64,000 bases of DNA from a virus (Duplodnaviria; Caudoviricetes), in the IMG/VR virus record IMGVR_UViG_3300042691_038938. One strand, 5' to 3'. Numbering within the stretch: position 1 is the first letter of the stretch; every line of letters starts with the position of its first letter. The translations under genes were made by a program, and so were the position numbers. This document shows positions 1 through 64,000 of the stretch, piece after piece. A model generated the notes under the pieces. It was not told where the DNA came from and ran no database searches. It was given only the letters and a program-made list of their open reading frames with translations.

Positions 1-36
1 TATATTTTGCCATTTCAAAATATTTTTTATTATTTA

Positions 37-642
37 TTAAGAAGAGACAGAGTTATTTATTAGACCATTCAACCTTGCGTTAAATTCAGCAACGCTGTCC
101 TCATTGAAATGATTTACCATTTTGTCAAACTCATTGTTCTTTGAAGAATCAGTAATCTGTGGTTTGAATTCTGAAAATATCCTTTCAAAGAGTTCCTTTT
201 CGCTCTCTGCATTCTCAAAGTTTCCAAAGTAGTCTTTCTCTCTTCTAGTGATCTCAATCTCTTCAGCTCTCTCAACATATAGGACTTTGCTGTTCTGATA
301 AAGGTCACTCATTAGGATCTTCTTAAACTCTTCCAATAACCGAATCGCGCCCATTCTCTCTCGATAGATCGACCACACATAGGCTGAGAAGATGCAACGA
401 TCAAAGACTAGGATGTGATCCTTTAAGAGAGTCTGATTGAGCTCAAGTATCGTAAGCACGTTCGCAATGCTAAAGTAATGAACTCCTGGCCCAGTCTCCT
501 GATCCTTCATCTTCAAGGCTTCAATATATTTTGCGAATTGAAACTTGTAGTAATGAACCCTAGGATCAGTGTTCTGTTCAAGAAACTTTTCGATTAGAAA
601 AGTCTTTCCGCTATGTCTATGGCCTTCTATTATTAGTATCAT
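37..642 (-). CDS. Thymidylate/dNMP kinase-like P-loop protein
   Basis: IIEGHRHSGKT Walker A at N-terminus; FDRCIFSAY matches the dTMP-kinase DR motif. Confidence 0.6.
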   Translation of the reverse strand: MILIIEGHRHSGKTFLIEKFLEQNTDPRVHYYKFQFAKYIEALKMKDQETGPGVHYFSIANVLTILELNQTLLKDHILVFDRCIFSAYVWSIYRERMGAIRLLEEFKKILMSDLYQNSKVLYVERAEEIEITRREKDYFGNFENAESEKELFERIFSEFKPQITDSSKNNEFDKMVNHFNEDSVAEFNARLNGLINNSVSS

Positions 643-1232
643 CTCTTTAATTCTATTCTTCTTGATTCTCCTGCAGTAAAACTGTGGAGCGATATCACCT
701 TTGATTTATCCACTAGCTGCATGTTTAAAGTCATTAAACTACTCAATGAGGTTGCGGATCTTTGGATAGTCAAAACGTATTCATGGAAAAATTGCTGGTA
801 TTTCTTTAGCTGTTCTAATGAATCCTCATATACTCTTATCTCTTTGATGGTTGGAGTTTTTTCTAACTCAGACTTAAGAATAAGGATCTTCTCGGTCTTT
901 CTGCCCAAGAAGTAGCAGCGATCGAAGGAGATACCGTATTTTTCTAATAGGTGATCGACACAATGCTTAAGCTCCTCTATCCTATGTGTGATTAGTATAG
1001 TTATTGCGGTCGGGTCCTTTGAAGCTCTTAGCCAATCATCGTATACTGGTTCAATTAACTGAATGTTATGGATTTCAGGATCCATTGAGCTAGGGTGATC
1101 GTAAAACGAATAAGGATCGGGAAAATCAAGTTCCGGATTGAGCCTTTCTACTGAGAATCGATCAGTGTAGCCTGGCATTCTAAACAGTGTTTCATCAAAA
1201 TCAAACACAAAAATCTTAGTAATATCTTTCAT
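639..1232 (-). CDS. HAD-superfamily phosphatase (Swiss-Army-Knife RNA-repair-like HAD)
   Basis: FVFDFDETLFRMP motif I, ITHR motif II, YEDS motif IV; start moved to MKDITK. Confidence 0.65.
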   Translation of the reverse strand: MKDITKIFVFDFDETLFRMPGYTDRFSVERLNPELDFPDPYSFYDHPSSMDPEIHNIQLIEPVYDDWLRASKDPTAITILITHRIEELKHCVDHLLEKYGISFDRCYFLGRKTEKILILKSELEKTPTIKEIRVYEDSLEQLKKYQQFFHEYVLTIQRSATSLSSLMTLNMQLVDKSKVISLHSFTAGESRRIELKR

Positions 1233-1245
1233 GATATATTTTATT

Positions 1246-1253
1246 GATAAATA
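1246..1253 (+). promoter_or_regulatory. Late-type promoter box GATAAATA
   Basis: 22 nt before ATG 1276; variant of the T4 late box TATAAATA. Confidence 0.6.
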
Positions 1254-1275
1254 ATAAAAAGTTTTGATCTCTAAG

Positions 1276-1767
1276 ATGGGAAAATACATCAAGCTATTTG
1301 AGGACTATGAAAACGAACTAAAGAATTCGGACGAAGAGACCTCTCACAACTGGACCGACATTCGTGATGCCGTCCAGATGAGACTGCCCTTCGTGATAAT
1401 AGTCTTCAAGAACTCTGATTCATACCTATCTGCGTTGGACTCTGAACTGATCGGTGGAGACTACATCAAGCAAAAAGCCCTAATGAGTAAGGACGGAACG
1501 CTTGTTAAGTACCCTTCGATCTTCATGGTTGTCCAGGACGACGAGACCTTTAAGAATAAGATACCAAAGATATTCGATGCATTTAAGACTAAGGTGATCT
1601 TTTTGGGTAAAAAGGGAGACGACCAGATTGACTGTTATTACTCAGATGGATCTAACGTACAAGCAGGTAATGAGATAGTGTCCTCCTTAGGAAAGGATGA
1701 GATGGACAACAACGACCACTTTGAGATAGGATCAACTAATTACATGTTTGTTGACTTCGTCGGATAA
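1276..1767 (+). CDS. Hypothetical protein with CTS-like N-terminus
   Basis: MGKYIKLFEDYENE. Confidence 0.75.
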   Translation: MGKYIKLFEDYENELKNSDEETSHNWTDIRDAVQMRLPFVIIVFKNSDSYLSALDSELIGGDYIKQKALMSKDGTLVKYPSIFMVVQDDETFKNKIPKIFDAFKTKVIFLGKKGDDQIDCYYSDGSNVQAGNEIVSSLGKDEMDNNDHFEIGSTNYMFVDFVG

Positions 1768-1813
1768 ACCTAGCTCTCATTTTGAGTATAACATAAGATA
1801 AAGTCAAGACTCG

Positions 1814-2248
1814 ATGAACGAAGAAACCAAGCAAAAGATCTCCGCTAAATTTCAGGAACGACGTGCTGATATCTCAAAAGAGATCTATGCTAACATAGAA
1901 AAGCTCTCCAACCTAAAGACTCTAAAGGAGGCTCAGGTCAACATGCTCTCCCTACGTCAGCGACTGCTTGAGGACAATCACACTTTGCTGGAACACATCA
2001 CGATATTGCGTAAGAAATATCGAGAAGAACGAGCGGTCGAGCTTGAGAACGTTTCTAGAAACCTGCAGCTCAGGTATCAGGCAAACGAGAAGACTGTCGT
2101 GATTGACGGTCGTACTTCTGCGACTAAAGAATCTCTTGAAATGTTTGAGACCCAAGTCTCCTTCTTCAATGAGTCGATCAAGACCATCGATAACATCATC
2201 TTCGGGATCAAGACGAGACTTGATATAGAAAAGACCTTAGGTCTATAA
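1814..2248 (+). CDS. uvsY: Recombination mediator UvsY-like
   Basis: Helical 144 aa directly before UvsW; C-terminus FFNESIKTIDNIIFGIK resembles the UvsY C-terminal signature. Confidence 0.6.
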   Translation: MNEETKQKISAKFQERRADISKEIYANIEKLSNLKTLKEAQVNMLSLRQRLLEDNHTLLEHITILRKKYREERAVELENVSRNLQLRYQANEKTVVIDGRTSATKESLEMFETQVSFFNESIKTIDNIIFGIKTRLDIEKTLGL

Positions 2249-2258
2249 AATCTTCATT

Positions 2259-3833
2259 GTGTTAAAGTTTAAGCTCACACCCGACCGTAAATTCATTAAG
2301 CTTGTAGATTTTAATCTCAATATGGAAAGGACTGCGCTCTTTAATTTCTTTAAGAAGAAATCGAAGAAGGCTGCATTCAATGTGCTTGTTGATCGTGGCA
2401 TCTGGGACGGAATGGATCCATTCATCACTAAGAACGGAGAGATCGCAGTTGGTTTATGGAAGGAAATCTATAATTTTTCTGAAAGGAGCGGTTTTGAGTG
2501 TGAGATCGAGGGAGCAGAAGGTTTTGTGAATAAGAACCTAGATAGGGACAAGTATTTAGGATATGTCAAGAACTTATTAGACGGAATAGTCGACGAACGC
2601 GGCAACCCAATCATTCCTCGAGACTATCAGGTAGAAGGAGCATTTAGAGCAATAAAGTATAAGTTCTGTACTCAAGAGTTGGCGACTTCTGCTGGAAAGA
2701 CTCTGATCTTCTATATCTATAACTCATTCCTAAGAGACGGCGGCAAGATCAGTAAGGAGAAAAAGTCACTCATTATTGTGCCGAACATCTCACTAGTCGG
2801 TCAGACTGCCGAAAAGTTCATCATGTACGCCAAGCCTGGAAAGGAGTGGAATGTCTGTTCGATTGGAGGTAAGGATAAGTTCACTCAGGAAAGATTCGAT
2901 CAAGCAGAGATAGTGATATCCACATATCAGAGCTTAGTGAACCTGGATCCTAACCTGTTCAAATCATTCTCAGTCGTGCAAGTGGATGAAGTTCACAAGT
3001 CAAAGGGTAATTCCATTCGGGACATACTGCTCTCTTGTACTAATTGGGAATATCGGTTGGGTCTTTCAGGAACGGTGAAATTAGACGAGCAATTCTCAGA
3101 CTTTTTCAGAGTTCAAGAGAACGTTGGACCACTAGTGATGGTGCTCTCAGCAAAACATCTCATCGATAATGGTTATTCACCTAACATCAAGATCAAGATG
3201 GTGGAGGTGATGTATGATACGACAGACCCTCAGATCCAGAAATACTGGCACCTAAAGTCTACCGGCAAGGACATGTACAAGAATCCCAAGGATTTCGGTA
3301 GGGACATGTTGGCAATCGAAAAGGGAATCATCTTTGAGAGCAAGGAAAGATTAGATTTCATTAGCGATCTAGTAAGAAAGTTTGAAAAGAACTCTCTCAT
3401 ACTCTTTTCAGACGTAAAGAACGGCTATGGCAAACTGATCCAGTCAAAGTTACTTGAGTGGAATCCGGATACTTTTTACATCGACGGTGAGGTAGACTCA
3501 CTTGATCGAGACAAGTTTAAGGATATATTGGAATCTAAGGACGGAGTGGTGATAGTAGCGTCGTATGGAACCTTTGCTACTGGAATCGATTCCAAGAACC
3601 TGCACCACATCATACTCGCAGAGTCAACTAAGGCCGAGGTTACTCTTCGACAAGCGATAGGCCGAGGTATGCGAAAGCTCGCGGAAAAGACTAATGTGAT
3701 GGTTTGGGATCTAGTCGATCAGCTAGATGGATATTCAGTAAAGCATTCAAAGGTAAGAAAGGAGATCTATCAAGAACAGAAGTTTGAGATATCTAAGAGT
3801 CAAGTAGACTTAACAAAAAAGCGATCTGAGTAG
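2259..3833 (+). CDS. uvsW: SF2 helicase UvsW
   Basis: PRDYQ, LATSAGKT (I), VDEVH (II), GLSGT (III), SYGTFATGID (V), QAIGRGMR (VI). Confidence 0.9.
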   Translation: MLKFKLTPDRKFIKLVDFNLNMERTALFNFFKKKSKKAAFNVLVDRGIWDGMDPFITKNGEIAVGLWKEIYNFSERSGFECEIEGAEGFVNKNLDRDKYLGYVKNLLDGIVDERGNPIIPRDYQVEGAFRAIKYKFCTQELATSAGKTLIFYIYNSFLRDGGKISKEKKSLIIVPNISLVGQTAEKFIMYAKPGKEWNVCSIGGKDKFTQERFDQAEIVISTYQSLVNLDPNLFKSFSVVQVDEVHKSKGNSIRDILLSCTNWEYRLGLSGTVKLDEQFSDFFRVQENVGPLVMVLSAKHLIDNGYSPNIKIKMVEVMYDTTDPQIQKYWHLKSTGKDMYKNPKDFGRDMLAIEKGIIFESKERLDFISDLVRKFEKNSLILFSDVKNGYGKLIQSKLLEWNPDTFYIDGEVDSLDRDKFKDILESKDGVVIVASYGTFATGIDSKNLHHIILAESTKAEVTLRQAIGRGMRKLAEKTNVMVWDLVDQLDGYSVKHSKVRKEIYQEQKFEISKSQVDLTKKRSE

Positions 3834-3863
3834 ATCGCTTTTCACATCTATTGAAAACTAAGA

Positions 3864-4205
3864 TCAGTAGTTACTCATGTCCCAATTAGGTTCATCTTCG
3901 CCAGTCTCAGGATTTCTTAAAAGGTCTAGCGCGTGTTCTAAACCTGCCTTTATATCCTCAATTGAATTATAAGAAGACATTCCACTAACAAACATTTTAG
4001 CTAGCTTACGATCTCCGCTTAATTCTGTAAACAACATCTCTAATTGAGTTTGCTCTTCTGGAGTAAGCTCATCATATTGAGCCTTTTGTCCCCTTCCTCC
4101 AACTAGTTCAGATCTAAGTCGAGTTGATTTACTCTCTGGCTCTGAGCCATAATAGTATCCTTCATTTATGAATCGACCGAAAGGTTTTACATGATTTCTT
4201 TTCAT
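3864..4205 (-). CDS. Hypothetical protein with CTS-like N-terminus
   Basis: MKRNHVKPFGRFINE. Confidence 0.75.
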   Translation of the reverse strand: MKRNHVKPFGRFINEGYYYGSEPESKSTRLRSELVGGRGQKAQYDELTPEEQTQLEMLFTELSGDRKLAKMFVSGMSSYNSIEDIKAGLEHALDLLRNPETGEDEPNWDMSNY

Positions 4206-4222
4206 GAGTATTATTATTTTTT

Positions 4223-4987
4223 TTATTTATTTAGCTTCTCAGCATTTTCAATCTTTTCAAAAACTTTTTCTATCTTCTTGATTATAGGGTGCCGAACGAT
4301 ATCATCAGTCGATAGCCGAGCCATACCAATCTCCTCAATCTCCACGAAATATTCCATCAAGATCTCAAGCGCGCTCTTTTGATTCTTATTAACTGACTTT
4401 TGCTTGATGTCTCCTAAGAAGACCATCTTTGAATTCATTCCGATCCTGGTGATTAGAGTATGCAGGTGATCCTTTGCGATCTGCTGAGCCTCATCTATCA
4501 AGATGATTGAATCGTCTAACGTGACTCCTAGAGCAAACTTTATCGGCAGGATCTCGATCTTTCCGGCCGCCTTAAGAAACTCGGTCGCAGGCTTGCCAAT
4601 CACTTTATGAAAGTTAGAGATGAATGGATACATGTACATCTCCATCTTCTCCTCAAGAGTTCCCTTTAAGTAACCTATCTCCTCGTCCTTAGGAACGTTG
4701 ACTGACTTTATTAGGATGATCTTTTTATAGGTTCCTGGATCGTCCTTTAAGTACTTGAGAGCTCTAGCGCAAGAGAGGTATGTCTTACCCGTCCCTGGAG
4801 GACCTGTCACTATCGATATATCGTGATTCTCAATGGCGTTTATTGCATCCTTTTGTGCCTTTGATCTACATTTTATGTCTATCCTTTCGTTAAAATTCTT
4901 TGAAGTCTCAATCGCTTCTCTCTCCTTGGACCACAGGTCAAAGTCTTCTTGTTCTTCCTTGTTTAGTTGATTCTTTTTTCTTGCCAT
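4223..4987 (-). CDS. phoH: PhoH-family ATPase
   Basis: GPPGTGKTYL, IGYLKGTLEEKM, IDEAQ, FLGDIKQ, DIVRHP. Confidence 0.9.
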   Translation of the reverse strand: MARKKNQLNKEEQEDFDLWSKEREAIETSKNFNERIDIKCRSKAQKDAINAIENHDISIVTGPPGTGKTYLSCARALKYLKDDPGTYKKIILIKSVNVPKDEEIGYLKGTLEEKMEMYMYPFISNFHKVIGKPATEFLKAAGKIEILPIKFALGVTLDDSIILIDEAQQIAKDHLHTLITRIGMNSKMVFLGDIKQKSVNKNQKSALEILMEYFVEIEEIGMARLSTDDIVRHPIIKKIEKVFEKIENAEKLNK

Positions 4988-4990
4988 GCA

Positions 4991-5617
4991 TCAGTATATT
5001 TTAGCAGCGATCACGACACCAAGTATTATCCTAGAGTAGTGTAACTGAAAGTTAAGAAAGCCAGTAACGGCTTTGAATTGTCTTTCTGAGTATTCAGTAG
5101 ACTTTATTGAGGCCTCACTCAGTTTCTGTAAGCCTAATTTTATTTTGGATGTTAAGACAGTATCGTATATTCCCAAGAACTCGTTAAGTATCTCGCCGAA
5201 GTCTAGGCTCAACATGTGGTCGCAACCAAGTTCCTTAGTGAATTTTTTACCTAGTTTTATTGCTTTGCTCTTTTGGATCAGGTCATCTTCTTCTAGCGCC
5301 TTGTCGATGGTAAGTCGAATCGCATCCATCTTCTTGATCCTTTCAGACTCTTCCGCTATCCAATCAAGGTCATCCCTTGAGACAGATATCGCAACCTTTG
5401 AGTCATTATCATAATAATAAAAGCTTACGGTTTCAGTCATTCCGCTCTCTCCTATCATGTCAATTAGAAGCGGAGATATTCCCAACTGTAAGTAATCTTT
5501 CCCTTTCTCCTCTAACTTAATGTCGTATTCTTCGAACGGAAATACCGACATAAAGGGAAGGGCTGAGAACAGGTCTTTCGTCTTGTCTAGACTGCTTTCG
5601 TTTTCGAGCTCTTCCAT
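4991..5617 (-). CDS. Hypothetical protein
   Basis: 208-aa ORF abutting phoH, GATAAATA upstream. Confidence 0.75.
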   Translation of the reverse strand: MEELENESSLDKTKDLFSALPFMSVFPFEEYDIKLEEKGKDYLQLGISPLLIDMIGESGMTETVSFYYYDNDSKVAISVSRDDLDWIAEESERIKKMDAIRLTIDKALEEDDLIQKSKAIKLGKKFTKELGCDHMLSLDFGEILNEFLGIYDTVLTSKIKLGLQKLSEASIKSTEYSERQFKAVTGFLNFQLHYSRIILGVVIAAKIY

Positions 5618-5633
5618 AACTGAGTCTTTTTAT

Positions 5634-5641
5634 TATTTATC
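5634..5641 (-). promoter_or_regulatory. Late-type promoter box GATAAATA
   Basis: 16 nt upstream of ATG 5617. Confidence 0.55.
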
Positions 5642-5734
5642 TGACTTTTACAGGTCTTAAGTTTAAGGTCCCTCGAAGATTTAGTATTTTATTTAAGATC
5701 AAAACTTAAGCGTCTAAAAAAGTATAACTTTTAT

Positions 5735-7168
5735 ATGGAGGACAAATCAAAGAAAATAAAAAAGCTGGATCTAAAGCAGAATGCGATCAAGATCCTAATT
5801 AACTCGATATACGGAGCATTCGGTAACAAGTGGTTCTATTTTTACAATCCGGATATCGCTCAATCGATCACCCTTCAGGGTCAAGACCTAATAAAGTTCT
5901 CCATCAAGGCTGTGAATCACTATTTTCAAGAGAGATGGCACCTCGATAAGGAGCTGCACAGTCTACTTGGACTTGATGGATATACTATAAACAAGATAGA
6001 TGATGTCGCAGCGATCTATACTGACACTGACTCGATCTATGTACAGTTTGACTCTGCGATAGATTCGATAATCGGTGCAAACTTCACAAAGGAAGAGATC
6101 CTTAACATCTGTATCAATATCGACAAACATCGACTCTCTAGTTATTTCGACCAGTGTTTCGAAAGATACGGAAAGATATTCAATACGAAGAACCGACTTA
6201 AATTCAAATTGGAAAACCTTTCTGAACACGGAATCTGGTTAAAGAAGAAGAACTATGCTATTCGAGTGGCATATGAACCCAATCCTAGCTATGAGACTAT
6301 TCCTCAAGAGAAGAGATACCTTGTGATCAAGGGTCTCGAATCCATCAAGGGATCGTATCCAATCTGGGCCAGAAAAAAGCTTGAATCGCTTTACTCATTT
6401 ATTCTAAATCGAGGTAAACGTCTCGACATTGAGAAGGACATCATTCCGACTCTTCTTGAGATCAAGAAAGAGTTCATGAGCCTGCATCCAGACGAGCTTG
6501 CATTCAACTATAAGATTAGGGTCTATAATAAATACGTAGCGAGTGAGGCTAAGCTCGACTTAAAGAAGGGCATATCAATATTCCCAAGAGCAGCTGCCAT
6601 CTACAATCACACTCTAATCAAGACCAGTCTGACTGATCGCTATCCAAAGTTGAGAGAAGGTGACAAGATCAAGTTTTATTACTGTAATCCTGAAGAGAAT
6701 GACGGTGGATTTGACGTGTTCGCCTATTCTCCAGGTTCTTATCCTGATGAAATCGTTCCCAAGATGGACATGAATCTGCAGTTCTTCTCACTAATCGTCG
6801 AACCCATCAATAGGTTTCTTTTTGCGATGAACCTAGGTCAACTCGATCAAAACTTAAAAAGAGCAATTGAAGTGGTCACGATCAAGAGCAAGAAAGTTCT
6901 ATCTCAAAACCTAACTCATCCTCTCTTTGTAGTAGATCAAGCTAGTCTACAATACGAGCCTGTGCCCGAGAAGTTTTGGACAACTATTGGTAATCCAGAG
7001 AAGGAGGTCGAGACGCAAGACTTTCAAGAATATCTTAGCGTCATTACTCGATATGGTCTAAACTCAGTAATAGTCCCAGAGCCAGAGCTTGAAAAGTACA
7101 TCAAGCGTCTCTCTAAAAAGAAGGAAAAGGTAGAGTCTGAACTTGAGGTAGAGGAAGAAAATGTTTGA
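5735..7168 (+). CDS. Family-B DNA polymerase, C-terminal subunit (gp43B-like)
   Basis: Motif B KILINSIYGAFG, motif C YTDTDS, KKKNY, VIKGLE; no exonuclease domain or motif A. Confidence 0.9.
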   Translation: MEDKSKKIKKLDLKQNAIKILINSIYGAFGNKWFYFYNPDIAQSITLQGQDLIKFSIKAVNHYFQERWHLDKELHSLLGLDGYTINKIDDVAAIYTDTDSIYVQFDSAIDSIIGANFTKEEILNICINIDKHRLSSYFDQCFERYGKIFNTKNRLKFKLENLSEHGIWLKKKNYAIRVAYEPNPSYETIPQEKRYLVIKGLESIKGSYPIWARKKLESLYSFILNRGKRLDIEKDIIPTLLEIKKEFMSLHPDELAFNYKIRVYNKYVASEAKLDLKKGISIFPRAAAIYNHTLIKTSLTDRYPKLREGDKIKFYYCNPEENDGGFDVFAYSPGSYPDEIVPKMDMNLQFFSLIVEPINRFLFAMNLGQLDQNLKRAIEVVTIKSKKVLSQNLTHPLFVVDQASLQYEPVPEKFWTTIGNPEKEVETQDFQEYLSVITRYGLNSVIVPEPELEKYIKRLSKKKEKVESELEVEEENV

Positions 7169-8294
7169 TATCTTGACCAATTACAGTATACCTGAATTTG
7201 TTAGAGACCTCCTAAAAAAGAGGTTTCCTGGAGACAGGTTAAAACAGACTGTACACGACGCTGGAGATAAGCTTAACTTTGCATGCCCTTACTGTGGGGA
7301 TTCCAAGACTGATTCCAAGAAGAAGAGAGGTAACCTCTATCCTGAGAGAGGATTCTATAAGTGTTACAACGACGGGTGTTCCATCAAGGTGGATACTGCA
7401 AAGTTCGTCTCAAAATACGCTCAGACGTATGGATTAGAGATCCCAAGCGTCAAGGCTGTTGAACCGCAATGGGTACACAACACTTCCAAGAAGAAAAAAG
7501 GCTCCCTTATCGAGCTCCTAATAAATCGAAACATCGGATCATCCCTATTAGAAATAGATTATCTGGTCTCTAGGTTTTCTTTAACTCCCTGCAAAGAGGC
7601 CGACTTTGGATCTAGAATAGGGCAGTTTGTGGAGAGTCGAGGACTTAAAGGAATACCCACATTTGATGACTGTTGCTACTTCGATTCAAGCCAGAACAAG
7701 GTGTATCTCTTTAACGTCGACCTAAAATCAAAGAAGATCTTGGGATTTGCTATTCGTCGATTAGACCAAGTGAGCGGTCCAAAGTACTTGATCAAGAACT
7801 ATGCTGAACTAAAGAAAAACGGGCTAGTTCCTTCGCTAAACGATGAGGTGATAGGGGACATAGATTCTCTGAATAATTACTTTAACGTTTTTAACGTTGA
7901 CTTCACCAAGCCAGTCTTTGTGACTGAGGGTCAGATTGATGCAATGTTTCTTCAAAACGCGATAGCCACGACTGGAGTCTCTAAGAGTAAGCTGCTTCTT
8001 GAGAACCTTCTCTCTAAGAACTCTGCCCTCATCTTCTTCGATAGTGACCTTGCTGGAAAAAAGCAGTCGATTGAGCTCATTAAGAAAGGATATCGAGTCT
8101 TCCTATGGAGCAAGGTGATGAATGACTTAAAAATAAAGTACAAAGCCGATCGATTTGAAGTGTCTCTAATAAAAGACGTTAACGACTTGTTCCAATTCAT
8201 TCATTCAAGAGAAGAAGGGTTCGGGTTTGACGAATTTAACTCATTTGTTCTAGATTACTTTTCAGAATCGCCTCTAGATCTCATCTTGGTGTAG
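7161..8294 (+). CDS. DNA primase (T4 gp61-like)
   Basis: Zn finger CPYCGDS...KCYNDGC; TOPRIM VTEGQIDAMFL and FFDSD. Confidence 0.85.
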   Translation: MFDILTNYSIPEFVRDLLKKRFPGDRLKQTVHDAGDKLNFACPYCGDSKTDSKKKRGNLYPERGFYKCYNDGCSIKVDTAKFVSKYAQTYGLEIPSVKAVEPQWVHNTSKKKKGSLIELLINRNIGSSLLEIDYLVSRFSLTPCKEADFGSRIGQFVESRGLKGIPTFDDCCYFDSSQNKVYLFNVDLKSKKILGFAIRRLDQVSGPKYLIKNYAELKKNGLVPSLNDEVIGDIDSLNNYFNVFNVDFTKPVFVTEGQIDAMFLQNAIATTGVSKSKLLLENLLSKNSALIFFDSDLAGKKQSIELIKKGYRVFLWSKVMNDLKIKYKADRFEVSLIKDVNDLFQFIHSREEGFGFDEFNSFVLDYFSESPLDLILV

Positions 8295-8301
8295 ATAAAT
8301 A
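8294..8301 (+). promoter_or_regulatory. Late-type promoter box GATAAATA
   Basis: Overlaps primase stop; 19 nt before ATG 8321. Confidence 0.6.
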
Positions 8302-8320
8302 ACAAAAAGATCAAAAATTC

Positions 8321-8626
8321 ATGAAAAGAAGAATTTTATCGCTTAGAGACTATCGTCTTTATGAGTCTATCGATGAAAACGTTGACTTAAACATTGATAC
8401 TGCTATCCTAGATGAGCTAGTTGAACTCGTTGGATCAGAAGAGGACGTTGAAGAGGCTGCAAAAGCTGCTTTTGAGGACTTATCGGCTGCCGCTAAATCT
8501 AATCAAGTTGAAATGACGGAAGGCGACGTTCCTGAAAAGCTAGCGATGGCTGCATTACTAGTAAAACTTGTTGAAATGGGAAAACTCGATCCAACTAATG
8601 CTGATAAGCTCATGGAAAAAGTATAA
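8321..8626 (+). CDS. Acidic hypothetical protein with CTS-like N-terminus
   Basis: MKRRILSLRDYRLYE. Confidence 0.75.
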   Translation: MKRRILSLRDYRLYESIDENVDLNIDTAILDELVELVGSEEDVEEAAKAAFEDLSAAAKSNQVEMTEGDVPEKLAMAALLVKLVEMGKLDPTNADKLMEKV

Positions 8627-8657
8627 TCCTTTACTTTTGTCATATAAAGGTTTGTCT

Positions 8658-8692
8658 AACCTCACTCGCTGCCACAAGAGTGAGGTTTTTTT
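8658..8692 (+). terminator. Rho-independent terminator
   Basis: AACCTCACTC-N10-GAGTGAGGTT then T-tract. Confidence 0.75.
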
Positions 8693-8697
8693 ATTTA

Positions 8698-8705
8698 GAT
8701 AAATA
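8698..8705 (+). promoter_or_regulatory. Late-type promoter box GATAAATA
   Basis: 6 nt before ATG of the gp4-like gene. Confidence 0.6.
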
Positions 8706-8711
8706 ATCTAT

Positions 8712-9212
8712 ATGAAAGAGAAGAGAGACATACATGATTTCTTAAAACCACAAAGAGGAAAGGTCAAACAAGGATACTTTACTCCTCACAATCCTGAGAA
8801 ATACAAGGGAGACGTGACCAAGATCATCTATCGATCCAGTTGGGAACTTAAGTTTCTTCAGTATTGTGATAACAACGATCTAGTCGTTGAATATGCGTCT
8901 GAGCCAACTGGAATCGGGTATTGGAATCCTATTCTTAAGAAGGAATCAACATACTGGGTAGACTGTTACATGGCTACTCGTTCACCCGAAGGAGTGATAA
9001 CTAAGTGGATCATAGAGGTCAAACCCAATAAGTATCTCACTCCGCCTGAACCTCCAACTCGGCTTACTGAGAAAGCGACTCTTAATTATGCTCGTCATGC
9101 TAAGGCATACGTCATCAATGACGCTAAGTTCAAAGCAGCTAAAGTATACGCCAAGAAAAATAACATGCGTTTTGGGATCATAACAGAAAACTTTCTGTTC
9201 AACAAGGTGTAA
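8712..9212 (+). CDS. Head completion nuclease (T4 gp4-like, PD-(D/E)xK)
   Basis: QGYFTPHNPEKYKGD, IYRSSWELKF, YWVD, IEVKP. Confidence 0.85.
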   Translation: MKEKRDIHDFLKPQRGKVKQGYFTPHNPEKYKGDVTKIIYRSSWELKFLQYCDNNDLVVEYASEPTGIGYWNPILKKESTYWVDCYMATRSPEGVITKWIIEVKPNKYLTPPEPPTRLTEKATLNYARHAKAYVINDAKFKAAKVYAKKNNMRFGIITENFLFNKV

Positions 9213-9221
9213 AAGATAGTA

Positions 9222-9842
9222 TTGAAAAGATTTAATCAAATAGAGAAGAATGATGGATCTATGACTTATGCAAGAGTCGCAGAAGAAGTGGGTATCTCTC
9301 AAAATCGGTTACGAATAATTCCAGGAAGGTTTTATGCACTAAAGACAATGGTGCCAACTCCGAACATCAATGAAGAATTCGTTAGACTTTGGACCAAGAA
9401 AAACTATTTGGACCTGAATCCAGTCGGACTTTTACTCTTTCATGAGAATTGGAAGGAGACCAACTTGATCTTGAATTTAAAGGTAATTCCGCCAGTTGCT
9501 CTTAACAAGATCCTTGAGACATATTGGGAGTTTTCTTTGGTGAATGGACTGGCTAACTTATTCAAGCCGGACGGATCTTTAATTCCTCTTGAAGAGAGAA
9601 GACTTATCGATCAACGATTCTATTTAATCACTCCGACTACGTTAAGCAATGTATTAGGGATAGATAACTTAAATTACGCAATAAATAAATATGATATGGA
9701 CTATGTCCTTGAGGCAAGGCTGATCGATTGGGATAACTATGGAAAGTTAGTCAATCCTCAGCTTTCACCGGAAGGACTCTATCCAGATCCAATAAATATA
9801 GCAAAAGTCTTTGAAGACTTTTTAGAAAACTCAATAAAGTAA
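9222..9842 (+). CDS. Possible DNA end protector (T4 gp2-like)
   Basis: PGRFY...YLDLNPV...LNLKVIPP resembles gp2 PGxMY...YYDxFPL...GLNLHYLPP; next to gp4; TTG start. Confidence 0.45.
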   Translation: MKRFNQIEKNDGSMTYARVAEEVGISQNRLRIIPGRFYALKTMVPTPNINEEFVRLWTKKNYLDLNPVGLLLFHENWKETNLILNLKVIPPVALNKILETYWEFSLVNGLANLFKPDGSLIPLEERRLIDQRFYLITPTTLSNVLGIDNLNYAINKYDMDYVLEARLIDWDNYGKLVNPQLSPEGLYPDPINIAKVFEDFLENSIK

Positions 9843-9843
9843 G

Positions 9844-11562
9844 ATGGCAGGATTTTTAGACACAAATGGAAGAAGAGCAGGAAGCGCACTAGCCGGACTC
9901 AGTAAGTTCGGAACTCGACATGAGGATCTTCTTCTTAGAAACTCACAGGCAATAGGATTCATTGAGAGTCAGCTCCAGGCCAGATCAAACAAGATGAGTG
10001 CAAACGACGAACTCTTAAAGTTTTCAATGGCTATTTCTGATACGACATCTCAGCTTCGAACCAAGGCGATCGCCTTCTTTCAACTGGATTATGTTGTGAA
10101 GAGGGAACGACTTAGAGACGTCGCAGCAAACGGCGAGATCGAATTCATTCTTGAGACTATTGTGGATGACATGATCGTGTACGATGATGAGGGCCGATTC
10201 ATATATCCTAAGGACTTGACAGGCAAGATGCTTTATCGAGGAAACACTAAGGAAGAACGTTTAAACTTTCAGGAAGGAGTACTTAATAAGTATAGAGACA
10301 ATTTTGAGAAGATCTCAACTGCTTGGGGATTTAGTGAAGGAATATCTGCATGGCAGTATGCCTTTCAATTCCTAGTCGAAGGACACCTTTCTTTTGAGAT
10401 CATCTACGACGATTTAGACAAACCTAAAGAAGTCATAGGATTCAAAGAATTGGATCCTGCCAGCATTGCTCCACAGTTACAGAAGGATACTAATGGTAAA
10501 GTATTTCTTCAGTGGTTACAATACGACCCAGCTTCAGGTTCTACTCGAGTCCTAAACGATTCACAGGTGATCTATATCTCTTATGCAAACCACTTTAGGA
10601 CCAAGAGAGTCTCCTTTGTTGAGCGACTGATCAGATCATTCAATCTATTAAGAATCATCGAGCACAGTAAAGTTATTTGGCACGTGATGAATGCGCCGAT
10701 TCGCTTGACAACATCAGTTCCTATCGGAAGTAAGAGCTTTCAAAAGGGCCAAGAAGACGTTCGCGAGTTCCTAAACATGTTTAAGGAAGACATTTACTTT
10801 AATGGTGACACTGGAGAGCTTCAAGTTGACGGTAAACCTAATATTCTATTCTATAAGAACTACATCACACCAGTCAACGATCAGCAGCAACAGGTAAAGA
10901 TCGATGTTCTTCAGACTCCTGGACCAAACCTTTCCGGTTCAGAACTTCTTAATTACTTTTATAAGAAATTAAAGATGGACTCCAAGATACCTTACTCTCG
11001 TTGGGAAGGTCAGTCAGGTATGGGTGCATTTACTCTTAATGCTGAGGGTATTACTAGGGAGGAAGTTAGATATCAAAAATTCGTGAATCGATTAAGATCA
11101 GCTTTCTCTGAGCTCATGATCAAGCCATGGTACTTACAGATGTGTTTAGATTTTCCTGAGCTAGCGGATGACTATAAGTTCAACAATGCGATAGGCATAA
11201 CCTACAATAACGATAACGTCTTTGAAGAGATGAAGAAGAACGATATTGAGGCTAAGCGAATCGCATCGTTTACATCTAAGAAAGGAATCTTGAAGGACGA
11301 CGGTACGCCATTCTTCTCCACTCAATACTTGATTAGAGAAGAATTAAAGATGACTGAACCTGAGATTGAAGCTAATCAAAAATGGTTTGACCAAGAGATT
11401 AAGGAAGAGGCTGAAGCAGCAGCAGCCGCTCCACCTGCAGGAGGAGCTCCTCCACCAGCCGGAGGAGGAGGTGCAGCAGCCGCAGCAGGCGGAGCCGCTG
11501 CTGAAGGCGGAGGTTCTGAAGTAGTTGAGGGAGGCGAATCAAAAGGAGCAGGCCAACTTTAA
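9844..11562 (+). CDS. Portal vertex protein (T4 gp20-like)
   Basis: FLVEGHLSFE, YFYKKLKMDSKIPYSR, ITREEVRYQKFVNRLR; Ala/Gly/Pro tail. Confidence 0.9.
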   Translation: MAGFLDTNGRRAGSALAGLSKFGTRHEDLLLRNSQAIGFIESQLQARSNKMSANDELLKFSMAISDTTSQLRTKAIAFFQLDYVVKRERLRDVAANGEIEFILETIVDDMIVYDDEGRFIYPKDLTGKMLYRGNTKEERLNFQEGVLNKYRDNFEKISTAWGFSEGISAWQYAFQFLVEGHLSFEIIYDDLDKPKEVIGFKELDPASIAPQLQKDTNGKVFLQWLQYDPASGSTRVLNDSQVIYISYANHFRTKRVSFVERLIRSFNLLRIIEHSKVIWHVMNAPIRLTTSVPIGSKSFQKGQEDVREFLNMFKEDIYFNGDTGELQVDGKPNILFYKNYITPVNDQQQQVKIDVLQTPGPNLSGSELLNYFYKKLKMDSKIPYSRWEGQSGMGAFTLNAEGITREEVRYQKFVNRLRSAFSELMIKPWYLQMCLDFPELADDYKFNNAIGITYNNDNVFEEMKKNDIEAKRIASFTSKKGILKDDGTPFFSTQYLIREELKMTEPEIEANQKWFDQEIKEEAEAAAAAPPAGGAPPPAGGGGAAAAAGGAAAEGGGSEVVEGGESKGAGQL

Positions 11563-11610
11563 TAGTATCCAATAAAATAGTATAATAACTTAGAACAAAA
11601 AATCTAAGTT

Positions 11611-11997
11611 ATGAAAGAACAAGTCACAGTACTAGTAAACTCTCTGCTTGATCTACCTAAGGAGATCATGACCCTTCAACTTTCAGCTTTGTCGCTGAAT
11701 GAGAACATTCAAAAGCTATCTGAAGATATTACCGTTCGTGAGAATGAGATCAAGTCTGAGATCAATGCCGCAACCGATGACTCAGGTAAGAAGATGTATT
11801 CTAATGAAGAGTCTAGAAAGATCGCTTTCTTGAATGATTCCAAGAGTGATTCTACTCTGGCTTCTCTTTATTCTTCTAAGAAAGAATCAGATTCTTCTTT
11901 ACAGTCAATAAGAGTTGAGATTGAGATGAAGTCTAACGTCCAACGAAACATACGATCCATTCTAGGAGTCATGTCAGGCATTTCAATTGAGGGTTAG
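11611..11997 (+). CDS. Coiled-coil hypothetical protein
   Basis: 128-aa helical ORF, TATAAT at 11581. Confidence 0.7.
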   Translation: MKEQVTVLVNSLLDLPKEIMTLQLSALSLNENIQKLSEDITVRENEIKSEINAATDDSGKKMYSNEESRKIAFLNDSKSDSTLASLYSSKKESDSSLQSIRVEIEMKSNVQRNIRSILGVMSGISIEG

Positions 11998-12371
11998 TCG
12001 TAAAATATCGCGATAGAATTCTTGACTTCAGGGACGTCTATTAATAAAACAAGGATGTCTCTATTGGAAGTCTGATCAGCATAGATCGAGGGTTTCACCT
12101 CGATCTTTCTTTTTCTAGTCTCTCCAACATATCTATTGATCTGATCAGCTGCCTCTCTTGCCACGGCAAACGGATCGATTGAAAACTCAAAGAGATAATT
12201 GTTAAGGCTTACTCCAAAGTCAGGATCGCCAAGCACTTCTCCCTTGTTTGTGAATAGAGTCATTCGTATTCCTTGAATAGTTGCTTCAAGGTCGTCTGCG
12301 ATTTCCACCTGATTAGCCCGATATTTGGGATCATCCGGTGTTCTCATGTAAAAGTCTCTTAAGCTCGCCAT
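11994..12371 (-). CDS. Baseplate wedge subunit (gp25-like)
   Basis: LFTNKGEVLGDPDFG signature. Confidence 0.8.
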   Translation of the reverse strand: MASLRDFYMRTPDDPKYRANQVEIADDLEATIQGIRMTLFTNKGEVLGDPDFGVSLNNYLFEFSIDPFAVAREAADQINRYVGETRKRKIEVKPSIYADQTSNRDILVLLIDVPEVKNSIAIFYD

Positions 12372-12372
12372 C

Positions 12373-13107
12373 TTACTGTCTTGTTAAATACATCCAGTCG
12401 GCAGTGTTTTCACCCTTCATCATGGTGTTGACTGCTTCCATTTCTTTTTCTGCGGTTGTGACTATATTCTGATAATTCACAGTCACTCCTCCAGGAAGAG
12501 TATAATTAAAGGTCTGAAGCATGTGAGCAAGCCTCACTTTTGCGTGTGCTCTAACGTATCGTTGGAACATCTCATCCTCAAAAAGCTTGTCCTGTTCAAG
12601 TTTCTTGAAAACTCGAAGAACTGCATTTGTTTTAGGAGTTCTTCCGATCACTCCCAATAGTTTAGTGTTCTTGTTATAATCGTATGCAATCGTGTCTAGC
12701 ATCATAGCTTTAGTCAAGTCTAGGAAAGAGAACATTACCGTTCTGTACATGATGCTCTCTCCAATAAAAGGAGTCAAGAATATCTCAGAACCTATGAATT
12801 TCTGTTCAGCAAAGTCACGGTCGATCGTTGCAAAGATAGATCCTCCTTTTGCTTCCTTAAAGTCAACTACGAACTGTACACAGTCAGGAAGTTGAATCTG
12901 TCGTAGCTTCTTAAAGGTCGCATTATTAAAGAGGTCAAGAGGTAACATTAAGTATCTGCTCTCAACTGCATGTCTCCAGTTATCCCAAAAGAATCTAGAA
13001 TCATTTAGAATGATACGTTTAATCTCCTTTTCAGGAAGACCGTATGGTAATGCTCCTGAGAAAGTGATCTCATCATTTATGTCCTGTATGAGCTGGGCTT
13101 CCGTCAT
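12373..13107 (-). CDS. Neck protein (T4 gp13-like)
   Basis: YVRAHAK...LPGGVTVN...AEKEME C-terminal gp13 signature. Confidence 0.7.
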   Translation of the reverse strand: MTEAQLIQDINDEITFSGALPYGLPEKEIKRIILNDSRFFWDNWRHAVESRYLMLPLDLFNNATFKKLRQIQLPDCVQFVVDFKEAKGGSIFATIDRDFAEQKFIGSEIFLTPFIGESIMYRTVMFSFLDLTKAMMLDTIAYDYNKNTKLLGVIGRTPKTNAVLRVFKKLEQDKLFEDEMFQRYVRAHAKVRLAHMLQTFNYTLPGGVTVNYQNIVTTAEKEMEAVNTMMKGENTADWMYLTRQ

Positions 13108-13112
13108 TCTTA

Positions 13113-13556
13113 TTATTGATTTTTACCTGTTCCGCTTCCCTTCTCGTCGCTAAATCTAACGCTAGACTTATCGATTGAGAGGTTGAAGTCTTTGTCTCCC
13201 ATTGAGCGACCTAACGCTCTTAGGTTTTTCTTAGCGACGACATTATCCTGCTTAGCTGCACGACCAGTAGAATTCCTCATCACTTGATCTATGGCCTGTT
13301 GCTTGATATTTTTCTTCCAATCGCTATGAAAGATCATGTTCATCGCTCTAGTGATATCGACTTCCTGTATGTCGCCGTTATATCGATTTGGATTTCTTGC
13401 AGCCTTTTCATTCGCGAGCTCTCTGGCTATAGCCATAATCTGAGAATAAAGTCCAGCCAACGCGCCTTGTACCATGCCCTTAAAATTAGTAGGGTACACC
13501 ACCTCCTTAGTAGCTTCATTGATGAATTGATTATATGACTTTATCTTTCTCTCCAT
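13113..13556 (-). CDS. Hypothetical protein with CTS-like N-terminus
   Basis: MERKIKSYNQFINE. Confidence 0.75.
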   Translation of the reverse strand: MERKIKSYNQFINEATKEVVYPTNFKGMVQGALAGLYSQIMAIARELANEKAARNPNRYNGDIQEVDITRAMNMIFHSDWKKNIKQQAIDQVMRNSTGRAAKQDNVVAKKNLRALGRSMGDKDFNLSIDKSSVRFSDEKGSGTGKNQ

Positions 13557-13870
13557 TATGCGGTCGGCGTAGCAGGTTGAGGAACTGCTTCTGCTGCTTT
13601 TTGTGCGGCTGCTTGAGCAGCTTGAGTTGCAGCTTGCTTCTTCTTTTGTTCTTCAGCTAATACTTTTTTGCGATTCTCAATATCCCTTTCCCAAGTGTTT
13701 ATTTGGTTCTTATACTGCTGAATCTTTGTGCTAAGGTCAATCAACGTAGGGTCAGTAAGAGCAGCGTCTTCCTCCTTTACCATTTGAGGATTCGCACCAG
13801 CTTCTACTTCCTTAGCTGCCTTGTCTGCCGCGTTTTGAAAACTCTTAAAGCTCTTTATGTATGATGACAT
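13556..13870 (-). CDS. Ala/Gln-rich coiled-coil protein with CTS-like N-terminus
   Basis: MSSYIKSFKSFQN. Confidence 0.75.
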   Translation of the reverse strand: MSSYIKSFKSFQNAADKAAKEVEAGANPQMVKEEDAALTDPTLIDLSTKIQQYKNQINTWERDIENRKKVLAEEQKKKQAATQAAQAAAQKAAEAVPQPATPTA

Positions 13871-13885
13871 CGGTATGCTTTATTT

Positions 13886-14155
13886 TTATTTATTCTGGTG
13901 TCTTCTGGTCGCATCAATAAATTCTTTATATGACATGACCTTATTCTTTGAAGATCCCTTTGGGTTTGCTCCAAACGCACTAGTTAATCTTCCTCCAGAT
14001 AAGAATGGAGAGTTGTTCCAGTGTGCTGGTACCTTGCCCGACGCTCCTTGATAAAACATCAATGAGTTTGCTCGCTGAATGTCTGGTCTTGTGATTAGAT
14101 CCAATGGATCCGTTTCCATGGTGTTTGCACCAAATCCTTCAGTGAGTCTCTTCAT
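13886..14155 (-). CDS. Hypothetical protein with CTS-like motif at C-terminus
   Basis: MKRLTE start; KVMSYKEFID near the end. Confidence 0.7.
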   Translation of the reverse strand: MKRLTEGFGANTMETDPLDLITRPDIQRANSLMFYQGASGKVPAHWNNSPFLSGGRLTSAFGANPKGSSKNKVMSYKEFIDATRRHQNK

Positions 14156-14158
14156 GTT

Positions 14159-14614
14159 TTATGCTGGAAAGTTAAGATCACTTGCAGGCTGGTCTAGAGA
14201 AAAATCAGCAGGTTGCGGTTCTACTTGCTTAGAGAAAGTAATATCCGTGTTATCGTCGATTGTAGGCTCCTCTGCACCAGTAGTCATGGCCAAGATCTCT
14301 TCCTTGTTCTCCTCTACGAATTTCTCAAGTCCCATGCAAACTAATGGATCGATCTTTTTACATCTTTCCATAAGCTCCTTAACTGTAAGATTCATCACAT
14401 CAGCCTCAGGCAAAGCCGGCTGAGAATCAGAAAAATTTGGCATCTCTTCCATTGAAGTAGCAGCAGGCTGTGGAACTTCCATTGGTATGTCCATTCCGCT
14501 TTGTGGTTGGATTGGAGCAGGCGCTGGCATTCCTTGTGCAGGCTGCATTTGCTGTGTTGGCATTTGCTGAACGTCATCTGCCTCGTAAAGTCTTTTTATT
14601 GAATTGTACCTCAT
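14159..14614 (-). CDS. Pro/Gln-rich hypothetical protein
   Basis: MRYNSIKRLYE start; low-complexity QP segment. Confidence 0.75.
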   Translation of the reverse strand: MRYNSIKRLYEADDVQQMPTQQMQPAQGMPAPAPIQPQSGMDIPMEVPQPAATSMEEMPNFSDSQPALPEADVMNLTVKELMERCKKIDPLVCMGLEKFVEENKEEILAMTTGAEEPTIDDNTDITFSKQVEPQPADFSLDQPASDLNFPA

Positions 14615-14685
14615 GATGTAACAAACATTATTTTATATCTTTATTTATTCAAAAACCAGTAGATTGTTTTGAGATATAATCAATC

Positions 14686-14925
14686 ATGAAGGAAAAAGAG
14701 ATAGCAGCAGCGTCTGCTGCACTTATAGAAGAATTAAAAGGACAAATATTGAAGAAGATCGAGTTAGTTAGATCTAATATAGTCGAAGGCCAAGGCTCCA
14801 ATAGTGAATCATACATTCAGATGTTAATGATGATCGATGAGGATCTTGATGACGTTCTCTTGAATTGGGAATACGATTCGATCAGTGCAAGGAGAATCGG
14901 ATCATTTTTTGATGAAGAAGACTAA
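14686..14925 (+). CDS. Hypothetical protein
   Basis: 79 aa, TATAAT just upstream. Confidence 0.7.
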   Translation: MKEKEIAAASAALIEELKGQILKKIELVRSNIVEGQGSNSESYIQMLMMIDEDLDDVLLNWEYDSISARRIGSFFDEED

Positions 14926-14934
14926 CAGCAAAGT

Positions 14935-15408
14935 TTATCTTTTCCCATTCAAGTCAACCATGTACTTACCCTTAGTGATTGCATTCTTACCTATGATACA
15001 TGGAAATTTCATATTGCCTCTATCCGTAAGAGACACCTGAACCCTAATCTCGTCATTCCCTATCTTAAGCATAGTCCTAATTCGGTAGCGGTCCTCAGAC
15101 TTGCCTGAAGAATTCTTGACCTTTACTTTATCAAATTTTGAGAATTCTAGACGATTAGATGGAGATTTTATCCAAAATGAAAGAACCCCATTTTTAACTT
15201 TAATGTCGTTTGCGTCGATTGAAGTTCCATCTGCTCCAGTATCAATCTTAGCTTTAATGCTAGACACTTTAAGCTCAGGAAAAGATACTTTTTCAGTGGA
15301 CCCTAATGATCTTCGAGGATTTGAACCATAGTAATCCCAAGCTCCTGGGTTCTGATGGATCTCTGATGAAGTTATGAACTCCTTAAAACTCTCTACTAGC
15401 CTTTTCAT
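14935..15408 (-). CDS. Retropepsin-like aspartic protease (RimK-associated family) with CTS-like N-terminus
   Basis: AKIDTGADGTS, LTDRGNMKFPCIIG; MKRLVESFKEFI. Confidence 0.8.
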   Translation of the reverse strand: MKRLVESFKEFITSSEIHQNPGAWDYYGSNPRRSLGSTEKVSFPELKVSSIKAKIDTGADGTSIDANDIKVKNGVLSFWIKSPSNRLEFSKFDKVKVKNSSGKSEDRYRIRTMLKIGNDEIRVQVSLTDRGNMKFPCIIGKNAITKGKYMVDLNGKR

Positions 15409-16016
15409 TTGCCTAGGTGATTCATTAAAGCTCCGCCTATGATGTTTGCATGAATCCTAAGATGAGCACAATCCTCTGAATCAAGCTTAGTCTTCTTTCT
15501 AGTATAATCTATTCCCATTATTCCTATGAACTTATCATCAATGTTCTTGATAGAGAATAGGTACCCTGACCTACAACCAGATTCTTCAGCAACATACTTT
15601 AGTCCATAAGTAGCAATACTTTCATCTTTGAAATCAGGTATCTCAATCGCATCCCTATCTAATAACTGATTTATTGACCGACTAAATAGGTTTACTGGTA
15701 TGTTTTGAAAGCTAGTTTGAATAGAATTTGCACCGCTTCCAACAGTCTCATATAGCATGCTAAACTTAGCAATAGACTTTCCAGTGGGATAGAAATGTCC
15801 TCCATTATGAAACTGGATGATCCACACACGGTCAGCTTTAAAATCTTCCCGGATTGCCTCTATCTTATTCGTTATCTGTTCGCCGACTTTTAGTGCATCA
15901 AGCACAATATCTGGTTTCGGCTTAGAATTGTCCAGTTTATTCTTTATGTAGATGACAAGAACTGGTCCTATCACACCTGTTATGAATGCTATTATTATAG
16001 GTATCATCTCCTTCAC
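15405..16016 (-). CDS. Single-TM protein with GAF-like domain (possible T4 holin T-like)
   Basis: N-terminal TM IPIIIAFITGVIGPVLVIYI; ADRVWIIQFHNG...FIGIMGIDY GAF-like pattern. Confidence 0.45.
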   Translation of the reverse strand: MKEMIPIIIAFITGVIGPVLVIYIKNKLDNSKPKPDIVLDALKVGEQITNKIEAIREDFKADRVWIIQFHNGGHFYPTGKSIAKFSMLYETVGSGANSIQTSFQNIPVNLFSRSINQLLDRDAIEIPDFKDESIATYGLKYVAEESGCRSGYLFSIKNIDDKFIGIMGIDYTRKKTKLDSEDCAHLRIHANIIGGALMNHLGK

Positions 16017-16030
16017 TAAGTACTCTTTAA

Positions 16031-16696
16031 TTACATGTTACAGCCACAACTATAACCGTACTCGTCTCCCATTGCTCCGCAATTAGAGCAGAATTGCTCT
16101 TCTTCTTCAGAATAATAGTCCTCTTCTGGATACATTCCATATTCATCCTCATCCTCTGGATACATTCCATATTCATCCTCATCTGGGTTTGCGCCATACC
16201 CGAAATAGTCATCAGGATTAGCTCCATAGTCTTCACCACTATCTTCGTCTTCTCCATAATAACCATCATATGATTCATTAAGGAATCTAGAAAAACTCTT
16301 TACTAGTCTAAAGCTTTCTTCGACTTTTTCTTCTTCAGTCTCGTCTTCTTCAGTCTCGTCTCCTTCAGGATTTCCAGAGTCATCATCATCCTCTTCAACT
16401 TCTTCAGCGTCATCTTCAAAGTCGTCTTCTTCCTCTTCTTCTGGAGGATTCATTCCTGGTCTTTCTCCTTGAGAGAATGCAGGAACGCTTCCTTCTCCTG
16501 GACCAGCCGGTGTTGCTTCATAATTACCAGAAACAGGTCGTTTTGGCCCTAATTCAGGTTGATCGTATGTTGTATCATCAAATCCCTCTTCAAAGTTTGA
16601 GGAAGCACTTGTCATGTTATCCACTCCCAATGGATCGCTATTTCCTGTTGAATATTTGTCAGAAAATTCGAAAAAGTTTAAAACTCTACCCGACAT
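16031..16696 (-). CDS. Highly acidic protein with internal CTS-like motif and Cys-rich end
   Basis: MSGRVLNFFEF; internal RLVKSFSRFLNE; CSNCG...SCGCNM. Confidence 0.75.
   Translation of the reverse strand: MSGRVLNFFEFSDKYSTGNSDPLGVDNMTSASSNFEEGFDDTTYDQPELGPKRPVSGNYEATPAGPGEGSVPAFSQGERPGMNPPEEEEEDDFEDDAEEVEEDDDDSGNPEGDETEEDETEEEKVEESFRLVKSFSRFLNESYDGYYGEDEDSGEDYGANPDDYFGYGANPDEDEYGMYPEDEDEYGMYPEEDYYSEEEEQFCSNCGAMGDEYGYSCGCNM
16125..16183. repeat. 30-bp coding tandem repeat (2 copies)
   Basis: TCTGGATACATTCCATATTCATCCTCATC(C) twice, encoding DEDEYGMYPE. Confidence 0.85.
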
Positions 16697-16715
16697 TGTG
16701 TATAATTATTTTAGT

Positions 16716-16723
16716 TATTTATC
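16716..16723 (-). promoter_or_regulatory. Late-type promoter box GATAAATA
   Basis: 19 nt upstream of ATG 16696. Confidence 0.6.
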
Positions 16724-16758
16724 TCTAACTTTTAGAGACTTTAAAAAAATCAAGTTAA

Positions 16759-16965
16759 ATGAGTGAATGGAGAGTACGAGATGATCACCGAGCCAATGAG
16801 CTTAGTGTGATGCCAGGAGGAAGCGACGTAAAAGCGCTTTACACAGATGGCAAAATATTAATTTACGACAAAATAAAGAACGTCAAGAAGTATTGCTCCG
16901 TTCTTATTTCTAGACCCGAAGTCATTGAGATCTGGGTCGATGAGAAACCTTATTGGAAACGCTAA
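16759..16965 (+). CDS. Hypothetical protein
   Basis: First of a tightly packed + strand run. Confidence 0.7.
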   Translation: MSEWRVRDDHRANELSVMPGGSDVKALYTDGKILIYDKIKNVKKYCSVLISRPEVIEIWVDEKPYWKR

Positions 16966-16975
16966 ACAATCATAT

Positions 16976-17389
16976 ATGGAAAATGAAATGGAACAGATGC
17001 TTGACTCCTACTATGAGGATTCAGTCGAGCTTAGGGACAACAAGTTCTTAATTTTTAAGAGAGTCAATGACTATCGTCAGAGCGATCGAATGGCTGCAAT
17101 GGTCTACCTTGAGGATCGTACTCTTGGAACCATGATTGAGCTAGGAACTTACTTTGACGCTTCGTGGAGGTTTCTAACTCCGATGACTGAGAAACTGTTT
17201 TGGTCAAACGTTAAGTCCTATCAGGATGAAACTAAGGATGTCTTCAACAGGATTAGGTGTCGCATTCCAGATTCTAGAGACCTGTTTATGTATCGTTTGC
17301 ATTTTTCCAAATTTAGGACCAGCACAGCAGAAACGATAGACCGACTTAAAAAAATATTTCACGGTGAAGTACAAGACAATAACAATTAG
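16976..17389 (+). CDS. Hypothetical protein
   Basis: Start moved to MENEMEQ after previous stop. Confidence 0.65.
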   Translation: MENEMEQMLDSYYEDSVELRDNKFLIFKRVNDYRQSDRMAAMVYLEDRTLGTMIELGTYFDASWRFLTPMTEKLFWSNVKSYQDETKDVFNRIRCRIPDSRDLFMYRLHFSKFRTSTAETIDRLKKIFHGEVQDNNN

Positions 17390-17555
17390 AGTTGAACTCT
17401 CAGGAGAGAAAGAAGCTCTTCTAAAGACTGTGACAGACATTGAACTAAAGGTCTCAAAGAAAATAAATCGCGTGATCTGGTGGAGGCGACTCTTTGGAAA
17501 GAAGAGTACCATCAATCTGGACAGGGTTAACATAACACAATTTCCAAACAATTAA
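17364..17555 (+). CDS. Hypothetical protein
   Basis: Fits the operon packing. Confidence 0.55.
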   Translation: MKYKTITIRVELSGEKEALLKTVTDIELKVSKKINRVIWWRRLFGKKSTINLDRVNITQFPNN

Positions 17556-17557
17556 TT

Positions 17558-17836
17558 ATGGCAAGATTATATAAGACAGTTGAAGTAGACGCCGAGGTAG
17601 AGATAAAGTTCAACGACGTAATCGAATACATTGAAGATTACGCGACGAGGGCCGAGATCGCAGAGATCCTAGAGACGATACGTGACGAGAAAGTAGACAA
17701 TTTTCTTGAAGCAAATAAGCTAGATGGAGACTACCTCAAAGAAGAAAAGACTATTCTGCTTTCAAGAGCGGCAAAGAAGTTCACACTACAGGAACTTGAA
17801 GAAAAGCTTGGAGGAAATAAATTTGATTTTATTTAG
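17558..17836 (+). CDS. Hypothetical protein
   Basis: 2 nt after previous stop. Confidence 0.7.
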   Translation: MARLYKTVEVDAEVEIKFNDVIEYIEDYATRAEIAEILETIRDEKVDNFLEANKLDGDYLKEEKTILLSRAAKKFTLQELEEKLGGNKFDFI

Positions 17837-17948
17837 GTCCTTTTTTACGAGACCTAACTATTAAACAGACGATTATCGCAATTAGAATTACTGATAGTCC
17901 GCTTAAGTGGACTATCGATTCTATTTCTTGAGATACCATTTATTAGTG

Positions 17949-18458
17949 CTATTTAAGATTATACTTCTTAGCGAGCATCATCGCTCTTTTCTTATCCATT
18001 CCACCGGCCTTATATTGAGCAAGCTTAGCGTCTGCATAGTCGTTATCCCCGTCTCCGTCCTGGTCTTCTTGCTTCTTCTTTTTAGCGGCAGCTTTCATCT
18101 TTTCTTTCTTCTTTGCTTCATTCACAGTAAAACTCTCAAAGCTCTTAGCTAACTTACTAAATGGGTTGTCCTGCATCATGAGCCCAGCAAGAGGATTTTC
18201 TCCGCCTTGATGTTGAGTACTCATTAGGAAGTTTGCAACCTCTTGGATATCGTCTAGTGAGGAAGCAATGTGATCAACCGCCCAACCATGACCGTCACTT
18301 AGGATTGAATCAACCATTTGAGGATCCATTTCTAGCATCGCATCAATGTGTCTCTTTATGGTCTTTAGGTTTCCGAAGAACATGTAGTTATCAGGTTCCT
18401 GCATACAACCACCGTCCATTCCTCCACAACCGCATCCACATTCGTAAAGTCTTCTCAT
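17949..18458 (-). CDS. Protein with Cys/Gly N-terminus, internal CTS-like motif and DxDGDG loop
   Basis: MRRLYECGCGCGG; KLAKSFESFTVNE; DQDGDGDNDYAD. Confidence 0.75.
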   Translation of the reverse strand: MRRLYECGCGCGGMDGGCMQEPDNYMFFGNLKTIKRHIDAMLEMDPQMVDSILSDGHGWAVDHIASSLDDIQEVANFLMSTQHQGGENPLAGLMMQDNPFSKLAKSFESFTVNEAKKKEKMKAAAKKKKQEDQDGDGDNDYADAKLAQYKAGGMDKKRAMMLAKKYNLK

Positions 18459-18467
18459 CTCTTTTAA

Positions 18468-19379
18468 TTATTTTCCTTTAGAAGCCTTGATCAAGTTCTT
18501 AGCTAGAGTATTTCTCTTATGGGTCTTAGCATCCTTCTTGTCAAGCTGAAGTCCAGGTTTCTTTTTATCTTTGTCCTTCTTCTTAAGTTTTGCCTCGCTC
18601 TTATCGATGTCAGATATATTCATCTTCTCACCTTTTTTCATTCCCATTTCCTTGCGAAGAGCTCCCTTCTTCATGTCTCCAACAACTCCTCCGATCCATT
18701 TGTCTTTCTTAGCTTCATTTACGAATTGTGAGAAGCTCATGATTCCCCTAGACTCCTGTACTCCAGGTTGAGTTGCAGTATCCAATTCGCCTTCAACTGG
18801 GGCAGCAGGTACAGTTCCTGAAGTAACTTGACTATCACTAGGCGCGACTCCAGTAGTGCCGACTGGCTGAGCATCAAGGGATTGATCTAGGTTAAATCGT
18901 ACTGCTACTGGAATAGACGTGTCTCCAGTAACGAATTCAGACTGGTATGTTCCTCCGACCATTCCATCCTTCATGTCTTTAAACTGTTCATCACTAATCA
19001 CAAAAGAGATCGCATCAGGATCGTCTTGCGAACCAGTGGTCTGTTTTCCAGCTATACTTATCTTCATTGATACAGTAACGACATCTAATGAAGTTTGCTT
19101 ATTCATGAACTTAGCATCAGGCTTGAGTAGAGTACCGTCTTTTTCTAACTGTTCAACTTCCGCCTTTGTGAAGAGAGAGTCAAGTATATGAGTCTTCGCA
19201 AGCTCTTCAAAGTTTAAGACCGCAGGTTCATCAGTAGATGAAACGTTCGCTTTTATTTGAGTCGAATCGCTAGGCACGCTCGCTTCTGGAGCGGCCGGTG
19301 TTCCCATTTCTTCTGGGCTTAGAGGCTCTCCCGCTTGTTCAGCTTCGAATATCTTTGCAAAATTAAAGTACTTATGCAT
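18468..19379 (-). CDS. Acidic domain plus Lys-rich C-terminal domain separated by a CTS-like motif
   Basis: MHKYFNFAKIFEAE; GIMSFSQFVNE before the basic tail. Confidence 0.75.
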   Translation of the reverse strand: MHKYFNFAKIFEAEQAGEPLSPEEMGTPAAPEASVPSDSTQIKANVSSTDEPAVLNFEELAKTHILDSLFTKAEVEQLEKDGTLLKPDAKFMNKQTSLDVVTVSMKISIAGKQTTGSQDDPDAISFVISDEQFKDMKDGMVGGTYQSEFVTGDTSIPVAVRFNLDQSLDAQPVGTTGVAPSDSQVTSGTVPAAPVEGELDTATQPGVQESRGIMSFSQFVNEAKKDKWIGGVVGDMKKGALRKEMGMKKGEKMNISDIDKSEAKLKKKDKDKKKPGLQLDKKDAKTHKRNTLAKNLIKASKGK

Positions 19380-19397
19380 TAGTATTTCCTTTTTTGT

Positions 19398-19405
19398 TAT
19401 TTATC
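19398..19405 (-). promoter_or_regulatory. Late-type promoter box GATAAATA
   Basis: 18 nt upstream of ATG 19379. Confidence 0.6.
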
Positions 19406-20146
19406 TTAATCAGAATAGATTTTAGAATAGAGATCAGACATTAAGTCTATCATCTCTTCTATCGTACCTTCCCTTCTTAGTTCCTTGAAGACTAAATTCT
19501 CGACTGAGAACTCTCCTCCTGAAGCAAGACCTGACTTCCGGTCAGCTAATACCTTCCTTTTGAGTCTCTCAACATACTCATACAGGATCTTAGCTTCCAT
19601 TCCGGAGATAGACTTTGCTCTCTTCTTCATCATCTCTACTTCTGCCTGAATCACTCTCTTCTTTTCAGAAACGTCCTTTTGATCGATCTGTGGAGGATTG
19701 TATTGTGGAACTATTATCCACTTTCCTTTAAGAAGAGAATAGAGACCTGAAGCGGTGTGTTGTTCGTCTTTGTGTTGTACATAGCATTCCACATCATGTC
19801 CTCTAAGGACTACTGGATGCCGTTGGTTCCACATAAATCTCTGACCATCCAATGCCTTTCTTACTAAATCGATGTTTGAGTCGACTTGTGAAAAATCAAC
19901 TATTAAGTGAACATCTAGGTCAGAGTCACGATTCCAGTTATAGTTAGCCAACGAGCCAGTCAGCTGTACGTCAATGATCGGAACATCGAGCTTTAAGGAT
20001 TCCCAAAAGTCCTTGGCTATCTGTAAGAGAGTCTTTCTGATCTCAGGCTTCATTTGATTTTCCTCCCATATCTTTGGACAGAGATCCTTATGATACTCAA
20101 CCTTTTCGTTGATCCACTCGCTAAATTTTCTAGCTCGATTTTTCAA
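19406..20146 (-). CDS. Pol-beta superfamily nucleotidyltransferase with CTS-like N-terminus
   Basis: LTGSLANYNWNRDSDLDVH (GS...DxD), third carboxylate in HDVECY; (M)KNRARKFSEWINE; TTG start. Confidence 0.8.
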   Translation of the reverse strand: MKNRARKFSEWINEKVEYHKDLCPKIWEENQMKPEIRKTLLQIAKDFWESLKLDVPIIDVQLTGSLANYNWNRDSDLDVHLIVDFSQVDSNIDLVRKALDGQRFMWNQRHPVVLRGHDVECYVQHKDEQHTASGLYSLLKGKWIIVPQYNPPQIDQKDVSEKKRVIQAEVEMMKKRAKSISGMEAKILYEYVERLKRKVLADRKSGLASGGEFSVENLVFKELRREGTIEEMIDLMSDLYSKIYSD

Positions 20147-20165
20147 AATAAGAGATAATTTGTAT

Positions 20166-20194
20166 TATTTATCTGATTATTCTTTTGATAAATA
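20166..20194. promoter_or_regulatory. Back-to-back late-type boxes
   Basis: GATAAATA on - (20166-20173) and + (20187-20194) serving divergent genes. Confidence 0.65.
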
Positions 20195-20200
20195 ATGAAT

Positions 20201-21127
20201 ATGAAACACGTTAAATCATACTCCTCAATAAATGAGTCAGTTCTTCAAAACGGAATAGTCCTAATCAAGGGAAAGCCTAGAGGTAAGGACAAGGAGAAGA
20301 TGTTGTATGCAGGTCACGTGATGAGTTCTGCTGAGCTTAGACCTGGTGCAACCATGCTCTTTATGTCAGACCAGTTCTATAGAATAATAAAAGAAGGAGA
20401 TCGACTGAAGGGAGTGAAGATAAACTGGAGGAGTGAAGAGTCACTAAAGGATTCACTAAACTTGAAGTCTCCAGGAAAGATAAGCATCGTTAAGAATAAC
20501 AATAAGACTCCATATCATTGGAAGACACTAAAAGAGACTACAATCTCACAGGCACTAGACAGAGTTAGGGACGACATCGACGGTTCAGATTATCTCTTTG
20601 AGTCAGTTGACCAGACAGCAGGGGGCTCTACTTACGCTAAGTTCGTCAAAGCTGCAGTAGATTCGATATTCGGAGGAGAAAAGAAAGCTGTCGTTCTTTC
20701 ATGGACTGCGACTGACGCGATGGATCTCGTCGAACCTGACGAAGACAGTACTGTCGCTGAGCATGAAGCAAAGATTCAATTCATATTTATAGATCCGAGT
20801 CTAGTCAAAGAATTAGAGGAAATGGGTGCAAGCACTAGGGGCGACCTGTACTTAGAGATCTCATCTAACTTGACTTATTCTAGTTGGTATGATCCTGGAG
20901 ATTACATGAATCCGCCTGATGGAGACACTGAGATAACTGATGCTGAGCATGAGATAGTCGACATATCTATAAGTAACGTGGAATATGACGCAAATTTCGT
21001 TGAATTTGAACTCAACCCCATAAAAAAGACCATCAGTACTGCGTTAACTGGATCAAATGACGTTGACGATTTTCTTATCTCTTCTCCTAGATCCTACACA
21101 AATTTTGAGAAATATTTTAATATTTAA
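20201..21127 (+). CDS. Hypothetical protein with CTS-like N-terminus
   Basis: MKHVKSYSSINE. Confidence 0.75.
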   Translation: MKHVKSYSSINESVLQNGIVLIKGKPRGKDKEKMLYAGHVMSSAELRPGATMLFMSDQFYRIIKEGDRLKGVKINWRSEESLKDSLNLKSPGKISIVKNNNKTPYHWKTLKETTISQALDRVRDDIDGSDYLFESVDQTAGGSTYAKFVKAAVDSIFGGEKKAVVLSWTATDAMDLVEPDEDSTVAEHEAKIQFIFIDPSLVKELEEMGASTRGDLYLEISSNLTYSSWYDPGDYMNPPDGDTEITDAEHEIVDISISNVEYDANFVEFELNPIKKTISTALTGSNDVDDFLISSPRSYTNFEKYFNI

Positions 21128-21159
21128 CTTTCTTTAAGTATCTTTTCAAAAAGGAAAGA

Positions 21160-21558
21160 ATGGAAAAGTGTTATCACATGAATGATTCTGAATTCGAGGA
21201 ATTCTTAGAATCAATCGGAGGTCTCGAAAATGGGTACTATACTGATCGACCTCGTATCGTATCCAAAGGATTTTTTGAAGTTGACCCCGGCTGGTATGGT
21301 CTTATTAAGGAGCTCATTGAAGAAATCATTGCTCTTGGCTGGGACAAGCAAATATGTCAAGTAAAAGAGAAATTTGGAGGTCTTCGATTCTACATCAACT
21401 CTGCAAGCAATGAGATTCATGACAGGATAAGTGAAGCTGAGAAACTAAGTTACTCGGTTTGTGAGAAGTGTGGAAATCCTGGAAAGCTTAGAAACAATCG
21501 ACGTTGGGTTCTCACACTGTGTGACCAGCATGATGCTGAACCTAAAAAAACTAATTAA
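21160..21558 (+). CDS. Conserved phage protein with C-terminal CxxC
   Basis: QVKEKFGGLRFY...VCEKCGNPG. Confidence 0.7.
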   Translation: MEKCYHMNDSEFEEFLESIGGLENGYYTDRPRIVSKGFFEVDPGWYGLIKELIEEIIALGWDKQICQVKEKFGGLRFYINSASNEIHDRISEAEKLSYSVCEKCGNPGKLRNNRRWVLTLCDQHDAEPKKTN

Positions 21559-21559
21559 C

Positions 21560-21862
21560 ATGGCAAAGAAAAGAATGAGCATGCAAGAAAAGCATCAAGA
21601 GACGATCATTGATATGATCAATGAGATGTTCAAATTCGCCGGTCATGACGTGACCTATGACGACATTAAGGATCGTAAGGACGATTGGTACATGCAGTGG
21701 ACCATGACTCACGCACAGTACGATGAGTGGCGAGCTTGGGGATCAACTTACCTTAAGAAGAAGTACAATTGGAACAAGACTCTAATCGAAAGAGAGATGT
21801 CGATGTTTGGACTCATGTGGGGACTCAAGTTCAGCGACAGTCCACAATACTTTTCAAAATGA
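21560..21862 (+). CDS. Hypothetical protein
   Basis: Start moved to MAKKRM right after previous stop. Confidence 0.65.
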   Translation: MAKKRMSMQEKHQETIIDMINEMFKFAGHDVTYDDIKDRKDDWYMQWTMTHAQYDEWRAWGSTYLKKKYNWNKTLIEREMSMFGLMWGLKFSDSPQYFSK

Positions 21863-22275
21863 AGAAGCTTTTCTTAGATGACATTCGTATCCCAAAGGAT
21901 GCGATCACTCTAGTGCCAAGCCAATTTAATAAGTTCTACTGGGAAAACGATTGGGACATAGTTAGGACATACGATGAGTTCATGCAATATCTTACGTCAA
22001 GAGGCATGCCTGATTTTGTTTCCTTTGATCATGATCTTGCTGACTTTCACTATGATTTCAAGCCTGAGGATTATGAATCCATGAGTGAGGAGGAGATGAT
22101 CGCTAAATTCGGCAGCATGGAAAAGACCGGATTAGACTGTGCTAAAGCTCTGGTAGACTATTGCGGAATCTCCGATAAAAAATTACCAAATTACTTAGTA
22201 CACTCAGCTAACCCAACAGGTAAGGAAAACATAGAGAAGTTTTTAATTAACGCTAAAAAGCATCTTAATATTTAA
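21859..22275 (+). CDS. Cyclic-phosphate-processing receiver-like (cREC) domain protein
   Basis: LFLDDIR, VSFDHDL, TGLDCAKAL, VHSANPTG; ATGA overlap. Confidence 0.7.
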   Translation: MKKLFLDDIRIPKDAITLVPSQFNKFYWENDWDIVRTYDEFMQYLTSRGMPDFVSFDHDLADFHYDFKPEDYESMSEEEMIAKFGSMEKTGLDCAKALVDYCGISDKKLPNYLVHSANPTGKENIEKFLINAKKHLNI

Positions 22276-22310
22276 TTGGTTCTTTCGAGCCTTACGCAAA
22301 ACAGTTTATC

Positions 22311-22493
22311 ATGATGAACACATCTTTTTTATTGTTAGTCGGGATTGTCGCGAACTTAGGGTGCTGGATTTTCTCAACAGCCACGATGGTCAATGGAGAG
22401 CACAATAGAACCGCTTTTGTTATAAAATCAGTCTTCTATTGGTTTTCAGCTATAATCAATGTATTACTCGGTATTTTAATAATGGAATCATAA
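22311..22493 (+). CDS. Small two-TM membrane protein
   Basis: Two hydrophobic stretches. Confidence 0.6.
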   Translation: MMNTSFLLLVGIVANLGCWIFSTATMVNGEHNRTAFVIKSVFYWFSAIINVLLGILIMES

Positions 22494-22690
22494 TGGAGTG
22501 GAAAAAAATAAAGAGCAAGACCTGGTGCTTTCAATTAGGCGACGAACCAGAATTGATCCATGTGATCAAGACAGGATTTGAAGACATGTATATGGTGGTG
22601 CATGAAGACGCGTACCAACAGTTAATAGGTAAAGTTGAATTTGGAACCAAAAGGGATGTTGAAGTAAGATATAAAATAGAATTAACATGA
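22493..22690 (+). CDS. Hypothetical protein
   Basis: TAATG overlap, MEWKK start. Confidence 0.6.
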   Translation: MEWKKIKSKTWCFQLGDEPELIHVIKTGFEDMYMVVHEDAYQQLIGKVEFGTKRDVEVRYKIELT

Positions 22691-23175
22691 AAAAAGAAAA
22701 AAGAATAATCTTAAATCAGATTGAAACGCCGGACGGCACTGTGTTAAAATCAATGCATGTTCACGATTACGTGACCTATACTGACAAGAACGGTCGAGTA
22801 TACATGGTAGACGGAGGAAACGAATACTTGAGAAGAAACGTTCACAGGACCGAGCTCTCCGCTTGGATGAAGACAAAGGTTTTTCTACTAAAACTAATTG
22901 GTAAGACTTGGAAGGATCCGCTTGAATTCAAAGAGATCAGCATCTATAGCGATGCTCCCTTTGAGGTGATTCGTGAGAACTTCCACAGAGGAGGTAGAGG
23001 CAAGGATGGACGTCAGCCTCTGGCTTGGGTGCCGATGTCTGAGATGAGCGATGCTTGGCTAAAAGCGTGTATCTCATACAATAATGAAAGAGGCTTAGGA
23101 AGTAGCTTCGCTAATAAGATGTATCACAAGGAACTAAAATACCGAAAAGCTAACGGGATCAGTATTGAGGATTAA
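22687..23175 (+). CDS. Conserved phage hypothetical protein
   Basis: SMHVHDY...MVDGGNEYLRR; ATGA overlap. Confidence 0.7.
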   Translation: MKKEKRIILNQIETPDGTVLKSMHVHDYVTYTDKNGRVYMVDGGNEYLRRNVHRTELSAWMKTKVFLLKLIGKTWKDPLEFKEISIYSDAPFEVIRENFHRGGRGKDGRQPLAWVPMSEMSDAWLKACISYNNERGLGSSFANKMYHKELKYRKANGISIED

Positions 23176-23836
23176 CGTTTGGATCTATTACTTTTGTTGG
23201 ATCTAAAGTAGAAGCAATCTCTTCTTTGTCCTCCTTCGGTAGAGGAATATCACCTTCTTCAAACTCAATAGGAGGAGGCGCAACAAAAGCTAGAGTCTTA
23301 GCTAATTCCTCTCCTCCGGGTAATTTAGAAACATCAAACGCGTCTAAGTCAGGTAAAAATTCTCGGTTACCACCTTCATATACGAAAATCGCCTTAGCTA
23401 AAGTTTTGAACATGAGAATAGCGCTAGGGTCCGTCTCTTGATACCCTTTAAATTCAGGTAGTTTAGAGGTAGCTGTCGTACTAGGATTCCAACTCTTTTT
23501 AAGTTGTGAAGTTACATAATTAATGTATGCAGTAGACCCACCCGCGTAAACTTCTATGATGCCTTTGACTGTAAACAATTTTTTGACCGTGAAGTATTTA
23601 GATAAATTACCTAGTCCTGCACGTATTCCGTTTTCTAAAGTATCAAAGACTACAAATGGTTTTCCGCTATTTGAAGCAATCTTGTATCCAGTAACTCCCT
23701 TATAGTTTAAGGTTTTATCGTTCATGACGATATTGAACGGGTTGTTATCCGCACGAGTAGAAAAGGATCCAGGTAACTTTACTTTACCTCCCTCATTTAA
23801 GCTGACCCAATTATAGTATTCAAGTATGTGTTTCAT
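23159..23836 (-). CDS. Lysozyme-like virion protein (NNPxNI family) with CTS-like N-terminus
   Basis: NNPFNI...FVVFDTLENGIRAG...TVKGIIEVYA; MKHILEYYNWVSLNE. Confidence 0.55.
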   Translation of the reverse strand: MKHILEYYNWVSLNEGGKVKLPGSFSTRADNNPFNIVMNDKTLNYKGVTGYKIASNSGKPFVVFDTLENGIRAGLGNLSKYFTVKKLFTVKGIIEVYAGGSTAYINYVTSQLKKSWNPSTTATSKLPEFKGYQETDPSAILMFKTLAKAIFVYEGGNREFLPDLDAFDVSKLPGGEELAKTLAFVAPPPIEFEEGDIPLPKEDKEEIASTLDPTKVIDPNVNPQY

Positions 23837-23837
23837 C

Positions 23838-25214
23838 TTATGCTAACCAGCTTTCGATATCTTCGTCTCCTGATGTTTTGAAAGGATCTTCAAACTCTTC
23901 AGATTTGATCCCAAGTAGGGCACCCAAACTCACGTCAGCCTCCTTGATCTTTCCTGTAACTATGTATGCAATGAATTTACTAACAGTCCCATCAAGGGTG
24001 TGTTTTTTGATCATTGAAGGAATTGAAGCGTATTCACCAGCGATTGGAAGCTCTCTACGATACTGTTCAGGCTGTGCCTCTCTAGCACCAGTCTCAGGTT
24101 CACGTTGCTCCTCATCTGGACTAAATTTCTTAGTAGATATTCGATACAGATGGTACCAGCCTCCGCCTTTTCTCTGTATTTCCTGATTCTCTTTTTCTAA
24201 ATCAAATCCTGGAGTCTTTGAGTATGCGCTTATCGCTCCCTCAGTTCCAGCTCTACCTTCGTTGTACAGCTTTTGTCTAAAGTCTCTAAACTCAGTAAAC
24301 AGCATTCCATATAATCTCATTGGATTTGATTCCATCTCGTCAGCAAGAGCAGTGATCTCTCCAGGAGCAGAGCTCATCGCGTAAGAGGACTCAACTTTGG
24401 CTGCAAGCCGCGCTTGCATGTTGCCGTTCATCTTGGGATACATTGAATTTAGCTTGTTTGCAACGACTCTCACAAAATCGGCTGAGCTTGTCTTAGAGGA
24501 TTCTCTCTCCATTCTAGTCTCTCTAGGCTCGCCTGCTCCTTGTGAATGCGGGGCTGGTGCAGCCATCACGTATGCATTAACTGACTCTTCGTCCCTATTA
24601 GATGCCCATTTTTTACCACCGAATCCTTTGACTCTAGACCTTACGAATTCTTGTACCTTTCCTGCTGTGTTTCCTCCCTTATCAAGGTGTGCTTTTCTAA
24701 TGTCTCCAAGGTCAGCTGATCTTGTCGTCATCTCAGAAAAACCAAAATCGACTGCACTCTTTTTTATAGGGTCCCATGCGATCACCGCATATTGTGAACC
24801 TACTGCACCGACGCTCGGTTTCTTATTATAGATGAACACAAATAGGTCGTAATCTGGATGCACAATAAAGGATCGGTTCTCTCCATAAGGTAGGGATCTT
24901 AAGAACCAGATCAAGTCAGTGTATTCAGCGCTACCTAATTTTCCAGTGTCATCAGTATCGTTATTGAAAGGAGACTCTGTGCTCGTCCAGCCTCTAAGCT
25001 CAACCGGCGCTGGAATCTCAATTTCAGGAGAAGGTCTGTGATACTTATAAGGCATGGGAACTGCTCGTCTAGCCTTATATGTGTGTCCCATTCTAGGATA
25101 CTTTTCGTTATAGTGTTCGGGTTTCTGATGTATTGCAGAGATCATCTTCTTAGGAATCCCGATTTGACTCAAGTTAGAGTCCTCAAATATTGAGATGAAG
25201 TAATTAAAATCCAT
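23838..25214 (-). CDS. Large hypothetical protein, CTS-like start
   Basis: MDFNYFISIFED; 458 aa. Confidence 0.75.
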   Translation of the reverse strand: MDFNYFISIFEDSNLSQIGIPKKMISAIHQKPEHYNEKYPRMGHTYKARRAVPMPYKYHRPSPEIEIPAPVELRGWTSTESPFNNDTDDTGKLGSAEYTDLIWFLRSLPYGENRSFIVHPDYDLFVFIYNKKPSVGAVGSQYAVIAWDPIKKSAVDFGFSEMTTRSADLGDIRKAHLDKGGNTAGKVQEFVRSRVKGFGGKKWASNRDEESVNAYVMAAPAPHSQGAGEPRETRMERESSKTSSADFVRVVANKLNSMYPKMNGNMQARLAAKVESSYAMSSAPGEITALADEMESNPMRLYGMLFTEFRDFRQKLYNEGRAGTEGAISAYSKTPGFDLEKENQEIQRKGGGWYHLYRISTKKFSPDEEQREPETGAREAQPEQYRRELPIAGEYASIPSMIKKHTLDGTVSKFIAYIVTGKIKEADVSLGALLGIKSEEFEDPFKTSGDEDIESWLA

Positions 25215-25234
25215 TTCTAGAGGAATGTTTTTAT

Positions 25235-25242
25235 TATTTATC
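25235..25242 (-). promoter_or_regulatory. Late-type promoter box GATAAATA
   Basis: 20 nt upstream of ATG 25214. Confidence 0.6.
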
Positions 25243-25323
25243 TTTTTATTCTCTCTAGATTTTAATAGTAAGAAGCTTTTAGTACATTAGTCAAAACATT
25301 GAGTAACCGTTAAACATAAAAAG

Positions 25324-25352
25324 AAAAGCGAGCTTAAAGGCTCGCTTTTTTA
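25324..25352. terminator. Bidirectional terminator
   Basis: AAAAGCGAGC-TTAAAG-GCTCGCTTTT. Confidence 0.75.
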
Positions 25353-25372
25353 TTTTACAGACGGTAAGCCTT

Positions 25373-25984
25373 TTATTTTACATAATTGTAATATTTATAA
25401 GTAAGCTCTTTTCTGTGCTCTAATCCATTAGTTCCTCCATTAATTCTCTTTGTTAGAGCTAGGATTGCCGCATCAGTTATTCCTTGATCACAGATGGTCC
25501 ATAGCTTGTTTCGGTCAAAGAAAAACATTGCAGACTCAAAAGCATATGTTGTTGCGACTAAGTCAGGGTTTTCCATTATCTCAGGTTTCTTCAAATAGTC
25601 GGAGAAGTTCTTATAATTGGATTTTCCTGTCAACTGTAGGGCACCTCTTCCTCTATATTTCCAGCCGTCTCCTGATGTCTCATCCCCATTACCCATTCTG
25701 CTCGCATAAACTCTATTAGCAATCTTTTCAGGTTGTCGAGCATAGGACTCTTCAAGCGTTCCAGGAAAATACTTTCCAAAGGTTCCTTGTAATCCTTGAG
25801 CCGAATAATTTAGGTTTTCACTAAACGCCTTGAATACTCCAGTCTCATGTGAGGTTTGAGCAAAGAAGTGAGCTGCTCTCACCGGAGTTAGCTTATAATA
25901 AGCCATCGCGGCCTTCATTGTTCCAGGACCAAACGCACCATCGGTAGTAGTTCCTATCTTTTCTTGTAAACTTTTTAAACTCAT
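25373..25984 (-). CDS. GH19 endolysin with N-terminal peptidoglycan-binding segment
   Basis: DGAFGPGT; AHFFAQTSHETG; YRGRGALQLTGKSNY; INGGTNGLEHR. Confidence 0.9.
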   Translation of the reverse strand: MSLKSLQEKIGTTTDGAFGPGTMKAAMAYYKLTPVRAAHFFAQTSHETGVFKAFSENLNYSAQGLQGTFGKYFPGTLEESYARQPEKIANRVYASRMGNGDETSGDGWKYRGRGALQLTGKSNYKNFSDYLKKPEIMENPDLVATTYAFESAMFFFDRNKLWTICDQGITDAAILALTKRINGGTNGLEHRKELTYKYYNYVK

Positions 25985-26034
25985 CTTACACTGTTTTCTT
26001 ATTATTTATTAAATAAATAAAGAAAAAGACTTTT

Positions 26035-27714
26035 GTGATCAAGGATTTTAAGACATTTGTCAATGAGGCACTAACAGTAAGGTCGAGTCTGACCGGAGTC
26101 AAAGACACTCACTTTGAAGAGAGAGCAAAGCTTCGATTAAAAGGATTAAAGATAGTAAATTTTCTAGACGATTCAGGAAAGAATGTTGATGTAGATCCTA
26201 AGGTAAAATCAGCGAGCACAAGATTCTTTCAAGAAGTTTTCTTTCACCTAGCTGATCCAGAAAAGAGTAAGATATTTGATGAGGTTGACGTTCCTTTAGG
26301 AATGATTGGACTCATTAGAATGGGAAAACCAGTAGTAGTTCTTCCTAACGGCAAAAAGGTCAAGCCTGTGTTTGAAGTCTATGAAAGGACTGACCAGGGC
26401 AAGAAGATAATGAGGACTGGCCTCTACTTCTGGATATTCACAATAGGTTCGACTGTTCGTACCATAAAGCTATATACGTTAGACGGCAGCAACCAGTCTG
26501 AGAGAAACACGATCATCAATAAGTCAATAGATCACTTACGGTTTAATAAAGAGGCTGAACTTGCTAGGATATCTAGAGTGTTAAATGTGAGAATGGAAAA
26601 TCCGGAAGACTTGAAACAAAAGCACAAAGTTGTTTTAAAGCCGGCTGGCATAGATGAAGTAACATTTGACCTTAGTCTGCCTGCATCAACTGAACAACAG
26701 CTAACCGACTTTATCGCTGGAAGCACAGTCACTCGACAGGAACAAGTCTATATCGCTCCTGAGAGAGGCACTACTGATTTTACTTTAGAGACTGTTCCCA
26801 AACAAATGAACATCACCCCAAACAAGGTGTGGATTCTAGAGAGAAACGAGAAGCACAATACTTGGGGAGCAATACCCATTGAAGATTCTCAACTAGTGAA
26901 GAGAGGAGGGGACAATGAGATAGCTATGAAGATCGGAAAGAAATGGGTACACTGGTTAGACGAACCTAGATTCAATCCTCCTGTTCCTACTAACGAAAGA
27001 TTTATCAGAAAGGGAGACACTATCACACTAGCTAAGCAGTTAGGAAGCGGCCAGTGGCTCGCTAACACAGGAACTATTCGAGAGATCTCAATAGATCCAA
27101 AGAGCGCTTATCCATATGCCAAGACTGCGGGATGGGATAAGACTGAAATAATTCCTGCGGATCTTGCAGAGAGAATGTTTAAGGATTATCGATTAGCCAA
27201 TGAGAGCAGGTTTGTGATGAGCTTTAACGAATGGATAGATCACACCACTCCATTAAGCACCCGTTTGAATGAGGAAATAGTGATTGATAAAGAGATACCG
27301 GAAATGGATCAGTTCTTAGAGATAGTGTGTAATCCAGACGGCTCGCTTAAGTATCCCGAGCTTTTCACAAGATTGCAAGGAGGTAATGACAACCCTAAGC
27401 TTAGAGAACAGATCAAGAAAATGTATCTAGACACAAGTACTAGAAAAAACAAGAAGGCCAAATATTCAAAAGAGGCAAGGACGGTGATAGAAATGGTTTG
27501 GGAACTGACTAAAATAAACACTGATTCGGAAATAGACATTGACAAAATTATTCCTGAAACTATACTTGATCCAACTGAAAAGCAAGCTGATGGAACATAT
27601 CCGACTGACTACAAGTTCTTCGTTTTTACTGATCTAAATTCAAAAGCGATCGATTACTTGACTGGAGAAAGAAGCGGCATTGCCACAGGTTTTATGGGAC
27701 TCATGGCTAGATAA
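26035..27714 (+). CDS. Large hypothetical protein with N-terminal and internal CTS-like motifs
   Basis: (M)IKDFKTFVNE; ANESRFVMSFNEW; GTG start. Confidence 0.75.
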   Translation: MIKDFKTFVNEALTVRSSLTGVKDTHFEERAKLRLKGLKIVNFLDDSGKNVDVDPKVKSASTRFFQEVFFHLADPEKSKIFDEVDVPLGMIGLIRMGKPVVVLPNGKKVKPVFEVYERTDQGKKIMRTGLYFWIFTIGSTVRTIKLYTLDGSNQSERNTIINKSIDHLRFNKEAELARISRVLNVRMENPEDLKQKHKVVLKPAGIDEVTFDLSLPASTEQQLTDFIAGSTVTRQEQVYIAPERGTTDFTLETVPKQMNITPNKVWILERNEKHNTWGAIPIEDSQLVKRGGDNEIAMKIGKKWVHWLDEPRFNPPVPTNERFIRKGDTITLAKQLGSGQWLANTGTIREISIDPKSAYPYAKTAGWDKTEIIPADLAERMFKDYRLANESRFVMSFNEWIDHTTPLSTRLNEEIVIDKEIPEMDQFLEIVCNPDGSLKYPELFTRLQGGNDNPKLREQIKKMYLDTSTRKNKKAKYSKEARTVIEMVWELTKINTDSEIDIDKIIPETILDPTEKQADGTYPTDYKFFVFTDLNSKAIDYLTGERSGIATGFMGLMAR

Positions 27715-27716
27715 GA

Positions 27717-28037
27717 CTAGTCTCTAAACTTTCCTGGAAAGATCTGTCTCCATTCATGACCCTTCGGTATGAATTTCTTCTTGACTCCAAAGATCTTGTC
27801 CTCTCCTGGATCACAAGCATTCTCACCATTCCACTTGAATCCGTTGCGACATGCCCAATTCTTCATGAATATGGTAAAGGGTTGACCTGTCACAAAGGGA
27901 AACCTTACTCCAGACTCGTTATCAATTTCCTCAATCTTTCCGTGAGTCATCTTAATTGTAATAGTTCTTCCCTGTCTCGATGTAAGGACTATGACTTCTT
28001 CTCTCATCCAGCTTTCGTATAGCACAACGTGTTTCAC
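27717..28037 (-). CDS. Hypothetical protein with CTS-like N-terminus
   Basis: MKHVVLYESWMRE. Confidence 0.7.
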   Translation of the reverse strand: MKHVVLYESWMREEVIVLTSRQGRTITIKMTHGKIEEIDNESGVRFPFVTGQPFTIFMKNWACRNGFKWNGENACDPGEDKIFGVKKKFIPKGHEWRQIFPGKFRD

Positions 28038-28039
28038 TA

Positions 28040-28741
28040 TTAAATCTTTATTTTATATGCAGTCGTTTTTGCCACTCCCTTTAGGTTTCTTAGAGGTTCG
28101 CAAGAGTGTAACTGTAATTCTGAAAGAAGTCTACCGCTTCTTCTACGTTTACCCTCATAACATCTCTGCTGATAGTCAATGATCTCTAATTTACGACTCT
28201 TCTTAGAAACTAGATCCTCTATCCTTTTCTCCTCCTCTTTAGGTAGAGCTTCAGTAAAGCTAAAGGTCACGTTTCCAGGTTCAGAAACAGTCGACTCCAT
28301 TCGAGAAGCAGTGTTTACCGTGTTACCGAAGAAGTCCCATAGTTTTTTACCTTGGATGTCTGTCTGCTTTTTATATAGAGGTCCCCAGCAGATCCCAAGT
28401 CGAATCGTCATGTTCTTATCCTTAATCTTGATAGGGTTATTCTTAAGGTCCTCCTGTATCTCCATGCCTGCCTCTACCGCTCTTAGTAAGGAGTCCTTGC
28501 CCTCGAAGCTGACCATGTAACTATCACCGATAGTCTTTACGATCATGCCCTTGAACTTTGTGACCACCTTTGTCATTCGCTTATTGTGCTCTTCAAGAGC
28601 ATTGAACATGCCAGACTGATGTAGCTTCCAAAGCTTAGAGCTTGACTTAACGTCAGTGAACAGGATCGCCTGCTCCTTCTCTTCAAGTTTCTTTAGAGAG
28701 TCAATGCTCTCCCAGATAGGATAAGATACTAAGTATTTCAT
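28040..28741 (-). CDS. Class III adenylate cyclase with CTS-like N-terminus
   Basis: ILFTDVKSS, VKTIGDSYM, IRLGICWGP, WDFFGNTVNTASRME. Confidence 0.9.
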   Translation of the reverse strand: MKYLVSYPIWESIDSLKKLEEKEQAILFTDVKSSSKLWKLHQSGMFNALEEHNKRMTKVVTKFKGMIVKTIGDSYMVSFEGKDSLLRAVEAGMEIQEDLKNNPIKIKDKNMTIRLGICWGPLYKKQTDIQGKKLWDFFGNTVNTASRMESTVSEPGNVTFSFTEALPKEEEKRIEDLVSKKSRKLEIIDYQQRCYEGKRRRSGRLLSELQLHSCEPLRNLKGVAKTTAYKIKI

Positions 28742-28744
28742 GTC

Positions 28745-29074
28745 TTATTTGGGCCCAAATGTTTTTATCTTCTTGAGACCGTGTCTCTCTAAAAACTCAG
28801 AAGGAACTGCCTCTTCGATGATTGTGTGTAACTGTGATGCTAGCATTTCTTGATAAGTGGTCTCGTTTACATTAACAAAGCAGAACCAGTGAGTCGCAGG
28901 AAGCTCTCCTGTCTCAGACAAGGGAATAGTTAAATGGTCTACTGAAAACTCAGGGTCTTTCTTTTTCTTCAACTCAATGATGCGGTCTGCTGATTCGCGT
29001 TTAGGCAAGACACCAGCTGATCTCTTTCTAGCTTCAACTACATTCTCATTTTCACATAGTATGCATAGTCTCAT
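28745..29074 (-). CDS. Hypothetical protein
   Basis: Start moved to MRLCILC downstream of the previous stop. Confidence 0.6.
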   Translation of the reverse strand: MRLCILCENENVVEARKRSAGVLPKRESADRIIELKKKKDPEFSVDHLTIPLSETGELPATHWFCFVNVNETTYQEMLASQLHTIIEEAVPSEFLERHGLKKIKTFGPK

Positions 29075-29090
29075 ATACTTAATATTTTTT

Positions 29091-30014
29091 TTAGTAGCTA
29101 AATAGCGATAGTATCGATGTACCTTGACTCTCAAGGTTCAGGTTCTTTATGTATGAGACATAATACGGCGCAAGAGCTCCGCCCGTCTCAGTATCCACCT
29201 TAAAGAGTCCAAGGTTAGGATCTCCATCTAGTTCAGAGTCTGCAAACACTATCGCAGAGTAAACTGTGCCTCTGTGCTCGACTGTGCTGAATACTCCAAG
29301 TATCAACTCCACTCTAGTCTCACTAGGAGAAGGAACGAGTATGTTAGAATAGATAAAGTCGCCTGCATCTATATCAAAAGGCCCTATGATTATATCTGGC
29401 CCAGCATACGCTATCGCCCATGGAGTTCCATCATACAGAAAGAGGTTTCTAAGTAGGTAACCTGTCACGCCGTCATCGACTTCAGATACTTCAGTCACAT
29501 CGACCGTTTCGGCTAATTCGTTCAGTGTCACTCTAATGATGCTAGACACTCCAGTCTTCTTGAAACCGTTATCTAGATAGATAAAACTCCCATTACCTTC
29601 ATAATACAGAGAGCTTGCTCCCTTTGTCGCATAATCGTTGATGTTATTATCAAAGAAGGTAAACTCTCTGGTCTCCTTGTCGATTCGTATGAAATATACT
29701 TCTCCACCAAAATCAACCGCTGCGTATAAACGATCATCGTCTGTGTTTAGGGTGATTACGGTCAGATCAGGAAAATTCTCGAAGTTGAATGGCCAATTGG
29801 CTTCAGTTCGGTCTACTGTGTATATTAGACCATCGAATGAGACTCCAAATAGTCCCTCCAATGGATCATATCCGCCGCCGCTACCTGCTGCGCCAACTCC
29901 GCCTTGTGACTGCATCTTGATTCTTATTGCTTGCTCAAATAGAGCATCCTGTTCTAGCTTTGCGCGAAGAGCTCTTTGTTCGGGCGTCTCGTTTCCCCAA
30001 TTGATGAATGACAT
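29091..30014 (-). CDS. MSFINWG-anchor protein with beta-rich C-terminal domain
   Basis: N-terminus shared with 39765-41417; Gly linker. Confidence 0.75.
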   Translation of the reverse strand: MSFINWGNETPEQRALRAKLEQDALFEQAIRIKMQSQGGVGAAGSGGGYDPLEGLFGVSFDGLIYTVDRTEANWPFNFENFPDLTVITLNTDDDRLYAAVDFGGEVYFIRIDKETREFTFFDNNINDYATKGASSLYYEGNGSFIYLDNGFKKTGVSSIIRVTLNELAETVDVTEVSEVDDGVTGYLLRNLFLYDGTPWAIAYAGPDIIIGPFDIDAGDFIYSNILVPSPSETRVELILGVFSTVEHRGTVYSAIVFADSELDGDPNLGLFKVDTETGGALAPYYVSYIKNLNLESQGTSILSLFSY

Positions 30015-30034
30015 TCTATCTAAGTTTATTTTAG

Positions 30035-30661
30035 TTATTTATCCTGAAAGTGTCGCTGTATTCGTTCGCTTAGCCTAATTCTAGGATCCGACTTACTTCG
30101 TCCCAACTCCTCGTACTCTAACATGAATCCAAAACTAAGCAGCACTCTTCTACTCTTAAAAGGATTTGGTGTCCAGTGCTTGTATAGACTGGCTTCAAAA
30201 CAATAGAGATCAGTCTCTTCAACGTTTACTATCTCCTTCTCTATTGCGAACTCGTAGGGTCCTGAGAGCACACTCACGTTACACTTATAGTTTATGAGTC
30301 CGTCAAAGCCGGCATCATAGTGCGCTCCAATAGTTCCTCCCTCGTCCATGTCAACTATCTGCAAGAAGGAATTCTTGTTTGGAATCCCTACTTCTTTGCA
30401 GACACTCTCAGCGATGTCGCGAAAAACATTAGGTATCTCTGTCTGGACGACTGCACCCCCAGCTTGGTATTGGGAGATCTTGCCCGAGATCTCATTCTGA
30501 CTCAGGTCAAACATGCAAGAAAAGCCATTTAGCTTTCCTATGAGCTCTTTAAGATGAGGATTAGTTAAGTCTCCATCAGACCTTAAAGAATTAACGAAGT
30601 TTAGGATCTGATTCCTTTGTCTCTGAGCTAGGAATCCTTTGTGTAATAGGTGATTCGACAT
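30035..30661 (-). CDS. 2OG-Fe(II) oxygenase
   Basis: HYD, YKHW, RRVLLSFG; TATAAATA at 30685-30692. Confidence 0.8.
   Translation of the reverse strand: MSNHLLHKGFLAQRQRNQILNFVNSLRSDGDLTNPHLKELIGKLNGFSCMFDLSQNEISGKISQYQAGGAVVQTEIPNVFRDIAESVCKEVGIPNKNSFLQIVDMDEGGTIGAHYDAGFDGLINYKCNVSVLSGPYEFAIEKEIVNVEETDLYCFEASLYKHWTPNPFKSRRVLLSFGFMLEYEELGRSKSDPRIRLSERIQRHFQDK
30036..30043 (-). promoter_or_regulatory. Late-type box embedded in the end of the upstream gene
   Basis: GAT AAA TAA = D-K-stop of 30035-30661. Confidence 0.6.
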
Positions 30662-30697
30662 AATAAAAGCGTGTTATCTACTTTTATTTATAAAAGC

Positions 30698-30725
30698 AAA
30701 AAGGATCTCATTGGAGATCCTTTTT
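30698..30725. terminator. Bidirectional terminator
   Basis: AAAAAGGATCTC-ATTG-GAGATCCTTTTT. Confidence 0.8.
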
Positions 30726-30751
30726 CATTAAATTTATTTGTAATTGTAAAA

Positions 30752-31078
30752 TTATTGTGCTTCTACTGGGATAGCTGCTTCCAGTTCTGCTATGAATTCC
30801 TCAAGAATCGTTGCGTCCACTTCTGAGATCTTAACTAAAAATGAAGTCTCAGCAGTAGTATCCTCTGCTCTAACTCCTAAATATCGAACTGACTCTCCAT
30901 TAAAGATGTGGATAACATGATAGTCAGTAAGAGTCACATCTTCAGGTTTAAAAGTCTTGACATGGTCAACTAGAGCAGTAAGTTTAGTCATGGTGTCAGC
31001 TTTTATTGTACCTTTTTTCTCTCCGATAAGCTGAACATCCCCAAATCCAAAAACATGGATAGTATTAAATTTTGCCAT
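30752..31078 (-). CDS. Hypothetical protein
   Basis: GATAAATA at 31095-31102 upstream. Confidence 0.7.
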   Translation of the reverse strand: MAKFNTIHVFGFGDVQLIGEKKGTIKADTMTKLTALVDHVKTFKPEDVTLTDYHVIHIFNGESVRYLGVRAEDTTAETSFLVKISEVDATILEEFIAELEAAIPVEAQ

Positions 31079-31114
31079 TTTGAAAGTTTTTTATTATTTA
31101 TCTTAAACTAAAAT

Positions 31115-31141
31115 AAAAAAGGACTCAGCAAGAGTCCTTTT
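31115..31141. terminator. Terminator (bidirectional form)
   Basis: AAAAAAGGACTC-AGCAA-GAGTCCTTTT. Confidence 0.8.
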
Positions 31142-31163
31142 CCTAGAGCCTGACGGGCAAAAT

Positions 31164-31922
31164 TTATACTTTAGTTCCGCAGTTAGGGCAGAACTTCCAG
31201 CTGGATTTTTTAAGACGCGAGCCGCAATCAGTGCAGTAGTTTCTAATCTCTTTAAGATCGACTGGTTTTTTGGACTCTGGCAAGATCCTGATAAAGACTG
31301 AATTGCTTGCCCAGAAATTATATTCTGAGTTGTCCTGACCGAATTCTTGGTCAGAAGACTCTCCCTTCTCAGTTCGGCCAGTCTCAAGGGATCCTGCGAT
31401 CGGCATTGAAGAGGTGACCATTGACGAGTTTGCCCCAATGACATCGTTCAGTGAAAAACCTAAAGTAGGATTAGAATTAGAATAGTAGACTGTGTTGACT
31501 GTTGATCCGCCGAATGGAGGATATGAGTCATGCGTCCAAGTAGTATTGAACCCACCTGTCAGCTTGATGAATTCATCATAAAACTCTATTTTTACTCTAC
31601 CGTTTTCTCTAGTTGCCTCCTTCGATTCAGCTGAGTTCTCGACTTCATAAGTCTCAAAGATAAACTTTTTTGGCTCATCGATCCATCTTTCTAAAAAGAC
31701 TCTCTGGCCAGGTTTCACCACGATTCCAGTCGATGAAATAAGTTTTTCATCGATGTAGATCTTGGCAAGCACCTTTGATTTTTTGGGATTGTAAAGCTCT
31801 ATCTCAAAGTGAGTCCCGTCTTTAAGATAGACTTTGTTATCGTATTGTTTCATACGATTTCTGTTCACTGCAATGTGTGCAGTAGGAGACAGTGAGTCCC
31901 CTTTAATTGATGTGTAATTCAT
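31164..31922 (-). CDS. Hypothetical protein with C-terminal zinc ribbon
   Basis: CTDCG...FCPNCG. Confidence 0.75.
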   Translation of the reverse strand: MNYTSIKGDSLSPTAHIAVNRNRMKQYDNKVYLKDGTHFEIELYNPKKSKVLAKIYIDEKLISSTGIVVKPGQRVFLERWIDEPKKFIFETYEVENSAESKEATRENGRVKIEFYDEFIKLTGGFNTTWTHDSYPPFGGSTVNTVYYSNSNPTLGFSLNDVIGANSSMVTSSMPIAGSLETGRTEKGESSDQEFGQDNSEYNFWASNSVFIRILPESKKPVDLKEIRNYCTDCGSRLKKSSWKFCPNCGTKV

Positions 31923-32141
31923 AATTTACCTGTTTTTTTAAAGCCGACATCATCGTGGGTCAACCCACTCAAAAGCCACTAGGACTTGATGCCGACTGGA
32001 GTGTCAGGCTCTATTGATATTTACTCTAATTTAGGTAAAAGTTTTTGGGTTAGGAGGTTACTGCTCTCTAGTTTATCTGCTATTTCTGATCCCTAGGTCC
32101 AAGCTTATGAGTCCTTCCTAGCTTCTTTAAAGTTGGCATTG

Positions 32142-33608
32142 TTAGCTATTGAGTCTAAGCCAAGCGCTAAAGGACACGTTTAGTCCCTCTCCCAAGTACT
32201 TCTTACGTAATCGATCAGCTTTATCAATGTCTCCTTTCAAATAGGCATCAATGATCGCATCTTGTATCTCGTCCTGGCTCATCTCGCTTTCAACATCCGG
32301 CTCAACATCCGGCTCAACCTCTTGAGTCGGCATCTCGTATCGAGGTTCCTCCTCTTTAGATTGGTCACCATATTTAGACTGTGCTTCAAGGTTGGCTAGT
32401 GCTTCTTCAATTATGGGATAAAATAATCTTTCGATACCTGATTTATCATTCATCAAGATTGCATATACAATCTTAAGCATTTCCTTAGGGTCATCTTTAC
32501 CAGTCGTTGCAAGCATTCCAAATACCATCCAATAGAGACGTTGTTCCTCTGCCGCGAGGTCATTCCATATCGAATCGACATTCTCTCCTGTTTCTCGGTC
32601 CATTTCGCGTCGATAGCTAGAAAACCTCTCTTCAACTTCCGGATGAGAGTTGATTGCTTTACGAAAATCGTTCTGCATGTCAGTGCCGTACTTAAACTCT
32701 TCAGCTTCATCAAGTAGAGTATCAGTGTTCATTATCACCTGTTCTGCCTCATCTTCTGAAAGGTGCTCAGTGCTTAGCTGTACTGGAAGAACGTAGACTG
32801 CTTTGATCGCTTCATGGATAAGAACTGAGAGATCAACTCCCCTAGCAAATATCTTCATCTCAAGGTCTGCCATTAACTCTTCAGCTGAGTCGCTTTCAGT
32901 AAAGTCCTTTCCTTTTTCAAGATCGTCTAACATCTTCTTAGCTGCGTCTTCGTCTGGCTTTTTATCTCCAAAATCAATCATATTGACCCCAGCTCCAGAC
33001 ATCTTCAAGTAGGTCTTTATCTGGTTATCTGGTAATCTCCAATCATTGAATTGAGCCACTGCTGAGATCTTATTCAAGAGCTTAAGATATTCTTCACCGT
33101 CGGTTTTTCCTAGTATTGTCTTGATTCCAGACTTGAACATAGGTAGATTTAGAATCGCTTTAGAATTCAATCCCATTCCCTGCTGAAGCGTCTTTAAGAT
33201 CTTTCTCTTGTGGATCTCATTAATTATCTTACGATTAACGATTTCCTCGACGTTAGGCTGTTCAGGTTCCTCTGGAGTCATTGATCCCATTGATCGTGCC
33301 TCATCACCTATCTTAAAATCGAATTCAACATCATCAAGCAGACCCTTGAATATGAATCTAAATGAAGAAACAGTCAGGTCAGATAACGCGTCCTCGTGCC
33401 CTGATTGAAGTGCTTTTGATTTGCCAATAAGCCCCATGAAATTACTAAGGTCTTCACGATTTTCCATGGCAAATCTTGCCATTTTAGGATCCTTTTCCGC
33501 TTTGACCTTCGCTAACCATGAAGGATCATTGGACTCTCCTTCTCCTGGAATTCCGATGTTTCCTCTAAGGGAAGCCTCATTGATATAGTCTTCGAAATTA
33601 TTTAACAT
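32142..33608 (-). CDS. Large acidic helical protein with CTS-like N-terminus
   Basis: MLNNFEDYINE; C-terminal EGLNVSFSAWLRLN. Confidence 0.75.
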   Translation of the reverse strand: MLNNFEDYINEASLRGNIGIPGEGESNDPSWLAKVKAEKDPKMARFAMENREDLSNFMGLIGKSKALQSGHEDALSDLTVSSFRFIFKGLLDDVEFDFKIGDEARSMGSMTPEEPEQPNVEEIVNRKIINEIHKRKILKTLQQGMGLNSKAILNLPMFKSGIKTILGKTDGEEYLKLLNKISAVAQFNDWRLPDNQIKTYLKMSGAGVNMIDFGDKKPDEDAAKKMLDDLEKGKDFTESDSAEELMADLEMKIFARGVDLSVLIHEAIKAVYVLPVQLSTEHLSEDEAEQVIMNTDTLLDEAEEFKYGTDMQNDFRKAINSHPEVEERFSSYRREMDRETGENVDSIWNDLAAEEQRLYWMVFGMLATTGKDDPKEMLKIVYAILMNDKSGIERLFYPIIEEALANLEAQSKYGDQSKEEEPRYEMPTQEVEPDVEPDVESEMSQDEIQDAIIDAYLKGDIDKADRLRKKYLGEGLNVSFSAWLRLNS

Positions 33609-33870
33609 ATTTGTCGTGTAGTTTTTGAATCATTTTCATTCCTTCTGGAGTGTCCTTTATTGCGTTAAGCTCGTTAAAGAACATGTCAATCATCTCTTCG
33701 TATGCGAACTGAGGCTTGGTTTTCTCTCTTTCGCTAGGTCTCTTAGTAGGAATAGGCCTCCATGGTCTCTTTCCCTTCTCTTCATCCGGTGGTGCAGTAG
33801 GAGTCTTAGGCTTGATCGCAGGTTCTGCCATCGCTAACCTTTCGTTGATTGATTTGATGTACTTCCTCAT
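33598..33870 (-). CDS. Small protein with CTS-like N-terminus
   Basis: MRKYIKSINE. Confidence 0.7.
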   Translation of the reverse strand: MRKYIKSINERLAMAEPAIKPKTPTAPPDEEKGKRPWRPIPTKRPSEREKTKPQFAYEEMIDMFFNELNAIKDTPEGMKMIQKLHDKYVK

Positions 33871-33893
33871 GATGAGAACAAAGTTATTTTAGT

Positions 33894-33924
33894 TATTTAT
33901 TCTTATATTAGGTAAAGATAAATA
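33894..33924. promoter_or_regulatory. Divergent late-type boxes
   Basis: AATAAATA on - (33894-33901), GATAAATA on + (33917-33924). Confidence 0.55.
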
Positions 33925-33951
33925 AATCTATAAAAATACGATCAATAAAAG

Positions 33952-35472
33952 ATGAGTCACTTACTTTCATTTAATTCTTTTACAGACCAACCTAGAATGG
34001 ACGAAAACATCCAGGCAGCGAAGGGATATCTTCTTAAAAGTTATTCTGACAAGATGAACGTTCCCATCTCTGAGATTCCCAAAGAGGAGCAGGGAGAGAT
34101 CTTACGTAATAATAAAGACTATCAAGCGATCCTAACGATGCTAAAGGGCAAGGACGGATACGTATATCCCTTTGTTCTTTTTAGGTTTGAGCATAACGTT
34201 CGAATGAATCAGTTGGCTAACCTTCTAGAGAAGATCAAGCAGTATTCTGCTGTGTTAAATACTCTGCCGATGCCGATCGAAGAGTATGCGAAACAGGCTC
34301 AAGTAAACGGAGTAGATAGTTTCGAGGCACTGATGGACGCATTTGACTCAATAGAAGTAAAGAAAAGGAGCCGATGGATCATTGACGACACTCCAGGAGA
34401 CCTGCGTCGCCGATTAAGAATGTTGAGTGACCGTGACCAGGACAGACTGATAAAGTCTGCAAAGATCATTGACGATATCGATGCTAAAGTCGGAAACTTC
34501 ATTGATGAGGAGACTGGCAGAGAGACGAATAATAAGATCAGTCTTCTTAAGAAAGTAAAGTCATTCGCAGATAAATCAGCTGAAGAATATTTAGAATGGG
34601 TGGAGAGCTTTGCGGATGGAGTCGCCTCATCAGATGTTGTATCAAAGATGGAACAGCTAAAGGATCTCATACCTGAAGCTGGACTACTCTACCTAAAGAA
34701 TGGGTACATGGTTCTAGGAATTCGTACTGAAAAGGCTCAAAAGGATCTTTGTTCCATCGCTAACTGGTGTATCAACCGTGGATCTTGGGGATCGTACGGT
34801 GGTCAAAAGGATCGTTTACAAATAAACATCTTTAACTTCAACAAGAAACCGACAGATCCTCTACACATCACTGGTACTACAGTGACTAAGGACAAGAGAG
34901 TCACCCATTCACACGATAAGAACGACTTAAGCATCATAAAATCAAATGATTTCAGACAGCACCTCTTGGGTCTAGGTTATCCTGAGGAACTTGCGACAGC
35001 AGTTGACTCTTCCATCATGCGGGAGGGACTCATCAAAGATATCGTTACTGGGTTCAACATGGACGCAAGCTCTCCTAGAGATCTATTAAAGACGATAGTG
35101 TTTGCGAGCTACGATCCTCGAATGAATCTTGAAGAGGATAAGTCAGTGATCGGTCCGATACTTGAGATAATCGATGAACGTGTTTCAGGAAACATCTCGC
35201 CACAGGAAACACAGTCTCTCTTCATGGAAAAGGGATGGTTATCTCCTTTTTCAGCGAAGCTATTCAACCTGCTCTTTCCCGACCTTTCTACTGATTTTAG
35301 AAATAGGATAGTGAGTAGAGCGAAGGAGATCTTTGGAGATCTTGAAGAGATCCTCGTTTATTTCGGAGCTTCAAAATATCCTGCAGTAGCCGGAGCAGTG
35401 AAGAGAAAACAAGAGATCCTAGACATACTTGAGAGAGGCGAATCGATTGAGAGAGATTCTCAAGAAAGATAA
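33952..35472 (+). CDS. Large hypothetical protein, CTS-like start, WCI motif
   Basis: MSHLLSFNSF; CSIANWCINRG. Confidence 0.75.
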   Translation: MSHLLSFNSFTDQPRMDENIQAAKGYLLKSYSDKMNVPISEIPKEEQGEILRNNKDYQAILTMLKGKDGYVYPFVLFRFEHNVRMNQLANLLEKIKQYSAVLNTLPMPIEEYAKQAQVNGVDSFEALMDAFDSIEVKKRSRWIIDDTPGDLRRRLRMLSDRDQDRLIKSAKIIDDIDAKVGNFIDEETGRETNNKISLLKKVKSFADKSAEEYLEWVESFADGVASSDVVSKMEQLKDLIPEAGLLYLKNGYMVLGIRTEKAQKDLCSIANWCINRGSWGSYGGQKDRLQINIFNFNKKPTDPLHITGTTVTKDKRVTHSHDKNDLSIIKSNDFRQHLLGLGYPEELATAVDSSIMREGLIKDIVTGFNMDASSPRDLLKTIVFASYDPRMNLEEDKSVIGPILEIIDERVSGNISPQETQSLFMEKGWLSPFSAKLFNLLFPDLSTDFRNRIVSRAKEIFGDLEEILVYFGASKYPAVAGAVKRKQEILDILERGESIERDSQER

Positions 35473-36014
35473 CCCTCTATTTCTCCTTGAGTCTTTTTGA
35501 TCGGTGGAAACTTCTTTGGATGGGTGTAAGCTATAAAGATCTGTCTAATGAATGCACCCTTTCCTTGAAAAGTAAAGTCAAGCACTCGTTTGGATTCTAA
35601 ACCAAGGTCGCCGACCTCTGCCGCAAGGTTAGAGATCTTTTTAACTGCTTGTCTTTCAGCACGTTGAACTGATCCGTTTATTCCATCCTTACGACCAGCT
35701 CCTCCTCTACTAGTCAGACCCACCCAGGCCTTACCATCCTTGCTCTCCTCAATGGTGACTTCCCAAGAAACCTTCCAATTAGTATCGTCCATGTTGATCT
35801 TAATTGAGGTGATCTCTGGATTTGCTCCAAGCTCCTTGTAAAACTTTGCCAGTGCTTCATTCACGAGAGTGTTCATCTTGCCGCCGAAGCCATCCTTCTT
35901 TCTGGACTGAAAGGAATGCATGGCATCATAGTCTCCCCTAGGTGGTGAGAACTCTCCCTTCACAACTCTCTTTTTCTGTAGAGAAAACTGTTCGTAAAGT
36001 TTTAAGTACTTCAT
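35460..36014 (-). CDS. Hypothetical protein with CTS-like N-terminus
   Basis: MKYLKLYEQF; GATAAATA at 36021-36028. Confidence 0.75.
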   Translation of the reverse strand: MKYLKLYEQFSLQKKRVVKGEFSPPRGDYDAMHSFQSRKKDGFGGKMNTLVNEALAKFYKELGANPEITSIKINMDDTNWKVSWEVTIEESKDGKAWVGLTSRGGAGRKDGINGSVQRAERQAVKKISNLAAEVGDLGLESKRVLDFTFQGKGAFIRQIFIAYTHPKKFPPIKKTQGEIEGYLS

Positions 36015-36053
36015 ATACTTTATTTATCTTTTATTTTTAAGTACAATAGTACT

Positions 36054-36659
36054 ATGATAGACAATTTAGAAACCATTAAGCCTCTCTTAAAATTCTCTGA
36101 ACCTGGAGACTTTTACATGCTCTATGTGTTTAAAAGAAAGAAGGATCAGCCTGAAGGGGAACGAGACAATCACCAGTCGGTGCGAACCATTAAAACTTAT
36201 TGCATTGAGAGCATGGATCACCTGGAGAGAAGGTGGGACGAGATCAAGCAACTCTGTGAAGTATTCAGGGCCAGAGCCTACATCCATGTGCAGAAACAGA
36301 ATCATCGGGACGTTTCCTTGAACATGATGGTCTCACTTGCTGAAAGGATAAGAGACGGTGTTCAAAACCAGAAGGGTCTCTTTGACTCAGTAGTCGGTCA
36401 GATCAAGACTCAAGAAAAGAGATGGATCGTCGATATCGACACTCACGACTACCATGCAGTTAACGAGCTCGCAAAGGTCATCAATCGCTTGGATCCAGCT
36501 GGACCTAAGTGCGAAGTAGTTGTTCCCACGAAGAACGGATATCACCTGATCACTGCAAAGTTTGATGCAAAATCCTTCAAGGAGAAGTTCCCTGACATAG
36601 ACATACAGAAAAAGAATCCAACTCTTCTCTACTATCCGGATTCTCTAGATCAAAACTAA
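36054..36659 (+). CDS. Archaeo-eukaryotic primase (AEP)-like protein
   Basis: WIVDID (DxD) and TKNGYHL (motif II-like). Confidence 0.5.
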   Translation: MIDNLETIKPLLKFSEPGDFYMLYVFKRKKDQPEGERDNHQSVRTIKTYCIESMDHLERRWDEIKQLCEVFRARAYIHVQKQNHRDVSLNMMVSLAERIRDGVQNQKGLFDSVVGQIKTQEKRWIVDIDTHDYHAVNELAKVINRLDPAGPKCEVVVPTKNGYHLITAKFDAKSFKEKFPDIDIQKKNPTLLYYPDSLDQN

Positions 36660-36683
36660 TCACTGACTAATAGTAAAAATAAC

Positions 36684-37286
36684 ATGGAAGAATACATTCG
36701 TAAGGGCAATCATCACATTGCAGTATTCATGAAAGATTTCTATGATACTGGACTAGAGCCTTCGTATTACATTCGTAAGAACAAGGAGTATAAGATTGAG
36801 GAAGCTCAGTATCACTCCTCTTGGGACTGGCTCATGCCAGTTGTCGATAAGATCGAAGAACTTGGATTTAGAGTGTATCTCGATAAGTACTCATGTCAGA
36901 TCTACAGAAGAGATGCATCATTTCCGGAAAACTTTATAGTTGATGCTGATTTCAAGCAGGATAGGCTTGAGAACGCATTTGAAGGAATCTCAGCTTTCGC
37001 TGAGTGGTGGTGTCGTAAGAGGAGAAAGAGACCTGCACTCAAAAAGAATCCTGAACTCGAAAGGGAAATCTCTGAATTCATCAGTGATTGGATAATTGAA
37101 AGAATCTTATTTAAAGAGGAGAATATATTTGAGACAAGCTTCATGCCGGGCAAGACAACAAAGTGGTATCCTGTGCATCCAAAGGGAAGCTCAAATAGGC
37201 CTTATCTTGAAAAAAAGATGAGAGCCGATATATGCAGGTTGATCAGACTAAAAAAATCAGATAAGGATGCCGTTTCATCTACGTAG
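36684..37286 (+). CDS. Hypothetical protein
   Basis: YHSSWDWLMPVVDKIE motif. Confidence 0.7.
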   Translation: MEEYIRKGNHHIAVFMKDFYDTGLEPSYYIRKNKEYKIEEAQYHSSWDWLMPVVDKIEELGFRVYLDKYSCQIYRRDASFPENFIVDADFKQDRLENAFEGISAFAEWWCRKRRKRPALKKNPELEREISEFISDWIIERILFKEENIFETSFMPGKTTKWYPVHPKGSSNRPYLEKKMRADICRLIRLKKSDKDAVSST

Positions 37287-37563
37287 AATATCAGACAGGC
37301 GCAGTTGGTCAGGTTTAAGAAGCGAGGCTATTGCGTGGGACGAGGAGTCAGAGATCGGAAAGATTCACGGTCATGAGCCTGAGGTCGGCAAGTCAATCCT
37401 AGTCGGACCCATTAGATCCAACGATATCTGGATCACGACTCAGGTCGAGGAGATCTTGGAAGAGATCAGAACAGAACAAGTGGACTACCTTAGGTTCAGG
37501 ACAAAGAACTCAGAGTACGAATGGTGGAACGGAGTGCACCCAAAAGAAAGAGATGAAGACTAA
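37267..37563 (+). CDS. Hypothetical protein
   Basis: Operon packing. Confidence 0.6.
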   Translation: MPFHLRRISDRRSWSGLRSEAIAWDEESEIGKIHGHEPEVGKSILVGPIRSNDIWITTQVEEILEEIRTEQVDYLRFRTKNSEYEWWNGVHPKERDED

Positions 37564-37852
37564 ATACGAGGTATATGCGGTGGGTTCACAGGTGTGGGCG
37601 ATATCTAGATATAGAGCGTCCAATGGAGACACAGATCATTGCGCAGTCTATCCTGCAATAGTGCGGTCAGTCACCATATACCAGGACGATAAGACGAATG
37701 ACATCAGCATCGACTACTGGGTAAAGACTCCAAAGGGCGATGACTGGGGAGACTCAGTGGAAGCAGAGTGGGTGAGCGATAGCTTTGAAGAACTAATAGA
37801 AAAACTAAAGGAGGAATGGACAAGGAACGCCAATCGGATGGATCTAGAGTAA
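37553..37852 (+). CDS. Hypothetical protein
   Basis: Operon packing. Confidence 0.65.
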   Translation: MKTKYEVYAVGSQVWAISRYRASNGDTDHCAVYPAIVRSVTIYQDDKTNDISIDYWVKTPKGDDWGDSVEAEWVSDSFEELIEKLKEEWTRNANRMDLE

Positions 37853-38226
37853 AGAAGAGTCAAGACTATCAGGTCATGGGAAAGTATTTAGAGCACACTA
37901 GACGAGTCTTTACCGTTCGAGAGATACTGCACATTAGAGCAAAGATCATGAGGGGCACCAGGATCTCCAGGATAGCTGAGGGATATGGTGTCGATTATCG
38001 AGTAATAGCTAATATCTTCAAGGAATTTTGCTGGGGATTCTCTAAGAACTGCCCGTCAATCGTGATAGAGAGGCTCGGTCACAAGAACGAGCCCTACTAT
38101 GAAACTGAGGATGAGATGCTAGAAGAGCCTGAATACTCTTGGGAAAGCCTAAGTGCTCTGGAAAAGGAGTGGTACTTGCAAAGAACGGGAAATCCCACGT
38201 TAATCACAAACAAAATAGACAAATGA
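37816..38226 (+). CDS. Possible HTH DNA-binding protein
   Basis: ISRIAEGYGVDYRVIANI resembles an HTH; true start may be 37876. Confidence 0.45.
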   Translation: MDKERQSDGSRVKKSQDYQVMGKYLEHTRRVFTVREILHIRAKIMRGTRISRIAEGYGVDYRVIANIFKEFCWGFSKNCPSIVIERLGHKNEPYYETEDEMLEEPEYSWESLSALEKEWYLQRTGNPTLITNKIDK

Positions 38227-38369
38227 AAGAGTCACTAAACGACAAAAAGAAGAATAATCTTTTTTCTCTTGAGATAATTGAGAATGAGAAATACTGGAAG
38301 ATCTTTTTAAGAGGGACAATAATTGGGATCTTTTGTGGTATCGCGATCGCAATGCTCTTGATGAAGTGA
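38223..38369 (+). CDS. Small C-terminally anchored membrane protein
   Basis: ATGA overlap; IIGIFCGIAIAMLLM. Confidence 0.55.
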   Translation: MKESLNDKKKNNLFSLEIIENEKYWKIFLRGTIIGIFCGIAIAMLLMK

Positions 38370-38380
38370 CGTTAGTTTAT

Positions 38381-38980
38381 TTATGCAAAACGGTTTCCTC
38401 CTGAAACAAGCTGAGCTATCCCATCCGCGAGCTCATCTACTAATATTGCGACGGTTGCTGTATAATTCACTTGAGGCACAAAGCTTACGGTCAAGACCTG
38501 ATAGTCTCTTTCACTATAAGTAACGATTTCTTGAAGCCCGACTCTTCTAACATATGCTGAATCAATAGCGACTGCCCTATCTTCTAATATGGAGGATGTA
38601 TCCTGATCTAAAGCATAAAAACGTGGTCCGCGTGGCTCACCTATTCCTCCATCATAAGTGCTGTTATCGAAGAGAAGATTGACCCTTCTTCCTAGGCTCG
38701 AGATCACTCTTTTTCTACCCACTGCAAAGAATCTTTCACCTGCTGGGACTCGACGGCCTATTGGAAAATATGCTTCAGCAAGAGTCTCGCTTCCTGGCGA
38801 AAAAGCTAACTCAGGTGAATCGATGAAAGTCTCAGAGTATGCCTCTTGTAGGCTTTCCAAGAGCAAGGACTCAATGTTTAGTGACCATGCTCGCGGATCT
38901 CTTCTAGTTGTAAAAGTACGATATGTTGGAGAAAATCCATATGGAGAATTAACAAGAGATTGGAGTAGTTCAAAGGTCAT
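38381..38980 (-). CDS. Hypothetical protein
   Basis: GATAAATA at 39000-39007 upstream. Confidence 0.7.
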   Translation of the reverse strand: MTFELLQSLVNSPYGFSPTYRTFTTRRDPRAWSLNIESLLLESLQEAYSETFIDSPELAFSPGSETLAEAYFPIGRRVPAGERFFAVGRKRVISSLGRRVNLLFDNSTYDGGIGEPRGPRFYALDQDTSSILEDRAVAIDSAYVRRVGLQEIVTYSERDYQVLTVSFVPQVNYTATVAILVDELADGIAQLVSGGNRFA

Positions 38981-39035
38981 GGATTGTGAGATTTTATTTT
39001 ATTTATCTACAGGATTTTAGTACAATAGTGATAAG

Positions 39036-39761
39036 ATGAAAGATAGCATTTACGAGAGCATTTACGACTTCTGCAAGGTCAGAAACCTGGGCACGGTATT
39101 TATGAATGGTGACGAGCCCACACCAAGGGTAAAGTTCATCCTTGACCTCTTGGACAAGGAGGGGATTCCTTATGAGTTAGACAAGTTTAAAGTCAATAGC
39201 GCTCAATGCTATAACATCATACTTAGGGGTTCCAGTTCAAGAATGGTGACCGCTCACCATGACATCGTGAATCCCAACATCGATAACGCCAACGACAACT
39301 CGGCCTCAGTGATCAATGCAATCGCGATAAAGAAGAAACTACCTGAGGTTCACGTAGTCCTCCTAGACGGTGAGGAGGTGGGCGGCTTGGGATCCCAACG
39401 ATGTTCTGAACAGATCAAGGCTGGCGAGTTCGGAGAGATCGAGTGGGTGCTGAACTTAGAACTTACTGGCCGAGGTGGCAAGAACTTTTTTATCGGCAAC
39501 TATCCAGGTCCGCTGAGCGATCGTATCGGTGGAATGTTTGAGTGTCAGATAGAGTCAACCCCTTTCAACGACTCGGTCATCTTTAGGAGAAACGGCATCG
39601 ACTCAGTTGTGATCAATCCCTTGCCTATAGTTGATGGAGAGCTAGACTTTAGCATGCTCTGGAACTGTCACTCAAGTCGAGACACACTAGATACGATCTG
39701 CACCAAGGACATGCAGGAATTCGTGGAAGAGGTGGTGATTCCTATACTTAGGAACGACTAG
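39036..39761 (+). CDS. M28-family metallopeptidase
   Basis: TAHHD, NDNSAS, DGEEVG, LNLE, HSSRDT. Confidence 0.85.
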   Translation: MKDSIYESIYDFCKVRNLGTVFMNGDEPTPRVKFILDLLDKEGIPYELDKFKVNSAQCYNIILRGSSSRMVTAHHDIVNPNIDNANDNSASVINAIAIKKKLPEVHVVLLDGEEVGGLGSQRCSEQIKAGEFGEIEWVLNLELTGRGGKNFFIGNYPGPLSDRIGGMFECQIESTPFNDSVIFRRNGIDSVVINPLPIVDGELDFSMLWNCHSSRDTLDTICTKDMQEFVEEVVIPILRND

Positions 39762-39764
39762 ATT

Positions 39765-41417
39765 TTAAACTGTTCCTACTTGTAAAGATCCTTGAGCTGA
39801 GCTAAATGGATCGTTTGTGCTATAAGCGAATCCCTGCGTTCCTGATGCGGAGTTACCATTTCCGCTGTTGTCATTCAATAGAGCGCTTTCTGTTGTTCCT
39901 TGAAACAATAGAAGTTTAACAGTCGGTAAAGTTGGGACGGTGAATGGTGCAGCAGGTGACGTGAATCCAGCTGTTGAATACTGCGCGGTGTCTGACCATC
40001 TAAAGTTACTTATGAATCCGTCGAGCGAAGAATTAGGCTCGTTACCGTATCCTATTGCTAAAGGCAAGCCTTGACTCGGTATTGGGTCGGGGTACGGATT
40101 TGATGCAACATTTATACCATCGATAAAGAGATCAATATTACCACTTGTTCTCATTGCGCATATATGATACCATTGTCCTAGTGTAGGTGTAAATGACCCA
40201 ACCGACCTCTGATCACCGTTTGCCCAGAAAATGATTTGATTAGTTTGAAAAGATATAGCATTGGCAGCAGTCGGAAAGGCACCAAAACTATACGGACGAG
40301 GGGAGGTGCCGAAGACGTCTAGTTGATTAAAATTAACAAACATCTCGATCGTAAAATCACCCGTGATATCGAAGTCTATGCTTGCTGGAATACTAAGGTC
40401 CGACACCAGAATATTAACGTCTACCGTCCACCCATTTCCTTCTAGAACTTCTTTGGCCGCAAGACCAATTTCACTCGGCGCAGCATTAGTAACTCCAGAT
40501 AAATCAACATATCCATTCGATACCCCGTTAGTACTTAAAGCAACTAAGATGTTATCTACAGCTTCTTCCGTTAGAGCCCCATCATCCACATCCACAGATT
40601 CACCATCACCAAGAGGCTGGGTATTTGATATAATTACATTTGTGATATCATCGTTATTACTTAGATCAAACCCTCGTAAAGAAGGCAACATTGATAAGTC
40701 AATACTAGTAATATTGCAATCATCAAAATCTATATACTGAAGGTCATTTAAACCAGTCAAATCTGGAGTTCCAGCAGAAAAATCACTGTCATCAAGATAA
40801 AGAAATTCTAATGAAGTACAACCTGAAACATTAACACTTGTTAATGATGGCGCCTCTGTATCAAGATCATCACAATCACTAATATCAATATATGTAAGAT
40901 TAGTCATTCCTGAAAAATCTACGCTTACTAATGAATTGTAGTCTGCTCTAAATTCTTGTAAATTGGCAAGGGTTTGTAAACCAGTTATTGATACTAAAGA
41001 TGAATAATTATCATCCCAACCTGGAAAATCCAACTGTAATACTTTAAGAGGATCATCAAATGTAACTTTAACTGTGTACTCTCCACCTTCATCATATGTA
41101 TGTTCTTCTGAATAGAATCCTCCAGAGCCTGAACCTTCATATGTATTACCGTCGCCCCAATCAATAGTAAATTCGATTGGTTCATTTGTAGAAGTAAATT
41201 CAATTCTAAAGTCAAGTTCTTGTGTTGTATTTACTACAAATTGTAAGCCGGTTGGCGGCACACTCCCTCCGCCGGCGGCCCCGCCAAACATGGTATTTGT
41301 TCCACGGTTTCTTGCCTGACTTAGCCTAGCTGCCTGCTCTAACAGGGCATCTTGCTCAAATTTTGCACGAAGAGCTCTCTGCTCCGGCGATTCACCTCCC
41401 CAATTGATGAATGACAT
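39765..41417 (-). CDS. MSFINWG-anchor protein with PKD-like, LRR and LamG domains
   Basis: IDWGDG (PKD); LxxLxL repeats; DFTIEMFV...WYHICAMR...LFIDG (LamG); GATAAATA at 41438-41445. Confidence 0.8.
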   Translation of the reverse strand: MSFINWGGESPEQRALRAKFEQDALLEQAARLSQARNRGTNTMFGGAAGGGSVPPTGLQFVVNTTQELDFRIEFTSTNEPIEFTIDWGDGNTYEGSGSGGFYSEEHTYDEGGEYTVKVTFDDPLKVLQLDFPGWDDNYSSLVSITGLQTLANLQEFRADYNSLVSVDFSGMTNLTYIDISDCDDLDTEAPSLTSVNVSGCTSLEFLYLDDSDFSAGTPDLTGLNDLQYIDFDDCNITSIDLSMLPSLRGFDLSNNDDITNVIISNTQPLGDGESVDVDDGALTEEAVDNILVALSTNGVSNGYVDLSGVTNAAPSEIGLAAKEVLEGNGWTVDVNILVSDLSIPASIDFDITGDFTIEMFVNFNQLDVFGTSPRPYSFGAFPTAANAISFQTNQIIFWANGDQRSVGSFTPTLGQWYHICAMRTSGNIDLFIDGINVASNPYPDPIPSQGLPLAIGYGNEPNSSLDGFISNFRWSDTAQYSTAGFTSPAAPFTVPTLPTVKLLLFQGTTESALLNDNSGNGNSASGTQGFAYSTNDPFSSAQGSLQVGTV

Positions 41418-41474
41418 GGTATCAAGTTTATTTGTTTTATTTATCTTTTCGGAGATCTTTAGTATAATAGCTAC

Positions 41475-41600
41475 ATGAAAAATCAAAATATTTACCGATT
41501 ATTGGTTCAATTTTCGCTTATTGTCGGAATAGTCCACCTTGCCTCCCAAGGAATGGAGGGTTGGGGCTGGCTTATTATTGCATTATTTTTAACCCTATAA
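41475..41600 (+). CDS. 41-aa membrane peptide (not in ORF track)
   Basis: MKNQNIYRLLVQFSLIVGIVHLASQGMEGWGWLIIALFLTL; TATAAT upstream. Confidence 0.55.
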   Translation: MKNQNIYRLLVQFSLIVGIVHLASQGMEGWGWLIIALFLTL

Positions 41601-41610
41601 ATACGAAGAG

Positions 41611-42045
41611 ATGAATAAGTTTAGAGTGGGAGACAGGCTGCGAGCCAATGAGTTCGATCGAGAGAACTACGACCTCACGTGGGTGACGATCACTGAGATA
41701 GACGAGGAGAACGAGGTCTACCACTGGCAGGCAGAGGAACCTCTCACCGGCGACGCGATCCACTCAGGTTACTTCTTTCCCGACGCTGTCGAGTACGATG
41801 AGAGGGAAGAGGCAATGATCAGGATGATGCGGGAGGACGAGGCGTCCGGAATCTATCAGGAACTCAGCCCAGTGGAGTGGTTCATTGAGGAACTCAAGAA
41901 GCTCAATGAGATACTGGATCCCCAGACCTGGCACTTCACCCGGATCGAGATCTACGAAAAGGCCAAACGGATGGAACGGGAAAGGGACGAGCTGCTCAAG
42001 GACTTCGATAACTGGAAGAAGTGGAAACACGGAGAACCTTTCTAA
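41611..42045 (+). CDS. Hypothetical protein
   Basis: 144 aa, follows the small peptide. Confidence 0.7.
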   Translation: MNKFRVGDRLRANEFDRENYDLTWVTITEIDEENEVYHWQAEEPLTGDAIHSGYFFPDAVEYDEREEAMIRMMREDEASGIYQELSPVEWFIEELKKLNEILDPQTWHFTRIEIYEKAKRMERERDELLKDFDNWKKWKHGEPF

Positions 42046-42158
42046 ATTAGAACATCACCGCCATGCAAAAGTACACAGCAGACTTTGGGCTCCAGGCAAG
42101 GACCACTCCTTGGCCGCATCGAACCCATTCAGACGTCGAGGTTGAGATCAAACTCTTA

Positions 42159-42533
42159 TTAATATCTTTCCCCTCTATATCTGCGCTCGTTCTCAGCCTG
42201 GACGTCAGCCATGCGCTTCCACATCTCCTCTGTTCTTCTTTCAGAGTCCTCTCTGAATCTACCCTTTCTCTGCCACAGGCTTTCATCATCCATAAAACTC
42301 CTCTTTAGTCTGTCCAATTCCAATAAGAGCTGGTTTGCAGGCTCAGCATAGTTCTCATTGATATATCTAGAGTCGACTCCCTCAATCCTTAGAGCTCTTA
42401 GGTGATCTACTAGAGCAGAAAGATCGTTTAGTGGTTCCTGAAAGACTTCCATTGAATGTAATAGGTCCTTATATGTCTCGTTGATTCGACTCTCGTTCAG
42501 GTGATTTTCAAATCCTTTTACGTAATTCTTCAT
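42159..42533 (-). CDS. Hypothetical protein with CTS-like N-terminus
   Basis: MKNYVKGFENHLNESRINE; GATAAATA 42553-42560. Confidence 0.75.
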   Translation of the reverse strand: MKNYVKGFENHLNESRINETYKDLLHSMEVFQEPLNDLSALVDHLRALRIEGVDSRYINENYAEPANQLLLELDRLKRSFMDDESLWQRKGRFREDSERRTEEMWKRMADVQAENERRYRGERY

Positions 42534-42644
42534 GATGGTTCTTTATTTTTTTTATTTATCTACTACGGAGTCCAGCTACTAATACTAAATAACTAGAGAT
42601 AAAGATAAAAGAAAAGATTGGTAGGCGACAGAGACCCAAACCCT

Positions 42645-43109
42645 TTAAAAAGAACCGCTAAACCTTGATATGCCGCTGCTGCTATAGCCGCCGCTAGTGT
42701 CTAGAGACTGGCTTCTTGAGCCTGAAGAGCGCATTTTTGGCATTCTCTCCCAATCCGCTTTAACCTCTCTAAAATAGTTTTCAACGAAATCATTGGCTCC
42801 TTGAACAAAACCGGTTAGATTAGAGTAGGGCTCAGTCTCCAATAGCTCAAGTAGGTTTTCCCTAGTTCCTTCTACTTTACCGGCATACCACGCATCCTTA
42901 AACGCGTCCAGGATCTCATCCTCACTGTACTGTGAAATATCGACCTTTAAAAAGTCTTCTTTAGTCGGTGAATCCAGGCGTTTGAGGTACCACAGATATG
43001 CGCTCGACGGTTTTTCCGGCTCCTGCTGTCTGCTTTTTTTCCAACCGAACCAGCTCTCGTCCAACCTAGATTGCGAAAAGGATTCAAACGTCTTGATATG
43101 CTTCTTCAT
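42645..43109 (-). CDS. Hypothetical protein with CTS-like N-terminus
   Basis: MKKHIKTFESFSQSRLDE; GATAAATA 43130-43137. Confidence 0.75.
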   Translation of the reverse strand: MKKHIKTFESFSQSRLDESWFGWKKSRQQEPEKPSSAYLWYLKRLDSPTKEDFLKVDISQYSEDEILDAFKDAWYAGKVEGTRENLLELLETEPYSNLTGFVQGANDFVENYFREVKADWERMPKMRSSGSRSQSLDTSGGYSSSGISRFSGSF

Positions 43110-43173
43110 GACTCTCTTCTATTTTTCTTTATTTATCTACTAACGCTGTTCTACTACGGAGTCCAGCACCCGA

Positions 43174-43749
43174 TCAATCGCGGTACCAATCACCTTCCTC
43201 GTCGCCCAGGGCCACCTCTGAATCAAATGACTTGAGCACCTGTACCAGGTCGTCGACAGTGAATATGTTGATCTCGCCGTTATAGATCCACGTGCCGTCA
43301 TAATCAAAGTAGCCATCGTCATCATCGTCATAAGCCGCGTCCTCATGATTCGCATATAGCGCCCTGATCTCGACCGTGCTCTCCACACCAAGTCCAATGA
43401 CTATCAGAGCAGGCTCATCATCAACGACCTGATACGACCAGTCGTTATAGTGAGTTTCAGGCAGGTCTAGAAGACCCGGCGCAACAGTCAGCTCAGCGGC
43501 CTCAAAGCTAGCATATCTCGTCTTCTTCACCCCAAGATACTTATCGGGCTCGGAATTACACAGAGCCTCAAGCTGAGAATAAAACTCGTCGGCCCAACCC
43601 TGTAGGTCAATCTCCTTGATCCCCTTTTCAAACTCTTGCTGGCTAATTAGCCCGAGCCCTAACAGTCGATTAAGGTGACGTTCGGTCTTTTCTCCGCTCT
43701 GTTGAGAGTCCTCGCTCTCCCATACTCTAGATGATTTGATATACTTCAT
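43174..43749 (-). CDS. Acidic protein with CTS-like N-terminus
   Basis: MKYIKSSRVWE; GATAAATA 43771-43778. Confidence 0.75.
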   Translation of the reverse strand: MKYIKSSRVWESEDSQQSGEKTERHLNRLLGLGLISQQEFEKGIKEIDLQGWADEFYSQLEALCNSEPDKYLGVKKTRYASFEAAELTVAPGLLDLPETHYNDWSYQVVDDEPALIVIGLGVESTVEIRALYANHEDAAYDDDDDGYFDYDGTWIYNGEINIFTVDDLVQVLKSFDSEVALGDEEGDWYRD

Positions 43750-43763
43750 GCCACGCTAGTTCT

Positions 43764-44231
43764 TTAGTTATATTTATCAGGTCTCCATACTGGCACGTTT
43801 TCAACTCCATCGGGTATCCTATAACGTTTAGAAAAATGGGGCAGCTCATGCACGATGGACCTAGCGTCAATGCTGTGACCCTTCCTGGAGAGCACGTTCT
43901 CTATGCACTGTTCCGGATCATTGCTAAACCAGATCTCTCTTAAATCGACTCCTTCCAACTCAGCTAGACCCTGCCTAAGCTTCTCCCCTAGACCGATAAG
44001 AGTATAATCCTCAAAGTAGGGAGAGGCCAAGATCACGTGCTCTCCACTCTGCAAGGCTGATACTATCTCTTCAACGCTAGCAGAATCGTCGAAGACTCTC
44101 CACTCAAGATCGCTATCACTAATGATCTCACGTATGAGATGACTCTTACCCGAACCAGGTAGACCGTGTATCCAGACCATTGAAACCTTCGATCTGTTCT
44201 CAAATAATGAATATGATACTATGTGCTTCAT
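43764..44231 (-). CDS. P-loop kinase (PNK/AAA_33-like) with CTS-like N-terminus
   Basis: WIHGLPGSGKS; MKHIVSYSLFE; TATAAATA 44254-44261. Confidence 0.7.
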   Translation of the reverse strand: MKHIVSYSLFENRSKVSMVWIHGLPGSGKSHLIREIISDSDLEWRVFDDSASVEEIVSALQSGEHVILASPYFEDYTLIGLGEKLRQGLAELEGVDLREIWFSNDPEQCIENVLSRKGHSIDARSIVHELPHFSKRYRIPDGVENVPVWRPDKYN

Positions 44232-44529
44232 GCTATAGTTAGTTCTTTAGTTATATTTATACTACGGAGTCCGGCCACCAGTGACCAAGATACCCAGAAA
44301 CCAGGACAAAGAGAAATGGGAAGAGAGTCTCTAGACAGGAGACCCAACATCATAGATAGCCCATGGCCAGGAGCGTAGATCCTAGAGACCAGACACGATA
44401 CCAACGACCTACCGCCAGACCAGCCAAAGGAGCCCAGCTACAGTCGCACCCAGGTAGCCCTTTAGTGAGACGTAATGTGGGAACCACTGCCGACTGGGTC
44501 TACGGAGTCCCATACGGGAAACTCCATGG

Positions 44530-44568
44530 GTGCCACCCTTGTTGCCACGCTTGCTACGTTTGCCATGC
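44530..44568. repeat. Degenerate 9-bp direct repeats
   Basis: GTGCCACCC, then TTGCCACGC TTGCTACGT TTGCCATGC in tandem. Confidence 0.6.
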
Positions 44569-44606
44569 TACTTTCAGTGTGAACCCCTTATGGCAAGCCC
44601 AGGTGT

Positions 44607-44614
44607 GATAAATA
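44607..44614 (+). promoter_or_regulatory. Late-type promoter box GATAAATA
   Basis: 15 nt before ATG 44630. Confidence 0.55.
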
Positions 44615-44629
44615 ATAAGAAAGGGTAAC

Positions 44630-45322
44630 ATGTACGTAAAGGAGGTAATGGCAACCTTGCAATGCAGCTATAACGCCTGCCGCAAGTGGAGGAACGAGGG
44701 TAAGCTAAGGACCACCAAGATGCCCAACGGCAAGGTGATGTACTGGGACGACGACGTCTACGCCCTACTGGGCAAGAAGATCCAGAAGGAGAACTGGTCG
44801 GTCGCCTACTGTAGGGTACCGGGGACTACGGAGTCCGACCGGAGACTCATGCTCCGCCAGCAGCAACTGATCCGGGAGTGGTGTGCCAAGCGTGGAGTGT
44901 CTCTAGAAAAGCTCTACGACGACTGGTGCCCGTCTACTGACTTCTCCATGGACGGGAGACCCGGGTTACATGAGCTCATACAGGATGTCATAAAGAAAAA
45001 GATAAGCGTGATCGTGGTGGAGACCCCGGACAGGCTGGCTCGAGTCGGTTGGGAGATCTTTCCCTCCTGGTTCAAGTATTATGGGGTGGAGGTAATAGTC
45101 ATCAACAGTGCTATAGTGGTGCCAGAGTATCAGCAGGAGCAGGAGAGGGATCTCACGAATCTCTTGTTAAAGGCGGGCGTGGACAGGCTGGATAAGCTAG
45201 GAGCTGAGAGCCTACCGGTACCCAGAAAGCGGGAGAGGCGCAAGCACCCGGGCAAGATCACCCCTGACTGGGAGGACAAGCCAGAGACCCCATCAGATCG
45301 AGACCTGTCAGACCTCATGTAG
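44630..45322 (+). CDS. IS607-type serine recombinase homolog lacking the catalytic Ser
   Basis: N-terminal MerR-like HTH; AYCRVP in place of YARVS; VVETPDRLARVG. Confidence 0.8.
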   Translation: MYVKEVMATLQCSYNACRKWRNEGKLRTTKMPNGKVMYWDDDVYALLGKKIQKENWSVAYCRVPGTTESDRRLMLRQQQLIREWCAKRGVSLEKLYDDWCPSTDFSMDGRPGLHELIQDVIKKKISVIVVETPDRLARVGWEIFPSWFKYYGVEVIVINSAIVVPEYQQEQERDLTNLLLKAGVDRLDKLGAESLPVPRKRERRKHPGKITPDWEDKPETPSDRDLSDLM

Positions 45323-45334
45323 ATAAATATTAGT

Positions 45335-45679
45335 ATGGAAGAAGAATTAAGCCTGTATGGCGCCGGCGTCGAGTGGATCGGCCAGCGTCCCATCAACACG
45401 GTCGGCAACGACTCCCCTGACTGGGAGCTCATGTATGAGCTCTGGCTTAGGGTAAAGGACGAGTCTCCCAAACCGGTCGCGATAGAGAAGACTAGCTTCA
45501 CCGTGACAGCAGTGCAGCGAGTAAGGATCCTGGAGGAACCCGTCGCGGTCGCGCTCTTCTACTCGCTGGACGAGTGGATAGGGGAGGAGGATCCCAGGAA
45601 GGACTTTACCTGGTTCATGGTGGGAGACGGTTTCCTTCGGGAATTGGAGCTCATAAAGGAGTGGGGATTCCGCCTATAA
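45335..45679 (+). CDS. Hypothetical protein
   Basis: GATAAATA 45322-45329 upstream. Confidence 0.7.
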   Translation: MEEELSLYGAGVEWIGQRPINTVGNDSPDWELMYELWLRVKDESPKPVAIEKTSFTVTAVQRVRILEEPVAVALFYSLDEWIGEEDPRKDFTWFMVGDGFLRELELIKEWGFRL

Positions 45680-45701
45680 ATAACTAAAAAATCGAGGAGG
45701 C

Positions 45702-45845
45702 ATGGCAAAGGCGAAAGGGGCTAGCGTTGCCGTGTGGAATCCAAGAGCCAAGACCAAGCGGCCTGGAGTACACGCGAAGTGCAAACGTAGCGCCTCTAAG
45801 AAGAGCAAGAACTGGAAGAAGCCCTATCGCGGACAGGGTCGGTAA
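45702..45845 (+). CDS. 47-aa highly basic peptide (not in ORF track)
   Basis: MAKAKGASVAVWNPRAKTKRPGVHAKCKRSASKKSKNWKKPYRGQGR; TATAAATA 45675-45682 and GAGGAGG upstream. Confidence 0.75.
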   Translation: MAKAKGASVAVWNPRAKTKRPGVHAKCKRSASKKSKNWKKPYRGQGR

Positions 45846-45868
45846 CAGACAACAGTTCTACAGTCTAG

Positions 45869-45895
45869 AAGGGTCTCTTAGGGAGGCCCTTTCTT
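45869..45895 (+). terminator. Probable terminator of the + strand operon
   Basis: AAGGGTCTC-loop-GAGGCCCTT then TCTT. Confidence 0.5.
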
Positions 45896-46044
45896 GCATC
45901 TCATTAGTATCTACCGGTCAGATTAACGAGCCTCGTCCAGGGAAACGGTGTCCCTCTTGGTTGAGCTCCGCGCGCCATGGTAGCCAGGGCTCCCAGAAGT
46001 CTCGGCGGGCAGGGGAACCGGGAGACCCGGCTAGCGGTAGAAAT

Positions 46045-46067
46045 CGGGAGACTCCTCGGGTCTCCCG
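46045..46067. repeat. Perfect inverted pair of the promoter-upstream box
   Basis: CGGGAGAC-N7-GTCTCCCG. Confidence 0.85.
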
Positions 46068-46140
46068 TGTACGGGCACCCGCAGGCGGGTTACGACGCGC
46101 GATACCAGAGACTCCCTACTACGGAGTAAAAGTATGAGCC

Positions 46141-46166
46141 AAAAAAGGGAGCCGTTAAGCTCCCTC
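46141..46166 (-). terminator. Terminator ending the minus-strand array
   Basis: GGGAGC-N6-GCTCCC followed by T6 on -. Confidence 0.75.
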
Positions 46167-46185
46167 TTCTCAAGTCAAACCAACC

Positions 46186-47361
46186 TTACAAGGTCGCGTA
46201 GTCTGCGAACTGTAAGTCATATCCGCTGTTAGCTCCTTTTGCGAAGAGCTGGCCAGCAGCTGCCTTTAATTCGTATTTGTTCTCTAATTCAATTCCCGAG
46301 TTGTTGGATCCCAAGTAGGTCAAGGAGTTCACGACATCCCAGATCGACATGCCCGTTCGGATGAAGCTCTTCTGGCGATCGTTCAGCTTCATTGGGTCCT
46401 GACCCTTTTGCACTATTCTGGCCATGGTATTGTTGTAGCCGTCGAAGTAGTTGCGTTGCACCGCATCGATGAAGTTCTTCTTGAACTGTGGGTCGTCCTC
46501 CTTCACCTTGCGCTGCACGCTTAGCATTGCCTGCTCAACTTCAGTAAGACTCGCTTTAGTGGAGACCGCACGTTCCAATGACTGTTGAAAGCCTAATGGA
46601 ACAAAGTCCGCCTTCTTCATCGCTTCTATGTTGTTAAGGAAGGTACGAATGTCCTCGGCATCTGTGCCTCCTAGACGAAACTTCTCTGCGAAGTTTAGGT
46701 CACGGTTTCCACCGATGGCTCCGCTTCCTAGGCTTACTCGTAACCCATTGGAGCATACTAATCTCTGGTTGTAGGTCTCAATGATGGTGTCACGAGTGGT
46801 CTGCATGATGGAGAAGCCGAACTTAAAGAACTCGTCCTTGCCTGCTCCTGGGAAACCTACCTCGTTTTGATTTAAGAAGTTGATCTCGACCGAGCCGGAG
46901 TAAGGGTTGTGGTCGATGGTCTCTATCATCAGGGAAGGGTGCTCGTTCATGATCTTGCTCGTGATATCGAAGAGCGAGTCGGTGGTCACTCGACGGTAAC
47001 GCTTAGGATCGCAGACGTCGACGATCTCGCGAGTGCTAACGTTCGCTATTAGCAGGACTGAAGCTCCGCCCTGACGCTGACGATAATCGTTTAGTGCGTT
47101 CATCAGTGCTGCAGCAACCTTGCCGTCCTCGTTCTTGATGAACTCTCGAGTAAGGGAGGCGTTCATCTTCATCATGCTCGCTAGCTTGATAAAGAAGTTC
47201 TGAGCCACCTTGACTGGCTGGCCTGACACCTCTATCTGACCCTTAAGGAACGATTGGTCGCTGAGCTTGATCGCTGAGGTAGGCACCTCTTTAGTAGCAA
47301 ACTCGTTGGACACCATCGCCTCGCGAATGGCATCGAATTGTGATTGTGTTACTTCTCTCAT
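46186..47361 (-). CDS. DUF932-like protein
   Basis: YNQRLVCSNGL resembles the DUF932 RxVCxNGL motif. Confidence 0.55.
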   Translation of the reverse strand: MREVTQSQFDAIREAMVSNEFATKEVPTSAIKLSDQSFLKGQIEVSGQPVKVAQNFFIKLASMMKMNASLTREFIKNEDGKVAAALMNALNDYRQRQGGASVLLIANVSTREIVDVCDPKRYRRVTTDSLFDITSKIMNEHPSLMIETIDHNPYSGSVEINFLNQNEVGFPGAGKDEFFKFGFSIMQTTRDTIIETYNQRLVCSNGLRVSLGSGAIGGNRDLNFAEKFRLGGTDAEDIRTFLNNIEAMKKADFVPLGFQQSLERAVSTKASLTEVEQAMLSVQRKVKEDDPQFKKNFIDAVQRNYFDGYNNTMARIVQKGQDPMKLNDRQKSFIRTGMSIWDVVNSLTYLGSNNSGIELENKYELKAAAGQLFAKGANSGYDLQFADYATL

Positions 47362-47426
47362 TGTCTCTTTGTTTTTAGTTGATTTGACTTATTTATATTA
47401 TACTAATTTTCTGGTCTACTTTAAAA
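47362..47426 (-). promoter_or_regulatory. Variant early-type promoter
   Basis: TTTAAA-N17-TATAAT with A-rich leader. Confidence 0.6.
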
Positions 47427-47437
47427 TTTGGGGACGA

Positions 47438-48556
47438 TTAATTTTCGTCGTCCCCTTCGATTTCTACTAGGTCCTGATCCTCCTCTTCTACGGAGTGATC
47501 GTCGAACGTTCTGCCCAAGAAGACCTGCTCAAAGCGTAGGCTCAAGTCCTGCTGACGCAAGGTCTCGACGTTCTCCATTGAGCGTAGCTCCTCGGTCTCA
47601 GCATAGCGTGTAACGTCGTACACCACCTGACCTTCCTCGTTCAGCTTGTAGTAGAGACGTTTGCCCGTACCGCTGCCGCCTCGACGGTTCTTTGAGAACT
47701 CTAGGTAGCGTAGGCCAGTCGAGTCGAAACGGATCTCAACCATTGCCGTAGTTGCATGCTTAAGATATGTAGAACCAACGTACTGCCCTCCCTTCGTCAT
47801 GTGCTGGATGGCCAACACTGCACAGCCGTTCTTCTCTGCCGCATCGATCATCATGTTAGTCATCCACGACTCGGCTTTAGTTGACTTCCAACCATGTACT
47901 TCCTTGAGCTTTACTAACACGTCCTGATAAGAGTCTAAGAGGATGATGTCGTAGTCGCCGTTGAAGGTCTTCTCGAGGACGGGTGCAAGCTGATTAGACT
48001 TCACGTAATCCATGAGCAAGAGTGTGGGCACGCGACCGATGGCAGGGGTCTTACGATAGTAGAACATGATGTCGTTTCTGGTCATCTCGCTGGAGATGTA
48101 TAGGATCCTTGCCTCGGGGTTTTGGTCCACGACAGATGCCAAGAGATCCAGCATGACAGTTGACTTACCGACGCCTGACTCGCCGATGACGATGTTCACA
48201 GTACCGCCGTAGATACCGCCACCTTCCTCATGGTCTGAGAAGAGATCGTCGATCTTTTTGCCTGTACGGAAGAGACCGAAGTTAGGGAACTCCATGTCCT
48301 CCACCCTTACTATCTGAGGCTCTACTACGGAGTGAACTGATGCAGTATGTTCGCTGCGTTCGTAGTGACCCTCGGCCACGATCTTCTTGATGACTCCATT
48401 GAAGAGCCCGTATGAGATCTCCTCGGGCCTTTCACCCGCGTCGAATTCCTGGAACAGGTCCAGTACCTTTGAGCGAGTCGGCACGACTCCTTCGTAAGCG
48501 TCATTAAACCACTGTCTAACGATTTGCTCCTTCTTTCCTCCTGTGATTTCAATCAT
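47438..48556 (-). CDS. RadA/Sms-like RecA-fold ATPase
   Basis: GESGVGKST, LYISSE, ILLDSYQ, QHMTKGGQYVG, KNRRGG; no Zn finger or Lon-like domain. Confidence 0.75.
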   Translation of the reverse strand: MIEITGGKKEQIVRQWFNDAYEGVVPTRSKVLDLFQEFDAGERPEEISYGLFNGVIKKIVAEGHYERSEHTASVHSVVEPQIVRVEDMEFPNFGLFRTGKKIDDLFSDHEEGGGIYGGTVNIVIGESGVGKSTVMLDLLASVVDQNPEARILYISSEMTRNDIMFYYRKTPAIGRVPTLLLMDYVKSNQLAPVLEKTFNGDYDIILLDSYQDVLVKLKEVHGWKSTKAESWMTNMMIDAAEKNGCAVLAIQHMTKGGQYVGSTYLKHATTAMVEIRFDSTGLRYLEFSKNRRGGSGTGKRLYYKLNEEGQVVYDVTRYAETEELRSMENVETLRQQDLSLRFEQVFLGRTFDDHSVEEEDQDLVEIEGDDEN

Positions 48557-48621
48557 AATTCTGCTTTTTTTATTGGTTTGACTTAAGATTATAGTACTAA
48601 ATTTCCGGTAAACTTTAAAAC
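48557..48621 (-). promoter_or_regulatory. Variant early-type promoter
   Basis: TTTAAA-N17-TACTAT. Confidence 0.6.
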
Positions 48622-49047
48622 TTATTGCGATAAATCTTTCAGTCTCTGAAGTTCTTCCGCTGTGAAGTTCTGAAGTCCTTTAGCTTGCACCAAGTCTAGC
48701 AACTCGTCGAGACTCATGGTACACTTCTTCTTGACGTTACCGAATTCCCTGTCCCACTCCGCGCTCATGGGTTTGAAGTGCTCAAAGAAACCCTCACTTA
48801 GGTTGGCAGAGGCCTGATCGCCCTCGACCCACACGATGATTGGTAACTGATCCTCCATTTCGGCCTCAACCTCCTTAAAGATCTGCACGATCTGTGCGGG
48901 ACTCTTGTCAGTACCGATGATTGATATGACACCAAACGGAGAACCTGCTCCCACAGAGGTCTCTCTACACCCGATACGTTCGATTGCTTGTTGGTCACCT
49001 TGAGTTGGAATTGGCATTCCGAACCTGATTAAAAATACTTTTTTCAT
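48622..49047 (-). CDS. Hypothetical protein with DUF6576-like C-terminal motif
   Basis: LDELLDLVQAKGLQNFTAEELQRL. Confidence 0.65.
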   Translation of the reverse strand: MKKVFLIRFGMPIPTQGDQQAIERIGCRETSVGAGSPFGVISIIGTDKSPAQIVQIFKEVEAEMEDQLPIIVWVEGDQASANLSEGFFEHFKPMSAEWDREFGNVKKKCTMSLDELLDLVQAKGLQNFTAEELQRLKDLSQ

Positions 49048-49131
49048 CTGCTTTTGTTTTTAAGTTTATATAGTAAATATACTACTAAAGAACCCAAATG
49101 TACAATCCTGGCGTGAGTAAATTCGGGAGAC
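49048..49131 (-). promoter_or_regulatory. Repeated early-type promoter element 1
   Basis: GTCTCCCG...AGGATTGTACA-N17-TATATTTAC...TTAAAAACAAAAG. Confidence 0.85.
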
Positions 49132-49171
49132 GCGACCTGCCTGGACTAGCTCCATTACTACGGAGTAAAAC

Positions 49172-49200
49172 AAAAAAGCCAGCCTCTTGCGAAGCTGGCC
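49172..49200 (-). terminator. Rho-independent terminator
   Basis: GCCAGC-N10-GCTGGC plus T6 on -. Confidence 0.75.
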
Positions 49201-49225
49201 GACCCGGAAAAGCAGGAACCTAGGT

Positions 49226-49411
49226 CTAATTACTTATCTGAACTCCAACAGTCTGCCACTGTGTTATGGTGTACTCAAAGCCTTCCTCTTCGGGCATGGC
49301 CATCTTTAATCTCTCTCTGACATCAAGCGCTCTGGCAACCGTAGTTATCGATCTCTTATCAGTGGAGAAGTAATGCTTCCCATCCTTGCTTACGTTTATC
49401 TCGTACCACAT
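49226..49411 (-). CDS. Hypothetical protein
   Basis: 61 aa, coupled to upstream gene. Confidence 0.7.
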   Translation of the reverse strand: MWYEINVSKDGKHYFSTDKRSITTVARALDVRERLKMAMPEEEGFEYTITQWQTVGVQISN

Positions 49412-49416
49412 GTCTC

Positions 49417-49848
49417 CTAAAATTCGATTACTCCTGAGATTACTAGATTGAGTGGAACAGGGTCCTCATCATTGTGAGAGGTCTTCACGAGCCACTCTCC
49501 CTCCTGAGTGAACAGGTATCCATACTCCTCGATGTCTGACTTAAAGAATGAAGAGACTGACTCGTCCTTACGTGGATCAGTGTCGTCCTCACCTCGGTCT
49601 CTGCCGTATGCGACTGTGACTCCCTTCTCCCGCTGGTCATAGTCGAAGCCGTGTGGGCCGGTTGGGTGCACCTTCTTGCCCAGTAGCGATAGGTCTCCTA
49701 GAGCGATGAGGTCCTTCACCTTCTCTGGGTCTTGATAGTGGGTGTGTAGGATGAACCCGTTGTATTCGATGTAACCGTCACTGTGACAGTATACTGAGAG
49801 AACTGAGCCGTCCTCTTGCTCCATTGCGATTCTTGATCTTGTTGCCAT
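49417..49848 (-). CDS. Conserved phage hypothetical protein
   Basis: MATRSRI...SVYCHSDGY. Confidence 0.75.
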   Translation of the reverse strand: MATRSRIAMEQEDGSVLSVYCHSDGYIEYNGFILHTHYQDPEKVKDLIALGDLSLLGKKVHPTGPHGFDYDQREKGVTVAYGRDRGEDDTDPRKDESVSSFFKSDIEEYGYLFTQEGEWLVKTSHNDEDPVPLNLVISGVIEF

Positions 49849-49933
49849 GCTGCTTTTGTTTTTAAGTTTATATAGTAAATATACTAAGATTCTTGTGACT
49901 TGTACAATCCAGTGGACCTAAAAGTCGGGAGAC
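49849..49933 (-). promoter_or_regulatory. Repeated early-type promoter element 2
   Basis: Same consensus; spacer identical to elements 3 and 4. Confidence 0.85.
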
Positions 49934-49941
49934 GGTGCCGC

Positions 49942-50175
49942 CTACTGCGGGAAGAGAAAGTCCTGCACTTCTTTGAGTAGACCCGGATACTCGTCCTCAC
50001 TGAAGGTGTCTCCATACTGGTCAGTCATGAAGGTATCGATGACAGCTTCTTCCTGAGTCAAGATCTCGGTGTAGACAATCGTGATCTCCTCTTCCTCGTC
50101 GTTTAATATGTATTCACGTACGATTACTGGGTTCTTTTCTTCTTGCTTGAGCAATTCAAATCTTGGTGTTTTCAT
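49942..50175 (-). CDS. Acidic hypothetical protein
   Basis: Between two promoter elements. Confidence 0.7.
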   Translation of the reverse strand: MKTPRFELLKQEEKNPVIVREYILNDEEEEITIVYTEILTQEEAVIDTFMTDQYGDTFSEDEYPGLLKEVQDFLFPQ

Positions 50176-50257
50176 CTGCTTTTGTTTTTAAGTTATAAGT
50201 AAATATACTAAGATTCTTGTGACTTGTACAATCCTGCCGTGACAGAAATCAAGAGAC
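50176..50257 (-). promoter_or_regulatory. Repeated early-type promoter element 3
   Basis: Same consensus. Confidence 0.85.
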
Positions 50258-50283
50258 GTTATTCCTCTTCCGTTACATGGTTT

Positions 50284-50499
50284 CTAAATTTCAATAATAT
50301 CAACATCAGTTACTTCAAACGAAAATATATCAAGCTCATCAATCACTTCCTCGTCATATCCGTATTCATCTGCCATCATCTTTTTAACCTCATCTTCGGC
50401 CTGCTCGGACTCTTTGCATTTGATATGAAAGATAACCGGGCTATCTAGCCCAACTGAGTATCCCTCATCTGATACTACTACGCAAAATAATTTCTTCAT
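50284..50499 (-). CDS. Acidic hypothetical protein flanked by the direct repeat
   Basis: 71 aa. Confidence 0.7.
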   Translation of the reverse strand: MKKLFCVVVSDEGYSVGLDSPVIFHIKCKESEQAEDEVKKMMADEYGYDEEVIDELDIFSFEVTDVDIIEI

Positions 50500-50581
50500 G
50501 GTTTCTGCTTTTAAGTTATAGTATAAATATACTAAGATTCTTGTGACTTGTACAATCCTGCCGTGGCAGAAATCAAGAGAC
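50500..50581 (-). promoter_or_regulatory. Repeated early-type promoter element 4
   Basis: Same consensus. Confidence 0.85.
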
Positions 50582-50582
50582 G

Positions 50583-50789
50583 CTATTCCTCTTCCGTTAC
50601 ATGGTGAGCCTCGATCTCGAAAGAGTTGTTCTCTAAAAAAGAGTTGAGTGCGGGCTGCTCTCCCTTAAAGTAGACGATTGCGGATGGGCCTCCTGCGCCA
50701 AGATGAGTCCACTCCAATCCTTCGTACTCTAGCTCGTGTATTACTGAGTCCACCTTTTCTGGGTCTACAAAAATGCTGAATGCTTTCAT
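50583..50789 (-). CDS. Hypothetical protein
   Basis: 68 aa. Confidence 0.7.
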   Translation of the reverse strand: MKAFSIFVDPEKVDSVIHELEYEGLEWTHLGAGGPSAIVYFKGEQPALNSFLENNSFEIEAHHVTEEE

Positions 50790-50868
50790 GGGTTTGATTT
50801 AAGTTATAAGTAAATATACAAAGACTAATTAGTATTGTACACTTCTACGGAGTAAACTTTCGGGAGAC
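50790..50868 (-). promoter_or_regulatory. Repeated early-type promoter element 5
   Basis: Consensus, with CTACGGAGT between the -35 and the GAGAC box. Confidence 0.85.
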
Positions 50869-50872
50869 CTGG

Positions 50873-51142
50873 CTAGAAGGTTGCCTTAGTCTCCATCGCG
50901 AAGACGAGCTCCACGCCCCACGGAAACTTATAGGCTCTGAACCCACCTGTCCCTGTAGACATAGTCTCTTCTGAATTCTGCATTGCGTTGACTAGAAGAA
51001 TCGCCGCAGTTCTTTTTAAATCATCTATCGTCGGCATCTCACCTCTCCATTTCCAATCAACCTGTACCATGTAGTCGTGCACCTTTTGAAAATCGAATCT
51101 ATCGATGATCTGTCCTATCGTCTCTGCGTGTTTCTGTTCCAT
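50873..51142 (-). CDS. Hypothetical protein
   Basis: FDFQKVHDYM...W...STGTGGF. Confidence 0.7.
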   Translation of the reverse strand: MEQKHAETIGQIIDRFDFQKVHDYMVQVDWKWRGEMPTIDDLKRTAAILLVNAMQNSEETMSTGTGGFRAYKFPWGVELVFAMETKATF

Positions 51143-51151
51143 CTTTCCTGC

Positions 51152-51361
51152 TTATTGGTTTTCTAATCGGGTTAACTTCTTGTTTAGGGTCTTTAGCCTG
51201 CCCTTGAGTCTCTTGGTCTCGAGCCTACGTAGGTAGGGACCGTGATTGTAGGTGCTGCCTTCCCATGCCATGGTCCAAACAGTCTTATCGTTCTTTAGGA
51301 ACTCTATCCTTGCGTCGATCTTTTGGATGAGGTCTAATATCTCCTGTCTAGTCATCGCCAC
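51152..51361 (-). CDS. Hypothetical protein
   Basis: Coupled by stop/start overlap. Confidence 0.65.
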   Translation of the reverse strand: MAMTRQEILDLIQKIDARIEFLKNDKTVWTMAWEGSTYNHGPYLRRLETKRLKGRLKTLNKKLTRLENQ

Positions 51362-51603
51362 TACTTTAGAATGAATACTGTCTCTTCCTCGTGGATGCCC
51401 TCTTCTGTGTCCAGTCCAAGTCCTTCCATGATGGGCTCAAACTCTTCCTGATTCTTGACCAGGACCATGAATCCAGGATCGTCGGTAATATCCTCTCCAC
51501 AGTTTAGGAAGCCCAAATAACCTGAGCTATTAGGATTGAGTTGGAAATCGTTCTTTACCTTGAGTAGGAATAGAACACCGGCTTTGAATTCTTCTTTAGT
51601 CAT
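51361..51603 (-). CDS. Hypothetical protein
   Basis: Directly after promoter element. Confidence 0.7.
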   Translation of the reverse strand: MTKEEFKAGVLFLLKVKNDFQLNPNSSGYLGFLNCGEDITDDPGFMVLVKNQEEFEPIMEGLGLDTEEGIHEEETVFILK

Positions 51604-51685
51604 CTGCTTTTGTTTTTAAGTTATAAGTAAATATAATAAAAACTTGGGTATGAGTACAATCCTATGATGGGTAAATTCAGGAGAC
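51604..51685 (-). promoter_or_regulatory. Repeated early-type promoter element 6
   Basis: Same consensus. Confidence 0.85.
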
Positions 51686-51701
51686 TCGGTGCCAAGTCGG
51701 C

Positions 51702-51998
51702 TCAGTAACCCTCTTCTCCAAAAAACGCGGTTGCCGTTATGCTATATGACTTTCCTTCAAGCATAAATGAGATTTCCCAGATATCATCAAAGTGATTCTT
51801 TCTGCCGGTTAGCTCTACCTCTGTTTCCATTAGCTCTACTAATTTCTCAAGGGTGCTAGTTCCATAATCGTCGGCTCCTATACTTTGGGCATGGACTCCA
51901 TCAACTAACATAGTATTCGTTACTTGCCAGTTCTCCATCCAATTCGATCCCATGTACCAATCAAAGAGTCCATCAATCGTTGTTGTTGCGGTATTCAT
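51702..51998 (-). CDS. Hypothetical protein
   Basis: 98 aa. Confidence 0.7.
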   Translation of the reverse strand: MNTATTTIDGLFDWYMGSNWMENWQVTNTMLVDGVHAQSIGADDYGTSTLEKLVELMETEVELTGRKNHFDDIWEISFMLEGKSYSITATAFFGEEGY

Positions 51999-52058
51999 CT
52001 GCTTTTGTTTTTAAGTTATAAGTAAATATAATAAACGCTTGAGCATTTGTACAATCCT
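51999..52058 (-). promoter_or_regulatory. Repeated early-type promoter element 7 (no GAGAC box)
   Basis: -35, -10 and leader conserved. Confidence 0.8.
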
Positions 52059-52067
52059 GTTGAAAGA

Positions 52068-52985
52068 TTATTCGTTTATTTGAAATCCGCTAGCGTACTT
52101 AAGAAATTCCTCAAACTCGATTCCTAGTCTCTCCATTACTAACGTGCTTAGTTTGATGGGTCTCCCTCCATATTGAGTAGATTCACTGGCAGGGTCGACT
52201 ACTCTTATGATAAAAGGGGACAGCTCATCTTCTTGTAAAATCCTAATCAGTCTAGAAGTAGTTGAGCAAAAGGTTGTCCCGAAAAAGAAATGCCATGGAC
52301 GACCATTGCTTTTTAGGAATACCTCTTCTTTGATCTCAAAGACGGACTCCAATAGCTCCTTGACCTGGATCTTTCCATATGGATCCTTTTTCCCGTATTC
52401 CACATCGATCACGTCAATTAGTTCGTCGTCAACACCAAAAGATTCTTTAAGATTAGCGAGTGCATCTTTTCTTACCATGAAGTCCTCATCCACGCATAAC
52501 TTGACTAGAAGATCCTTCGGTGTCATTTCATGTTTAGCCGCTCGGCATCTCTCAACCCAATTAAAAGATTTGGAAAATCTCTCCAATATCTCGAGCCGAG
52601 TGGAGTCAAGAGTGTTTTGGTGACGAAGTATTTCGGATTGTAGATCCGGCTCCTCCTTTGCAAACTTAGAAAGAATTTCAGCTGGACAGAAAGGGGAGCT
52701 CACGTATTTCTTCCTTGTCGCAAGTGACTTCACGTTAGGGTCAAACTTCTCCTCCTTAGTCGAGACCTCGATTGATTCGATCTCATAGGTTCCAATGGAC
52801 ATCGACCGTGAATCTCTTCCGTATGAGTCGATCACGTTACACATGTATTCATGGATCTTTTGATTGGCCACTTTCTCGGCATCCTCTTGGCTTTCTCCAT
52901 GAACCATGAAAGTCTTAGTTGGCATAAAGGACGGGCGTCGTTGTGCGCTCGATGTTCTCTTAAATTGTACGCGATACCTTTTCAT
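52068..52985 (-). CDS. Protein with HEAT/LRV-like repeats
   Basis: CPAEILSKFA, TPKDLLVKLCVDEDFMVR. Confidence 0.6.
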   Translation of the reverse strand: MKRYRVQFKRTSSAQRRPSFMPTKTFMVHGESQEDAEKVANQKIHEYMCNVIDSYGRDSRSMSIGTYEIESIEVSTKEEKFDPNVKSLATRKKYVSSPFCPAEILSKFAKEEPDLQSEILRHQNTLDSTRLEILERFSKSFNWVERCRAAKHEMTPKDLLVKLCVDEDFMVRKDALANLKESFGVDDELIDVIDVEYGKKDPYGKIQVKELLESVFEIKEEVFLKSNGRPWHFFFGTTFCSTTSRLIRILQEDELSPFIIRVVDPASESTQYGGRPIKLSTLVMERLGIEFEEFLKYASGFQINE

Positions 52986-53065
52986 ACTTCTGTTTTTAAG
53001 TTATAAGTAAATATAACCAAGAATCAGGCATTTGTACAATCCTGGCGTGGGTAAAATCGGGAGAC
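52986..53065 (-). promoter_or_regulatory. Repeated early-type promoter element 8
   Basis: Same consensus. Confidence 0.85.
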
Positions 53066-53068
53066 GCT

Positions 53069-53233
53069 TTACTCCTGCTCTGCAATGGAGCTCACCTCAT
53101 CGAGCAGCGCAATCATCTGAGAAAAGACGAACTCTTCCACCTCGGTCTCGGCGCCTTTCAGCTCCTCTCCATATGCAAGCTTTCTGCCCGTAATAAAGTC
53201 TCTCACTGCTTGTAATCTTTCTTTATCGTTCAT
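53069..53233 (-). CDS. 54-aa hypothetical protein (not in ORF track)
   Basis: MNDKERLQAVRDFITGRKLAYGEE...; fills the gap exactly. Confidence 0.6.
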   Translation of the reverse strand: MNDKERLQAVRDFITGRKLAYGEELKGAETEVEEFVFSQMIALLDEVSSIAEQE

Positions 53234-53234
53234 C

Positions 53235-53492
53235 CTAATAATATTTGATCTTTACTATCGTTACTTGTTGTTCTCCCTTCAGGCTCTTAAGGGTATAAGC
53301 ACCCTTTACCTTAATCGTCTCTAGCACCTTGCGATAGCTAGAGTCAGGATCAGCCACTCTTCCCAAGAACATGCCGACTTCATATGCCTTCTTCAGGTTG
53401 GAGCAGACGGCAAGCGTCTCCACGAGTTCTTGCTCCCACTGGAGACCGGTCTCCCTATTGCTCATTACCAAGTAAACCTCTCTTCTCTTCAT
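53235..53492 (-). CDS. Hypothetical protein
   Basis: Operon packing. Confidence 0.65.
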   Translation of the reverse strand: MKRREVYLVMSNRETGLQWEQELVETLAVCSNLKKAYEVGMFLGRVADPDSSYRKVLETIKVKGAYTLKSLKGEQQVTIVKIKYY

Positions 53493-53730
53493 CCTCTATC
53501 TTTTTTTGTAGGTCCCTAATGAAAGCACAGTCCTCATACTTTTCTTCGCTCTCAAAGTGTCTTAACATCGTCTTTAGAGCTGAGATCTTTTGTGAGACTT
53601 GGTGACCGTCCTCTACTGCCAGGTCGGGAAACCTTTTTAGAGACTCCAGCACCAGCTGCATGAAGAGTGATGGGTCCCGCTCTCGTATCTCCAATAGAGA
53701 TGCCAAGAACTCTTCATCCTGCGGATTCAT
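53455..53730 (-). CDS. Hypothetical protein with UvrB/UvrC-like C-terminal motif
   Basis: EKYEDCAFIRDLQKKI. Confidence 0.55.
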   Translation of the reverse strand: MNPQDEEFLASLLEIRERDPSLFMQLVLESLKRFPDLAVEDGHQVSQKISALKTMLRHFESEEKYEDCAFIRDLQKKIEDEEKRGLLGNEQ

Positions 53731-54031
53731 CCCTCTCCTTCTTTATGGCGGTTAGTACTTGTTCCTCGATCTCTAATACCTTCTCCTCGCCTACTCTCTC
53801 TGAGAGCTCAAGCTTGAGACGATCGTATGCCGATTGTGCACCCTCTATCTTGCTGGTAAAGAAGGGAAGGGGCGTCCCTTTTCCTAGCTCCTTAGCCAGG
53901 TCGAGGTAGATCGCAGTTGATTGGAAAGCTTCTGCCAGTTGGCGTGAGCTCCTCTTAAAGAAGTCTCGGAGACCCTGTTCTTCCAGGTAGTGCTCCTCAT
54001 CTTCGTAAAAAACTATAAATTGTGTGTTCAT
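53714..54031 (-). CDS. Hypothetical protein
   Basis: 105 aa. Confidence 0.7.
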   Translation of the reverse strand: MNTQFIVFYEDEEHYLEEQGLRDFFKRSSRQLAEAFQSTAIYLDLAKELGKGTPLPFFTSKIEGAQSAYDRLKLELSERVGEEKVLEIEEQVLTAIKKERDESAG

Positions 54032-54033
54032 GA

Positions 54034-54195
54034 CTACGGAGTAAAAAGTAAGTAAATCGGCCAGAGAATCAATATCGCCAGCGTCTGTATCGGACCGTTC
54101 ATCTCATATCCCTTGTTACTTAGGTAGAGTAGAGTGGTAAAGCCTGCTGCGGTCCAGAGCAGCAGGCTTAGTATTATGATTATGGTTGTTATCAA
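54034..54195 (-). CDS. Possible 53-aa two-TM peptide (TTG start overlapping the sigma stop)
   Basis: ITTIIIILSLLLWTAAGFTTLLYL...LAILILWPIYLLFTP; its stop lies inside the polar motif. Confidence 0.4.
   Translation of the reverse strand: MITTIIIILSLLLWTAAGFTTLLYLSNKGYEMNGPIQTLAILILWPIYLLFTP
54140..54169 (-). terminator. 11-bp hairpin after the sigma gene
   Basis: AAGCCTGCTGC-N8-GCAGCAGGCTT; short U-tract. Confidence 0.45.
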
Positions 54196-54905
54196 TTGAT
54201 TCGCATTTTTTCTAGCGATGCCTTCACGATCTGGCTGACACGAACGTTTGACATGTCGTAGCGCTCAGCGATCGCATCAGTCGGCATCTCATACTCTCGG
54301 TCTATGCCGAAGTAGTCCATCACGATCAGGCGGTCACGTTCCTTTAGGGAGCTTAAGACCTTCTTTACCTTGAACTTGATGTCGTCGATCTCGATCTCAG
54401 ACTCAGTTTGGGATGGAGAGTGTAGGATGAGGTCGCCTAGAGACGTGCCGCCTTCTTCTCCTACTCGATCGTCGATGTAGGCACGCTTGGGTTCTTCGAC
54501 CTCCTCATGATTCATCTTGGCCTTGTAGATCTCGTATTCCTGGTTGTGAGGCAGTCTCACTATCCGGCCCGTCTTAGCGACTGCTTCGTTAAGTCGTTTA
54601 CGAATCCATAGGCTCGCGTATGAAATGAATCTCTGACCCTCTTTGGGCTTGAAGTTCTTTGCGGCTTCCATCAAGCCGATGTTGCCCTCTTGGATGAGGT
54701 CGTCGATGGGCACTCCTTGACCTATGTGGCGGTTTGCAAGCTTCACCACGAATTTTAGGTTGGCCTGTACGAGCTCGTTAAGTGCCATACGATCTCCCTC
54801 TTGGATTAGTTTTACCAGTTCGATCTCACGATCGTGCGTCACTGGCGTGCTCTTTTGAATAGTACGAAAGTACTTTGGCAAGTTTTCTGAAGTTTCAAAT
54901 CTCAT
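54192..54905 (-). CDS. Sigma70-family factor, Bacteroidota RpoD-like, shortened region 3
   Basis: ANLKFVV, DLIQEGNIGL, RFISYASLWIR, IVRLPHNQ, C-terminal HTH RVSQI. Confidence 0.9.
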   Translation of the reverse strand: MRFETSENLPKYFRTIQKSTPVTHDREIELVKLIQEGDRMALNELVQANLKFVVKLANRHIGQGVPIDDLIQEGNIGLMEAAKNFKPKEGQRFISYASLWIRKRLNEAVAKTGRIVRLPHNQEYEIYKAKMNHEEVEEPKRAYIDDRVGEEGGTSLGDLILHSPSQTESEIEIDDIKFKVKKVLSSLKERDRLIVMDYFGIDREYEMPTDAIAERYDMSNVRVSQIVKASLEKMRIN

Positions 54906-54967
54906 GTTCTTTATGTTTTTAAGTTATATAGTAAATTTAACAAATTACTCTGATTCTGTACAATCCT
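54906..54967 (-). promoter_or_regulatory. Repeated early-type promoter element 9 (no GAGAC box)
   Basis: -35 lies in the last codons of 54945-55154. Confidence 0.75.
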
Positions 54968-55154
54968 GTTCGTTTAATTTTCCGCTTTTTACCAGAGACC
55001 AATACTGCTCTTCCGTGATCCGAACTCCACCGAGTAGATCGAGTTGCACGCAGTCTGAACAGGTCACTGCCTCTGAATTGATGTCCACCTTAGGTACGAT
55101 GTTACCGCATCTCTTACACGCTAACTGCTTAAATGTCTTGCTTAAATTCTTCAT
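54945..55154 (-). CDS. Zn-ribbon protein
   Basis: CKRCG...CSDC. Confidence 0.7.
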   Translation of the reverse strand: MKNLSKTFKQLACKRCGNIVPKVDINSEAVTCSDCVQLDLLGGVRITEEQYWSLVKSGKLNEQDCTESE

Positions 55155-55178
55155 CTTTTCTGCTTTTTTCTTTTTATA

Positions 55179-55415
55179 TTATACTCTGTTTTTTGGCTTA
55201 AGTTTAGCCTTTTCAAATCGTTCTAGCTCTATCTCGGCTCTGAGCTTGGCTCCCTCTAGGGTCTCCTCCCACTCATCTGCAGGTAGGAACTTGGAGACCT
55301 CATCGATCCGGATGTAGATCGAGAGCACCTTCTCTTCGCGGTTCATTAGGATCCAACATCGGACCTTGTCCTGTTGACCCTCGACTATCCTGTCTCTGAC
55401 TGGTCCCCACTTCAT
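55179..55415 (-). CDS. Hypothetical protein
   Basis: ATGA overlap. Confidence 0.65.
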   Translation of the reverse strand: MKWGPVRDRIVEGQQDKVRCWILMNREEKVLSIYIRIDEVSKFLPADEWEETLEGAKLRAEIELERFEKAKLKPKNRV

Positions 55416-55645
55416 ATGTGGGAGGTTTTTGAGTATTCAGTAAAGTACCAATTAGTCAGCGTCGCGTGATCCTCACCGCTTAGTCGACTCGTCTCGTCGG
55501 TGATTCCATAGGTGACCTTACGTACGAAGTCGTCAGAATCAATTGCGATCTCAAACATCGTGTGGAGAAAGTCTAGGATCTCTTCGAGCTCGACCTGAGT
55601 ATAGATCCCCTCATATTCTGTCGTTATCGTCTTCATCGCAATCAT
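55412..55645 (-). CDS. Hypothetical protein
   Basis: ATGA overlap. Confidence 0.65.
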   Translation of the reverse strand: MIAMKTITTEYEGIYTQVELEEILDFLHTMFEIAIDSDDFVRKVTYGITDETSRLSGEDHATLTNWYFTEYSKTSHI

Positions 55646-55767
55646 ACTTTAGCTCCACAATCACTGCATCTCACTAGCTGTATTCCCGATACGTGTCGTA
55701 CTGCCACATAGGTTCTCTTGTGCTCGCACTTAGGTTTTTCTACCTGCTTTTCTTTTGAATTTTCCAT
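55642..55767 (-). CDS. 41-aa Cys-containing peptide (not in ORF track)
   Basis: MENSKEKQVEKPKCEH...RCSDCGAKV; right after promoter, ATGA overlap downstream. Confidence 0.65.
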   Translation of the reverse strand: MENSKEKQVEKPKCEHKRTYVAVRHVSGIQLVRCSDCGAKV

Positions 55768-55849
55768 TTTGCTTTGTTTTTAAGTTATAAGTAAATATAA
55801 TTATTATTCTGCAATAAGTACAATCCTGGTGCGATAAAAATCGGGAGAC
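55768..55849 (-). promoter_or_regulatory. Repeated early-type promoter element 10
   Basis: Same consensus. Confidence 0.85.
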
Positions 55850-55868
55850 CCTGTATAACAGCACAAAG

Positions 55869-55889
55869 AAAAGGCTCCGCTTGGGAGCC
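55869..55889 (-). terminator. Rho-independent terminator
   Basis: GGCTCC-N5-GGAGCC plus T-tract on -. Confidence 0.7.
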
Positions 55890-55896
55890 GTGTTTC

Positions 55897-56364
55897 TTAT
55901 CCGTGATAAGATTCAATCTTGAACCAGATCTCGTAGCCGTTTGCGATCCTGTCCTGTCGACCGTTTCGGGTCCAGAACCAGTCGTGAATGAACTCGCCCT
56001 TGATCTTCTTAACGTCGATCACGAACGGTGTCTCATCAAGGTATCCCAAGACTACTTCGACTGGCTCCTTAAACTCAAGCACTGCCTCATGACTCCACCT
56101 GTTCTCTCGGATAATCTTTACTCCATCGTAAAACTCGATTTGAGTCTTGTCCTTTTTTCTGGTGAGACGGTTAATCCAGTGGCTTGCTCCCTCCTCATCC
56201 AGTGCATTCGCGTCTCTCGTGTAGGATGCCACGGTTGGATAAGTACCATCATCAGTATCCTGAGATATTTCGAATAACATGCAGTTATTACCAAAGTCCA
56301 TCTTAATTCCTTTAAGCGGGCCGTCTCCATCGAGCAGGCTCCAGATGCTGTGTGTTGTTTTCAT
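55897..56364 (-). CDS. Hypothetical protein
   Basis: 155 aa. Confidence 0.7.
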   Translation of the reverse strand: MKTTHSIWSLLDGDGPLKGIKMDFGNNCMLFEISQDTDDGTYPTVASYTRDANALDEEGASHWINRLTRKKDKTQIEFYDGVKIIRENRWSHEAVLEFKEPVEVVLGYLDETPFVIDVKKIKGEFIHDWFWTRNGRQDRIANGYEIWFKIESYHG

Positions 56365-56447
56365 GCTGCTTTCGTTTTTAAGTTATAGTTAAATATAATC
56401 ATTAAGTCTGAATCTTAACAATCCGGTAGCGAAAACTTTTAAGAGAC
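56365..56447 (-). promoter_or_regulatory. Repeated early-type promoter element 11
   Basis: GTCTC box overlaps the stop of 56439-56828. Confidence 0.8.
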
Positions 56448-56828
56448 ATGTTCCGCCTCTTCCTTCAAGTAGTTATCGAAGTTGACTAATAGGAACTGGC
56501 CGTAGCTTTTAAAGTACTCTTCAACGATTCGTTCTATACGACGGAGAGAACTCGCTCTGACCTTTGACTCGTCTCCTTCGCAGACAAGCACCCACCACCC
56601 GTTACTGCGACCGGCAAAGCTCCAATCAGTAATGAACGGATAGTCACTCTCCATTATCTTCTCGAAACACTGTTCTGAGTGATAGTTAGTATAGAACCCG
56701 TCCTCCCACTCGTATTGTAGGAGTTCCTCATGAGCTTCAGTTAGGGGCAAAGTAGGAAACTTCACGTCGAACTCAATGGTGAAGTCACAGTGAAAGTCTC
56801 TTTTGTGTCTGTTAAATACTGCTTCCAT
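56439..56828 (-). CDS. Hypothetical protein
   Basis: WSFAGRSNGWWV. Confidence 0.7.
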   Translation of the reverse strand: MEAVFNRHKRDFHCDFTIEFDVKFPTLPLTEAHEELLQYEWEDGFYTNYHSEQCFEKIMESDYPFITDWSFAGRSNGWWVLVCEGDESKVRASSLRRIERIVEEYFKSYGQFLLVNFDNYLKEEAEHVS

Positions 56829-56844
56829 TTCTTCTTGTTTTAGG

Positions 56845-57090
56845 TTATGAAAATCTTAAAAATTCTACTGATCCTGTATGGATGAACGCAATCGATCCGT
56901 CTCCGAACTGGATGCCGATTGTGTGTTCGTCGGCTGAACAGACGGTCACGTCGATCTCGTCTCCTTTCGCGAAGGCCTCCTCGACCGGTTTGTGTAGCTC
57001 GATATCCTCGTTCTCAAAGACCTCAATGAGAGTGTCTCCTAAGAACATGAATACTACGTCGTCCCCTTCTTCAAAGTCTTGTGTTTTCAT
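56845..57090 (-). CDS. Acidic hypothetical protein
   Basis: 81 aa. Confidence 0.7.
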   Translation of the reverse strand: MKTQDFEEGDDVVFMFLGDTLIEVFENEDIELHKPVEEAFAKGDEIDVTVCSADEHTIGIQFGDGSIAFIHTGSVEFLRFS

Positions 57091-57172
57091 GCTTTTAAGT
57101 TTTTAAGTTATAGTTAAATATAATACTAATCTTTGAGTCGTGAAAATTGGGCGGCGACAAAAGTAGGGAGAC
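57091..57172 (-). promoter_or_regulatory. Repeated early-type promoter element 12
   Basis: Same consensus, divergent -35. Confidence 0.8.
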
Positions 57173-57189
57173 GCGTCGCCCAGACCGGA

Positions 57190-57534
57190 TCAGACTTGAT
57201 CTAGGACGAGGTCGATGAATTTTTGAAAGTCGTCTTTCTCTAGGTCATCAAAGGAGACGGGAGCCTCGATCAAGGCTTGCATCATTAGACGAGCTTCTTC
57301 CTCAGTATTCGCAGCGACTGGGAAAGGCGTAGCATCCCAAAAGAACTGAATGAGCCCTTCCTCATAGATGCTGATTATCGGCGGACACGCTTCGTCAGGA
57401 AAATCGATAATGGGTTCGTAACAAGTAAAGTGGCCAAACTCCTCGTTCTCACATCCCTCATCCTCCCTAGAATCAAAGGTTTGAACGAGCTTGATTCCAA
57501 ATAATTCTTCTACTTTTTCTTTTACTTCTTGCAT
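57190..57534 (-). CDS. Acidic hypothetical protein
   Basis: 114 aa. Confidence 0.7.
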   Translation of the reverse strand: MQEVKEKVEELFGIKLVQTFDSREDEGCENEEFGHFTCYEPIIDFPDEACPPIISIYEEGLIQFFWDATPFPVAANTEEEARLMMQALIEAPVSFDDLEKDDFQKFIDLVLDQV

Positions 57535-57614
57535 CTTTTTGTTTTTAAGTTATAGTTAAATATAACAACTATTCTCCAATCTATAAAATCCTGGTTTGGG
57601 AAAAGTCGGGAGAC
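57535..57614 (-). promoter_or_regulatory. Repeated early-type promoter element 13
   Basis: Same consensus. Confidence 0.85.
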
Positions 57615-57644
57615 TCTTTTGACAGGTCTTGACAGAGCACAAAG

Positions 57645-57670
57645 AAAAAGGGACCGATTTCTCGATCCCC
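57645..57670 (-). terminator. Rho-independent terminator
   Basis: GGGATCGA-GAAA-TCGGTCCC plus T-tract on -. Confidence 0.7.
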
Positions 57671-57713
57671 GTTCCTACAACTTAAAACAACTTCTTTGTT
57701 ACTACGGAGTAAA

Positions 57714-57965
57714 CTATTTAAGTCCCTTTGCCCCGTTGTATATCTTCTCTGCCTTTGTATAATCGTACTCAGCAGCTATTAGTGCTCCTATCTCCTGGGA
57801 GAAATTGGTCCTAAAGAATTTTAGATTCTCCGGAGTGTCGTTCACGTAGGGCACCATCTCGTGCAGGACGGGTAACCTCTCCTTTAGACTCAGTCTCTTG
57901 AGGTACTGTCTTACCGTGTCCTGTGCCCCGACCTTGATCAGGTTTATCGCTTTGTCCACTCTCAT
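57714..57965 (-). CDS. Hypothetical protein
   Basis: ATGA overlap. Confidence 0.65.
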   Translation of the reverse strand: MRVDKAINLIKVGAQDTVRQYLKRLSLKERLPVLHEMVPYVNDTPENLKFFRTNFSQEIGALIAAEYDYTKAEKIYNGAKGLK

Positions 57966-58276
57966 GCTACGTATCCTTGGTTATAGACTAAGTATACATA
58001 AAATCGGATGGCGTTTAAATTGATTGAGTCGGCTCTTCCCACTGTCTCCATCAAGTTGTTATCGACTATCGCCTGCACAAAGCTTCCGCCTGGAAATCCC
58101 ACTCCCCACTTGGTGCTCAGTATGGAGACGCCGATCCTAGTGACGTGTTCTCTACTTTCGTTGAACGCTATCGCCTGTCCAAATGCGAGGTCGTGTCCCC
58201 ACGAGTAATACTCATCGATTCGCTTGGAAACGACCTCTGCTATTCTCTCCTCTTGTCCTTCAGTGTATGCTGCCAT
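57962..58276 (-). CDS. Conserved phage hypothetical protein
   Basis: PGGSFVQAIVDNNL...VGRADSIN. Confidence 0.7.
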   Translation of the reverse strand: MAAYTEGQEERIAEVVSKRIDEYYSWGHDLAFGQAIAFNESREHVTRIGVSILSTKWGVGFPGGSFVQAIVDNNLMETVGRADSINLNAIRFYVYLVYNQGYVA

Positions 58277-58335
58277 CTTTTTTGTTTTAAGTTATATAGT
58301 AAATATACTAAATTCTCTAGTGCTTGTACAATCCT
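58277..58335 (-). promoter_or_regulatory. Repeated early-type promoter element 14 (no GAGAC box)
   Basis: -35, -10 and leader conserved. Confidence 0.8.
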
Positions 58336-58696
58336 AGCGTAAACTCTTTAAGAAATCTTTGTCGACTCTGTGGAGTTCTATCTCTGCAATCTGGAGACCG
58401 TCAAACCCCATTCCTATTAGAGCCTGCTTAAATGGTACCCATACGTTCTCTTTGTGTGGTACGCCGCTTGCATATCCATGATAATCTCTCGTGCCCCATA
58501 CGGCAACGACTGCCTTGGCTCTTCGTACCAATTTAACGGGGTCTTTGATGAGCTTAGACTGCTTCTCAGCTAGACTCTGGATAGGCGAGCCATTACCATA
58601 AAACCAGTTTCGCATGCCGTGTTTGTAGAAGTCCATCTCCAGTGCACGGTGATAGTCCTTTGTTTGAGGTTCAATTGATGTTACCTGTAAATTCAT
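58334..58696 (-). CDS. Hypothetical protein
   Basis: Start moved to MNLQVTS after the promoter leader. Confidence 0.7.
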   Translation of the reverse strand: MNLQVTSIEPQTKDYHRALEMDFYKHGMRNWFYGNGSPIQSLAEKQSKLIKDPVKLVRRAKAVVAVWGTRDYHGYASGVPHKENVWVPFKQALIGMGFDGLQIAEIELHRVDKDFLKSLR

Positions 58697-58777
58697 TGTG
58701 CTTGTTTTTAAGTTATAAGTAAATGTAATAATAATAACTGATAATGTACAATTAGTCGGCCCTAAAAGCCGAGAGAC
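58697..58777 (-). promoter_or_regulatory. Repeated early-type promoter element 15
   Basis: Same consensus. Confidence 0.8.
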
Positions 58778-58792
58778 GCTGGGATACTGGGC

Positions 58793-58819
58793 AAAAAAAG
58801 ATCCCGATTTCTCGGGATC
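58793..58819 (-). terminator. Rho-independent terminator
   Basis: GATCCCGA-GAAA-TCGGGATC plus T7 on -. Confidence 0.8.
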
Positions 58820-58829
58820 AAATTGAGTC

Positions 58830-59321
58830 TTATAATGGCGGACCTCCGAACCACCATCTACCTCGTTGATATGTTTCACAAGGACCAAGTCGATCTCGAA
58901 TCTCTTGAGTACATTTTGGATTGTTTAGCACGTAATAGCGAATCGCATCGTTCTTCTCATGGCTTAGGATCTCAAGAAGGTTCTCTGGGATCTCCTCATT
59001 TTTTGCGAGCATACGTTTGACGTCGGGCCGATCGTTAATGAGATTGGCTAGGACGTCCGCTGGAGTCGACGGATTTCCTGCGACTCTTGATCGAATCACA
59101 CTGCTTCGATCCTTCGAAAGCTTTCGTAAGACGTCGCTTGGACACGTTCGGTTTTTGGCAACGATATCCTTGAAAGTGGTCGAGCTCAATGACTCCAATG
59201 CCATTGGGTCGGATGTCGTCTCCGCGATGGTGCTTAACCGTACACCCTTGTCGATCGAGGTCAATGTACGATCTCTTTTGATTTTTTTAATTTGGTCTAA
59301 GACGCTCATGTTTTCTTGCAT
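58830..59321 (-). CDS. Leucine-rich-variant (LRV/HEAT-like) repeat protein
   Basis: VAKNRTCPSDVL, VAGNPSTPADVL, LAKNEEIPENLL, VLNNPKC. Confidence 0.75.
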   Translation of the reverse strand: MQENMSVLDQIKKIKRDRTLTSIDKGVRLSTIAETTSDPMALESLSSTTFKDIVAKNRTCPSDVLRKLSKDRSSVIRSRVAGNPSTPADVLANLINDRPDVKRMLAKNEEIPENLLEILSHEKNDAIRYYVLNNPKCTQEIRDRLGPCETYQRGRWWFGGPPL

Positions 59322-59404
59322 AGCTTTTAAGCTTTTAAGTTATGTATAAATATAACAATAATAACGAGTAATGTACAATCCTGGCCGAAAGACTTTTGGG
59401 AGAC
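59322..59404 (-). promoter_or_regulatory. Repeated early-type promoter element 16
   Basis: Same consensus. Confidence 0.85.
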
Positions 59405-59412
59405 CTGTAGAT

Positions 59413-59943
59413 CTATTTCACAAAGAGCGTGCAATTGGTGTAAGGAAAGGAATGTTCTCCAAGCTTTACCTCAAGCTCCTCGAGGTCGAACCCCATCTCC
59501 TCACAAACAGAAGATATTGTCTCAGGACTAGCTTCATTTGGAACCTGGAACCCGCTCACCTTAAGAAACTTGAGAGCTGCATCTAGCCTAGCTTGCTCCT
59601 CATTAAGGGACTCAACGGTCGTCACCATCGATGCGGTGCCTAGGGGCAGGCTAGAGTAGCGGTTTGCCAGTATCGCAACTGAGAAAGTCTCCGTCTCATC
59701 AGGAACGGTAGGAACTTCAGCTCCCTCAAGGAAATTGAGAAGATCACCTACTTTCTCGACGTCCTCTAATTCTTCAGGAATCTTTACTCCAAACTTTTTC
59801 TCGAGCTTTATGATTACCTCGACGATGTCCAATGCATCCATTCTAAGATCGTCCATTAGGCTCGTGTTCTCGTCGATCTCAGCGCACACTGCATACTCCT
59901 CAACGTGAAGTCTAATTATCTCAAATACTTTTTCTTTTAACAT
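59413..59943 (-). CDS. Acyl-carrier-protein-like domain (Ser to Ala) fused to an unknown domain
   Basis: EKVFEII...DDLRMDALDIVEVIIKLEKKFGVKIPEE...KVGDL. Confidence 0.8.
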   Translation of the reverse strand: MLKEKVFEIIRLHVEEYAVCAEIDENTSLMDDLRMDALDIVEVIIKLEKKFGVKIPEELEDVEKVGDLLNFLEGAEVPTVPDETETFSVAILANRYSSLPLGTASMVTTVESLNEEQARLDAALKFLKVSGFQVPNEASPETISSVCEEMGFDLEELEVKLGEHSFPYTNCTLFVK

Positions 59944-60024
59944 GGTGGTAGGTTTTAAGTTATAAGTAAATATAACTACGATCCCTGAATAAGTACAATC
60001 CTGTGATGGGTAAATTCAGGAGAC
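59944..60024 (-). promoter_or_regulatory. Repeated early-type promoter element 17
   Basis: Same consensus. Confidence 0.85.
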
Positions 60025-60068
60025 CAGTTGGATCCAGTCTTGATCCAACGTACTACGGAGTAAACGAC

Positions 60069-60091
60069 AAAGGGTCAGCTCCCGCTGACCC
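60069..60091 (-). terminator. Repeated terminator module A
   Basis: GGGTCAGC-GGGA-GCTGACCC-TTTG. Confidence 0.75.
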
Positions 60092-60115
60092 CAGTCTCTA
60101 ACCTAAAACAACTTC

Positions 60116-60310
60116 TTAATATTCGCCTTTGTCGTATTCCTTTTTCAAGAGTTCAACGATCATTTCTCTCTCCTCCTCTAACATTCTGTTGTTGGCGAAG
60201 GAAACTAGGATGTCGGCAACGGTTAGCCCATGTTCTCCTGAGTCTACCATTCCTACTAGGATTTCTCCAAGGACGTCGTTTCGTGTTGATTCGTTTGCTG
60301 ATTTTTCCAT
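60116..60310 (-). CDS. Hypothetical protein
   Basis: 64 aa ending EY-stop. Confidence 0.65.
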   Translation of the reverse strand: MEKSANESTRNDVLGEILVGMVDSGEHGLTVADILVSFANNRMLEEEREMIVELLKKEYDKGEY

Positions 60311-60318
60311 GGGTTCTA

Positions 60319-60708
60319 TTATTTAAAGAGTGCAATTATCTTATTCTCAAGCTCACGATCGAACGCGATATCATTATTACAATCGTCATCGAACTCGTGA
60401 CTAACACATCCCGCTAAGAGGTCGAGAGCGTTTGATTCCATCTCCACTCCTTCCTCGTCCTCCCACTCGAAGTTGAAGAAGTCTCTAGAATCTCCATGCA
60501 CCACCACATCGATGGTCCCATCCTCGCGTACCCTCCATGCAGGATAGTGACTATTAAGAACGAACTCTAGTGCTTCAGCCTCAGCATCACTCTCGCACTG
60601 CTCTTCCCAATTGGCAATGAAGCTATTGACATGATTGGTGATGGCAACGTACAGTGCACTGTCGATCTTCTCTACCTCATTGTCGTTAAGAAACCTTTGA
60701 TTTGTCAT
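60319..60708 (-). CDS. Acidic hypothetical protein
   Basis: 129 aa. Confidence 0.7.
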   Translation of the reverse strand: MTNQRFLNDNEVEKIDSALYVAITNHVNSFIANWEEQCESDAEAEALEFVLNSHYPAWRVREDGTIDVVVHGDSRDFFNFEWEDEEGVEMESNALDLLAGCVSHEFDDDCNNDIAFDRELENKIIALFK

Positions 60709-60790
60709 AGTGTTTAAGTTTTAAGTTATAAGTAAATATAACAAATGCTTTCAAATAAGTACAATCCTGTGCTCAGCAAATTTGGGAGAC
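60709..60790 (-). promoter_or_regulatory. Repeated early-type promoter element 18
   Basis: Same consensus. Confidence 0.85.
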
Positions 60791-60822
60791 ACTCAGGCTT
60801 GAAGTTGAAAGGAGTTGAAACG

Positions 60823-60845
60823 AAAAAGCGGAGATTTCTCTCCGC
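60823..60845 (-). terminator. Rho-independent terminator
   Basis: GCGGAGA-GAAA-TCTCCGC plus T5 on -. Confidence 0.75.
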
Positions 60846-60850
60846 CTCGA

Positions 60851-61375
60851 CTATCCTATCTTGCTCGCTATCTGCCTCACCTTGTTGACGTAATCGGGAT
60901 CCCCTGCGTAATTCTTTTTGAGGTACTGCAAGTATTCTTCTCTCGTCTTACACTTTTTCGTGTAGGCAGCCTGGAAGAGCGCGTAGTCCATGACGCTATG
61001 CTGCCACGACTCGTACTTTGCGTGACCCTTGTATTCTCCTATCGCGGTCGTGGGTCGCTGCCTTGCCACCTTCATGCCGAAGAGGTTATTACCGTTCCTA
61101 AAGATGTTAGAGGTGAATCGCCCAGTCTCGACTATTGCTTGAGCGTAGACGATGTCATAGTACTTGACTCTCATCTCCTTCAGGGTCTCTAGAAGCTTTT
61201 CCTTGCTGAAGCTCGGATCGACTGGTTTTACGGGTTCTACTCGAGCGACTCTCTCTAACTTGAGACCCGATACTTCAGGTTTCTTTAAGAACGACAGCGA
61301 GATGATGAGTCCAAAGCAGACTCCGGTAAATCCATAAAGCAATCTTTTAAACGGTTCCATGTTTACTGTTTCCAT
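60851..61375 (-). CDS. Membrane-anchored GH73-like glucosaminidase
   Basis: TM LLYGFTGVCFGLIISLSFL; AQAIVETG, NNLFGMK, YAGDPDY; start moved to METVNM. Confidence 0.8.
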   Translation of the reverse strand: METVNMEPFKRLLYGFTGVCFGLIISLSFLKKPEVSGLKLERVARVEPVKPVDPSFSKEKLLETLKEMRVKYYDIVYAQAIVETGRFTSNIFRNGNNLFGMKVARQRPTTAIGEYKGHAKYESWQHSVMDYALFQAAYTKKCKTREEYLQYLKKNYAGDPDYVNKVRQIASKIG

Positions 61376-61456
61376 CTTTTTTGTTTTTAAGTTATGGTTA
61401 AATATAACCATTATCTTTGGATAAGTACAATCCTAGTTGCAGAAAAACTGGGAGAC
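61376..61456 (-). promoter_or_regulatory. Repeated early-type promoter element 19
   Basis: Same consensus. Confidence 0.85.
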
Positions 61457-61565
61457 TCGTCTGCTACAGGAATTCGGCTTCCCTACTTTGAGCTCGGGGC
61501 GCCATGGCACATGGGCTCTCTCGGAGTCTCAGCGGGCAGGGGCTCGGCTCTACGGAGTAAACGAC

Positions 61566-61588
61566 AAAGGGCCAGCTCTCGCTGACCC
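61566..61588 (-). terminator. Repeated terminator module B
   Basis: GGGTCAGC-GAGA-GCTGGCCC-TTTG. Confidence 0.75.
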
Positions 61589-61613
61589 CTCGTCTCTAAC
61601 CTAAAACAACTTC

Positions 61614-62006
61614 TTAATATTCCTCTTCCTCGTCGTAGTCCTCTTCTTCTCCTTTCGTATCAATCTCTATCTCACCGATCCGGATTATTCCGTCTTCCTC
61701 GCTAGTTTCAAAGTCCTCCTCAAAATCAAAGGTGTTTCCTAACGTAATTTCCAAGTGTCCCTCTGTTATATCATCGACTAGCACACAACCGATCGATCCC
61801 GAATCTACTGGATACCCGTTACCGTGCTGATCGGGATACACTCCGTCTCCGTAAGCGGTCCCATAGATCGCGAACTTGGTCCCATCCTTAAGCTCAAACT
61901 CTCCGTCCAAACAGTTGTGGTCCACGATGATGAGGTCACACACCTCAGTCCAACGGTCTCCCAAAACATAGCATAGGTCTCCAACATAATACTTGCCTGC
62001 TTTCAT
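61614..62006 (-). CDS. Conserved phage hypothetical protein
   Basis: YYVGDLCYV...GTAYGDG...VDSGSIG. Confidence 0.75.
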   Translation of the reverse strand: MKAGKYYVGDLCYVLGDRWTEVCDLIIVDHNCLDGEFELKDGTKFAIYGTAYGDGVYPDQHGNGYPVDSGSIGCVLVDDITEGHLEITLGNTFDFEEDFETSEEDGIIRIGEIEIDTKGEEEDYDEEEEY

Positions 62007-62089
62007 ACTCTTTTAGTTTTTAAGTTATAGTTAAATATAATCATTTCTTTCTAATCTTGACAATCCTGCATCGGATAAAGTCGGGAGAC
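62007..62089 (-). promoter_or_regulatory. Repeated early-type promoter element 20
   Basis: Same consensus. Confidence 0.85.
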
Positions 62090-62122
62090 CTGCTCCCATT
62101 CTTCTACTACGGAGTAAACGAC

Positions 62123-62145
62123 AAAGGGTCAGCTCCCGCTGACCC
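62123..62145 (-). terminator. Repeated terminator module C
   Basis: Identical to module A. Confidence 0.75.
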
Positions 62146-62151
62146 CAGTCT

Positions 62152-62256
62152 CTAACTCAATATGAATCTGATTATGTTTCCGATAATGATGAACGATCCC
62201 AATAGGATCAGGATCGCCCACATGATTTGCTCGAATAACTCGCTTCCTCTTCTCAT
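62152..62256 (-). CDS. 34-aa membrane peptide (not in ORF track)
   Basis: MRRGSELFEQIMWAILILLGSFIIIGNIIRFILS. Confidence 0.5.
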   Translation of the reverse strand: MRRGSELFEQIMWAILILLGSFIIIGNIIRFILS

Positions 62257-62260
62257 GACT

Positions 62261-62515
62261 CTATAGGTTTGAGAGGAAGATTTCCTGGTTCACTGAAACG
62301 CTTCTCCACGACTGTTTCTCAAGATCGAAGAAGGTGACCTGCCGAGGAGAGCTCTCTCGCACTCCCTTAGGGTGGTGGTCGCTAGGAATGGTGGTAAGGT
62401 TGGTCGTACCTACCGCGGTACGCAAGGTCCCGTCTAGTTTCTTGAATGCGAACTGCACTGCTCCGCTTCTCAATCTCTGACGCAATACTTCTGGTGAAAT
62501 CGGCTCTAATACCAT
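62261..62515 (-). CDS. SH3-like beta-barrel (WYL_2/DUF2693-like) protein
   Basis: FAFKKLDGTLRTAVGT...FFDLEKQSWRSV. Confidence 0.75.
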   Translation of the reverse strand: MVLEPISPEVLRQRLRSGAVQFAFKKLDGTLRTAVGTTNLTTIPSDHHPKGVRESSPRQVTFFDLEKQSWRSVSVNQEIFLSNL

Positions 62516-62608
62516 GTCTTTTATGTTTTTAAGTTATAGTTAAATATAACCATTATTCGTTAAAAGTAAAAATCCTGTGTAAAAATTTTTCGCCTAAAAT
62601 CAGGAGAC
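62516..62608 (-). promoter_or_regulatory. Repeated early-type promoter element 21 (box shifted by 10 nt)
   Basis: GAGAC at 61 nt rather than 51; box encodes V-S-stop of the upstream gene. Confidence 0.8.
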
Positions 62609-62887
62609 CCGGCCGTGCTTGGCTTTAACGTAAGCCCTCGCGTTTTGAGCAGTAATGTGAGCGTCATTGCATACTCGAAACTCAATACCTTCTTGGCTGG
62701 TGTACACCCACTCGGTCGTGGGATCGAACTCTGGCCCGGTTGAGTGGGAAAAGTTAAATACCATTGAGTTACCAGTCTTGGCTGAGACTACCTCGTACTG
62801 GGTATCAAACTGGACATCCTTTTCTGAAACTTTGATAATCCCTGTTTCAACTGAAAATCTTACCTCTTTAAGGTTTACTCTCTTCAT
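62600..62887 (-). CDS. Hypothetical protein
   Basis: Start moved to MKRVNLKE. Confidence 0.7.
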   Translation of the reverse strand: MKRVNLKEVRFSVETGIIKVSEKDVQFDTQYEVVSAKTGNSMVFNFSHSTGPEFDPTTEWVYTSQEGIEFRVCNDAHITAQNARAYVKAKHGRVS

Positions 62888-62968
62888 TCTTCTTGTTTTT
62901 AAGTTATGTATAAATATAACCATTATACTTGAATAAGTACAATCTTCTTTACGATAAAGTCGGGAGAC
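62888..62968 (-). promoter_or_regulatory. Repeated early-type promoter element 22
   Basis: Same consensus. Confidence 0.85.
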
Positions 62969-62996
62969 ACGCCCGATCGAGCCAAGATTACCAAAC

Positions 62997-63020
62997 AAAA
63001 AAAGCCAGCGTAAGCTGGCT
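62997..63020 (-). terminator. Rho-independent terminator
   Basis: GCCAGC-TTAC-GCTGGC plus T7 on -. Confidence 0.75.
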
Positions 63021-63040
63021 CTCCATTAAACTGTGACTGA

Positions 63041-63301
63041 TTATGACTTGACTATCTTATAAGTGATACACTCATTATCCTCGTCGAACTCATGATTCTC
63101 ATCTGAGAGGGTGTACCCCATCTTTTCCAAAGCATCTAAGACCGGTTCGTTAACACAATCGTTAGCGTTCTCAGCAGCGGCTTCTAAGTCTAGCCTCCAT
63201 CTCTTACGACTGTCCCACTCACTCGACTCATAATAGACTACCATCTTAGTAAAATCATCAGTGATCGTTCCGGTGCAATTAAAACCGATTTCCATTTCCA
63301 T
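63041..63301 (-). CDS. Acidic hypothetical protein
   Basis: Start moved to MEMEIGF. Confidence 0.7.
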   Translation of the reverse strand: MEMEIGFNCTGTITDDFTKMVVYYESSEWDSRKRWRLDLEAAAENANDCVNEPVLDALEKMGYTLSDENHEFDEDNECITYKIVKS

Positions 63302-63382
63302 GTTGTTTGTTTTTAAGTTATAGTTAAATATAACCATTATTCTTCAGTCTTGACAATATTGTCTTGATTAAAATCAGGAGAC
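63302..63382 (-). promoter_or_regulatory. Repeated early-type promoter element 23
   Basis: Box and -35 lie inside the end of 63337-63513. Confidence 0.8.
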
Positions 63383-63513
63383 AGGAACATGGCTAGCCTA
63401 GCGGGAATCACCACCGTCATGTTACATGAGTCACAACATCGACCCGAGTTTACGGGCTCAGCATTGTTTGACCGATTCTCTTGAATTGACTCTTTACAGA
63501 TTGAACATTTCAT
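63337..63513 (-). CDS. Small Zn-finger protein
   Basis: CSIC...NNAEPV...CCDSCN; start moved to MKCSIC. Confidence 0.7.
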   Translation of the reverse strand: MKCSICKESIQENRSNNAEPVNSGRCCDSCNMTVVIPARLAMFLSPDFNQDNIVKTEE

Positions 63514-63529
63514 CTCTTTTGTTTTTAGG

Positions 63530-63760
63530 TTAAAGTAAATTCCAAATATCCTGTGTCGCGTCGTAGACAAAGATGTCTCCGGCATGTCCGTCCTTGAACA
63601 CTAGTGAGGTTCCCTTCTTCTCTATCACGTAGCGAATGCCTAGGTCCTCCTTGATGTCTCTCTTGGCAGAGGCGATTGAGATTCTGGATAATTCCGCCCA
63701 CATGTCGATTAGAGAATCGTGAGCGCTTGAGTGCTCCTTCTTAAGATCAGTTAGATTCAT
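63530..63760 (-). CDS. Hypothetical protein
   Basis: 76 aa directly after promoter. Confidence 0.7.
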   Translation of the reverse strand: MNLTDLKKEHSSAHDSLIDMWAELSRISIASAKRDIKEDLGIRYVIEKKGTSLVFKDGHAGDIFVYDATQDIWNLL

Positions 63761-63842
63761 GTCTTTAAGTTTTTAAGTTATAAGTAAATATAACAATAAT
63801 AATCTTTACTTTAAAATCCTGGCCTAATAAAAATTGGGAGAC
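63761..63842 (-). promoter_or_regulatory. Repeated early-type promoter element 24
   Basis: Same consensus. Confidence 0.85.
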
Positions 63843-63886
63843 CCGTTGGATCCAGCATTGATCCAACTTACTACGGAGTAAACAAC

Positions 63887-63909
63887 AAAGGGCCGGCTTT
63901 AGCCGACCC
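63887..63909 (-). terminator. Repeated terminator module D
   Basis: GGGTCGGC-TAAA-GCCGGCCC-TTTG. Confidence 0.75.
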
Positions 63910-63936
63910 CTGTCCCGTCTCTTCTCGACGATACCT

Positions 63937-64000
63937 TTACTCCACGACTCTGAATCGAACATGAGTAAGATCGAATTTTTCTCCTTCAATCACTCCATCT
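63937..64000 (-). CDS. 3' end of a gene truncated by the window
   Basis: ...DGVIEGEKFDLTHVRFRVVE-stop, just before terminator D. Confidence 0.5.
   Translation of the reverse strand, partial: DGVIEGEKFDLTHVRFRVVE

Follow-up and report, generated by a model that had tools for sequence, protein, structure and literature searches.

A shared N-terminal peptide resembling the T4 capsid targeting sequence on unrelated proteins of a T4-like phage

Why do many unrelated proteins encoded in one part of a phage genome begin with variants of the same short peptide? The question arises from a stretch of 64,000 nucleotides (hereafter, the window) of a large, uncultured freshwater phage. The phage is a distant relative of T4 within the T4 superfamily and encodes a portal of the T4 type and a Gp23 capsid protein. 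The answer that we favor, with a probability of roughly 0.6, is that the peptide is the counterpart of the T4 capsid targeting sequence (CTS), expanded and shared across the clade, and acts through the mechanism proposed below. If this is the case, packaged, and possibly injected, cargo proteins may be readable from sequence.

Definition and frequency of the N-terminal tag

Using the pattern M-[KR]-x-[ILV]-[KV]-x-[FY]-x-x-[FWY]..., tags were recognized by eye in 24 of the 67 called ORFs in 1-44.3 kb (Table 1). All seven N-termini quoted in a preliminary description of this DNA lie where it placed them and on the strands it gave, with a GTG start at 26035 and a TTG start at 20146. The tag reported there is real, and its count of about 26 is an upper bound (24 by eye, 17 by matrix, 11-16 by HMM, 6 by the strict rule). 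The matrix, with 11 columns trained on N-termini and a threshold of >= 14 bits, matched 18 of 1320 N-terminal windows vs 2 of 17163 internal ones; 17 of these 18 are within 1-44.3 kb, and the remaining one (63337-63585), 9 residues into the ORF, is dubious. The strict rule, [FYW]xx[FYW][ILVM]xE, was derived a priori from the T4 CTS determinants and matched 6 of 938 N-terminal positions vs 3 of 12674 internal ones (odds ratio 27, p = 7e-6); many other tags are degenerate or have the Glu in a different register. With internal 26-residue segments as the control, the HMM detected 11 of 110 N-termini at >= 6 bits (about 1 false positive expected) and 16 of 110 at >= 4 bits (3.6 expected). The tagged set is statistically solid at 11-18 proteins, and the overall total comes to some 15-25 unrelated late proteins. 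An [ILVMF]-x-E ending at residue 8-20, a motif that includes the L/I-x-E sites of T4 gp21, is found in 23 of the 24 tags vs 22 of 86 other ORFs, a figure inflated because the 24 were picked partly by eye, with Glu among the cues.

No replication gene bears the tag (the helicase, PhoH, DNA polymerase B fragment and Toprim-like primase candidate are all untagged), and among the 43 ORFs at 44.3-64 kb there is no N-terminal match to the strict rule and none counted as tagged, as had been proposed for the replication genes and the distal array. Nor is the tag present, to the left of the window, on the genes of the tail/baseplate region, on glycan genes or on topoisomerases. The bodies of the 26 candidates (residue 23 onward) show no BLASTP similarity to each other at E < 0.01, consistent with the claim that the tagged proteins are unrelated.

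Of the 24 tagged genes, 18 have an ATAAATA box no more than 60 nt upstream, vs 9 of the 43 untagged genes of the same region, and, by gene order, each of the remaining six tagged genes lies directly downstream of a same-strand gene. The ATAAATAATAAAAA box is also found ahead of the gene for the protease-scaffold and of large genes in the tail/baseplate region. It is promoter-like and may be called a late promoter by analogy and from its location before structural genes.

Table 1. Tagged genes and untagged context genes of the window. Box positions are in nt.
Position (strand)	Product	Length (aa)	N-terminal tag	Tag detection	Box	Other evidence
1276..1767 (+)		163	MGKYIKLFE/DYENE...	matrix 22.7 bits	17 nt before upstream TTG taken as start in gene call	G1 orthologue tag MTKYIKLYEDYQQD
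3864..4205 (-)		113	MKRNHVKPFGRFINE/G	strict	-25	G1 orthologue MKNHVKKFGSFVNE
8321..8626 (+)		101	MKRRILSLRDYRLYE/S (weak)	by eye only	-26	G1 orthologue MRRIMNLREYRVNE
9844..11562 (+)	T4-type portal protein		untagged			Pfam Portal_T4, E = 7.7e-60
12373..13107 (-)	gp13-like neck protein		untagged			PF26809 Phage_T4_gp13 on L004 (identical gene, precomputed matches); no Pfam family at E <= 0.01 in direct scan
13113..13556 (-)		147	MERKIKSYNQFINE/A	strict; HMM 20.8 bits		G1 orthologue 80% identical, tag MERKIKTYHQYINE
13556..13870 (-)		104	MSSYIKSFKSFQNA...	matrix 21.7 bits	-23	no Glu at the usual Glu position
14159..14614 (-)	Q/P-rich	151	MRYNSIKRLYE/AD (weak)	by eye	-34	conserved in G1
14935..15408 (-)	retropepsin-like protease (Pfam Zn_protease/RimB-like)		MKRLVESFKEFITS	HMM 5.8 bits		PF05618, E = 3.7e-19, from residue 35
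16031..16696 (-)	very acidic; candidate prohead-core protein		MSGRVLNFFEF			internal tag LVKSFSRFLNE/S at residue 130 (matrix 15.4 bits); both tags conserved in G1
18468..19379 (-)	candidate internal or core protein		MHKYFNFAKIFE/AE			internal tag GIMSFSQFVNE/A at residue 211, then Lys-rich tail of ~80 aa; both tags conserved in G1
19406..20146 (-)	nucleotidyltransferase-like (marginal)		MKNRARKFSEWINE/K	strict		TTG start; Pfam NTP_transf_2, 21.8 bits (cut-off 21), from ~residue 28
20195..21127 (+)		310	MNMKHVKSYSSINE/S	matrix 15.8 bits	-7	
23159..23836 (-)	muralytic-domain protein		MKHILEYYNWVSLNE/G			PHROG 873 (endolysin), E = 1.1e-11, residues 30-108
23838..25214 (-)		458	MDFNYFISIFE/DS	by eye	-27	G1 orthologue ...FESFAIFEDS
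25373..25984 (-)	GH19 lysozyme/endolysin-like protein		untagged (contrast)		-25	Pfam Glyco_hydro_19, E = 2.8e-8
26035..27714 (+)		559	MIKDFKTFVNE/A	strict; HMM 17.5 bits		GTG start; G1 and G003 orthologues ~50% identical, G1 start MIKDFQSFINE; no lead from Pfam, PHROG or Atlas searches
27717..28037 (-)		106	MKHVVLYE/SWMRE/E	strict		G1 orthologue MKTYVQLFESWHRE
28040..28741 (-)	class III adenylate/guanylate cyclase		MKYLVSYPIWE/S			Pfam Guanylate_cyc, E = 9e-23, from residue 22
32142..33608 (-)		488	MLNNFEDYINE/A	strict; HMM 16.7 bits		
33598..33870 (-)		90	MRKYIKSINE/R (weak)	by eye	-30	
33952..35472 (+)		506	MSHLLSFNSFTDQPRMDE/N	matrix 17.7 bits	-34	
35460..36014 (-)		184	MKYLKLYE/QF	matrix 17.8 bits	-13	
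42159..42533 (-)		124	MKNYVKGFENHLNE/S	matrix 19.1 bits	-26	
42645..43109 (-)		154	MKKHIKTFESFSQSRLDE/S	HMM 11.3 bits	-27	
43174..43749 (-)		191	MKYIKSSRVWE/SE	matrix 18.8 bits	-28	
43764..44231 (-)	P-loop NTPase or kinase-like		MKHIVSYSLFE/N		-29	Pfam AAA_33, 26.8 bits, just below cut-off 27, from residue 18

The T4 targeting sequence and the protease-scaffold

The peptide MKTYQEFIAE, with which the tag had been compared, was confirmed in the T4 record as the N-terminus of IPII and IPIII. In the CTS of IPIII, residues 4 and 7 decide targeting, and residues 8 and 10 decide processing; gp21 cleaves after L/I-x-E (PMC9026906). The phage tag, in which aromatics occupy i and i+3 and [ILV]-x-E comes next, corresponds to these four determinant positions. 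The strict pattern also occurs at residues 59-65 of T4 gp23 (FGSFLTE, then AE); this is the gp23 maturation site, after E65.

Upstream of the window, the phage encodes a prohead protease of the gp21 family (S77) fused to a scaffold-like region; the Peptidase_S77 and Gp23 genes are on the same contig, 24-28 kb left of the window. Residues H80 and S135 of the protease align with H85 and S140 of T4 gp21 and are invariant in 12 homologues. Conserved [IL]NE-S sites are located on both sides of the protease domain and in the C-terminal region, with E186/S187 and E619 invariant. The fusion protein contains eleven 14-residue repeats (residues 294-447), of which 9 match the strict pattern (e.g., YSEYIAE), and the repeats are retained in homologues as distant as 31-35% identity. 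An HMM trained on the repeats alone fails to single out the tags (at >= 2 bits in the window, 2 of 110 N-termini vs 17 of 524 internal segments), so that the likeness between tag and scaffold is limited to the coarse four-position pattern.

Tagged enzymes and candidate core proteins

Among the enzymes named in the preliminary description, the cyclase and the protease, retropepsin-like with a 'Zn_protease' label, are solid, the muralytic domain is supported through PHROG 873, and the nucleotidyltransferase is marginal; 'kinase' was too generous a term for a P-loop match below the cut-off. The Pfam domains of the tagged enzymes start directly after the tag. In the AF2 model of the cyclase, residues 1-11 are disordered (pLDDT < 50) and outside the fold, which begins at residue 20. 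Of the 115 cyclase homologues in which the domain start is recognizable, 84 are extended by a tag-like sequence in front of it, and in 24 the domain comes first.

Two proteins contain a second, internal tag. The product of 16031..16696, acidic like T4 gp67, is a candidate prohead-core protein comparable to gp67, and that of 18468..19379 is a candidate internal or core protein; the composition of the two, acidic and with a Lys-rich tail, respectively, recalls T4 core and internal proteins.

Readings of the peptide

As a CTS, the peptide would be a pro-peptide at the N-terminus, 8-20 residues long, with the form M-[KR]-x-[ILV]-[KV]-x-aromatic-x-x-aromatic and a final [ILV]-x-E, mostly [IV]-N-E. 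Tagged proteins would be produced late, alongside the head proteins. The peptide would bring them into the assembling prohead core, which would be built by the fusion of the gp21-type (S77) protease with its helical scaffold. The protease would cut after the Glu, as at the like sites in the eleven scaffold repeats, freeing the cargo inside the capsid. Core or DNA-associated proteins probably make up part of the cargo, and the enzymes (cyclase, nucleotidyltransferase, retropepsin-like protease, muralytic domain and P-loop protein) may exit with the DNA on infection. Packaging and cleavage are what the sequences suggest; injection is only an analogy, and passage through a tail tube would require cargo proteins of 450-560 residues to be unfolded. 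The S77 protease, the four-position match and the shared box lend indirect support to the earlier proposal of a T4-type CTS with a gp21-like protease, but 'injected cargo proteome' was an overstatement that exceeds what the tag alone implies, because at least two of the tagged proteins look like components of the prohead core and not like effectors.

It is very improbable that the likeness reflects chance combined with biased N-terminal composition, or a constraint of translation initiation or mRNA on late-gene 5' ends in a host that lacks Shine-Dalgarno sequences. Starts with MK... are common everywhere. The regions upstream of the tagged genes are A-rich, with no evident Shine-Dalgarno sequence, and Bacteroidetes usually lack such sequences (PMC9723584). 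However, codons at the conserved tag positions vary freely among synonyms, and the tag is kept, mostly in front of other bodies, in relatives with a GC content of 24%, 36%, 37% and 50%, which points to selection on the protein level. Furthermore, the motif occupies conserved internal positions in two proteins, and box-bearing genes, namely that of the GH19 endolysin-like protein and the large tail/baseplate-region genes, are untagged. The cultured T4-like Flavobacterium phage MaF61, despite its host and similar GC, lacks the motif (1 of 184, without tag enrichment), and aromatic repeats were not seen in its scaffold. Synonymous codon variation, the conserved internal tags and MaF61 largely refute this explanation. 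The peptide could also be a signal that has nothing to do with the capsid and addresses or handles its protein in another way, for example by recruiting the phage DnaJ / host DnaK chaperone system, by anchoring the protein in a membrane or compartment, or as a degron timing late proteins; we regard this as improbable. A phage DnaJ gene is located immediately upstream of the protease-scaffold gene, and a short hydrophobic/aromatic patch with basic flanks, as in the tag, is broadly chaperone-like. Such a signal leaves unexplained the [ILV]-x-E end, the T4-like aromatic spacing and the recurrence of this pattern in the scaffold repeats. In five genomes, the tag is found together with a protease-scaffold that bears the repeats, and MaF61 lacks the tag; no transmembrane or signal-peptide character is visible in the tagged sequences.

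More weight, although still unlikely, is due to the possibility that the peptide is a prohead-assembly and processing signal and that most of the tagged proteins serve as accessories of the core or scaffold, or as enzymes within the prohead or late in the infected cell, being degraded or retained rather than injected as effectors. The two proteins with internal sites resemble T4 core and internal peptides, several tagged genes adjoin the portal and neck genes, and T4 core proteins are cleaved to fragments, most of which leave the head (PMC9026906). However, complete enzyme domains (cyclase, nucleotidyltransferase and muralytic) directly after the tag fit cargo better than scaffold, and T4 ejects its IPs and Alt, proteins with propeptides of this kind, into the host (PMC9026906). 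In four relatives (GC 24-50%), the tag is found on other proteins, and the cargo set differs between relatives, a turnover resembling that of the IP proteins, which are poorly conserved among T4-like phages (PMC9026906).

A common N-terminal peptide on unrelated proteins

All the N-termini quoted in the preliminary description were found at their positions in the window, and the bodies of 26 candidate proteins showed no mutual similarity in BLASTP searches, which rules out paralogy as the cause of the common N-terminus. The peptide (hereafter, the tag) has the form M-[KR]-x-[ILV]-[KV]-x-aromatic-x-x-aromatic and ends with [ILV]-x-E; it occurs in two registers, aromatic-x-x-aromatic-[IV]-N-E and [ILV]-aromatic-E. 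The proposed number of about 26 tagged proteins is an upper bound, because stricter definitions of the tag yield lower counts; the tag itself is real, and 11 to 18 cases are solid. By eye, 24 of the 67 called ORFs in the region 1-44.3 kb carry it. A trained 11-column matrix, with a threshold of at least 14 bits, matched 18 of the 1320 N-terminal windows compared with 2 of the 17163 internal ones, and 17 of these 18 matches lie within 1-44.3 kb. The rule [FYW]xx[FYW][ILVM]xE, derived from the determinants of the T4 capsid targeting sequence (CTS), matched 6 of 938 N-terminal positions versus 3 of 12674 internal positions (odds ratio 27, p = 7e-6). With an HMM, for which internal 26-residue segments served as the control, 11 of 110 N-termini scored at least 6 bits (about 1 expected) and 16 scored at least 4 bits (3.6 expected). 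Like a CTS, the tag is a short peptide on unrelated mature parts, restricted to the N-terminus across the 24 candidates.

The tag is confined to a subset of the genes. The replication genes in the window lack it, as had been claimed, and so do the small genes of the 46-64 kb array: no N-terminal match to the T4-derived rule was found among the 43 ORFs of 44.3-64 kb. It is also absent from the tail/baseplate-region genes and the glycan genes to the left of the window.

An origin of the tag at the mRNA level was rejected on three observations: synonymous codons are free at the conserved positions (AAT/AAC 5:5, GAA/GAG 5:5); two tagged proteins carry a further tag internally, which is also present in G1, a close relative of this phage; and the tag is lacking in MaF61, a cultured T4-like phage of Flavobacterium. 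Where a tagged protein has a Pfam domain, the domain starts directly behind the tag (see the table of features). Among 115 homologues in the cyclase family, 84 have a tag-like extension of 18-56 residues and 24 start directly at the catalytic domain, and in the AF2 model of the cyclase from the window (pLDDT 87), residues 1-11 show no structure, with the fold starting at residue 20. Because cyclase homologues occur both with and without the extension and the tag lies outside the fold, the tag is best described as a modular add-on; the gene context of one untagged homologue, P0093, was uninformative. Pfam and PHROGs gave no leads to the function of the large tagged ORFs, an ESM Atlas search with three of them returned nothing for two, and a PDB sequence search with the nucleotidyltransferase, muralytic and P-loop proteins yielded 0 matches.

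Features of the window and of the stretches L009 and L010 to its left on the 96-kb ENA contig
Feature	Location	Strand	Remarks
DNA_pol_B match	5735-7168	+	middle of the profile only (positions 145-238 of 453)
TnsA-like endonuclease, N-terminal domain	8712-9212	+	Pfam E = 9e-15; two genes upstream of the portal gene
Tagged retropepsin-like protease	14935-15408		domain from residue 35
Tagged acidic protein	16031-16696		very acidic
Tagged protein with basic tail	18468-19379		internal FVNE|A site (| marks the predicted cut), then Lys-rich tail of ~80 residues
Tagged nucleotidyltransferase	19406-20146		domain from residue 28
Tagged muralytic protein	23159-23836		
Tagged cyclase	28040-28741		domain from residue 22
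Large tagged ORF	33952-35472		ESM Atlas: unnamed viral clusters only
Tagged P-loop protein	43764-44231		domain from residue 18
Second N-terminal module	29091-30014	-	
Second N-terminal module	39765-41417	-	
Second N-terminal module	L010:15173-16102	+	
GC-rich segment	44000-48000		GC 0.50-0.53 versus ~0.40 elsewhere
Small-gene array	46-64 kb	-	
S77 prohead protease with scaffold-like region	L010:11053-13020		655 aa; ~24-26 kb left of the window; PF03420 Peptidase_S77
Gp23-family major capsid protein	L010:13050-14717		family match
Sugar-modification genes	L009/L010, 12-24 kb left of the window		11-kb run

Head genes and a protease fused to a repeat region

The window represents a segment of a large phage genome, and the same DNA is found on metagenome contigs, one of which is a 96-kb ENA contig. 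Its genes specify a T4-type portal (Pfam Portal_T4, E = 8e-60) and, by a precomputed match, a gp13-like neck protein; the replication-type genes are those for a helicase, PhoH, a fragment of DNA polymerase B and a candidate Toprim-like primase. The DNA polymerase appears to be split or highly diverged, and the next gene, which overlaps it by 8 nt, has only a weak, sub-threshold match to Toprim_2. By portal sequence, the closest phage records (30-38% identity) are uncultured genomes of 460-735 kb (LR7565xx) and Lak phages. About 24-28 kb upstream of the window, on the same ENA contig, lies a gene cluster comprising a DnaJ gene, the adjoining gene for an S77 protease protein and a Gp23-family capsid gene. 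The name moraphages has been given to large or jumbo phages from freshwater that are related to T4 and Lak, carry DnaJ/DnaK chaperone genes and have predicted Bacteroidota hosts (Arch Virol 2025, PMC12619734). Judged by this published description, the present lineage may belong to the moraphages, assuming a freshwater source for the metagenomic contigs.

In the protease, H80 and S135 align with H85 and S140 of T4 gp21, which we take to be the catalytic residues, and both are invariant in 12 homologues, so that the genome encodes a gp21-family protease with these residues in place. The protease domain is followed by eleven tandem 14-residue repeats (residues 294-447), nine of which fit the T4-derived rule, for example, SIGYSEYIAESL. 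The repeats are kept in homologues with 81%, 35% and 31-36% identity and are weaker in LR756500.1, a more distant relative. On either side of the protease domain and in the C-terminal region there are conserved [IL]-N-E-S sites, with E186/S187 and E619 invariant. The AF2 model of the whole protein has low confidence (pLDDT 51) and shows the repeats as one long helix. A search with this protein detected 37 related IMG/VR loci, and the fusion of protease and repeats extends to the uncultured LR7565xx genomes. The homologue in MaF61 is 1404 aa long; such repeats were not seen in it, and it has many L/M-N-E sites.

The many predicted [ILV]-x-E sites of the scaffold-like region resemble those of the T4 prohead core proteins gp22, gp67 and gp68, and these features fit a scaffold that the protease chops into short peptides, the fate of the three T4 proteins under gp21. 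Unlike them, however, the region is fused to the protease and has regular 14-residue aromatic repeats, and its sequence has no detectable homology to any of the three. The strong form of the idea that the tag copies a scaffold repeat was dropped: an HMM built on the repeats alone showed no enrichment of tagged N-termini and fails to single out the tags. Therefore, only the coarse four-position pattern is retained as common to the two. A complex prediction for the repeats (residues 285-450) and the N-terminal 40 residues of one tagged protein scored 0.00 and has no bearing either way.

Relation to the capsid targeting sequence of T4 and to head proteins of other phages

T4 IPII and IPIII start with MKTYQEFIAE (T4 record), and the spacing of Y, F, I and E in this peptide equals the spacing of the motif in the window exactly. 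The T4-derived rule also matches gp23 at residues 59-65 (FGSFLTE, followed by AE), presumably the maturation site after E65; no such match was found in T4 gp21, gp22, gp67 or gp68. In T4, propeptides of 10-19 residues bring proteins into the prohead core, targeting depends on residues 4 and 7 of the IPIII CTS and processing on residues 8 and 10, and gp21 cleaves after L/I-x-E (PMC9026906). Both determinants are present here: aromatic residues three apart, [FY]-x-x-[FWY], form the core of the matrix, and the peptide ends with a somewhat wider set, [ILVMF]-x-E. The latter, ending at residue 8-20, is found in 23 of the 24 tagged proteins of the window compared with 22 of the 86 other ORFs, a comparison that is partly circular because the Glu helped to choose the tags.

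In both systems, a short peptide of similar length (8-20 residues here, 10-19 in T4) heads unrelated proteins, IPI, IPII and IPIII as well as the Alt propeptide in T4, and has two aromatics three positions apart and, after them, an aliphatic residue, any one residue and Glu (Y4, F7, I8, E10). Both phages have a gp21-family S77 protease, a T4-type portal and a Gp23 capsid protein, and just as the T4 internal proteins are poorly conserved among T4 relatives, the cargo set differs among the relatives of this phage. The differences are nevertheless substantial. The aromatic pair lies 3-4 residues farther from Met than in T4, behind a basic [ILV]-K stretch, and the residue preceding Glu is mostly Asn. 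About 11-24 proteins are tagged in 44 kb, compared with a handful in the whole of T4, and they include several enzymes of 150-560 residues, whereas the T4 proteins are small and basic. Finally, the protease, unlike that of T4, continues into a scaffold-like region whose eleven repeats follow the same coarse pattern.

The phiKZ-like phages (phiKZ, 201phi2-1, SPN3US) offer another precedent, as they have many head-internal proteins, including enzymes, that are cut after Glu by a diverged gp21-like protease, and some of these proteins are ejected into the host (PMC5694885, PMC9026906). Their propeptides, however, are mostly 80-130 residues long, without a described short common motif, and are cleaved after S/A/G-x-E, whereas the tags have 8-20 residues and end with [ILV]-x-E; the lineage also differs, with Pseudomonas and Salmonella hosts. 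We therefore did not find a phiKZ-type propeptide here.

The tag HMM was applied to the N-termini of four relatives, with MaF61 as the negative control. All four were enriched in tagged N-termini (see the table below), and MaF61 (GC 37%) was not (1 of 184). The orthologues in G1, 40-80% identical, keep the tag with F, Y and W swapped, and in the three more distant relatives, other proteins bear the tag; a search of G2 for orthologues of the tagged bodies found none.

N-termini scoring at least 6 bits with the tag HMM in four relatives
Genome	Length	GC	Protease identity	N-termini	Expected
G1	176 kb	37%	81%	20/209	1.5
G005	123 kb	36%	31%	11/135	1.5
G2	374 kb	50%	35%	11/489	2.9
LR756500.1	first 400 of 462 kb	24%	30%	34/524	4.9

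The likeliest reading, with a probability of about 0.6, is that the tag is a lineage-specific, much expanded T4-type peptide for capsid targeting and processing. From this, we infer that the tagged proteins are packaged and cleaved in this phage, and by analogy, they might also be injected and act before phage gene expression. The expansion is seen in how many and what kinds of proteins are tagged, in the clade-wide conservation of the tag among uncultured jumbo phages and megaphages, and in its association with a protease that is joined to a repeat scaffold. Full-text searches of the literature gave no description of such a tag, and the words 'N-terminal' and 'internal' do not occur in PMC12619734. 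A bolder proposal, which we consider rather unlikely, is that in uncultured jumbo phages and megaphages of the Bacteroidota type, a clade-wide N-terminal 'zip code', readable from sequence, determines which proteins are packaged; the clade includes relatives of the phages with the largest genomes known. Dozens of fast-changing cargo proteins per genome, among them a class III cyclase and a nucleotidyltransferase as ready-made enzymes for nucleotide signalling, would then be delivered with the DNA and act on the host before phage transcription, by means of an address that imitates one scaffold-repeat unit.

If the tag has the function of the T4 CTS, sequence alone would suffice to list the proteins that lie inside the head and may be injected, a task otherwise impossible without virions, in a clade that is widespread in metagenomes (the 37 IMG/VR loci and the published 460-735 kb genomes with the fusion). 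Such a list would gather candidate effectors of host takeover or anti-defence in the first minute; most of them have no known family, but the cyclase and the nucleotidyltransferase are among them. The protease, repeat scaffold and matching tags would also provide a simple model of cargo recruitment to the prohead core, an open question for T4, and a short portable tag could serve to load proteins into capsids of Bacteroidota-infecting phages.

Promoter-like boxes and other regions of the genome

Most tagged genes (18 of 24, versus 9 of 43 untagged genes) have a box, ATAAATAATAAAAA, located 13-34 nt upstream; we take it to resemble the late promoter of T4, TATAAATA. The box also precedes the protease-scaffold gene, two large tail/baseplate-region genes and an untagged GH19 endolysin-like gene; a second muralytic-domain protein is tagged. 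The two tagged proteins with an additional internal tag are the acidic one and the one with the basic tail; they recall T4 gp67 and gp68 in composition (gp67 being likewise acidic) and in appearance are closer to core or internal proteins than to effectors. A promoter-like box also precedes the TnsA-like gene, which may encode a homing-type endonuclease.

The GC-rich segment lies where the tagged late region gives way to the small-gene array; neither a tRNA nor an Rfam family was found in this segment or elsewhere in the window. Within the array, nearly all the small genes are preceded by a repeated element, for example, ACTTATAACTTAAAAAC(A/T)AAAGCAG. To the left of the window, between the head genes and the tail/baseplate-region genes, the run of sugar-modification genes encodes NeuB, a CMP-sugar transferase-like protein, an Asn-synthase-like protein, PIG-L, a sulfotransferase and GT2.

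A second common N-terminal module of ~40 aa, MSFINWGxExxEQ..LR...Q.ALFEQA...QxQGG, heads three otherwise different proteins. One of these is encoded two genes downstream of the capsid gene, and one has PKD, LRR and Laminin_G_3 domains, as is typical of decoration or fibre proteins exposed at the surface. This module may be a capsid-exterior anchor.

Follow-up and report, generated by a model that had tools for sequence, protein, structure and literature searches.

In class III nucleotide cyclases, a Lys/Asp pair is the signature of ATP as the substrate. The solved structures closest by sequence to the phage cyclase described here are those of the trypanosome GRESAG4 adenylate cyclases (1fx2) and of the minimal mycobacterial cyclase Ma1120 (Mycobacterium avium, 4wp3/5d15). 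They resemble it in the single domain, the six canonical residues, and the Lys/Asp ATP signature, as well as in the head-to-tail homodimer, which is predicted for the phage protein. Unlike these enzymes, the phage cyclase is encoded by a virus; its fold is preceded by a leader of 11 residues and contains an insertion, about 20 residues long, that carries the motif RSGRLL. To our knowledge, the enzymes that phages have been found to inject either modify proteins or DNA or carry out transcription (T4 Alt; the virion RNA polymerases of N4 and phiKZ). T4 Alt is packed in the head and injected (PMC5512222), and the T4 capsid-targeting sequence (CTS) suffices for packing foreign proteins into heads (PMC3012670, PMC9958956). 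Proteases of the T4 family cut after Glu in short motifs, including ITE and LTE sites in Alt (PMC5694885). Adenylate cyclases are also encoded by pelagiphages, where they belong to a fixed curli (T8SS) module with CsgF/G, FecR, and a histidine kinase (Wittmers et al. 2022, PMC9599517). The cyclase described here is likewise from aquatic phages and is a predicted adenylate cyclase; unlike those of the pelagiphage module, it is soluble, sensor-less, and leader-bearing, and it stands alone, with no conserved partner gene found across lineages. Both the fold and the targeting principle are familiar, and there are earlier reports of phage-borne cyclases of another form. What appears to be new is the combination: a cyclase family without a sensor that bears a CTS-like leader and occurs widely in jumbo phages, together with adjacency to head genes in some lineages and a mobile RSGRLL element. 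No phage adenylate cyclase family of this type is described in the literature that we searched, and class III cyclases go unmentioned in the reviews on jumbo phages and polyvalent proteins.

The cyclase gene lies within a 64,000-nt stretch of viral DNA (Caudoviricetes; IMG/VR record IMGVR_UViG_3300042691_038938), the whole of which was analysed and is referred to here as the window. It encodes a helicase, a split DNA polymerase, a primase, and a T4-type portal. The nearest relatives of the portal are from huge uncultured phages and Lak phages, and CheckV-type estimates for relatives give a genome of about 250 kb. DNA sequencing runs that contain at least 0.23 of the region's words include freshwater and lake metagenomes from separate studies, and no RNA sequencing runs matching the region are listed. 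The source is a freshwater T4-like jumbo phage. A megablast search of the region against 50,697 phage records returned no match, and tblastn of the cyclase against phage records returned two uncultured records only.

The gene (28040..28741, minus strand) comprises 233 codons and a stop, as defined by the open reading frame list, the PF00211 match, and homologues. Its ATG is at 28741, and the start is unambiguous because an in-frame TAA lies one codon upstream. The 233-aa product is a complete class III nucleotide cyclase, matching PF00211 (Guanylate_cyc) with 81.2 bits (E 9.3e-23; Pfam cut-off 21.9); among NCBIfam models it matches LipJ only, far below threshold. In an alignment of 28 cyclase sequences sharing 34% to 96% identity, the metal-binding aspartates D30 (LFTD) and D73 (IGDS), the base-specifying residues K69 (VKTIG) and D136 (WDFFG), the transition-state residues N143 and R147 (VNTASR), and the phosphate-binding R114 are all invariant. 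The catalytic residues align with their counterparts in the trypanosome adenylate cyclase GRESAG4.1. An earlier note on this DNA had named D30, D73, K69, D136, N143, and R147 and had described a complete class III cyclase with the ATP-typical Lys/Asp pair and no sensor domain. Each of these points is borne out by the Pfam match and the invariant residues, and by the presence of only 19 residues before strand beta1. The catalytic domain covers residues 20-233 (28043..28684, minus strand), as delimited by the invariant columns, Foldseek, and the dimer interface. Judged by its sequence, the protein is a minimal class III enzyme without a regulatory domain and most likely an adenylate cyclase, the Lys69/Asp136 pair predicting rather than proving ATP as the substrate.

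The AlphaFold model of the protein (pLDDT 86) consists of one cyclase domain that extends from residue 13 to the C-terminus (residue 233); only residues 1-12 and 200-210 are disordered (pLDDT <50). Foldseek matches the model to RhGC (5oyh), CyaC (1wc1), and CyaB (3r5g) over about 220 columns (E 5e-13, target TM-score up to 0.81). Two copies modelled with ATP and Mg scored 0.80, compared with 0.00 for the best control, a pass that may owe something to the solved cyclase dimers that exist. The mark of 0.80 was reached by 20 of 30 proteins solved as pairs and by 1 of 23 solved as single chains. Contact agreement among the dimer runs was at least 48%, and partner pLDDT was at least 81. The modelled interface (residues 33-39, 66-72, 127-143, and 221-224) includes K69, D136, N143, and K221 and is that of the solved class III dimers, which are head-to-tail with the active sites at the interface. 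The model is thereby consistent with the homodimer that the earlier note had inferred for this enzyme.

The disordered segment in front of the domain begins with the conserved leader MKYLVSYPIWE (residues 1-11; 28709..28741, minus strand), which resembles a CTS. Many N-termini in the window have this form, M-K-x-[IVL]-K-[ST]-[FY]-x-x-[FWY]-(0-2 residues)-E. We built a position matrix from 18 other N-termini of the window, leaving out the cyclase. The cyclase leader scores 13.3 bits with this matrix, a value reached by about 2 of 1384 equal-size internal blocks (p ~0.002). When applied to the 1553 ATG frames of the T4 genome, the same matrix ranks ipII 5th, ipIII 6th, and ipI 30th. In independent loci from other phages whose cyclase bears the leader, the tag is at the N-terminus of 24 of the 393 remaining genes, compared with 12 of 6669 internal blocks, a 36-fold enrichment (p 3e-22). 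At loci with a leaderless cyclase, none of the 114 neighbouring genes is tagged (p 0.004). Tagged genes in the window make up 19 of 68 in the late-box region and 0 of 45 in the early region, a count in which the matrix was trained on the genes themselves and their placement is still informative. The leader is found on none of the recognised replication or portal proteins of the window. Synonymous codons vary freely at its conserved residues (Lys, AAA 5 and AAG 5; Ile, ATA 4 and ATC 4; Asn, AAC 5 and AAT 4; Glu, GAA 5 and GAG 4), indicating that the leader is selected as a peptide; this variation rules out a signal at the DNA or RNA level. The matrix scores and the T4 rankings support the assignment of the leader to a T4 capsid-targeting-like family that is specific to N-termini, and at this family level the packaging tag proposed in the earlier note is upheld.

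The cargo proteins of T4 that are directed by a CTS and cut by gp21 (IPI, IPII, IPIII, and Alt) share with the cyclase the leader form [ST]-[FY]-x-x-[FW]-(0-2 residues)-E followed by a small residue, and relatives of this phage also have a gp21-type protease and a Gp23-type capsid protein. Beyond the leader there is no sequence similarity. The cargo here would be a second-messenger synthase, and tagged genes, of which there are about 19 in 44 kb, are far commoner than in T4. The putative cut site, between the last two residues of I9-W10-E11-S12, fits the pattern hydrophobic-any-Glu-small, and by the specificity of T4-family proteases the leader would be cleaved after Glu11. Three further leader-tagged proteins of the window resemble enzymes (19406-20146, 43764-44231, and 14935-15408, all minus strand); among them are a protein with weak matches to NTP_transf_2 and a poly(A)-polymerase palm near the cut-offs, a Walker-A P-loop protein, and a PF05618 Zn_protease match (69 bits). 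In T4 itself (NC_000866), a 76-aa frame at the uvsW end (114210, plus strand; start MLLEFKQFLYEA) has matrix rank 1 and a CTS-like N-terminus, and gp61.1 (gene at 19130, minus strand), which has the CTS-like N-terminus MKTFKEFIKED, also ranks high.

Homologues of the cyclase number 249 at E<1e-5; they are about 200-240 residues long and nearly all metagenomic, on contigs of up to 248 kb. A profile search yields 220 clusters (50% identity) at E<=1e-30, so that the family is large, extending over many jumbo phage lineages and giant viruses. Fused forms are represented by a single 550-aa protein. The leader is kept in most phage homologues and across the phage clades of the family, and leaderless homologues begin directly at the LFTD strand. 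One leaderless cyclase is on a 240-kb contig (L078) that we assign to a giant virus of eukaryotes because of its genes for ubiquitin, ankyrin repeats, Rpb1, a DCP2-type NUDIX protein, and a C1 peptidase; four further leaderless loci are giant-virus MAGs according to IMG/VR. Leader-bearing and leaderless members cluster strongly on the catalytic-domain tree, where about five or more changes in leader status are needed. This clustering and the leaderless giant-virus homologues indicate that the leader is an add-on of the phage lineages and not a part of the enzyme. In all, the leaderless members of the family on giant-virus-like contigs are those of L078, L022, L024, L026, L029, and L047, and the family is common to jumbo phages and viruses of eukaryotes.

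The motif RSGRLL (residues 201-206; 28124..28141, minus strand) was located by alignment and pLDDT in an insertion in the beta7-beta8 loop. The disordered insertion, about 20 residues long, adjoins K221. The motif has pLDDT <50 and is nearly invariant, R201, S202, and R204 being at least 90% conserved in the 28-sequence alignment. The motif is confined to the cyclase family and kept by 22 of the 24 leaderless homologues, indicating that it is part of the enzyme and not of packaging; a role as a second cargo signal is rejected on the same grounds. RSGRLL-S-E as a conserved protease site is unsupported as well, the Glu position being variable (D, K, N, A). The element may serve as a lid or a regulatory latch, or it may bind phosphate, and it may represent a feature, regulatory or catalytic, that is new to class III cyclases. 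In a well-supported sister clade (L017, L025, L028, L030, L033, L044, L048, and L051), RS(G)RLL is located between the leader and strand beta1, N-terminal of the domain. RSGRLL looks like a functional element that has moved between the ends of the cyclase domain.

In the window, the cyclase is the third gene behind the box GATAAATA (30036..30043, minus strand), a candidate late promoter identified in the box survey, and no terminator-like site intervenes. The first gene of the unit (29091..30014, minus strand; 307 aa) has the N-terminal module MSFINWGNETPEQ. This matches the module of the protein encoded at 39765-41486 (minus strand), which has PHROG hits to virion structural and baseplate wedge proteins. 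The second gene (28745..29074, minus strand) is an open reading frame of 109 aa with no family match. On the 3' side of the cyclase is a 106-aa open reading frame (27717..28037, minus strand) that is leader-tagged according to the matrix (MKHVVLYESWMRE), and the terminator scan places a weak terminator-like hairpin at the end of the unit (27674..27686, minus strand). The 106-aa gene keeps its slot in relatives with or without the cyclase and is therefore not a cyclase-specific partner. Proteins that differ greatly in length (200 to 936 aa) begin with the conserved module MSFINWGNE(T/S)PEQ, and one of them has virion structural/baseplate matches; besides the window, the module is present at L001 (10723-11325), L003 (9056-9967), and L007 (5538-8348). 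The module looks like a shared anchor to which exchangeable fibre-like proteins are joined, and the genes for these proteins recur beside the cyclase in close relatives.

Boxes of the form [G/T]ATAAATA, which is the T4 late promoter consensus or one base off, occur 30 times in the window (1-47400; for example, at 8294, 20173, 30043, and 43137). For 24 of them a gene start in the same orientation follows, in most cases at a distance of 13-36 nt; the operon that holds the portal gene and a virion structural gene is among those served in this way. In relatives, a box is found directly 5' of the cyclase, at -14 in L005 and L079 (after a terminator hairpin), -26 in L009, -19 in L011, and -12 in L017. 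Gene leaders are A-rich and have no Shine-Dalgarno sequences. The resemblance to the T4 late promoter consensus suggests that the cyclase is expressed late; T4 late promoters also drive non-virion genes. The true start of the structural gene (MSFINWG, ~41417) is 28 nt after the box at 41445. Three boxes are located beyond 47.4 kb, in the early region, and none of these has a downstream gene start.

Genes for head assembly were identified in close relatives of the window. Two records whose cyclases are 93% and 83% identical to that of the window (G001 and G002, respectively) have a Peptidase_S77 prohead protease above the Pfam cut-off, and more distant leader-bearing records have sub-threshold matches to prohead proteases or none. 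In three loci (L001, 4804-10702; L002; L003), the gene order is DnaJ-like, prohead protease (PHROG 207, 118 bits), Gp23-type major capsid protein (PF07068, 125 bits), DUF5856, and cyclase. The prohead protease of these loci is fused to a long repeat-rich C-terminal part, for a total of about 660 aa. The L001-L003 cyclases are 89% to 93% identical to that of the window and are in another genomic place, with flanks that have no nucleotide similarity. The cyclase gene moves as a cassette between close relatives.

The reading that we favour, with a confidence that amounts to an even chance, is that the sensor-less cyclase is packed as head cargo, injected, and makes cAMP at the start of infection. 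The enzyme would be made late from a T4-late-like [G/T]ATAAATA promoter, its 11-residue leader would bind the prohead core as does the T4 CTS, and a gp21-type prohead protease would trim the leader after Glu11. The enzyme of about 25 kDa would remain with the DNA in the head and enter the next host by ejection; there it would pair head-to-tail and convert host ATP to cAMP before phage genes are expressed. The cAMP would then act on host cNMP receptors. Packaging of the cyclase in the virion is probable, and we infer prohead-core binding, trimming, storage and ejection, cAMP synthesis in the host, the product, and the target. Four records of related phages, including one that is 98% complete, have no match to the cNMP-binding domain PF00027; for this reason any receptor is probably of the host or of an unrecognised kind. 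The same result weighs weakly against a CRP-like activator encoded by the phage and fed by the enzyme. The three roles that had been put forward for the cAMP pulse, in host transcription, in jamming of defence, and in feeding an activator of early promoters, are without support in this analysis.

Delivery in the head has its difficulties. About one in five late-region genes has the leader, several enzyme genes included, which would imply many cargo species, and the leader could mark something else. A dimer-dependent enzyme delivered in few copies may also be too dilute to pair. With somewhat less than even confidence, we suggest that in these phages a T4-like leader directs not one enzyme but a whole set to the capsid, the cyclase being the first virion-delivered second-messenger synthase. 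In this capsid-addressing reading, the set would comprise the cyclase, the nucleotidyltransferase-fold protein, the P-loop protein, and the PF05618 protease-like protein, a composition that we regard as tentative. It is similarly tentative that host cAMP would rise within seconds of DNA entry, before phage genes are read. A virion-borne cyclase, if true, would mean that phages seize the second-messenger signalling of the host from the first moment of infection.

It is rather unlikely, in our judgement, that the cyclase is instead a late cytoplasmic accessory enzyme acting in the producing cell (in metabolism, lysis timing, or phage exclusion), with a leader that silences or removes it via prohead capture or that has a role unrelated to capsids. 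The gene occupies a variable accessory slot and is mobile between close relatives, late promoters are no proof of a virion location, and phage adenylate cyclases are accessory genes in the pelagiphage curli modules (PMC9599517). However, the leader is kept across phage clades, is absent from giant-virus homologues, and matches the T4 CTS, which is sufficient for packing; in three relatives, moreover, the cyclase follows the protease and capsid genes. That the enzyme makes a cyclic nucleotide other than cAMP (cGMP, or cCMP/cUMP), which would trigger or exhaust a host defence, is a proposal that we regard as improbable. Some class III cyclases are promiscuous, and Pycsar cyclases make cCMP/cUMP. 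PADLOC PycC models match the phage enzyme, and the RSGRLL insertion by the beta7-beta8 loop could reshape the nucleotide pocket. The invariant Lys69/Asp136 ATP signature argues against this, as do the twofold higher score of the general Pfam model (81 bits, compared with 41 bits for the best PycC model) and the lack of a Pycsar-type effector (cNMP-binding with TM or TIR) adjacent to the cyclase or among its neighbours. The link to Pycsar drawn in the earlier note stands as generic homology, namely a class III-type fold and weak matches to PycC models, and goes no further: PycC is host-borne, whereas this cyclase is phage-borne, has the purine-type Lys/Asp pair, and scores higher with the general model. 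An inactive cyclase-fold protein serving as a structural or binding component is barely credible, since no catalytic residue varies even between deeply diverged homologues and the active-site dimer takes the canonical form in the model.

Pairing of the cyclase with an effector was also weighed against the favoured reading of delivery in the head. The product would activate a CapV-like patatin, a phospholipase, and the ensuing break in the membrane would serve lysis or phage exclusion. This idea, which we consider very improbable, comes from the relative with the 83% identical cyclase, in which the next gene, beginning 2 nt past the cyclase, encodes a patatin of 319 aa whose GGGxRG, GTSTG, and DGG motifs are intact. 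The patatin matches the PADLOC model 'Effector, Phospholipase', which we take to be part of PADLOC's CBASS effector set, over its full length with 227 bits. However, the window has the cyclase without the patatin, another phage (L080) has the patatin without the cyclase in the same slot, and other close relatives of the patatin have no cyclase nearby. Among 70 cyclase loci, a patatin is present only in that lineage and at one distant locus. Because each occurs without the other, the two genes are independent cassettes in a hot spot, and the patatin is judged unlikely to be a coupled effector. The phage enzyme further differs from CBASS in having the class III fold and not the CD-NTase fold, the CapV-like patatin of one relative being an independent cassette. 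The patatins of L079 (10704-11663; also in L004-L006) and L080 (4001-4960) have intact catalytic motifs and no leader. Three states of the slot are represented, with the cyclase only in the window, both genes in L079, and the patatin only in L080, and the patatin family is widespread in apparently related large-phage contigs.

Follow-up and report, generated by a model that had tools for sequence, protein, structure and literature searches.

The stretch of jumbo-phage DNA analysed here raises the question of what a short word, repeated many times on one strand and in one region only, is for, and what reads it. Counted over the whole 64-kb stretch (hereafter, the window), CTACGGAGT has 16 exact copies, all on the + strand and all from 42563 to 63871, with none elsewhere in the window and none on the - strand; about 0.37 copies would be expected by chance, and the highest count in 100 shuffles was 2. 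Only two one-mismatch variants are present compared with about 10 expected, and the word is therefore kept exact. The exact count bears out the sequence-only reading, which had reported 16 copies on the + strand and none in the first 42 kb, and the observation is confirmed as real; the positions given there are off by 1–3 bases in places (44825, 48322), which is immaterial. Twelve of the 16 sites extend to the full 10-mer ACTACGGAGT. On the minus strand the complete site reads ACTCC[G/C]TAGT, a near-palindrome with an asymmetric centre, surrounded by weak, symmetric flank preferences (KK...MV) and free of base-pair covariation in its flanks, a combination that suggests a protein-type site and that we counted for one.

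The contexts of the copies are also as first described, namely after terminator T-tracts, before promoters and inside coding sequence (Table 1). The coding copies comprise 44826 in a + strand recombinase-like gene (“TnpA-like” below) and 47488 and 48325 in a - strand ATPase gene. About half of the window's copies are located in cassettes; this repeated terminator–promoter cassette, of which the 9-mer is the only invariant part, recurs in the order terminator, site, GTCTC box, promoter at 49–64 kb and in the relatives G1, G4 and L090. Other copies are solitary in coding DNA outside the cassette, so the word is not simply carried along in larger duplications.

Table 1. Site copies and neighbouring features of the window.
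Feature	Position	Strand	Context
Site word			ACTCCGTAGT
Site copy 1	42563–42571	+	10-mer from 42562; abuts late-type box TAGATAAATA of minus-strand gene 42159–42533
Site copy 2	43154–43162	+	Upstream of late-type promoter of gene 42645–43109
Site copy 3	44262–44270	+	Edge of non-coding junction; abuts TATAAATA of gene 43764–44231
Site copy 4	44500–44508	+	Non-coding junction, 130 bp upstream of TnpA-like gene
Site copy 5	44826–44834	+	Within TnpA-like gene (codons TTES), adjoining lost nucleophile position
Site copy 6	46119–46127	+	Directly after terminator of DUF932-like gene
Site copy 7	47488–47496	+	Hypervariable C-terminal tail of ATPase gene; sense frame xAC TCC GTA G
Site copy 8	48325–48333	+	Hypervariable linker of ATPase gene (HSVV)
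Site copy 9	49158–49166	+	Between terminator and early promoter
Site copy 10	50845–50853	+	Just upstream of early promoter
Site copy 11	54034–54042	+	2 nt before ATG of gene 53714–54031; place also occupied in G1, G2 and G4
Site copy 12	57702–57710	+	Intergenic
Site copy 13	60053–60061	+	Terminator / site / promoter cassette
Site copy 14	61550–61558	+	After terminator; conserved GC-rich element follows
Site copy 15	62107–62115	+	Terminator / site / promoter cassette
Site copy 16	63871–63879	+	Terminator / site / promoter cassette
GC-rich non-coding junction	44232–44629		Upstream of TnpA-like gene; clustered sites
TnpA-like gene (IS607-type serine-transposase homologue)	44630–45322	+	N-terminal winged-helix domain and recombinase core; Pro at nucleophile Ser position
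DUF932-like gene, 391 aa	46186–47361	-	Conserved module member
RecA-fold ATPase gene (AAA_25 / RadA-like)	47438–48556	-	Conserved module member; two sites
Small early-gene array	48622–64000	-	TAnnTTT[AG] box 30–35 nt before each start; coextensive with most of cluster
Phage sigma-70-family factor gene	54192–54905	-	Within site-bearing region

The sites belong to an uncultured family of freshwater jumbo phages of ~250–270 kb, and the phage of the window is T4-like and apparently lytic. Genomes of the family each carry 10 to 17 exact copies in the same orientation, confined to the early-gene region: 14–17 on one strand only in each of G001–G004, and 10 on one strand and 0 on the other, within 8.2 kb, in the complete 271-kb genome G006. 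Over 24 non-redundant relatives, 258 of 259 sites follow a single per-genome orientation. The site-bearing region spans 8–27 kb, or 3–10% of the phage genome, and is made up of the early-promoter gene array and the adjoining junction, the latter having 3–6 sites in relatives, often 57–58 bp apart. In G1, G3, G4 and G006 the cluster coincides with the sole early-promoter array of the genome, with partial overlap in G2; in a sister clade, where the phage sigma-70-family gene carries a site, the cluster covers less than the whole early array. In the window the cluster may continue past the end, beyond copy 16. With the sites restricted to the early array, one of the roles first suggested for them, regional silencing of that array, is still live and is now the one we favour.

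Selection acts on the nucleotides of the site at the DNA level. Aligned sites are kept between diverged genomes in 24 of 25 cases, compared with 9.5 expected from the identity of their flanks; 51% of the sites are intergenic, compared with 20% of the span; coding sites are found on both strands; and those of the ATPase gene lie in its hypervariable linker and tail segments, at shifting alignment columns.

What the orientation follows is best seen in the relative G3, where all 16 sites are inverted, yet the genes are collinear with those of G2 over >100 kb. Of 31 related loci, 30 have the word in sense to both the early genes and the ATPase gene, often after terminators or near start codons, as would suit an action in RNA, be it as a processing site, an antitermination or pause signal, or a promoter or terminator element of early transcripts. 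In G3, however, 10 of the 16 copies run antisense to early genes whose homologues elsewhere carry the word in sense, and in L206 the sites are likewise inverted relative to the same genes. The copies in TnpA-like genes are antisense too, and neither flank covariation, nor a second promoter element at a fixed distance from the word, nor an Rfam match was found. An RNA reading is already largely refuted by G3, and we regard it as very improbable. The site is instead a DNA-level one, independent of transcription, as the sequence-only reading had proposed (one orientation on both coding strands; antisense in G3 to the same early genes), but the same genome removes the tie to chromosome direction that had been proposed with it. 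Since the sites of G3 are all inverted amid collinear genes, a sense-strand role and a chromosome-direction role are both excluded and, with no switch of orientation across the dense array, the conserved property is therefore the orientation of the sites to one another and not to the chromosome axis. Roles in DNA entry or partition, also suggested earlier, found no support.

The polarity of the word, its exactness and its invariance in divergent phages would fit a polar word of the host, such as Chi or KOPS, that the phage has copied in order to manipulate a DNA motor or nuclease of the host. The 10-mer, however, occurs only 0–7 times per strand, below its reversed control and with no strand-skewed excess, in 301 genomes from the phylum to which MAG G011 belongs (titled Bacteroidetes, an inferred host phylum), and is therefore not a Chi/KOPS-type word of these bacteria; its confinement to so small a part of the phage genome and its inversion in G3 also argue against such an origin, which we hold to be a very slim chance. 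Among polar or region-defining words (matS/MatP, parS/ParB, KOPS/FtsK, Chi/RecBCD, Ter/Tus) there is a general likeness, in that a short word over a defined region has a one-protein reader, and KOPS, Chi and Ter are polar as well. Yet matS and parS are palindromic, and KOPS and Chi are replication-skewed, reverse their orientation at ori/dif and occur in large numbers in the host, whereas the phage word keeps one orientation throughout its region, is seldom met in the genomes sampled from the candidate host phylum, and is phage-specific.

The dense array itself, with direct repeats at a fixed spacing of 57–58 bp in a non-coding stretch adjoining the AAA_25 / RadA / DnaB-like ATPase, brings replication to mind. 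Same-orientation iterons are used by plasmid and phage origins, and the sites might be iteron-like initiator or helicase-loading origin sites, on which the neighbouring RecA-fold ATPase and the DUF932-like protein would act. Most copies are, however, spread over 8–27 kb and not gathered in an origin-sized stretch, their orientation does not switch on either side of the array, unlike fork-related skew, and in the GC-rich array no AT-rich unwinding element is obvious. An origin function thus appears improbable.

The best candidate for the reader of the site is now the TnpA-like gene, which the sequence-only reading had missed. Its product matches PHROG 6620 and Pfam Resolvase, as well as NCBIfam NF033518 at 89 bits, under the cut-off of 110 for that family. 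The AlphaFold model has the order H-H-E-E-H at residues 1–50, followed by the core, and Foldseek matches it to 6dgc (1.7 Å rmsd, E 6e-9) and also to 3lhk and 3ilx; a winged-helix/MerR-like domain followed by a serine-recombinase domain is the architecture of IS607 TnpA. In the alignment, the Pro of the window protein falls on the catalytic Ser of 3lhk and the nucleophile column is P/A/G/N/D in 15 of 16 homologues, showing that the catalytic Ser is lost; in IS607 TnpA the nucleophile serine belongs to a YxRVS motif and the S72G mutant is dead (PMC6188088). In the phage gene, GATAAATA is found 22 nt ahead of the ATG; the promoter has a late-type ATAAATA box and, judged by this T4-type box, the gene would be expressed late.

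All loci that extend far enough contain the gene, its co-occurrence with the site being strict, and it is syntenic in 30 of 30 loci, convergent with the DUF932-like and ATPase genes. Over these 30 loci no mobility is evident, whether as variable location, defined ends or tnpB; the 391-aa neighbour is DUF932-like and not a TnpB. The dense site array lies just upstream of the gene, with direct repeats there in all lineages. A profile search added seven more distant homologues on short contigs, each with 2–8 copies of the same 9-mer beside the gene, the word still being present there on contigs of 1.4–2.7 kb; it is absent at the distant homologue P0023 (L292). Among the TnpA-like proteins the putative DNA-binding domain diverges to ~30% identity, while the word is almost invariant.

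The nearby precedent is that of the IS607-family TnpA motifs (IS1535, IS607, ISC1926; PMC6188088, PMC4058570), likewise 9–10 bp repeats in one orientation beside the gene of a winged-helix and serine-recombinase protein. IS607 TnpA binds several 9-bp direct repeats cooperatively, spreads, and pairs two DNAs, the ends of its element, in parallel (PMC6188088). Unlike it, the phage protein has no nucleophile Ser, a fixed syntenic place, no tnpB and no transposon ends. The IS1535 motifs are 10–11 bp apart within 60 bp, whereas the phage sites are 57–58 bp apart in arrays and ~1–1.5 kb apart elsewhere, and are spread over 8–27 kb in addition to the array, without the mobility of IS607 elements.

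A different phage or host factor might bind the sites, as a stoperator-like repressor or roadblock or as an insulator at unit boundaries of the early array, leaving the TnpA-like gene a mere conserved neighbour. The many copies that directly follow terminator T-tracts and precede promoters of the early or late type, the match of the cluster to the early array, and the invariance of the word despite the divergence of the TnpA-like DNA-binding domain would all agree with this, and L5-type repressors do bind 20–30 asymmetric 13-bp sites scattered over the genome (PMC6550527). The stoperators of cluster A mycobacteriophages (L5 gp71 repressor; PMC6550527, PMC9283540) resemble the phage sites in being tens of asymmetric sites of 13–14 bp (here 10–14 bp), scattered through the genome and strongly strand-biased, which fall for the most part into short gaps between genes and are conserved as a group along with the protein that binds them. 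They are, however, genome-wide, are oriented by the direction of transcription (PMC6550527), which they track in both arms, and serve the monomeric immunity repressor of a temperate phage. The sites described here are near-palindromic, confined to one region, and indifferent to transcription (G3, L206, the TnpA-like gene and class A genes), and they belong to a T4-like, apparently lytic jumbo phage, with no immunity repressor or integrase seen in the window. Furthermore, co-occurrence as strict as that of the TnpA-like gene was found for no other DNA-binding gene, and its distant homologues on contigs of 1.4–2.7 kb still have the word next to them. We thus consider another reader rather unlikely.

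The early region is hyperplastic, many early genes having no homologue in close relatives, and the repeated terminator–promoter cassettes recall the PeSLs of T4-type phages (PMC2839356, PMC4122927), modules of terminator and early promoter that punctuate such regions. With a recombinase-family gene adjoining and the word common to very divergent phages, the sites might be places of crossover or pairing at which early-gene cassettes are exchanged, within and between co-infecting relatives, in an integron-like or PeSL-like manner; a universal word in one orientation would keep such exchanges collinear, and site-specific recombination automatically preserves the polarity of sites. A repeated composite of early promoter and stem-loop terminator does flank variable genes, as in PeSLs, but the word is found outside the cassettes as well. 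PeSLs are 50–100 bp substrates of homologous recombination with no invariant polar word, whereas here nothing but the 9–10-mer is invariant, and the word also stands by itself in coding DNA and ahead of late promoters and survives the divergence of the cassettes. Homology breakpoints between genome pairs of 87–92% identity are not at the sites, contig joints sit at the repeated promoter elements, genes are gained and lost without flanking sites, and sites within conserved genes cannot stem from cassette insertion. As the nucleophile Ser is also missing from all but one of the 16 homologues, exchange at the sites seems distinctly unlikely.

We return to the TnpA-like protein and propose, tentatively and at somewhat less than an even chance, that ACTCC[G/C]TAGT is a dsDNA recognition site of a phage protein, for which the IS607-type TnpA homologue is the candidate, bridging or silencing the early region. 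The site would most likely be the docking site of this protein for organising or silencing the region, a link that we infer from adjacency, co-occurrence and family precedent. The domesticated protein, having kept its winged-helix domain and recombinase fold and lost the nucleophile serine, would nucleate at the dense group upstream of its own gene and at the dispersed sites in the early array, and would coat, bridge or compact the early region once the late genes are on, with region-specific silencing or insulation of the early array as the outcome. Two DNA segments may be paired in parallel, as in IS607 TnpA, and this would explain why only the site-to-site orientation is conserved. A co-evolving pair of word and protein might drift more, given the ~30% identity in the DNA-binding domain; the word could stay invariant despite the drift of the protein because many sites could freeze it. 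The wider spacing than in IS1535, the missing word at P0023 and the incomplete cover of the early array in the sister clade also speak against this reading. It is possible, if doubtful, that in this phage family as a whole a domesticated serine transposase has become an architectural protein, without catalytic activity but sequence-specific, which uses a “frozen” 10-bp word in a single orientation to zip, compact or silence the early region in a chromatin-like manner, its parallel pairing inherited from the transposition synapse.

Conservation of site-to-site orientation without a fixed external reference is unusual, and points to a mechanism based on pairing or on a filament. In practical terms, the word also marks out this uncultured family of phages and shows where the early region begins and ends. 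Should the proposed role hold, the locus would clearly exemplify how a virus can recruit a transposase to organise or regulate one region of its genome, and the code, a single 10-bp word with a single small protein, would be simple and open to testing. Alongside stoperators and PeSLs, scattered phage sites would then have a third kind, limited to a region, mutually uniform and indifferent to transcription, and this kind would offer a handle on early-gene shut-off or compartmentalisation in large lytic phages.

The 9-mer CTACGGAGT occurs 16 times in the window, on the + strand only and from 42563 to 63871, with zero copies elsewhere in the 64 kb; the recount agrees with the sequence-only reading, which had reported 16 copies, all on +, and none in the first 42 kb. 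About 0.37 copies would be expected in the window, and the maximum among 100 shuffles was 2. A one-mismatch search returned only two extra matches against the roughly ten expected, and the word is therefore kept exact. Nearly all genes between 46 and 64 kb lie on the minus strand, for which the sense reading is ACTCCGTAG, and the tenth base is T in 12/16 copies. The contexts first described for the copies, namely terminator T-tracts, promoters and coding DNA, were seen again on inspection of the sites (see table).

The window genes include a T4-type portal, a split family-B polymerase, a primase and a helicase; the closest relatives of the portal belong to huge uncultured phages and Lak phages (30–38% identity), and neither a tRNA nor an Rfam family was found in the window. 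Megablast of 42–64 kb against GenBank phages gave no match, and tblastn with the TnpA-like and ATPase proteins as queries gave no cultured relative with the module described below. The late-type box serves genes that include the portal, tail-fibre-like, class A (42.1–44.2 kb), recombinase-like and DUF932-like genes, while the early-type box serves genes that include one of the sigma-70 family. Shine-Dalgarno sequences are absent, and this, with the early-type box, is like Bacteroidota promoters, which would make a member of the Bacteroidota the putative host; the phage sigma factor gave no clue to the host. A host word of the Chi or KOPS kind is improbable: across 301 genomes of one candidate host phylum, that of a MAG titled Bacteroidetes, the 10-mer turns up less often than its reversed control.

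Sites, promoter boxes and neighbouring features in the window
Feature	Position	Strand or setting
Sites in repeated cassette, right behind terminator T-tracts and ahead of early promoters	46119, 49158, 60053, 61550, 62107, 63871	
Sites adjoining late-type boxes such as TAGATAAATA	42563, 43154, 44262	
Site within coding DNA of the TnpA-like gene	44826	gene on +
Sites within coding DNA of the ATPase gene	47488, 48325	gene on −
Late-type box ATAAATA (GATAAATA type)	22–35 nt ahead of gene starts	genes in 1–47.4 kb
Early-type box TAnnTTT[AG]	30–35 nt ahead of gene starts	genes in 48.6–64 kb
Sigma-70-family gene	54192–54905	early-type box
G+C-rich module (TnpA-like/DUF932-like/ATPase)	44001–48000	
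Inverted GGGAGAC/GTCTCCC repeats	45990–46080	
GC-rich element of ~70 nt	61450–61541, 45940–46013	−
ORF of 47 codons, basic peptide	45704–45847	+
Second box GTCTCCCGA, e.g.	49100–49125, 60000–60020, 62075–62090	−; 49–64 kb

A 14-mer that includes the word was used to scan IMG/VR, and whole records were then searched for the pattern. Contigs of 100–128 kb carry 14–17 copies each on a single strand within 19–27 kb, and the reversed control word has 0–1 matches in them. A sister clade, whose loci were retrieved by ATPase alignment, uses ACTCCCTAGT, and in some of its members both the G and the C form are present; its complete or near-complete genomes (253–271 kb) have 10 to 13 copies on a single strand, spanning 8–11 kb, so that the regional, one-stranded pattern first read from the window holds when whole genomes are counted and mapped. 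Among 24 non-redundant genomes, 258 of 259 sites match the single orientation of their own genome. One relative, L163 and L164 (IMGVR_UViG_3300009185_000123 and IMGVR_UViG_3300027736_000027), also has 26–29 same-strand copies of GAGTTTACC(TG) and 19 of GGCTGTAC over ~20 kb, another strongly polar word set that is probably linked to promoters. Separately, the complete 271-kb relative G006 (IMGVR_UViG_3300033992_001502) is highly repetitive at ~170–180 kb, where 10-mers such as CTTCTGGAAC occur 100 times on one strand and a 10-kb bin lacks any called ORF start; this stretch is probably a single giant repeat-rich gene.

The orientation itself can be separated from the genes. In the window, in the related genomes G1, G2 and G4, and in most loci, ACTCCGTAG is sense in the early, sigma, ATPase and DUF932-like genes and antisense in the recombinase-like gene. 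The reverse complement takes its place in these genes in G3, where 10/16 copies are antisense to the early array, despite G3 and G2 being collinear across the module and a distant 40-kb block; L206 is a second lineage with inverted sites. The outer ACT/AGT and central CG of the duplex site ACTCCGTAGT are palindromic, and two substitutions (C4A, T7G) therefore suffice to invert it. These observations exclude roles as sense-strand RNA, promoter, terminator or strict stoperator, and equally any role set by chromosomal gene order. Of the earlier suggestion that the motif follows chromosome direction rather than transcription, the independence from transcription stands, and the tie to chromosome direction is lost. 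Judged from the genomes compared, the conserved property is that all sites of one genome share a direction. A four-residue insertion in the DNA-binding wing of the G3 protein does not go along with inversion, since the homologue P0017 has the insertion and the usual orientation.

In four genome pairs with flanks 73–97% identical, 24/25 aligned sites are unchanged against 9.5 expected, and individual sites even retain their own base, G or C, at position 6. Intergenic DNA holds 51% of the sites and makes up 20% of the spanned DNA, the remaining sites being coding, on either strand. Those in the ATPase gene fall in a hypervariable linker and the C-terminal tail, in alignment columns that shift, and encode HSVV, DSVV, NSVA or DSLV (TTES in G3); the ATPase protein therefore tolerates the word and does not require it. 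Selection, as these alignments indicate, is on the DNA word. The position weight matrix is KK-ACTCC[G/C]TAGT-MV with symmetric flank preferences, and Watson-Crick pairing of the flank positions is not above chance expectation, which fits a predicted protein site on duplex DNA rather than a hairpin; the hairpin or RNA-stem reading was rejected on the same count. A promoter reading was also dropped, as the matrix has no fixed-distance second element and the G3 sites are antisense. Other readings of the word or the array (CsrA/GGA, RegB/GGAG, ops/RfaH, collagen-like coding) were dropped because they did not fit the strand logic or the gene calls.

The site cluster coincides with the sole array of early-type promoter boxes and the adjoining junction in G1, G3, G4 and G006; in G2 cluster and array overlap in part only. 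A module of three genes, universally conserved, occupies the junction: those for a RecA-fold ATPase (AAA_25/RadA-like) and a DUF932-like protein of 391 aa and, convergent with these two, that for an IS607 TnpA-type protein of 200–230 aa. The GC-rich non-coding stretch directly upstream of the TnpA-like gene has 2–6 sites, spaced by 57–58 bp in many genomes (25 such pairs) with unconserved spacers. As elements of a replication origin the sites are a weakened alternative: most copies are dispersed, and orientation does not switch across the array. G+C is 0.50–0.53 over the module and about 0.40–0.44 elsewhere, and inverted repeats lie close by. A conserved element of ~70 nt, CC[C/G]TGCCCGYYGRG ... 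CCATGG ... AGCYCAA, which frequently starts a few bases past a site copy, recurs in G1, G4, L152, L155 and L090 (3–4 copies) with no Rfam match; a small structured RNA is one possible identity, a further protein-binding site the other. In the early region of L090 (10440–10480), a tRNA-like GGTTCTGTAGCTCAGCTGGATAGAGCAACTGCC... follows a site copy and this element. A second box lies between site and early promoter and varies among relatives (GTCTCTA in G1 and G4, GCTCGCTCT in L090), the 9-mer being invariant in all. Downstream of the TnpA-like gene, an ORF with its own TATAAATA box ahead and a terminator after it encodes a highly basic peptide (MAKAKGASVAVWNPRAKTKRPGVHAKCKRSASKKSKNWKKPYRGQGR), perhaps a small protein that binds DNA or RNA.

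In its model, the TnpA-like protein begins with a winged-helix domain, and its core can be superposed at 1.7 Å on the ISC1926 TnpA catalytic domain. Aligned to 3lhk, the window protein has Pro at the nucleophile Ser position, a column without Ser in 15/16 homologues, while every homologue keeps the two arginines of the active-site DRLxR element. Replacement of this Ser by Gly leaves IS607 unable to transpose (PMC6188088). The sites might alternatively serve the exchange of early-gene cassettes, a reading that loses weight because the nucleophile is missing and because breakpoints between genomes lie off the sites: BLAST segment ends in genome pairs of 87–92% identity show no coincidence with them. 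Matching sequencing runs numbered 24, all of DNA and with none of RNA listed, and are public as Logan contigs; in the four used, the joints lay at repeated promoter elements. A site-specific nick at the word, of T5, phiKMV or tf type, would be a further possible role. A profile search of 1.8 billion proteins gave about 44 representatives at E<1e-30, and in this set members lacking the serine and members retaining it shade into canonical YxRVS[ST]xxQK transposases. The contigs of eight more distant homologues were readable; in seven, the 9-mer recurs 2–8 times next to the gene or upstream of it, and several of these seven contigs are just 1.4–2.7 kb long.

We conclude that the word is a docking site on duplex DNA, and we infer that the protein docking there is most probably the domesticated TnpA-like transposase, probably expressed late and acting on the early region; another binding factor is possible. 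Proteins of the IS607 family bind cooperatively to several 9-bp motifs in direct repeat, spread along DNA regardless of sequence and bring two DNA ends into parallel pairing (PMC6188088). If the TnpA-like protein bridges DNA or spreads along it as this family does, bridging or spreading would explain the regional confinement of the sites and their indifference to transcription direction, and parallel pairing would explain the need for a uniform relative orientation. As a result, early promoters might be silenced, unit boundaries insulated, the DNA compacted or genome copies paired. End-binding by IS607 TnpA works alike, except that here both nucleophile and mobility are absent; L5 stoperators also work alike, but are coupled to transcription direction as these sites are not; and PeSLs have similar cassettes, whereas the word here is invariant, polar and present outside cassettes too. 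We class the system as oriented binding sites that are scattered along the DNA and probably read by a domesticated transposase.
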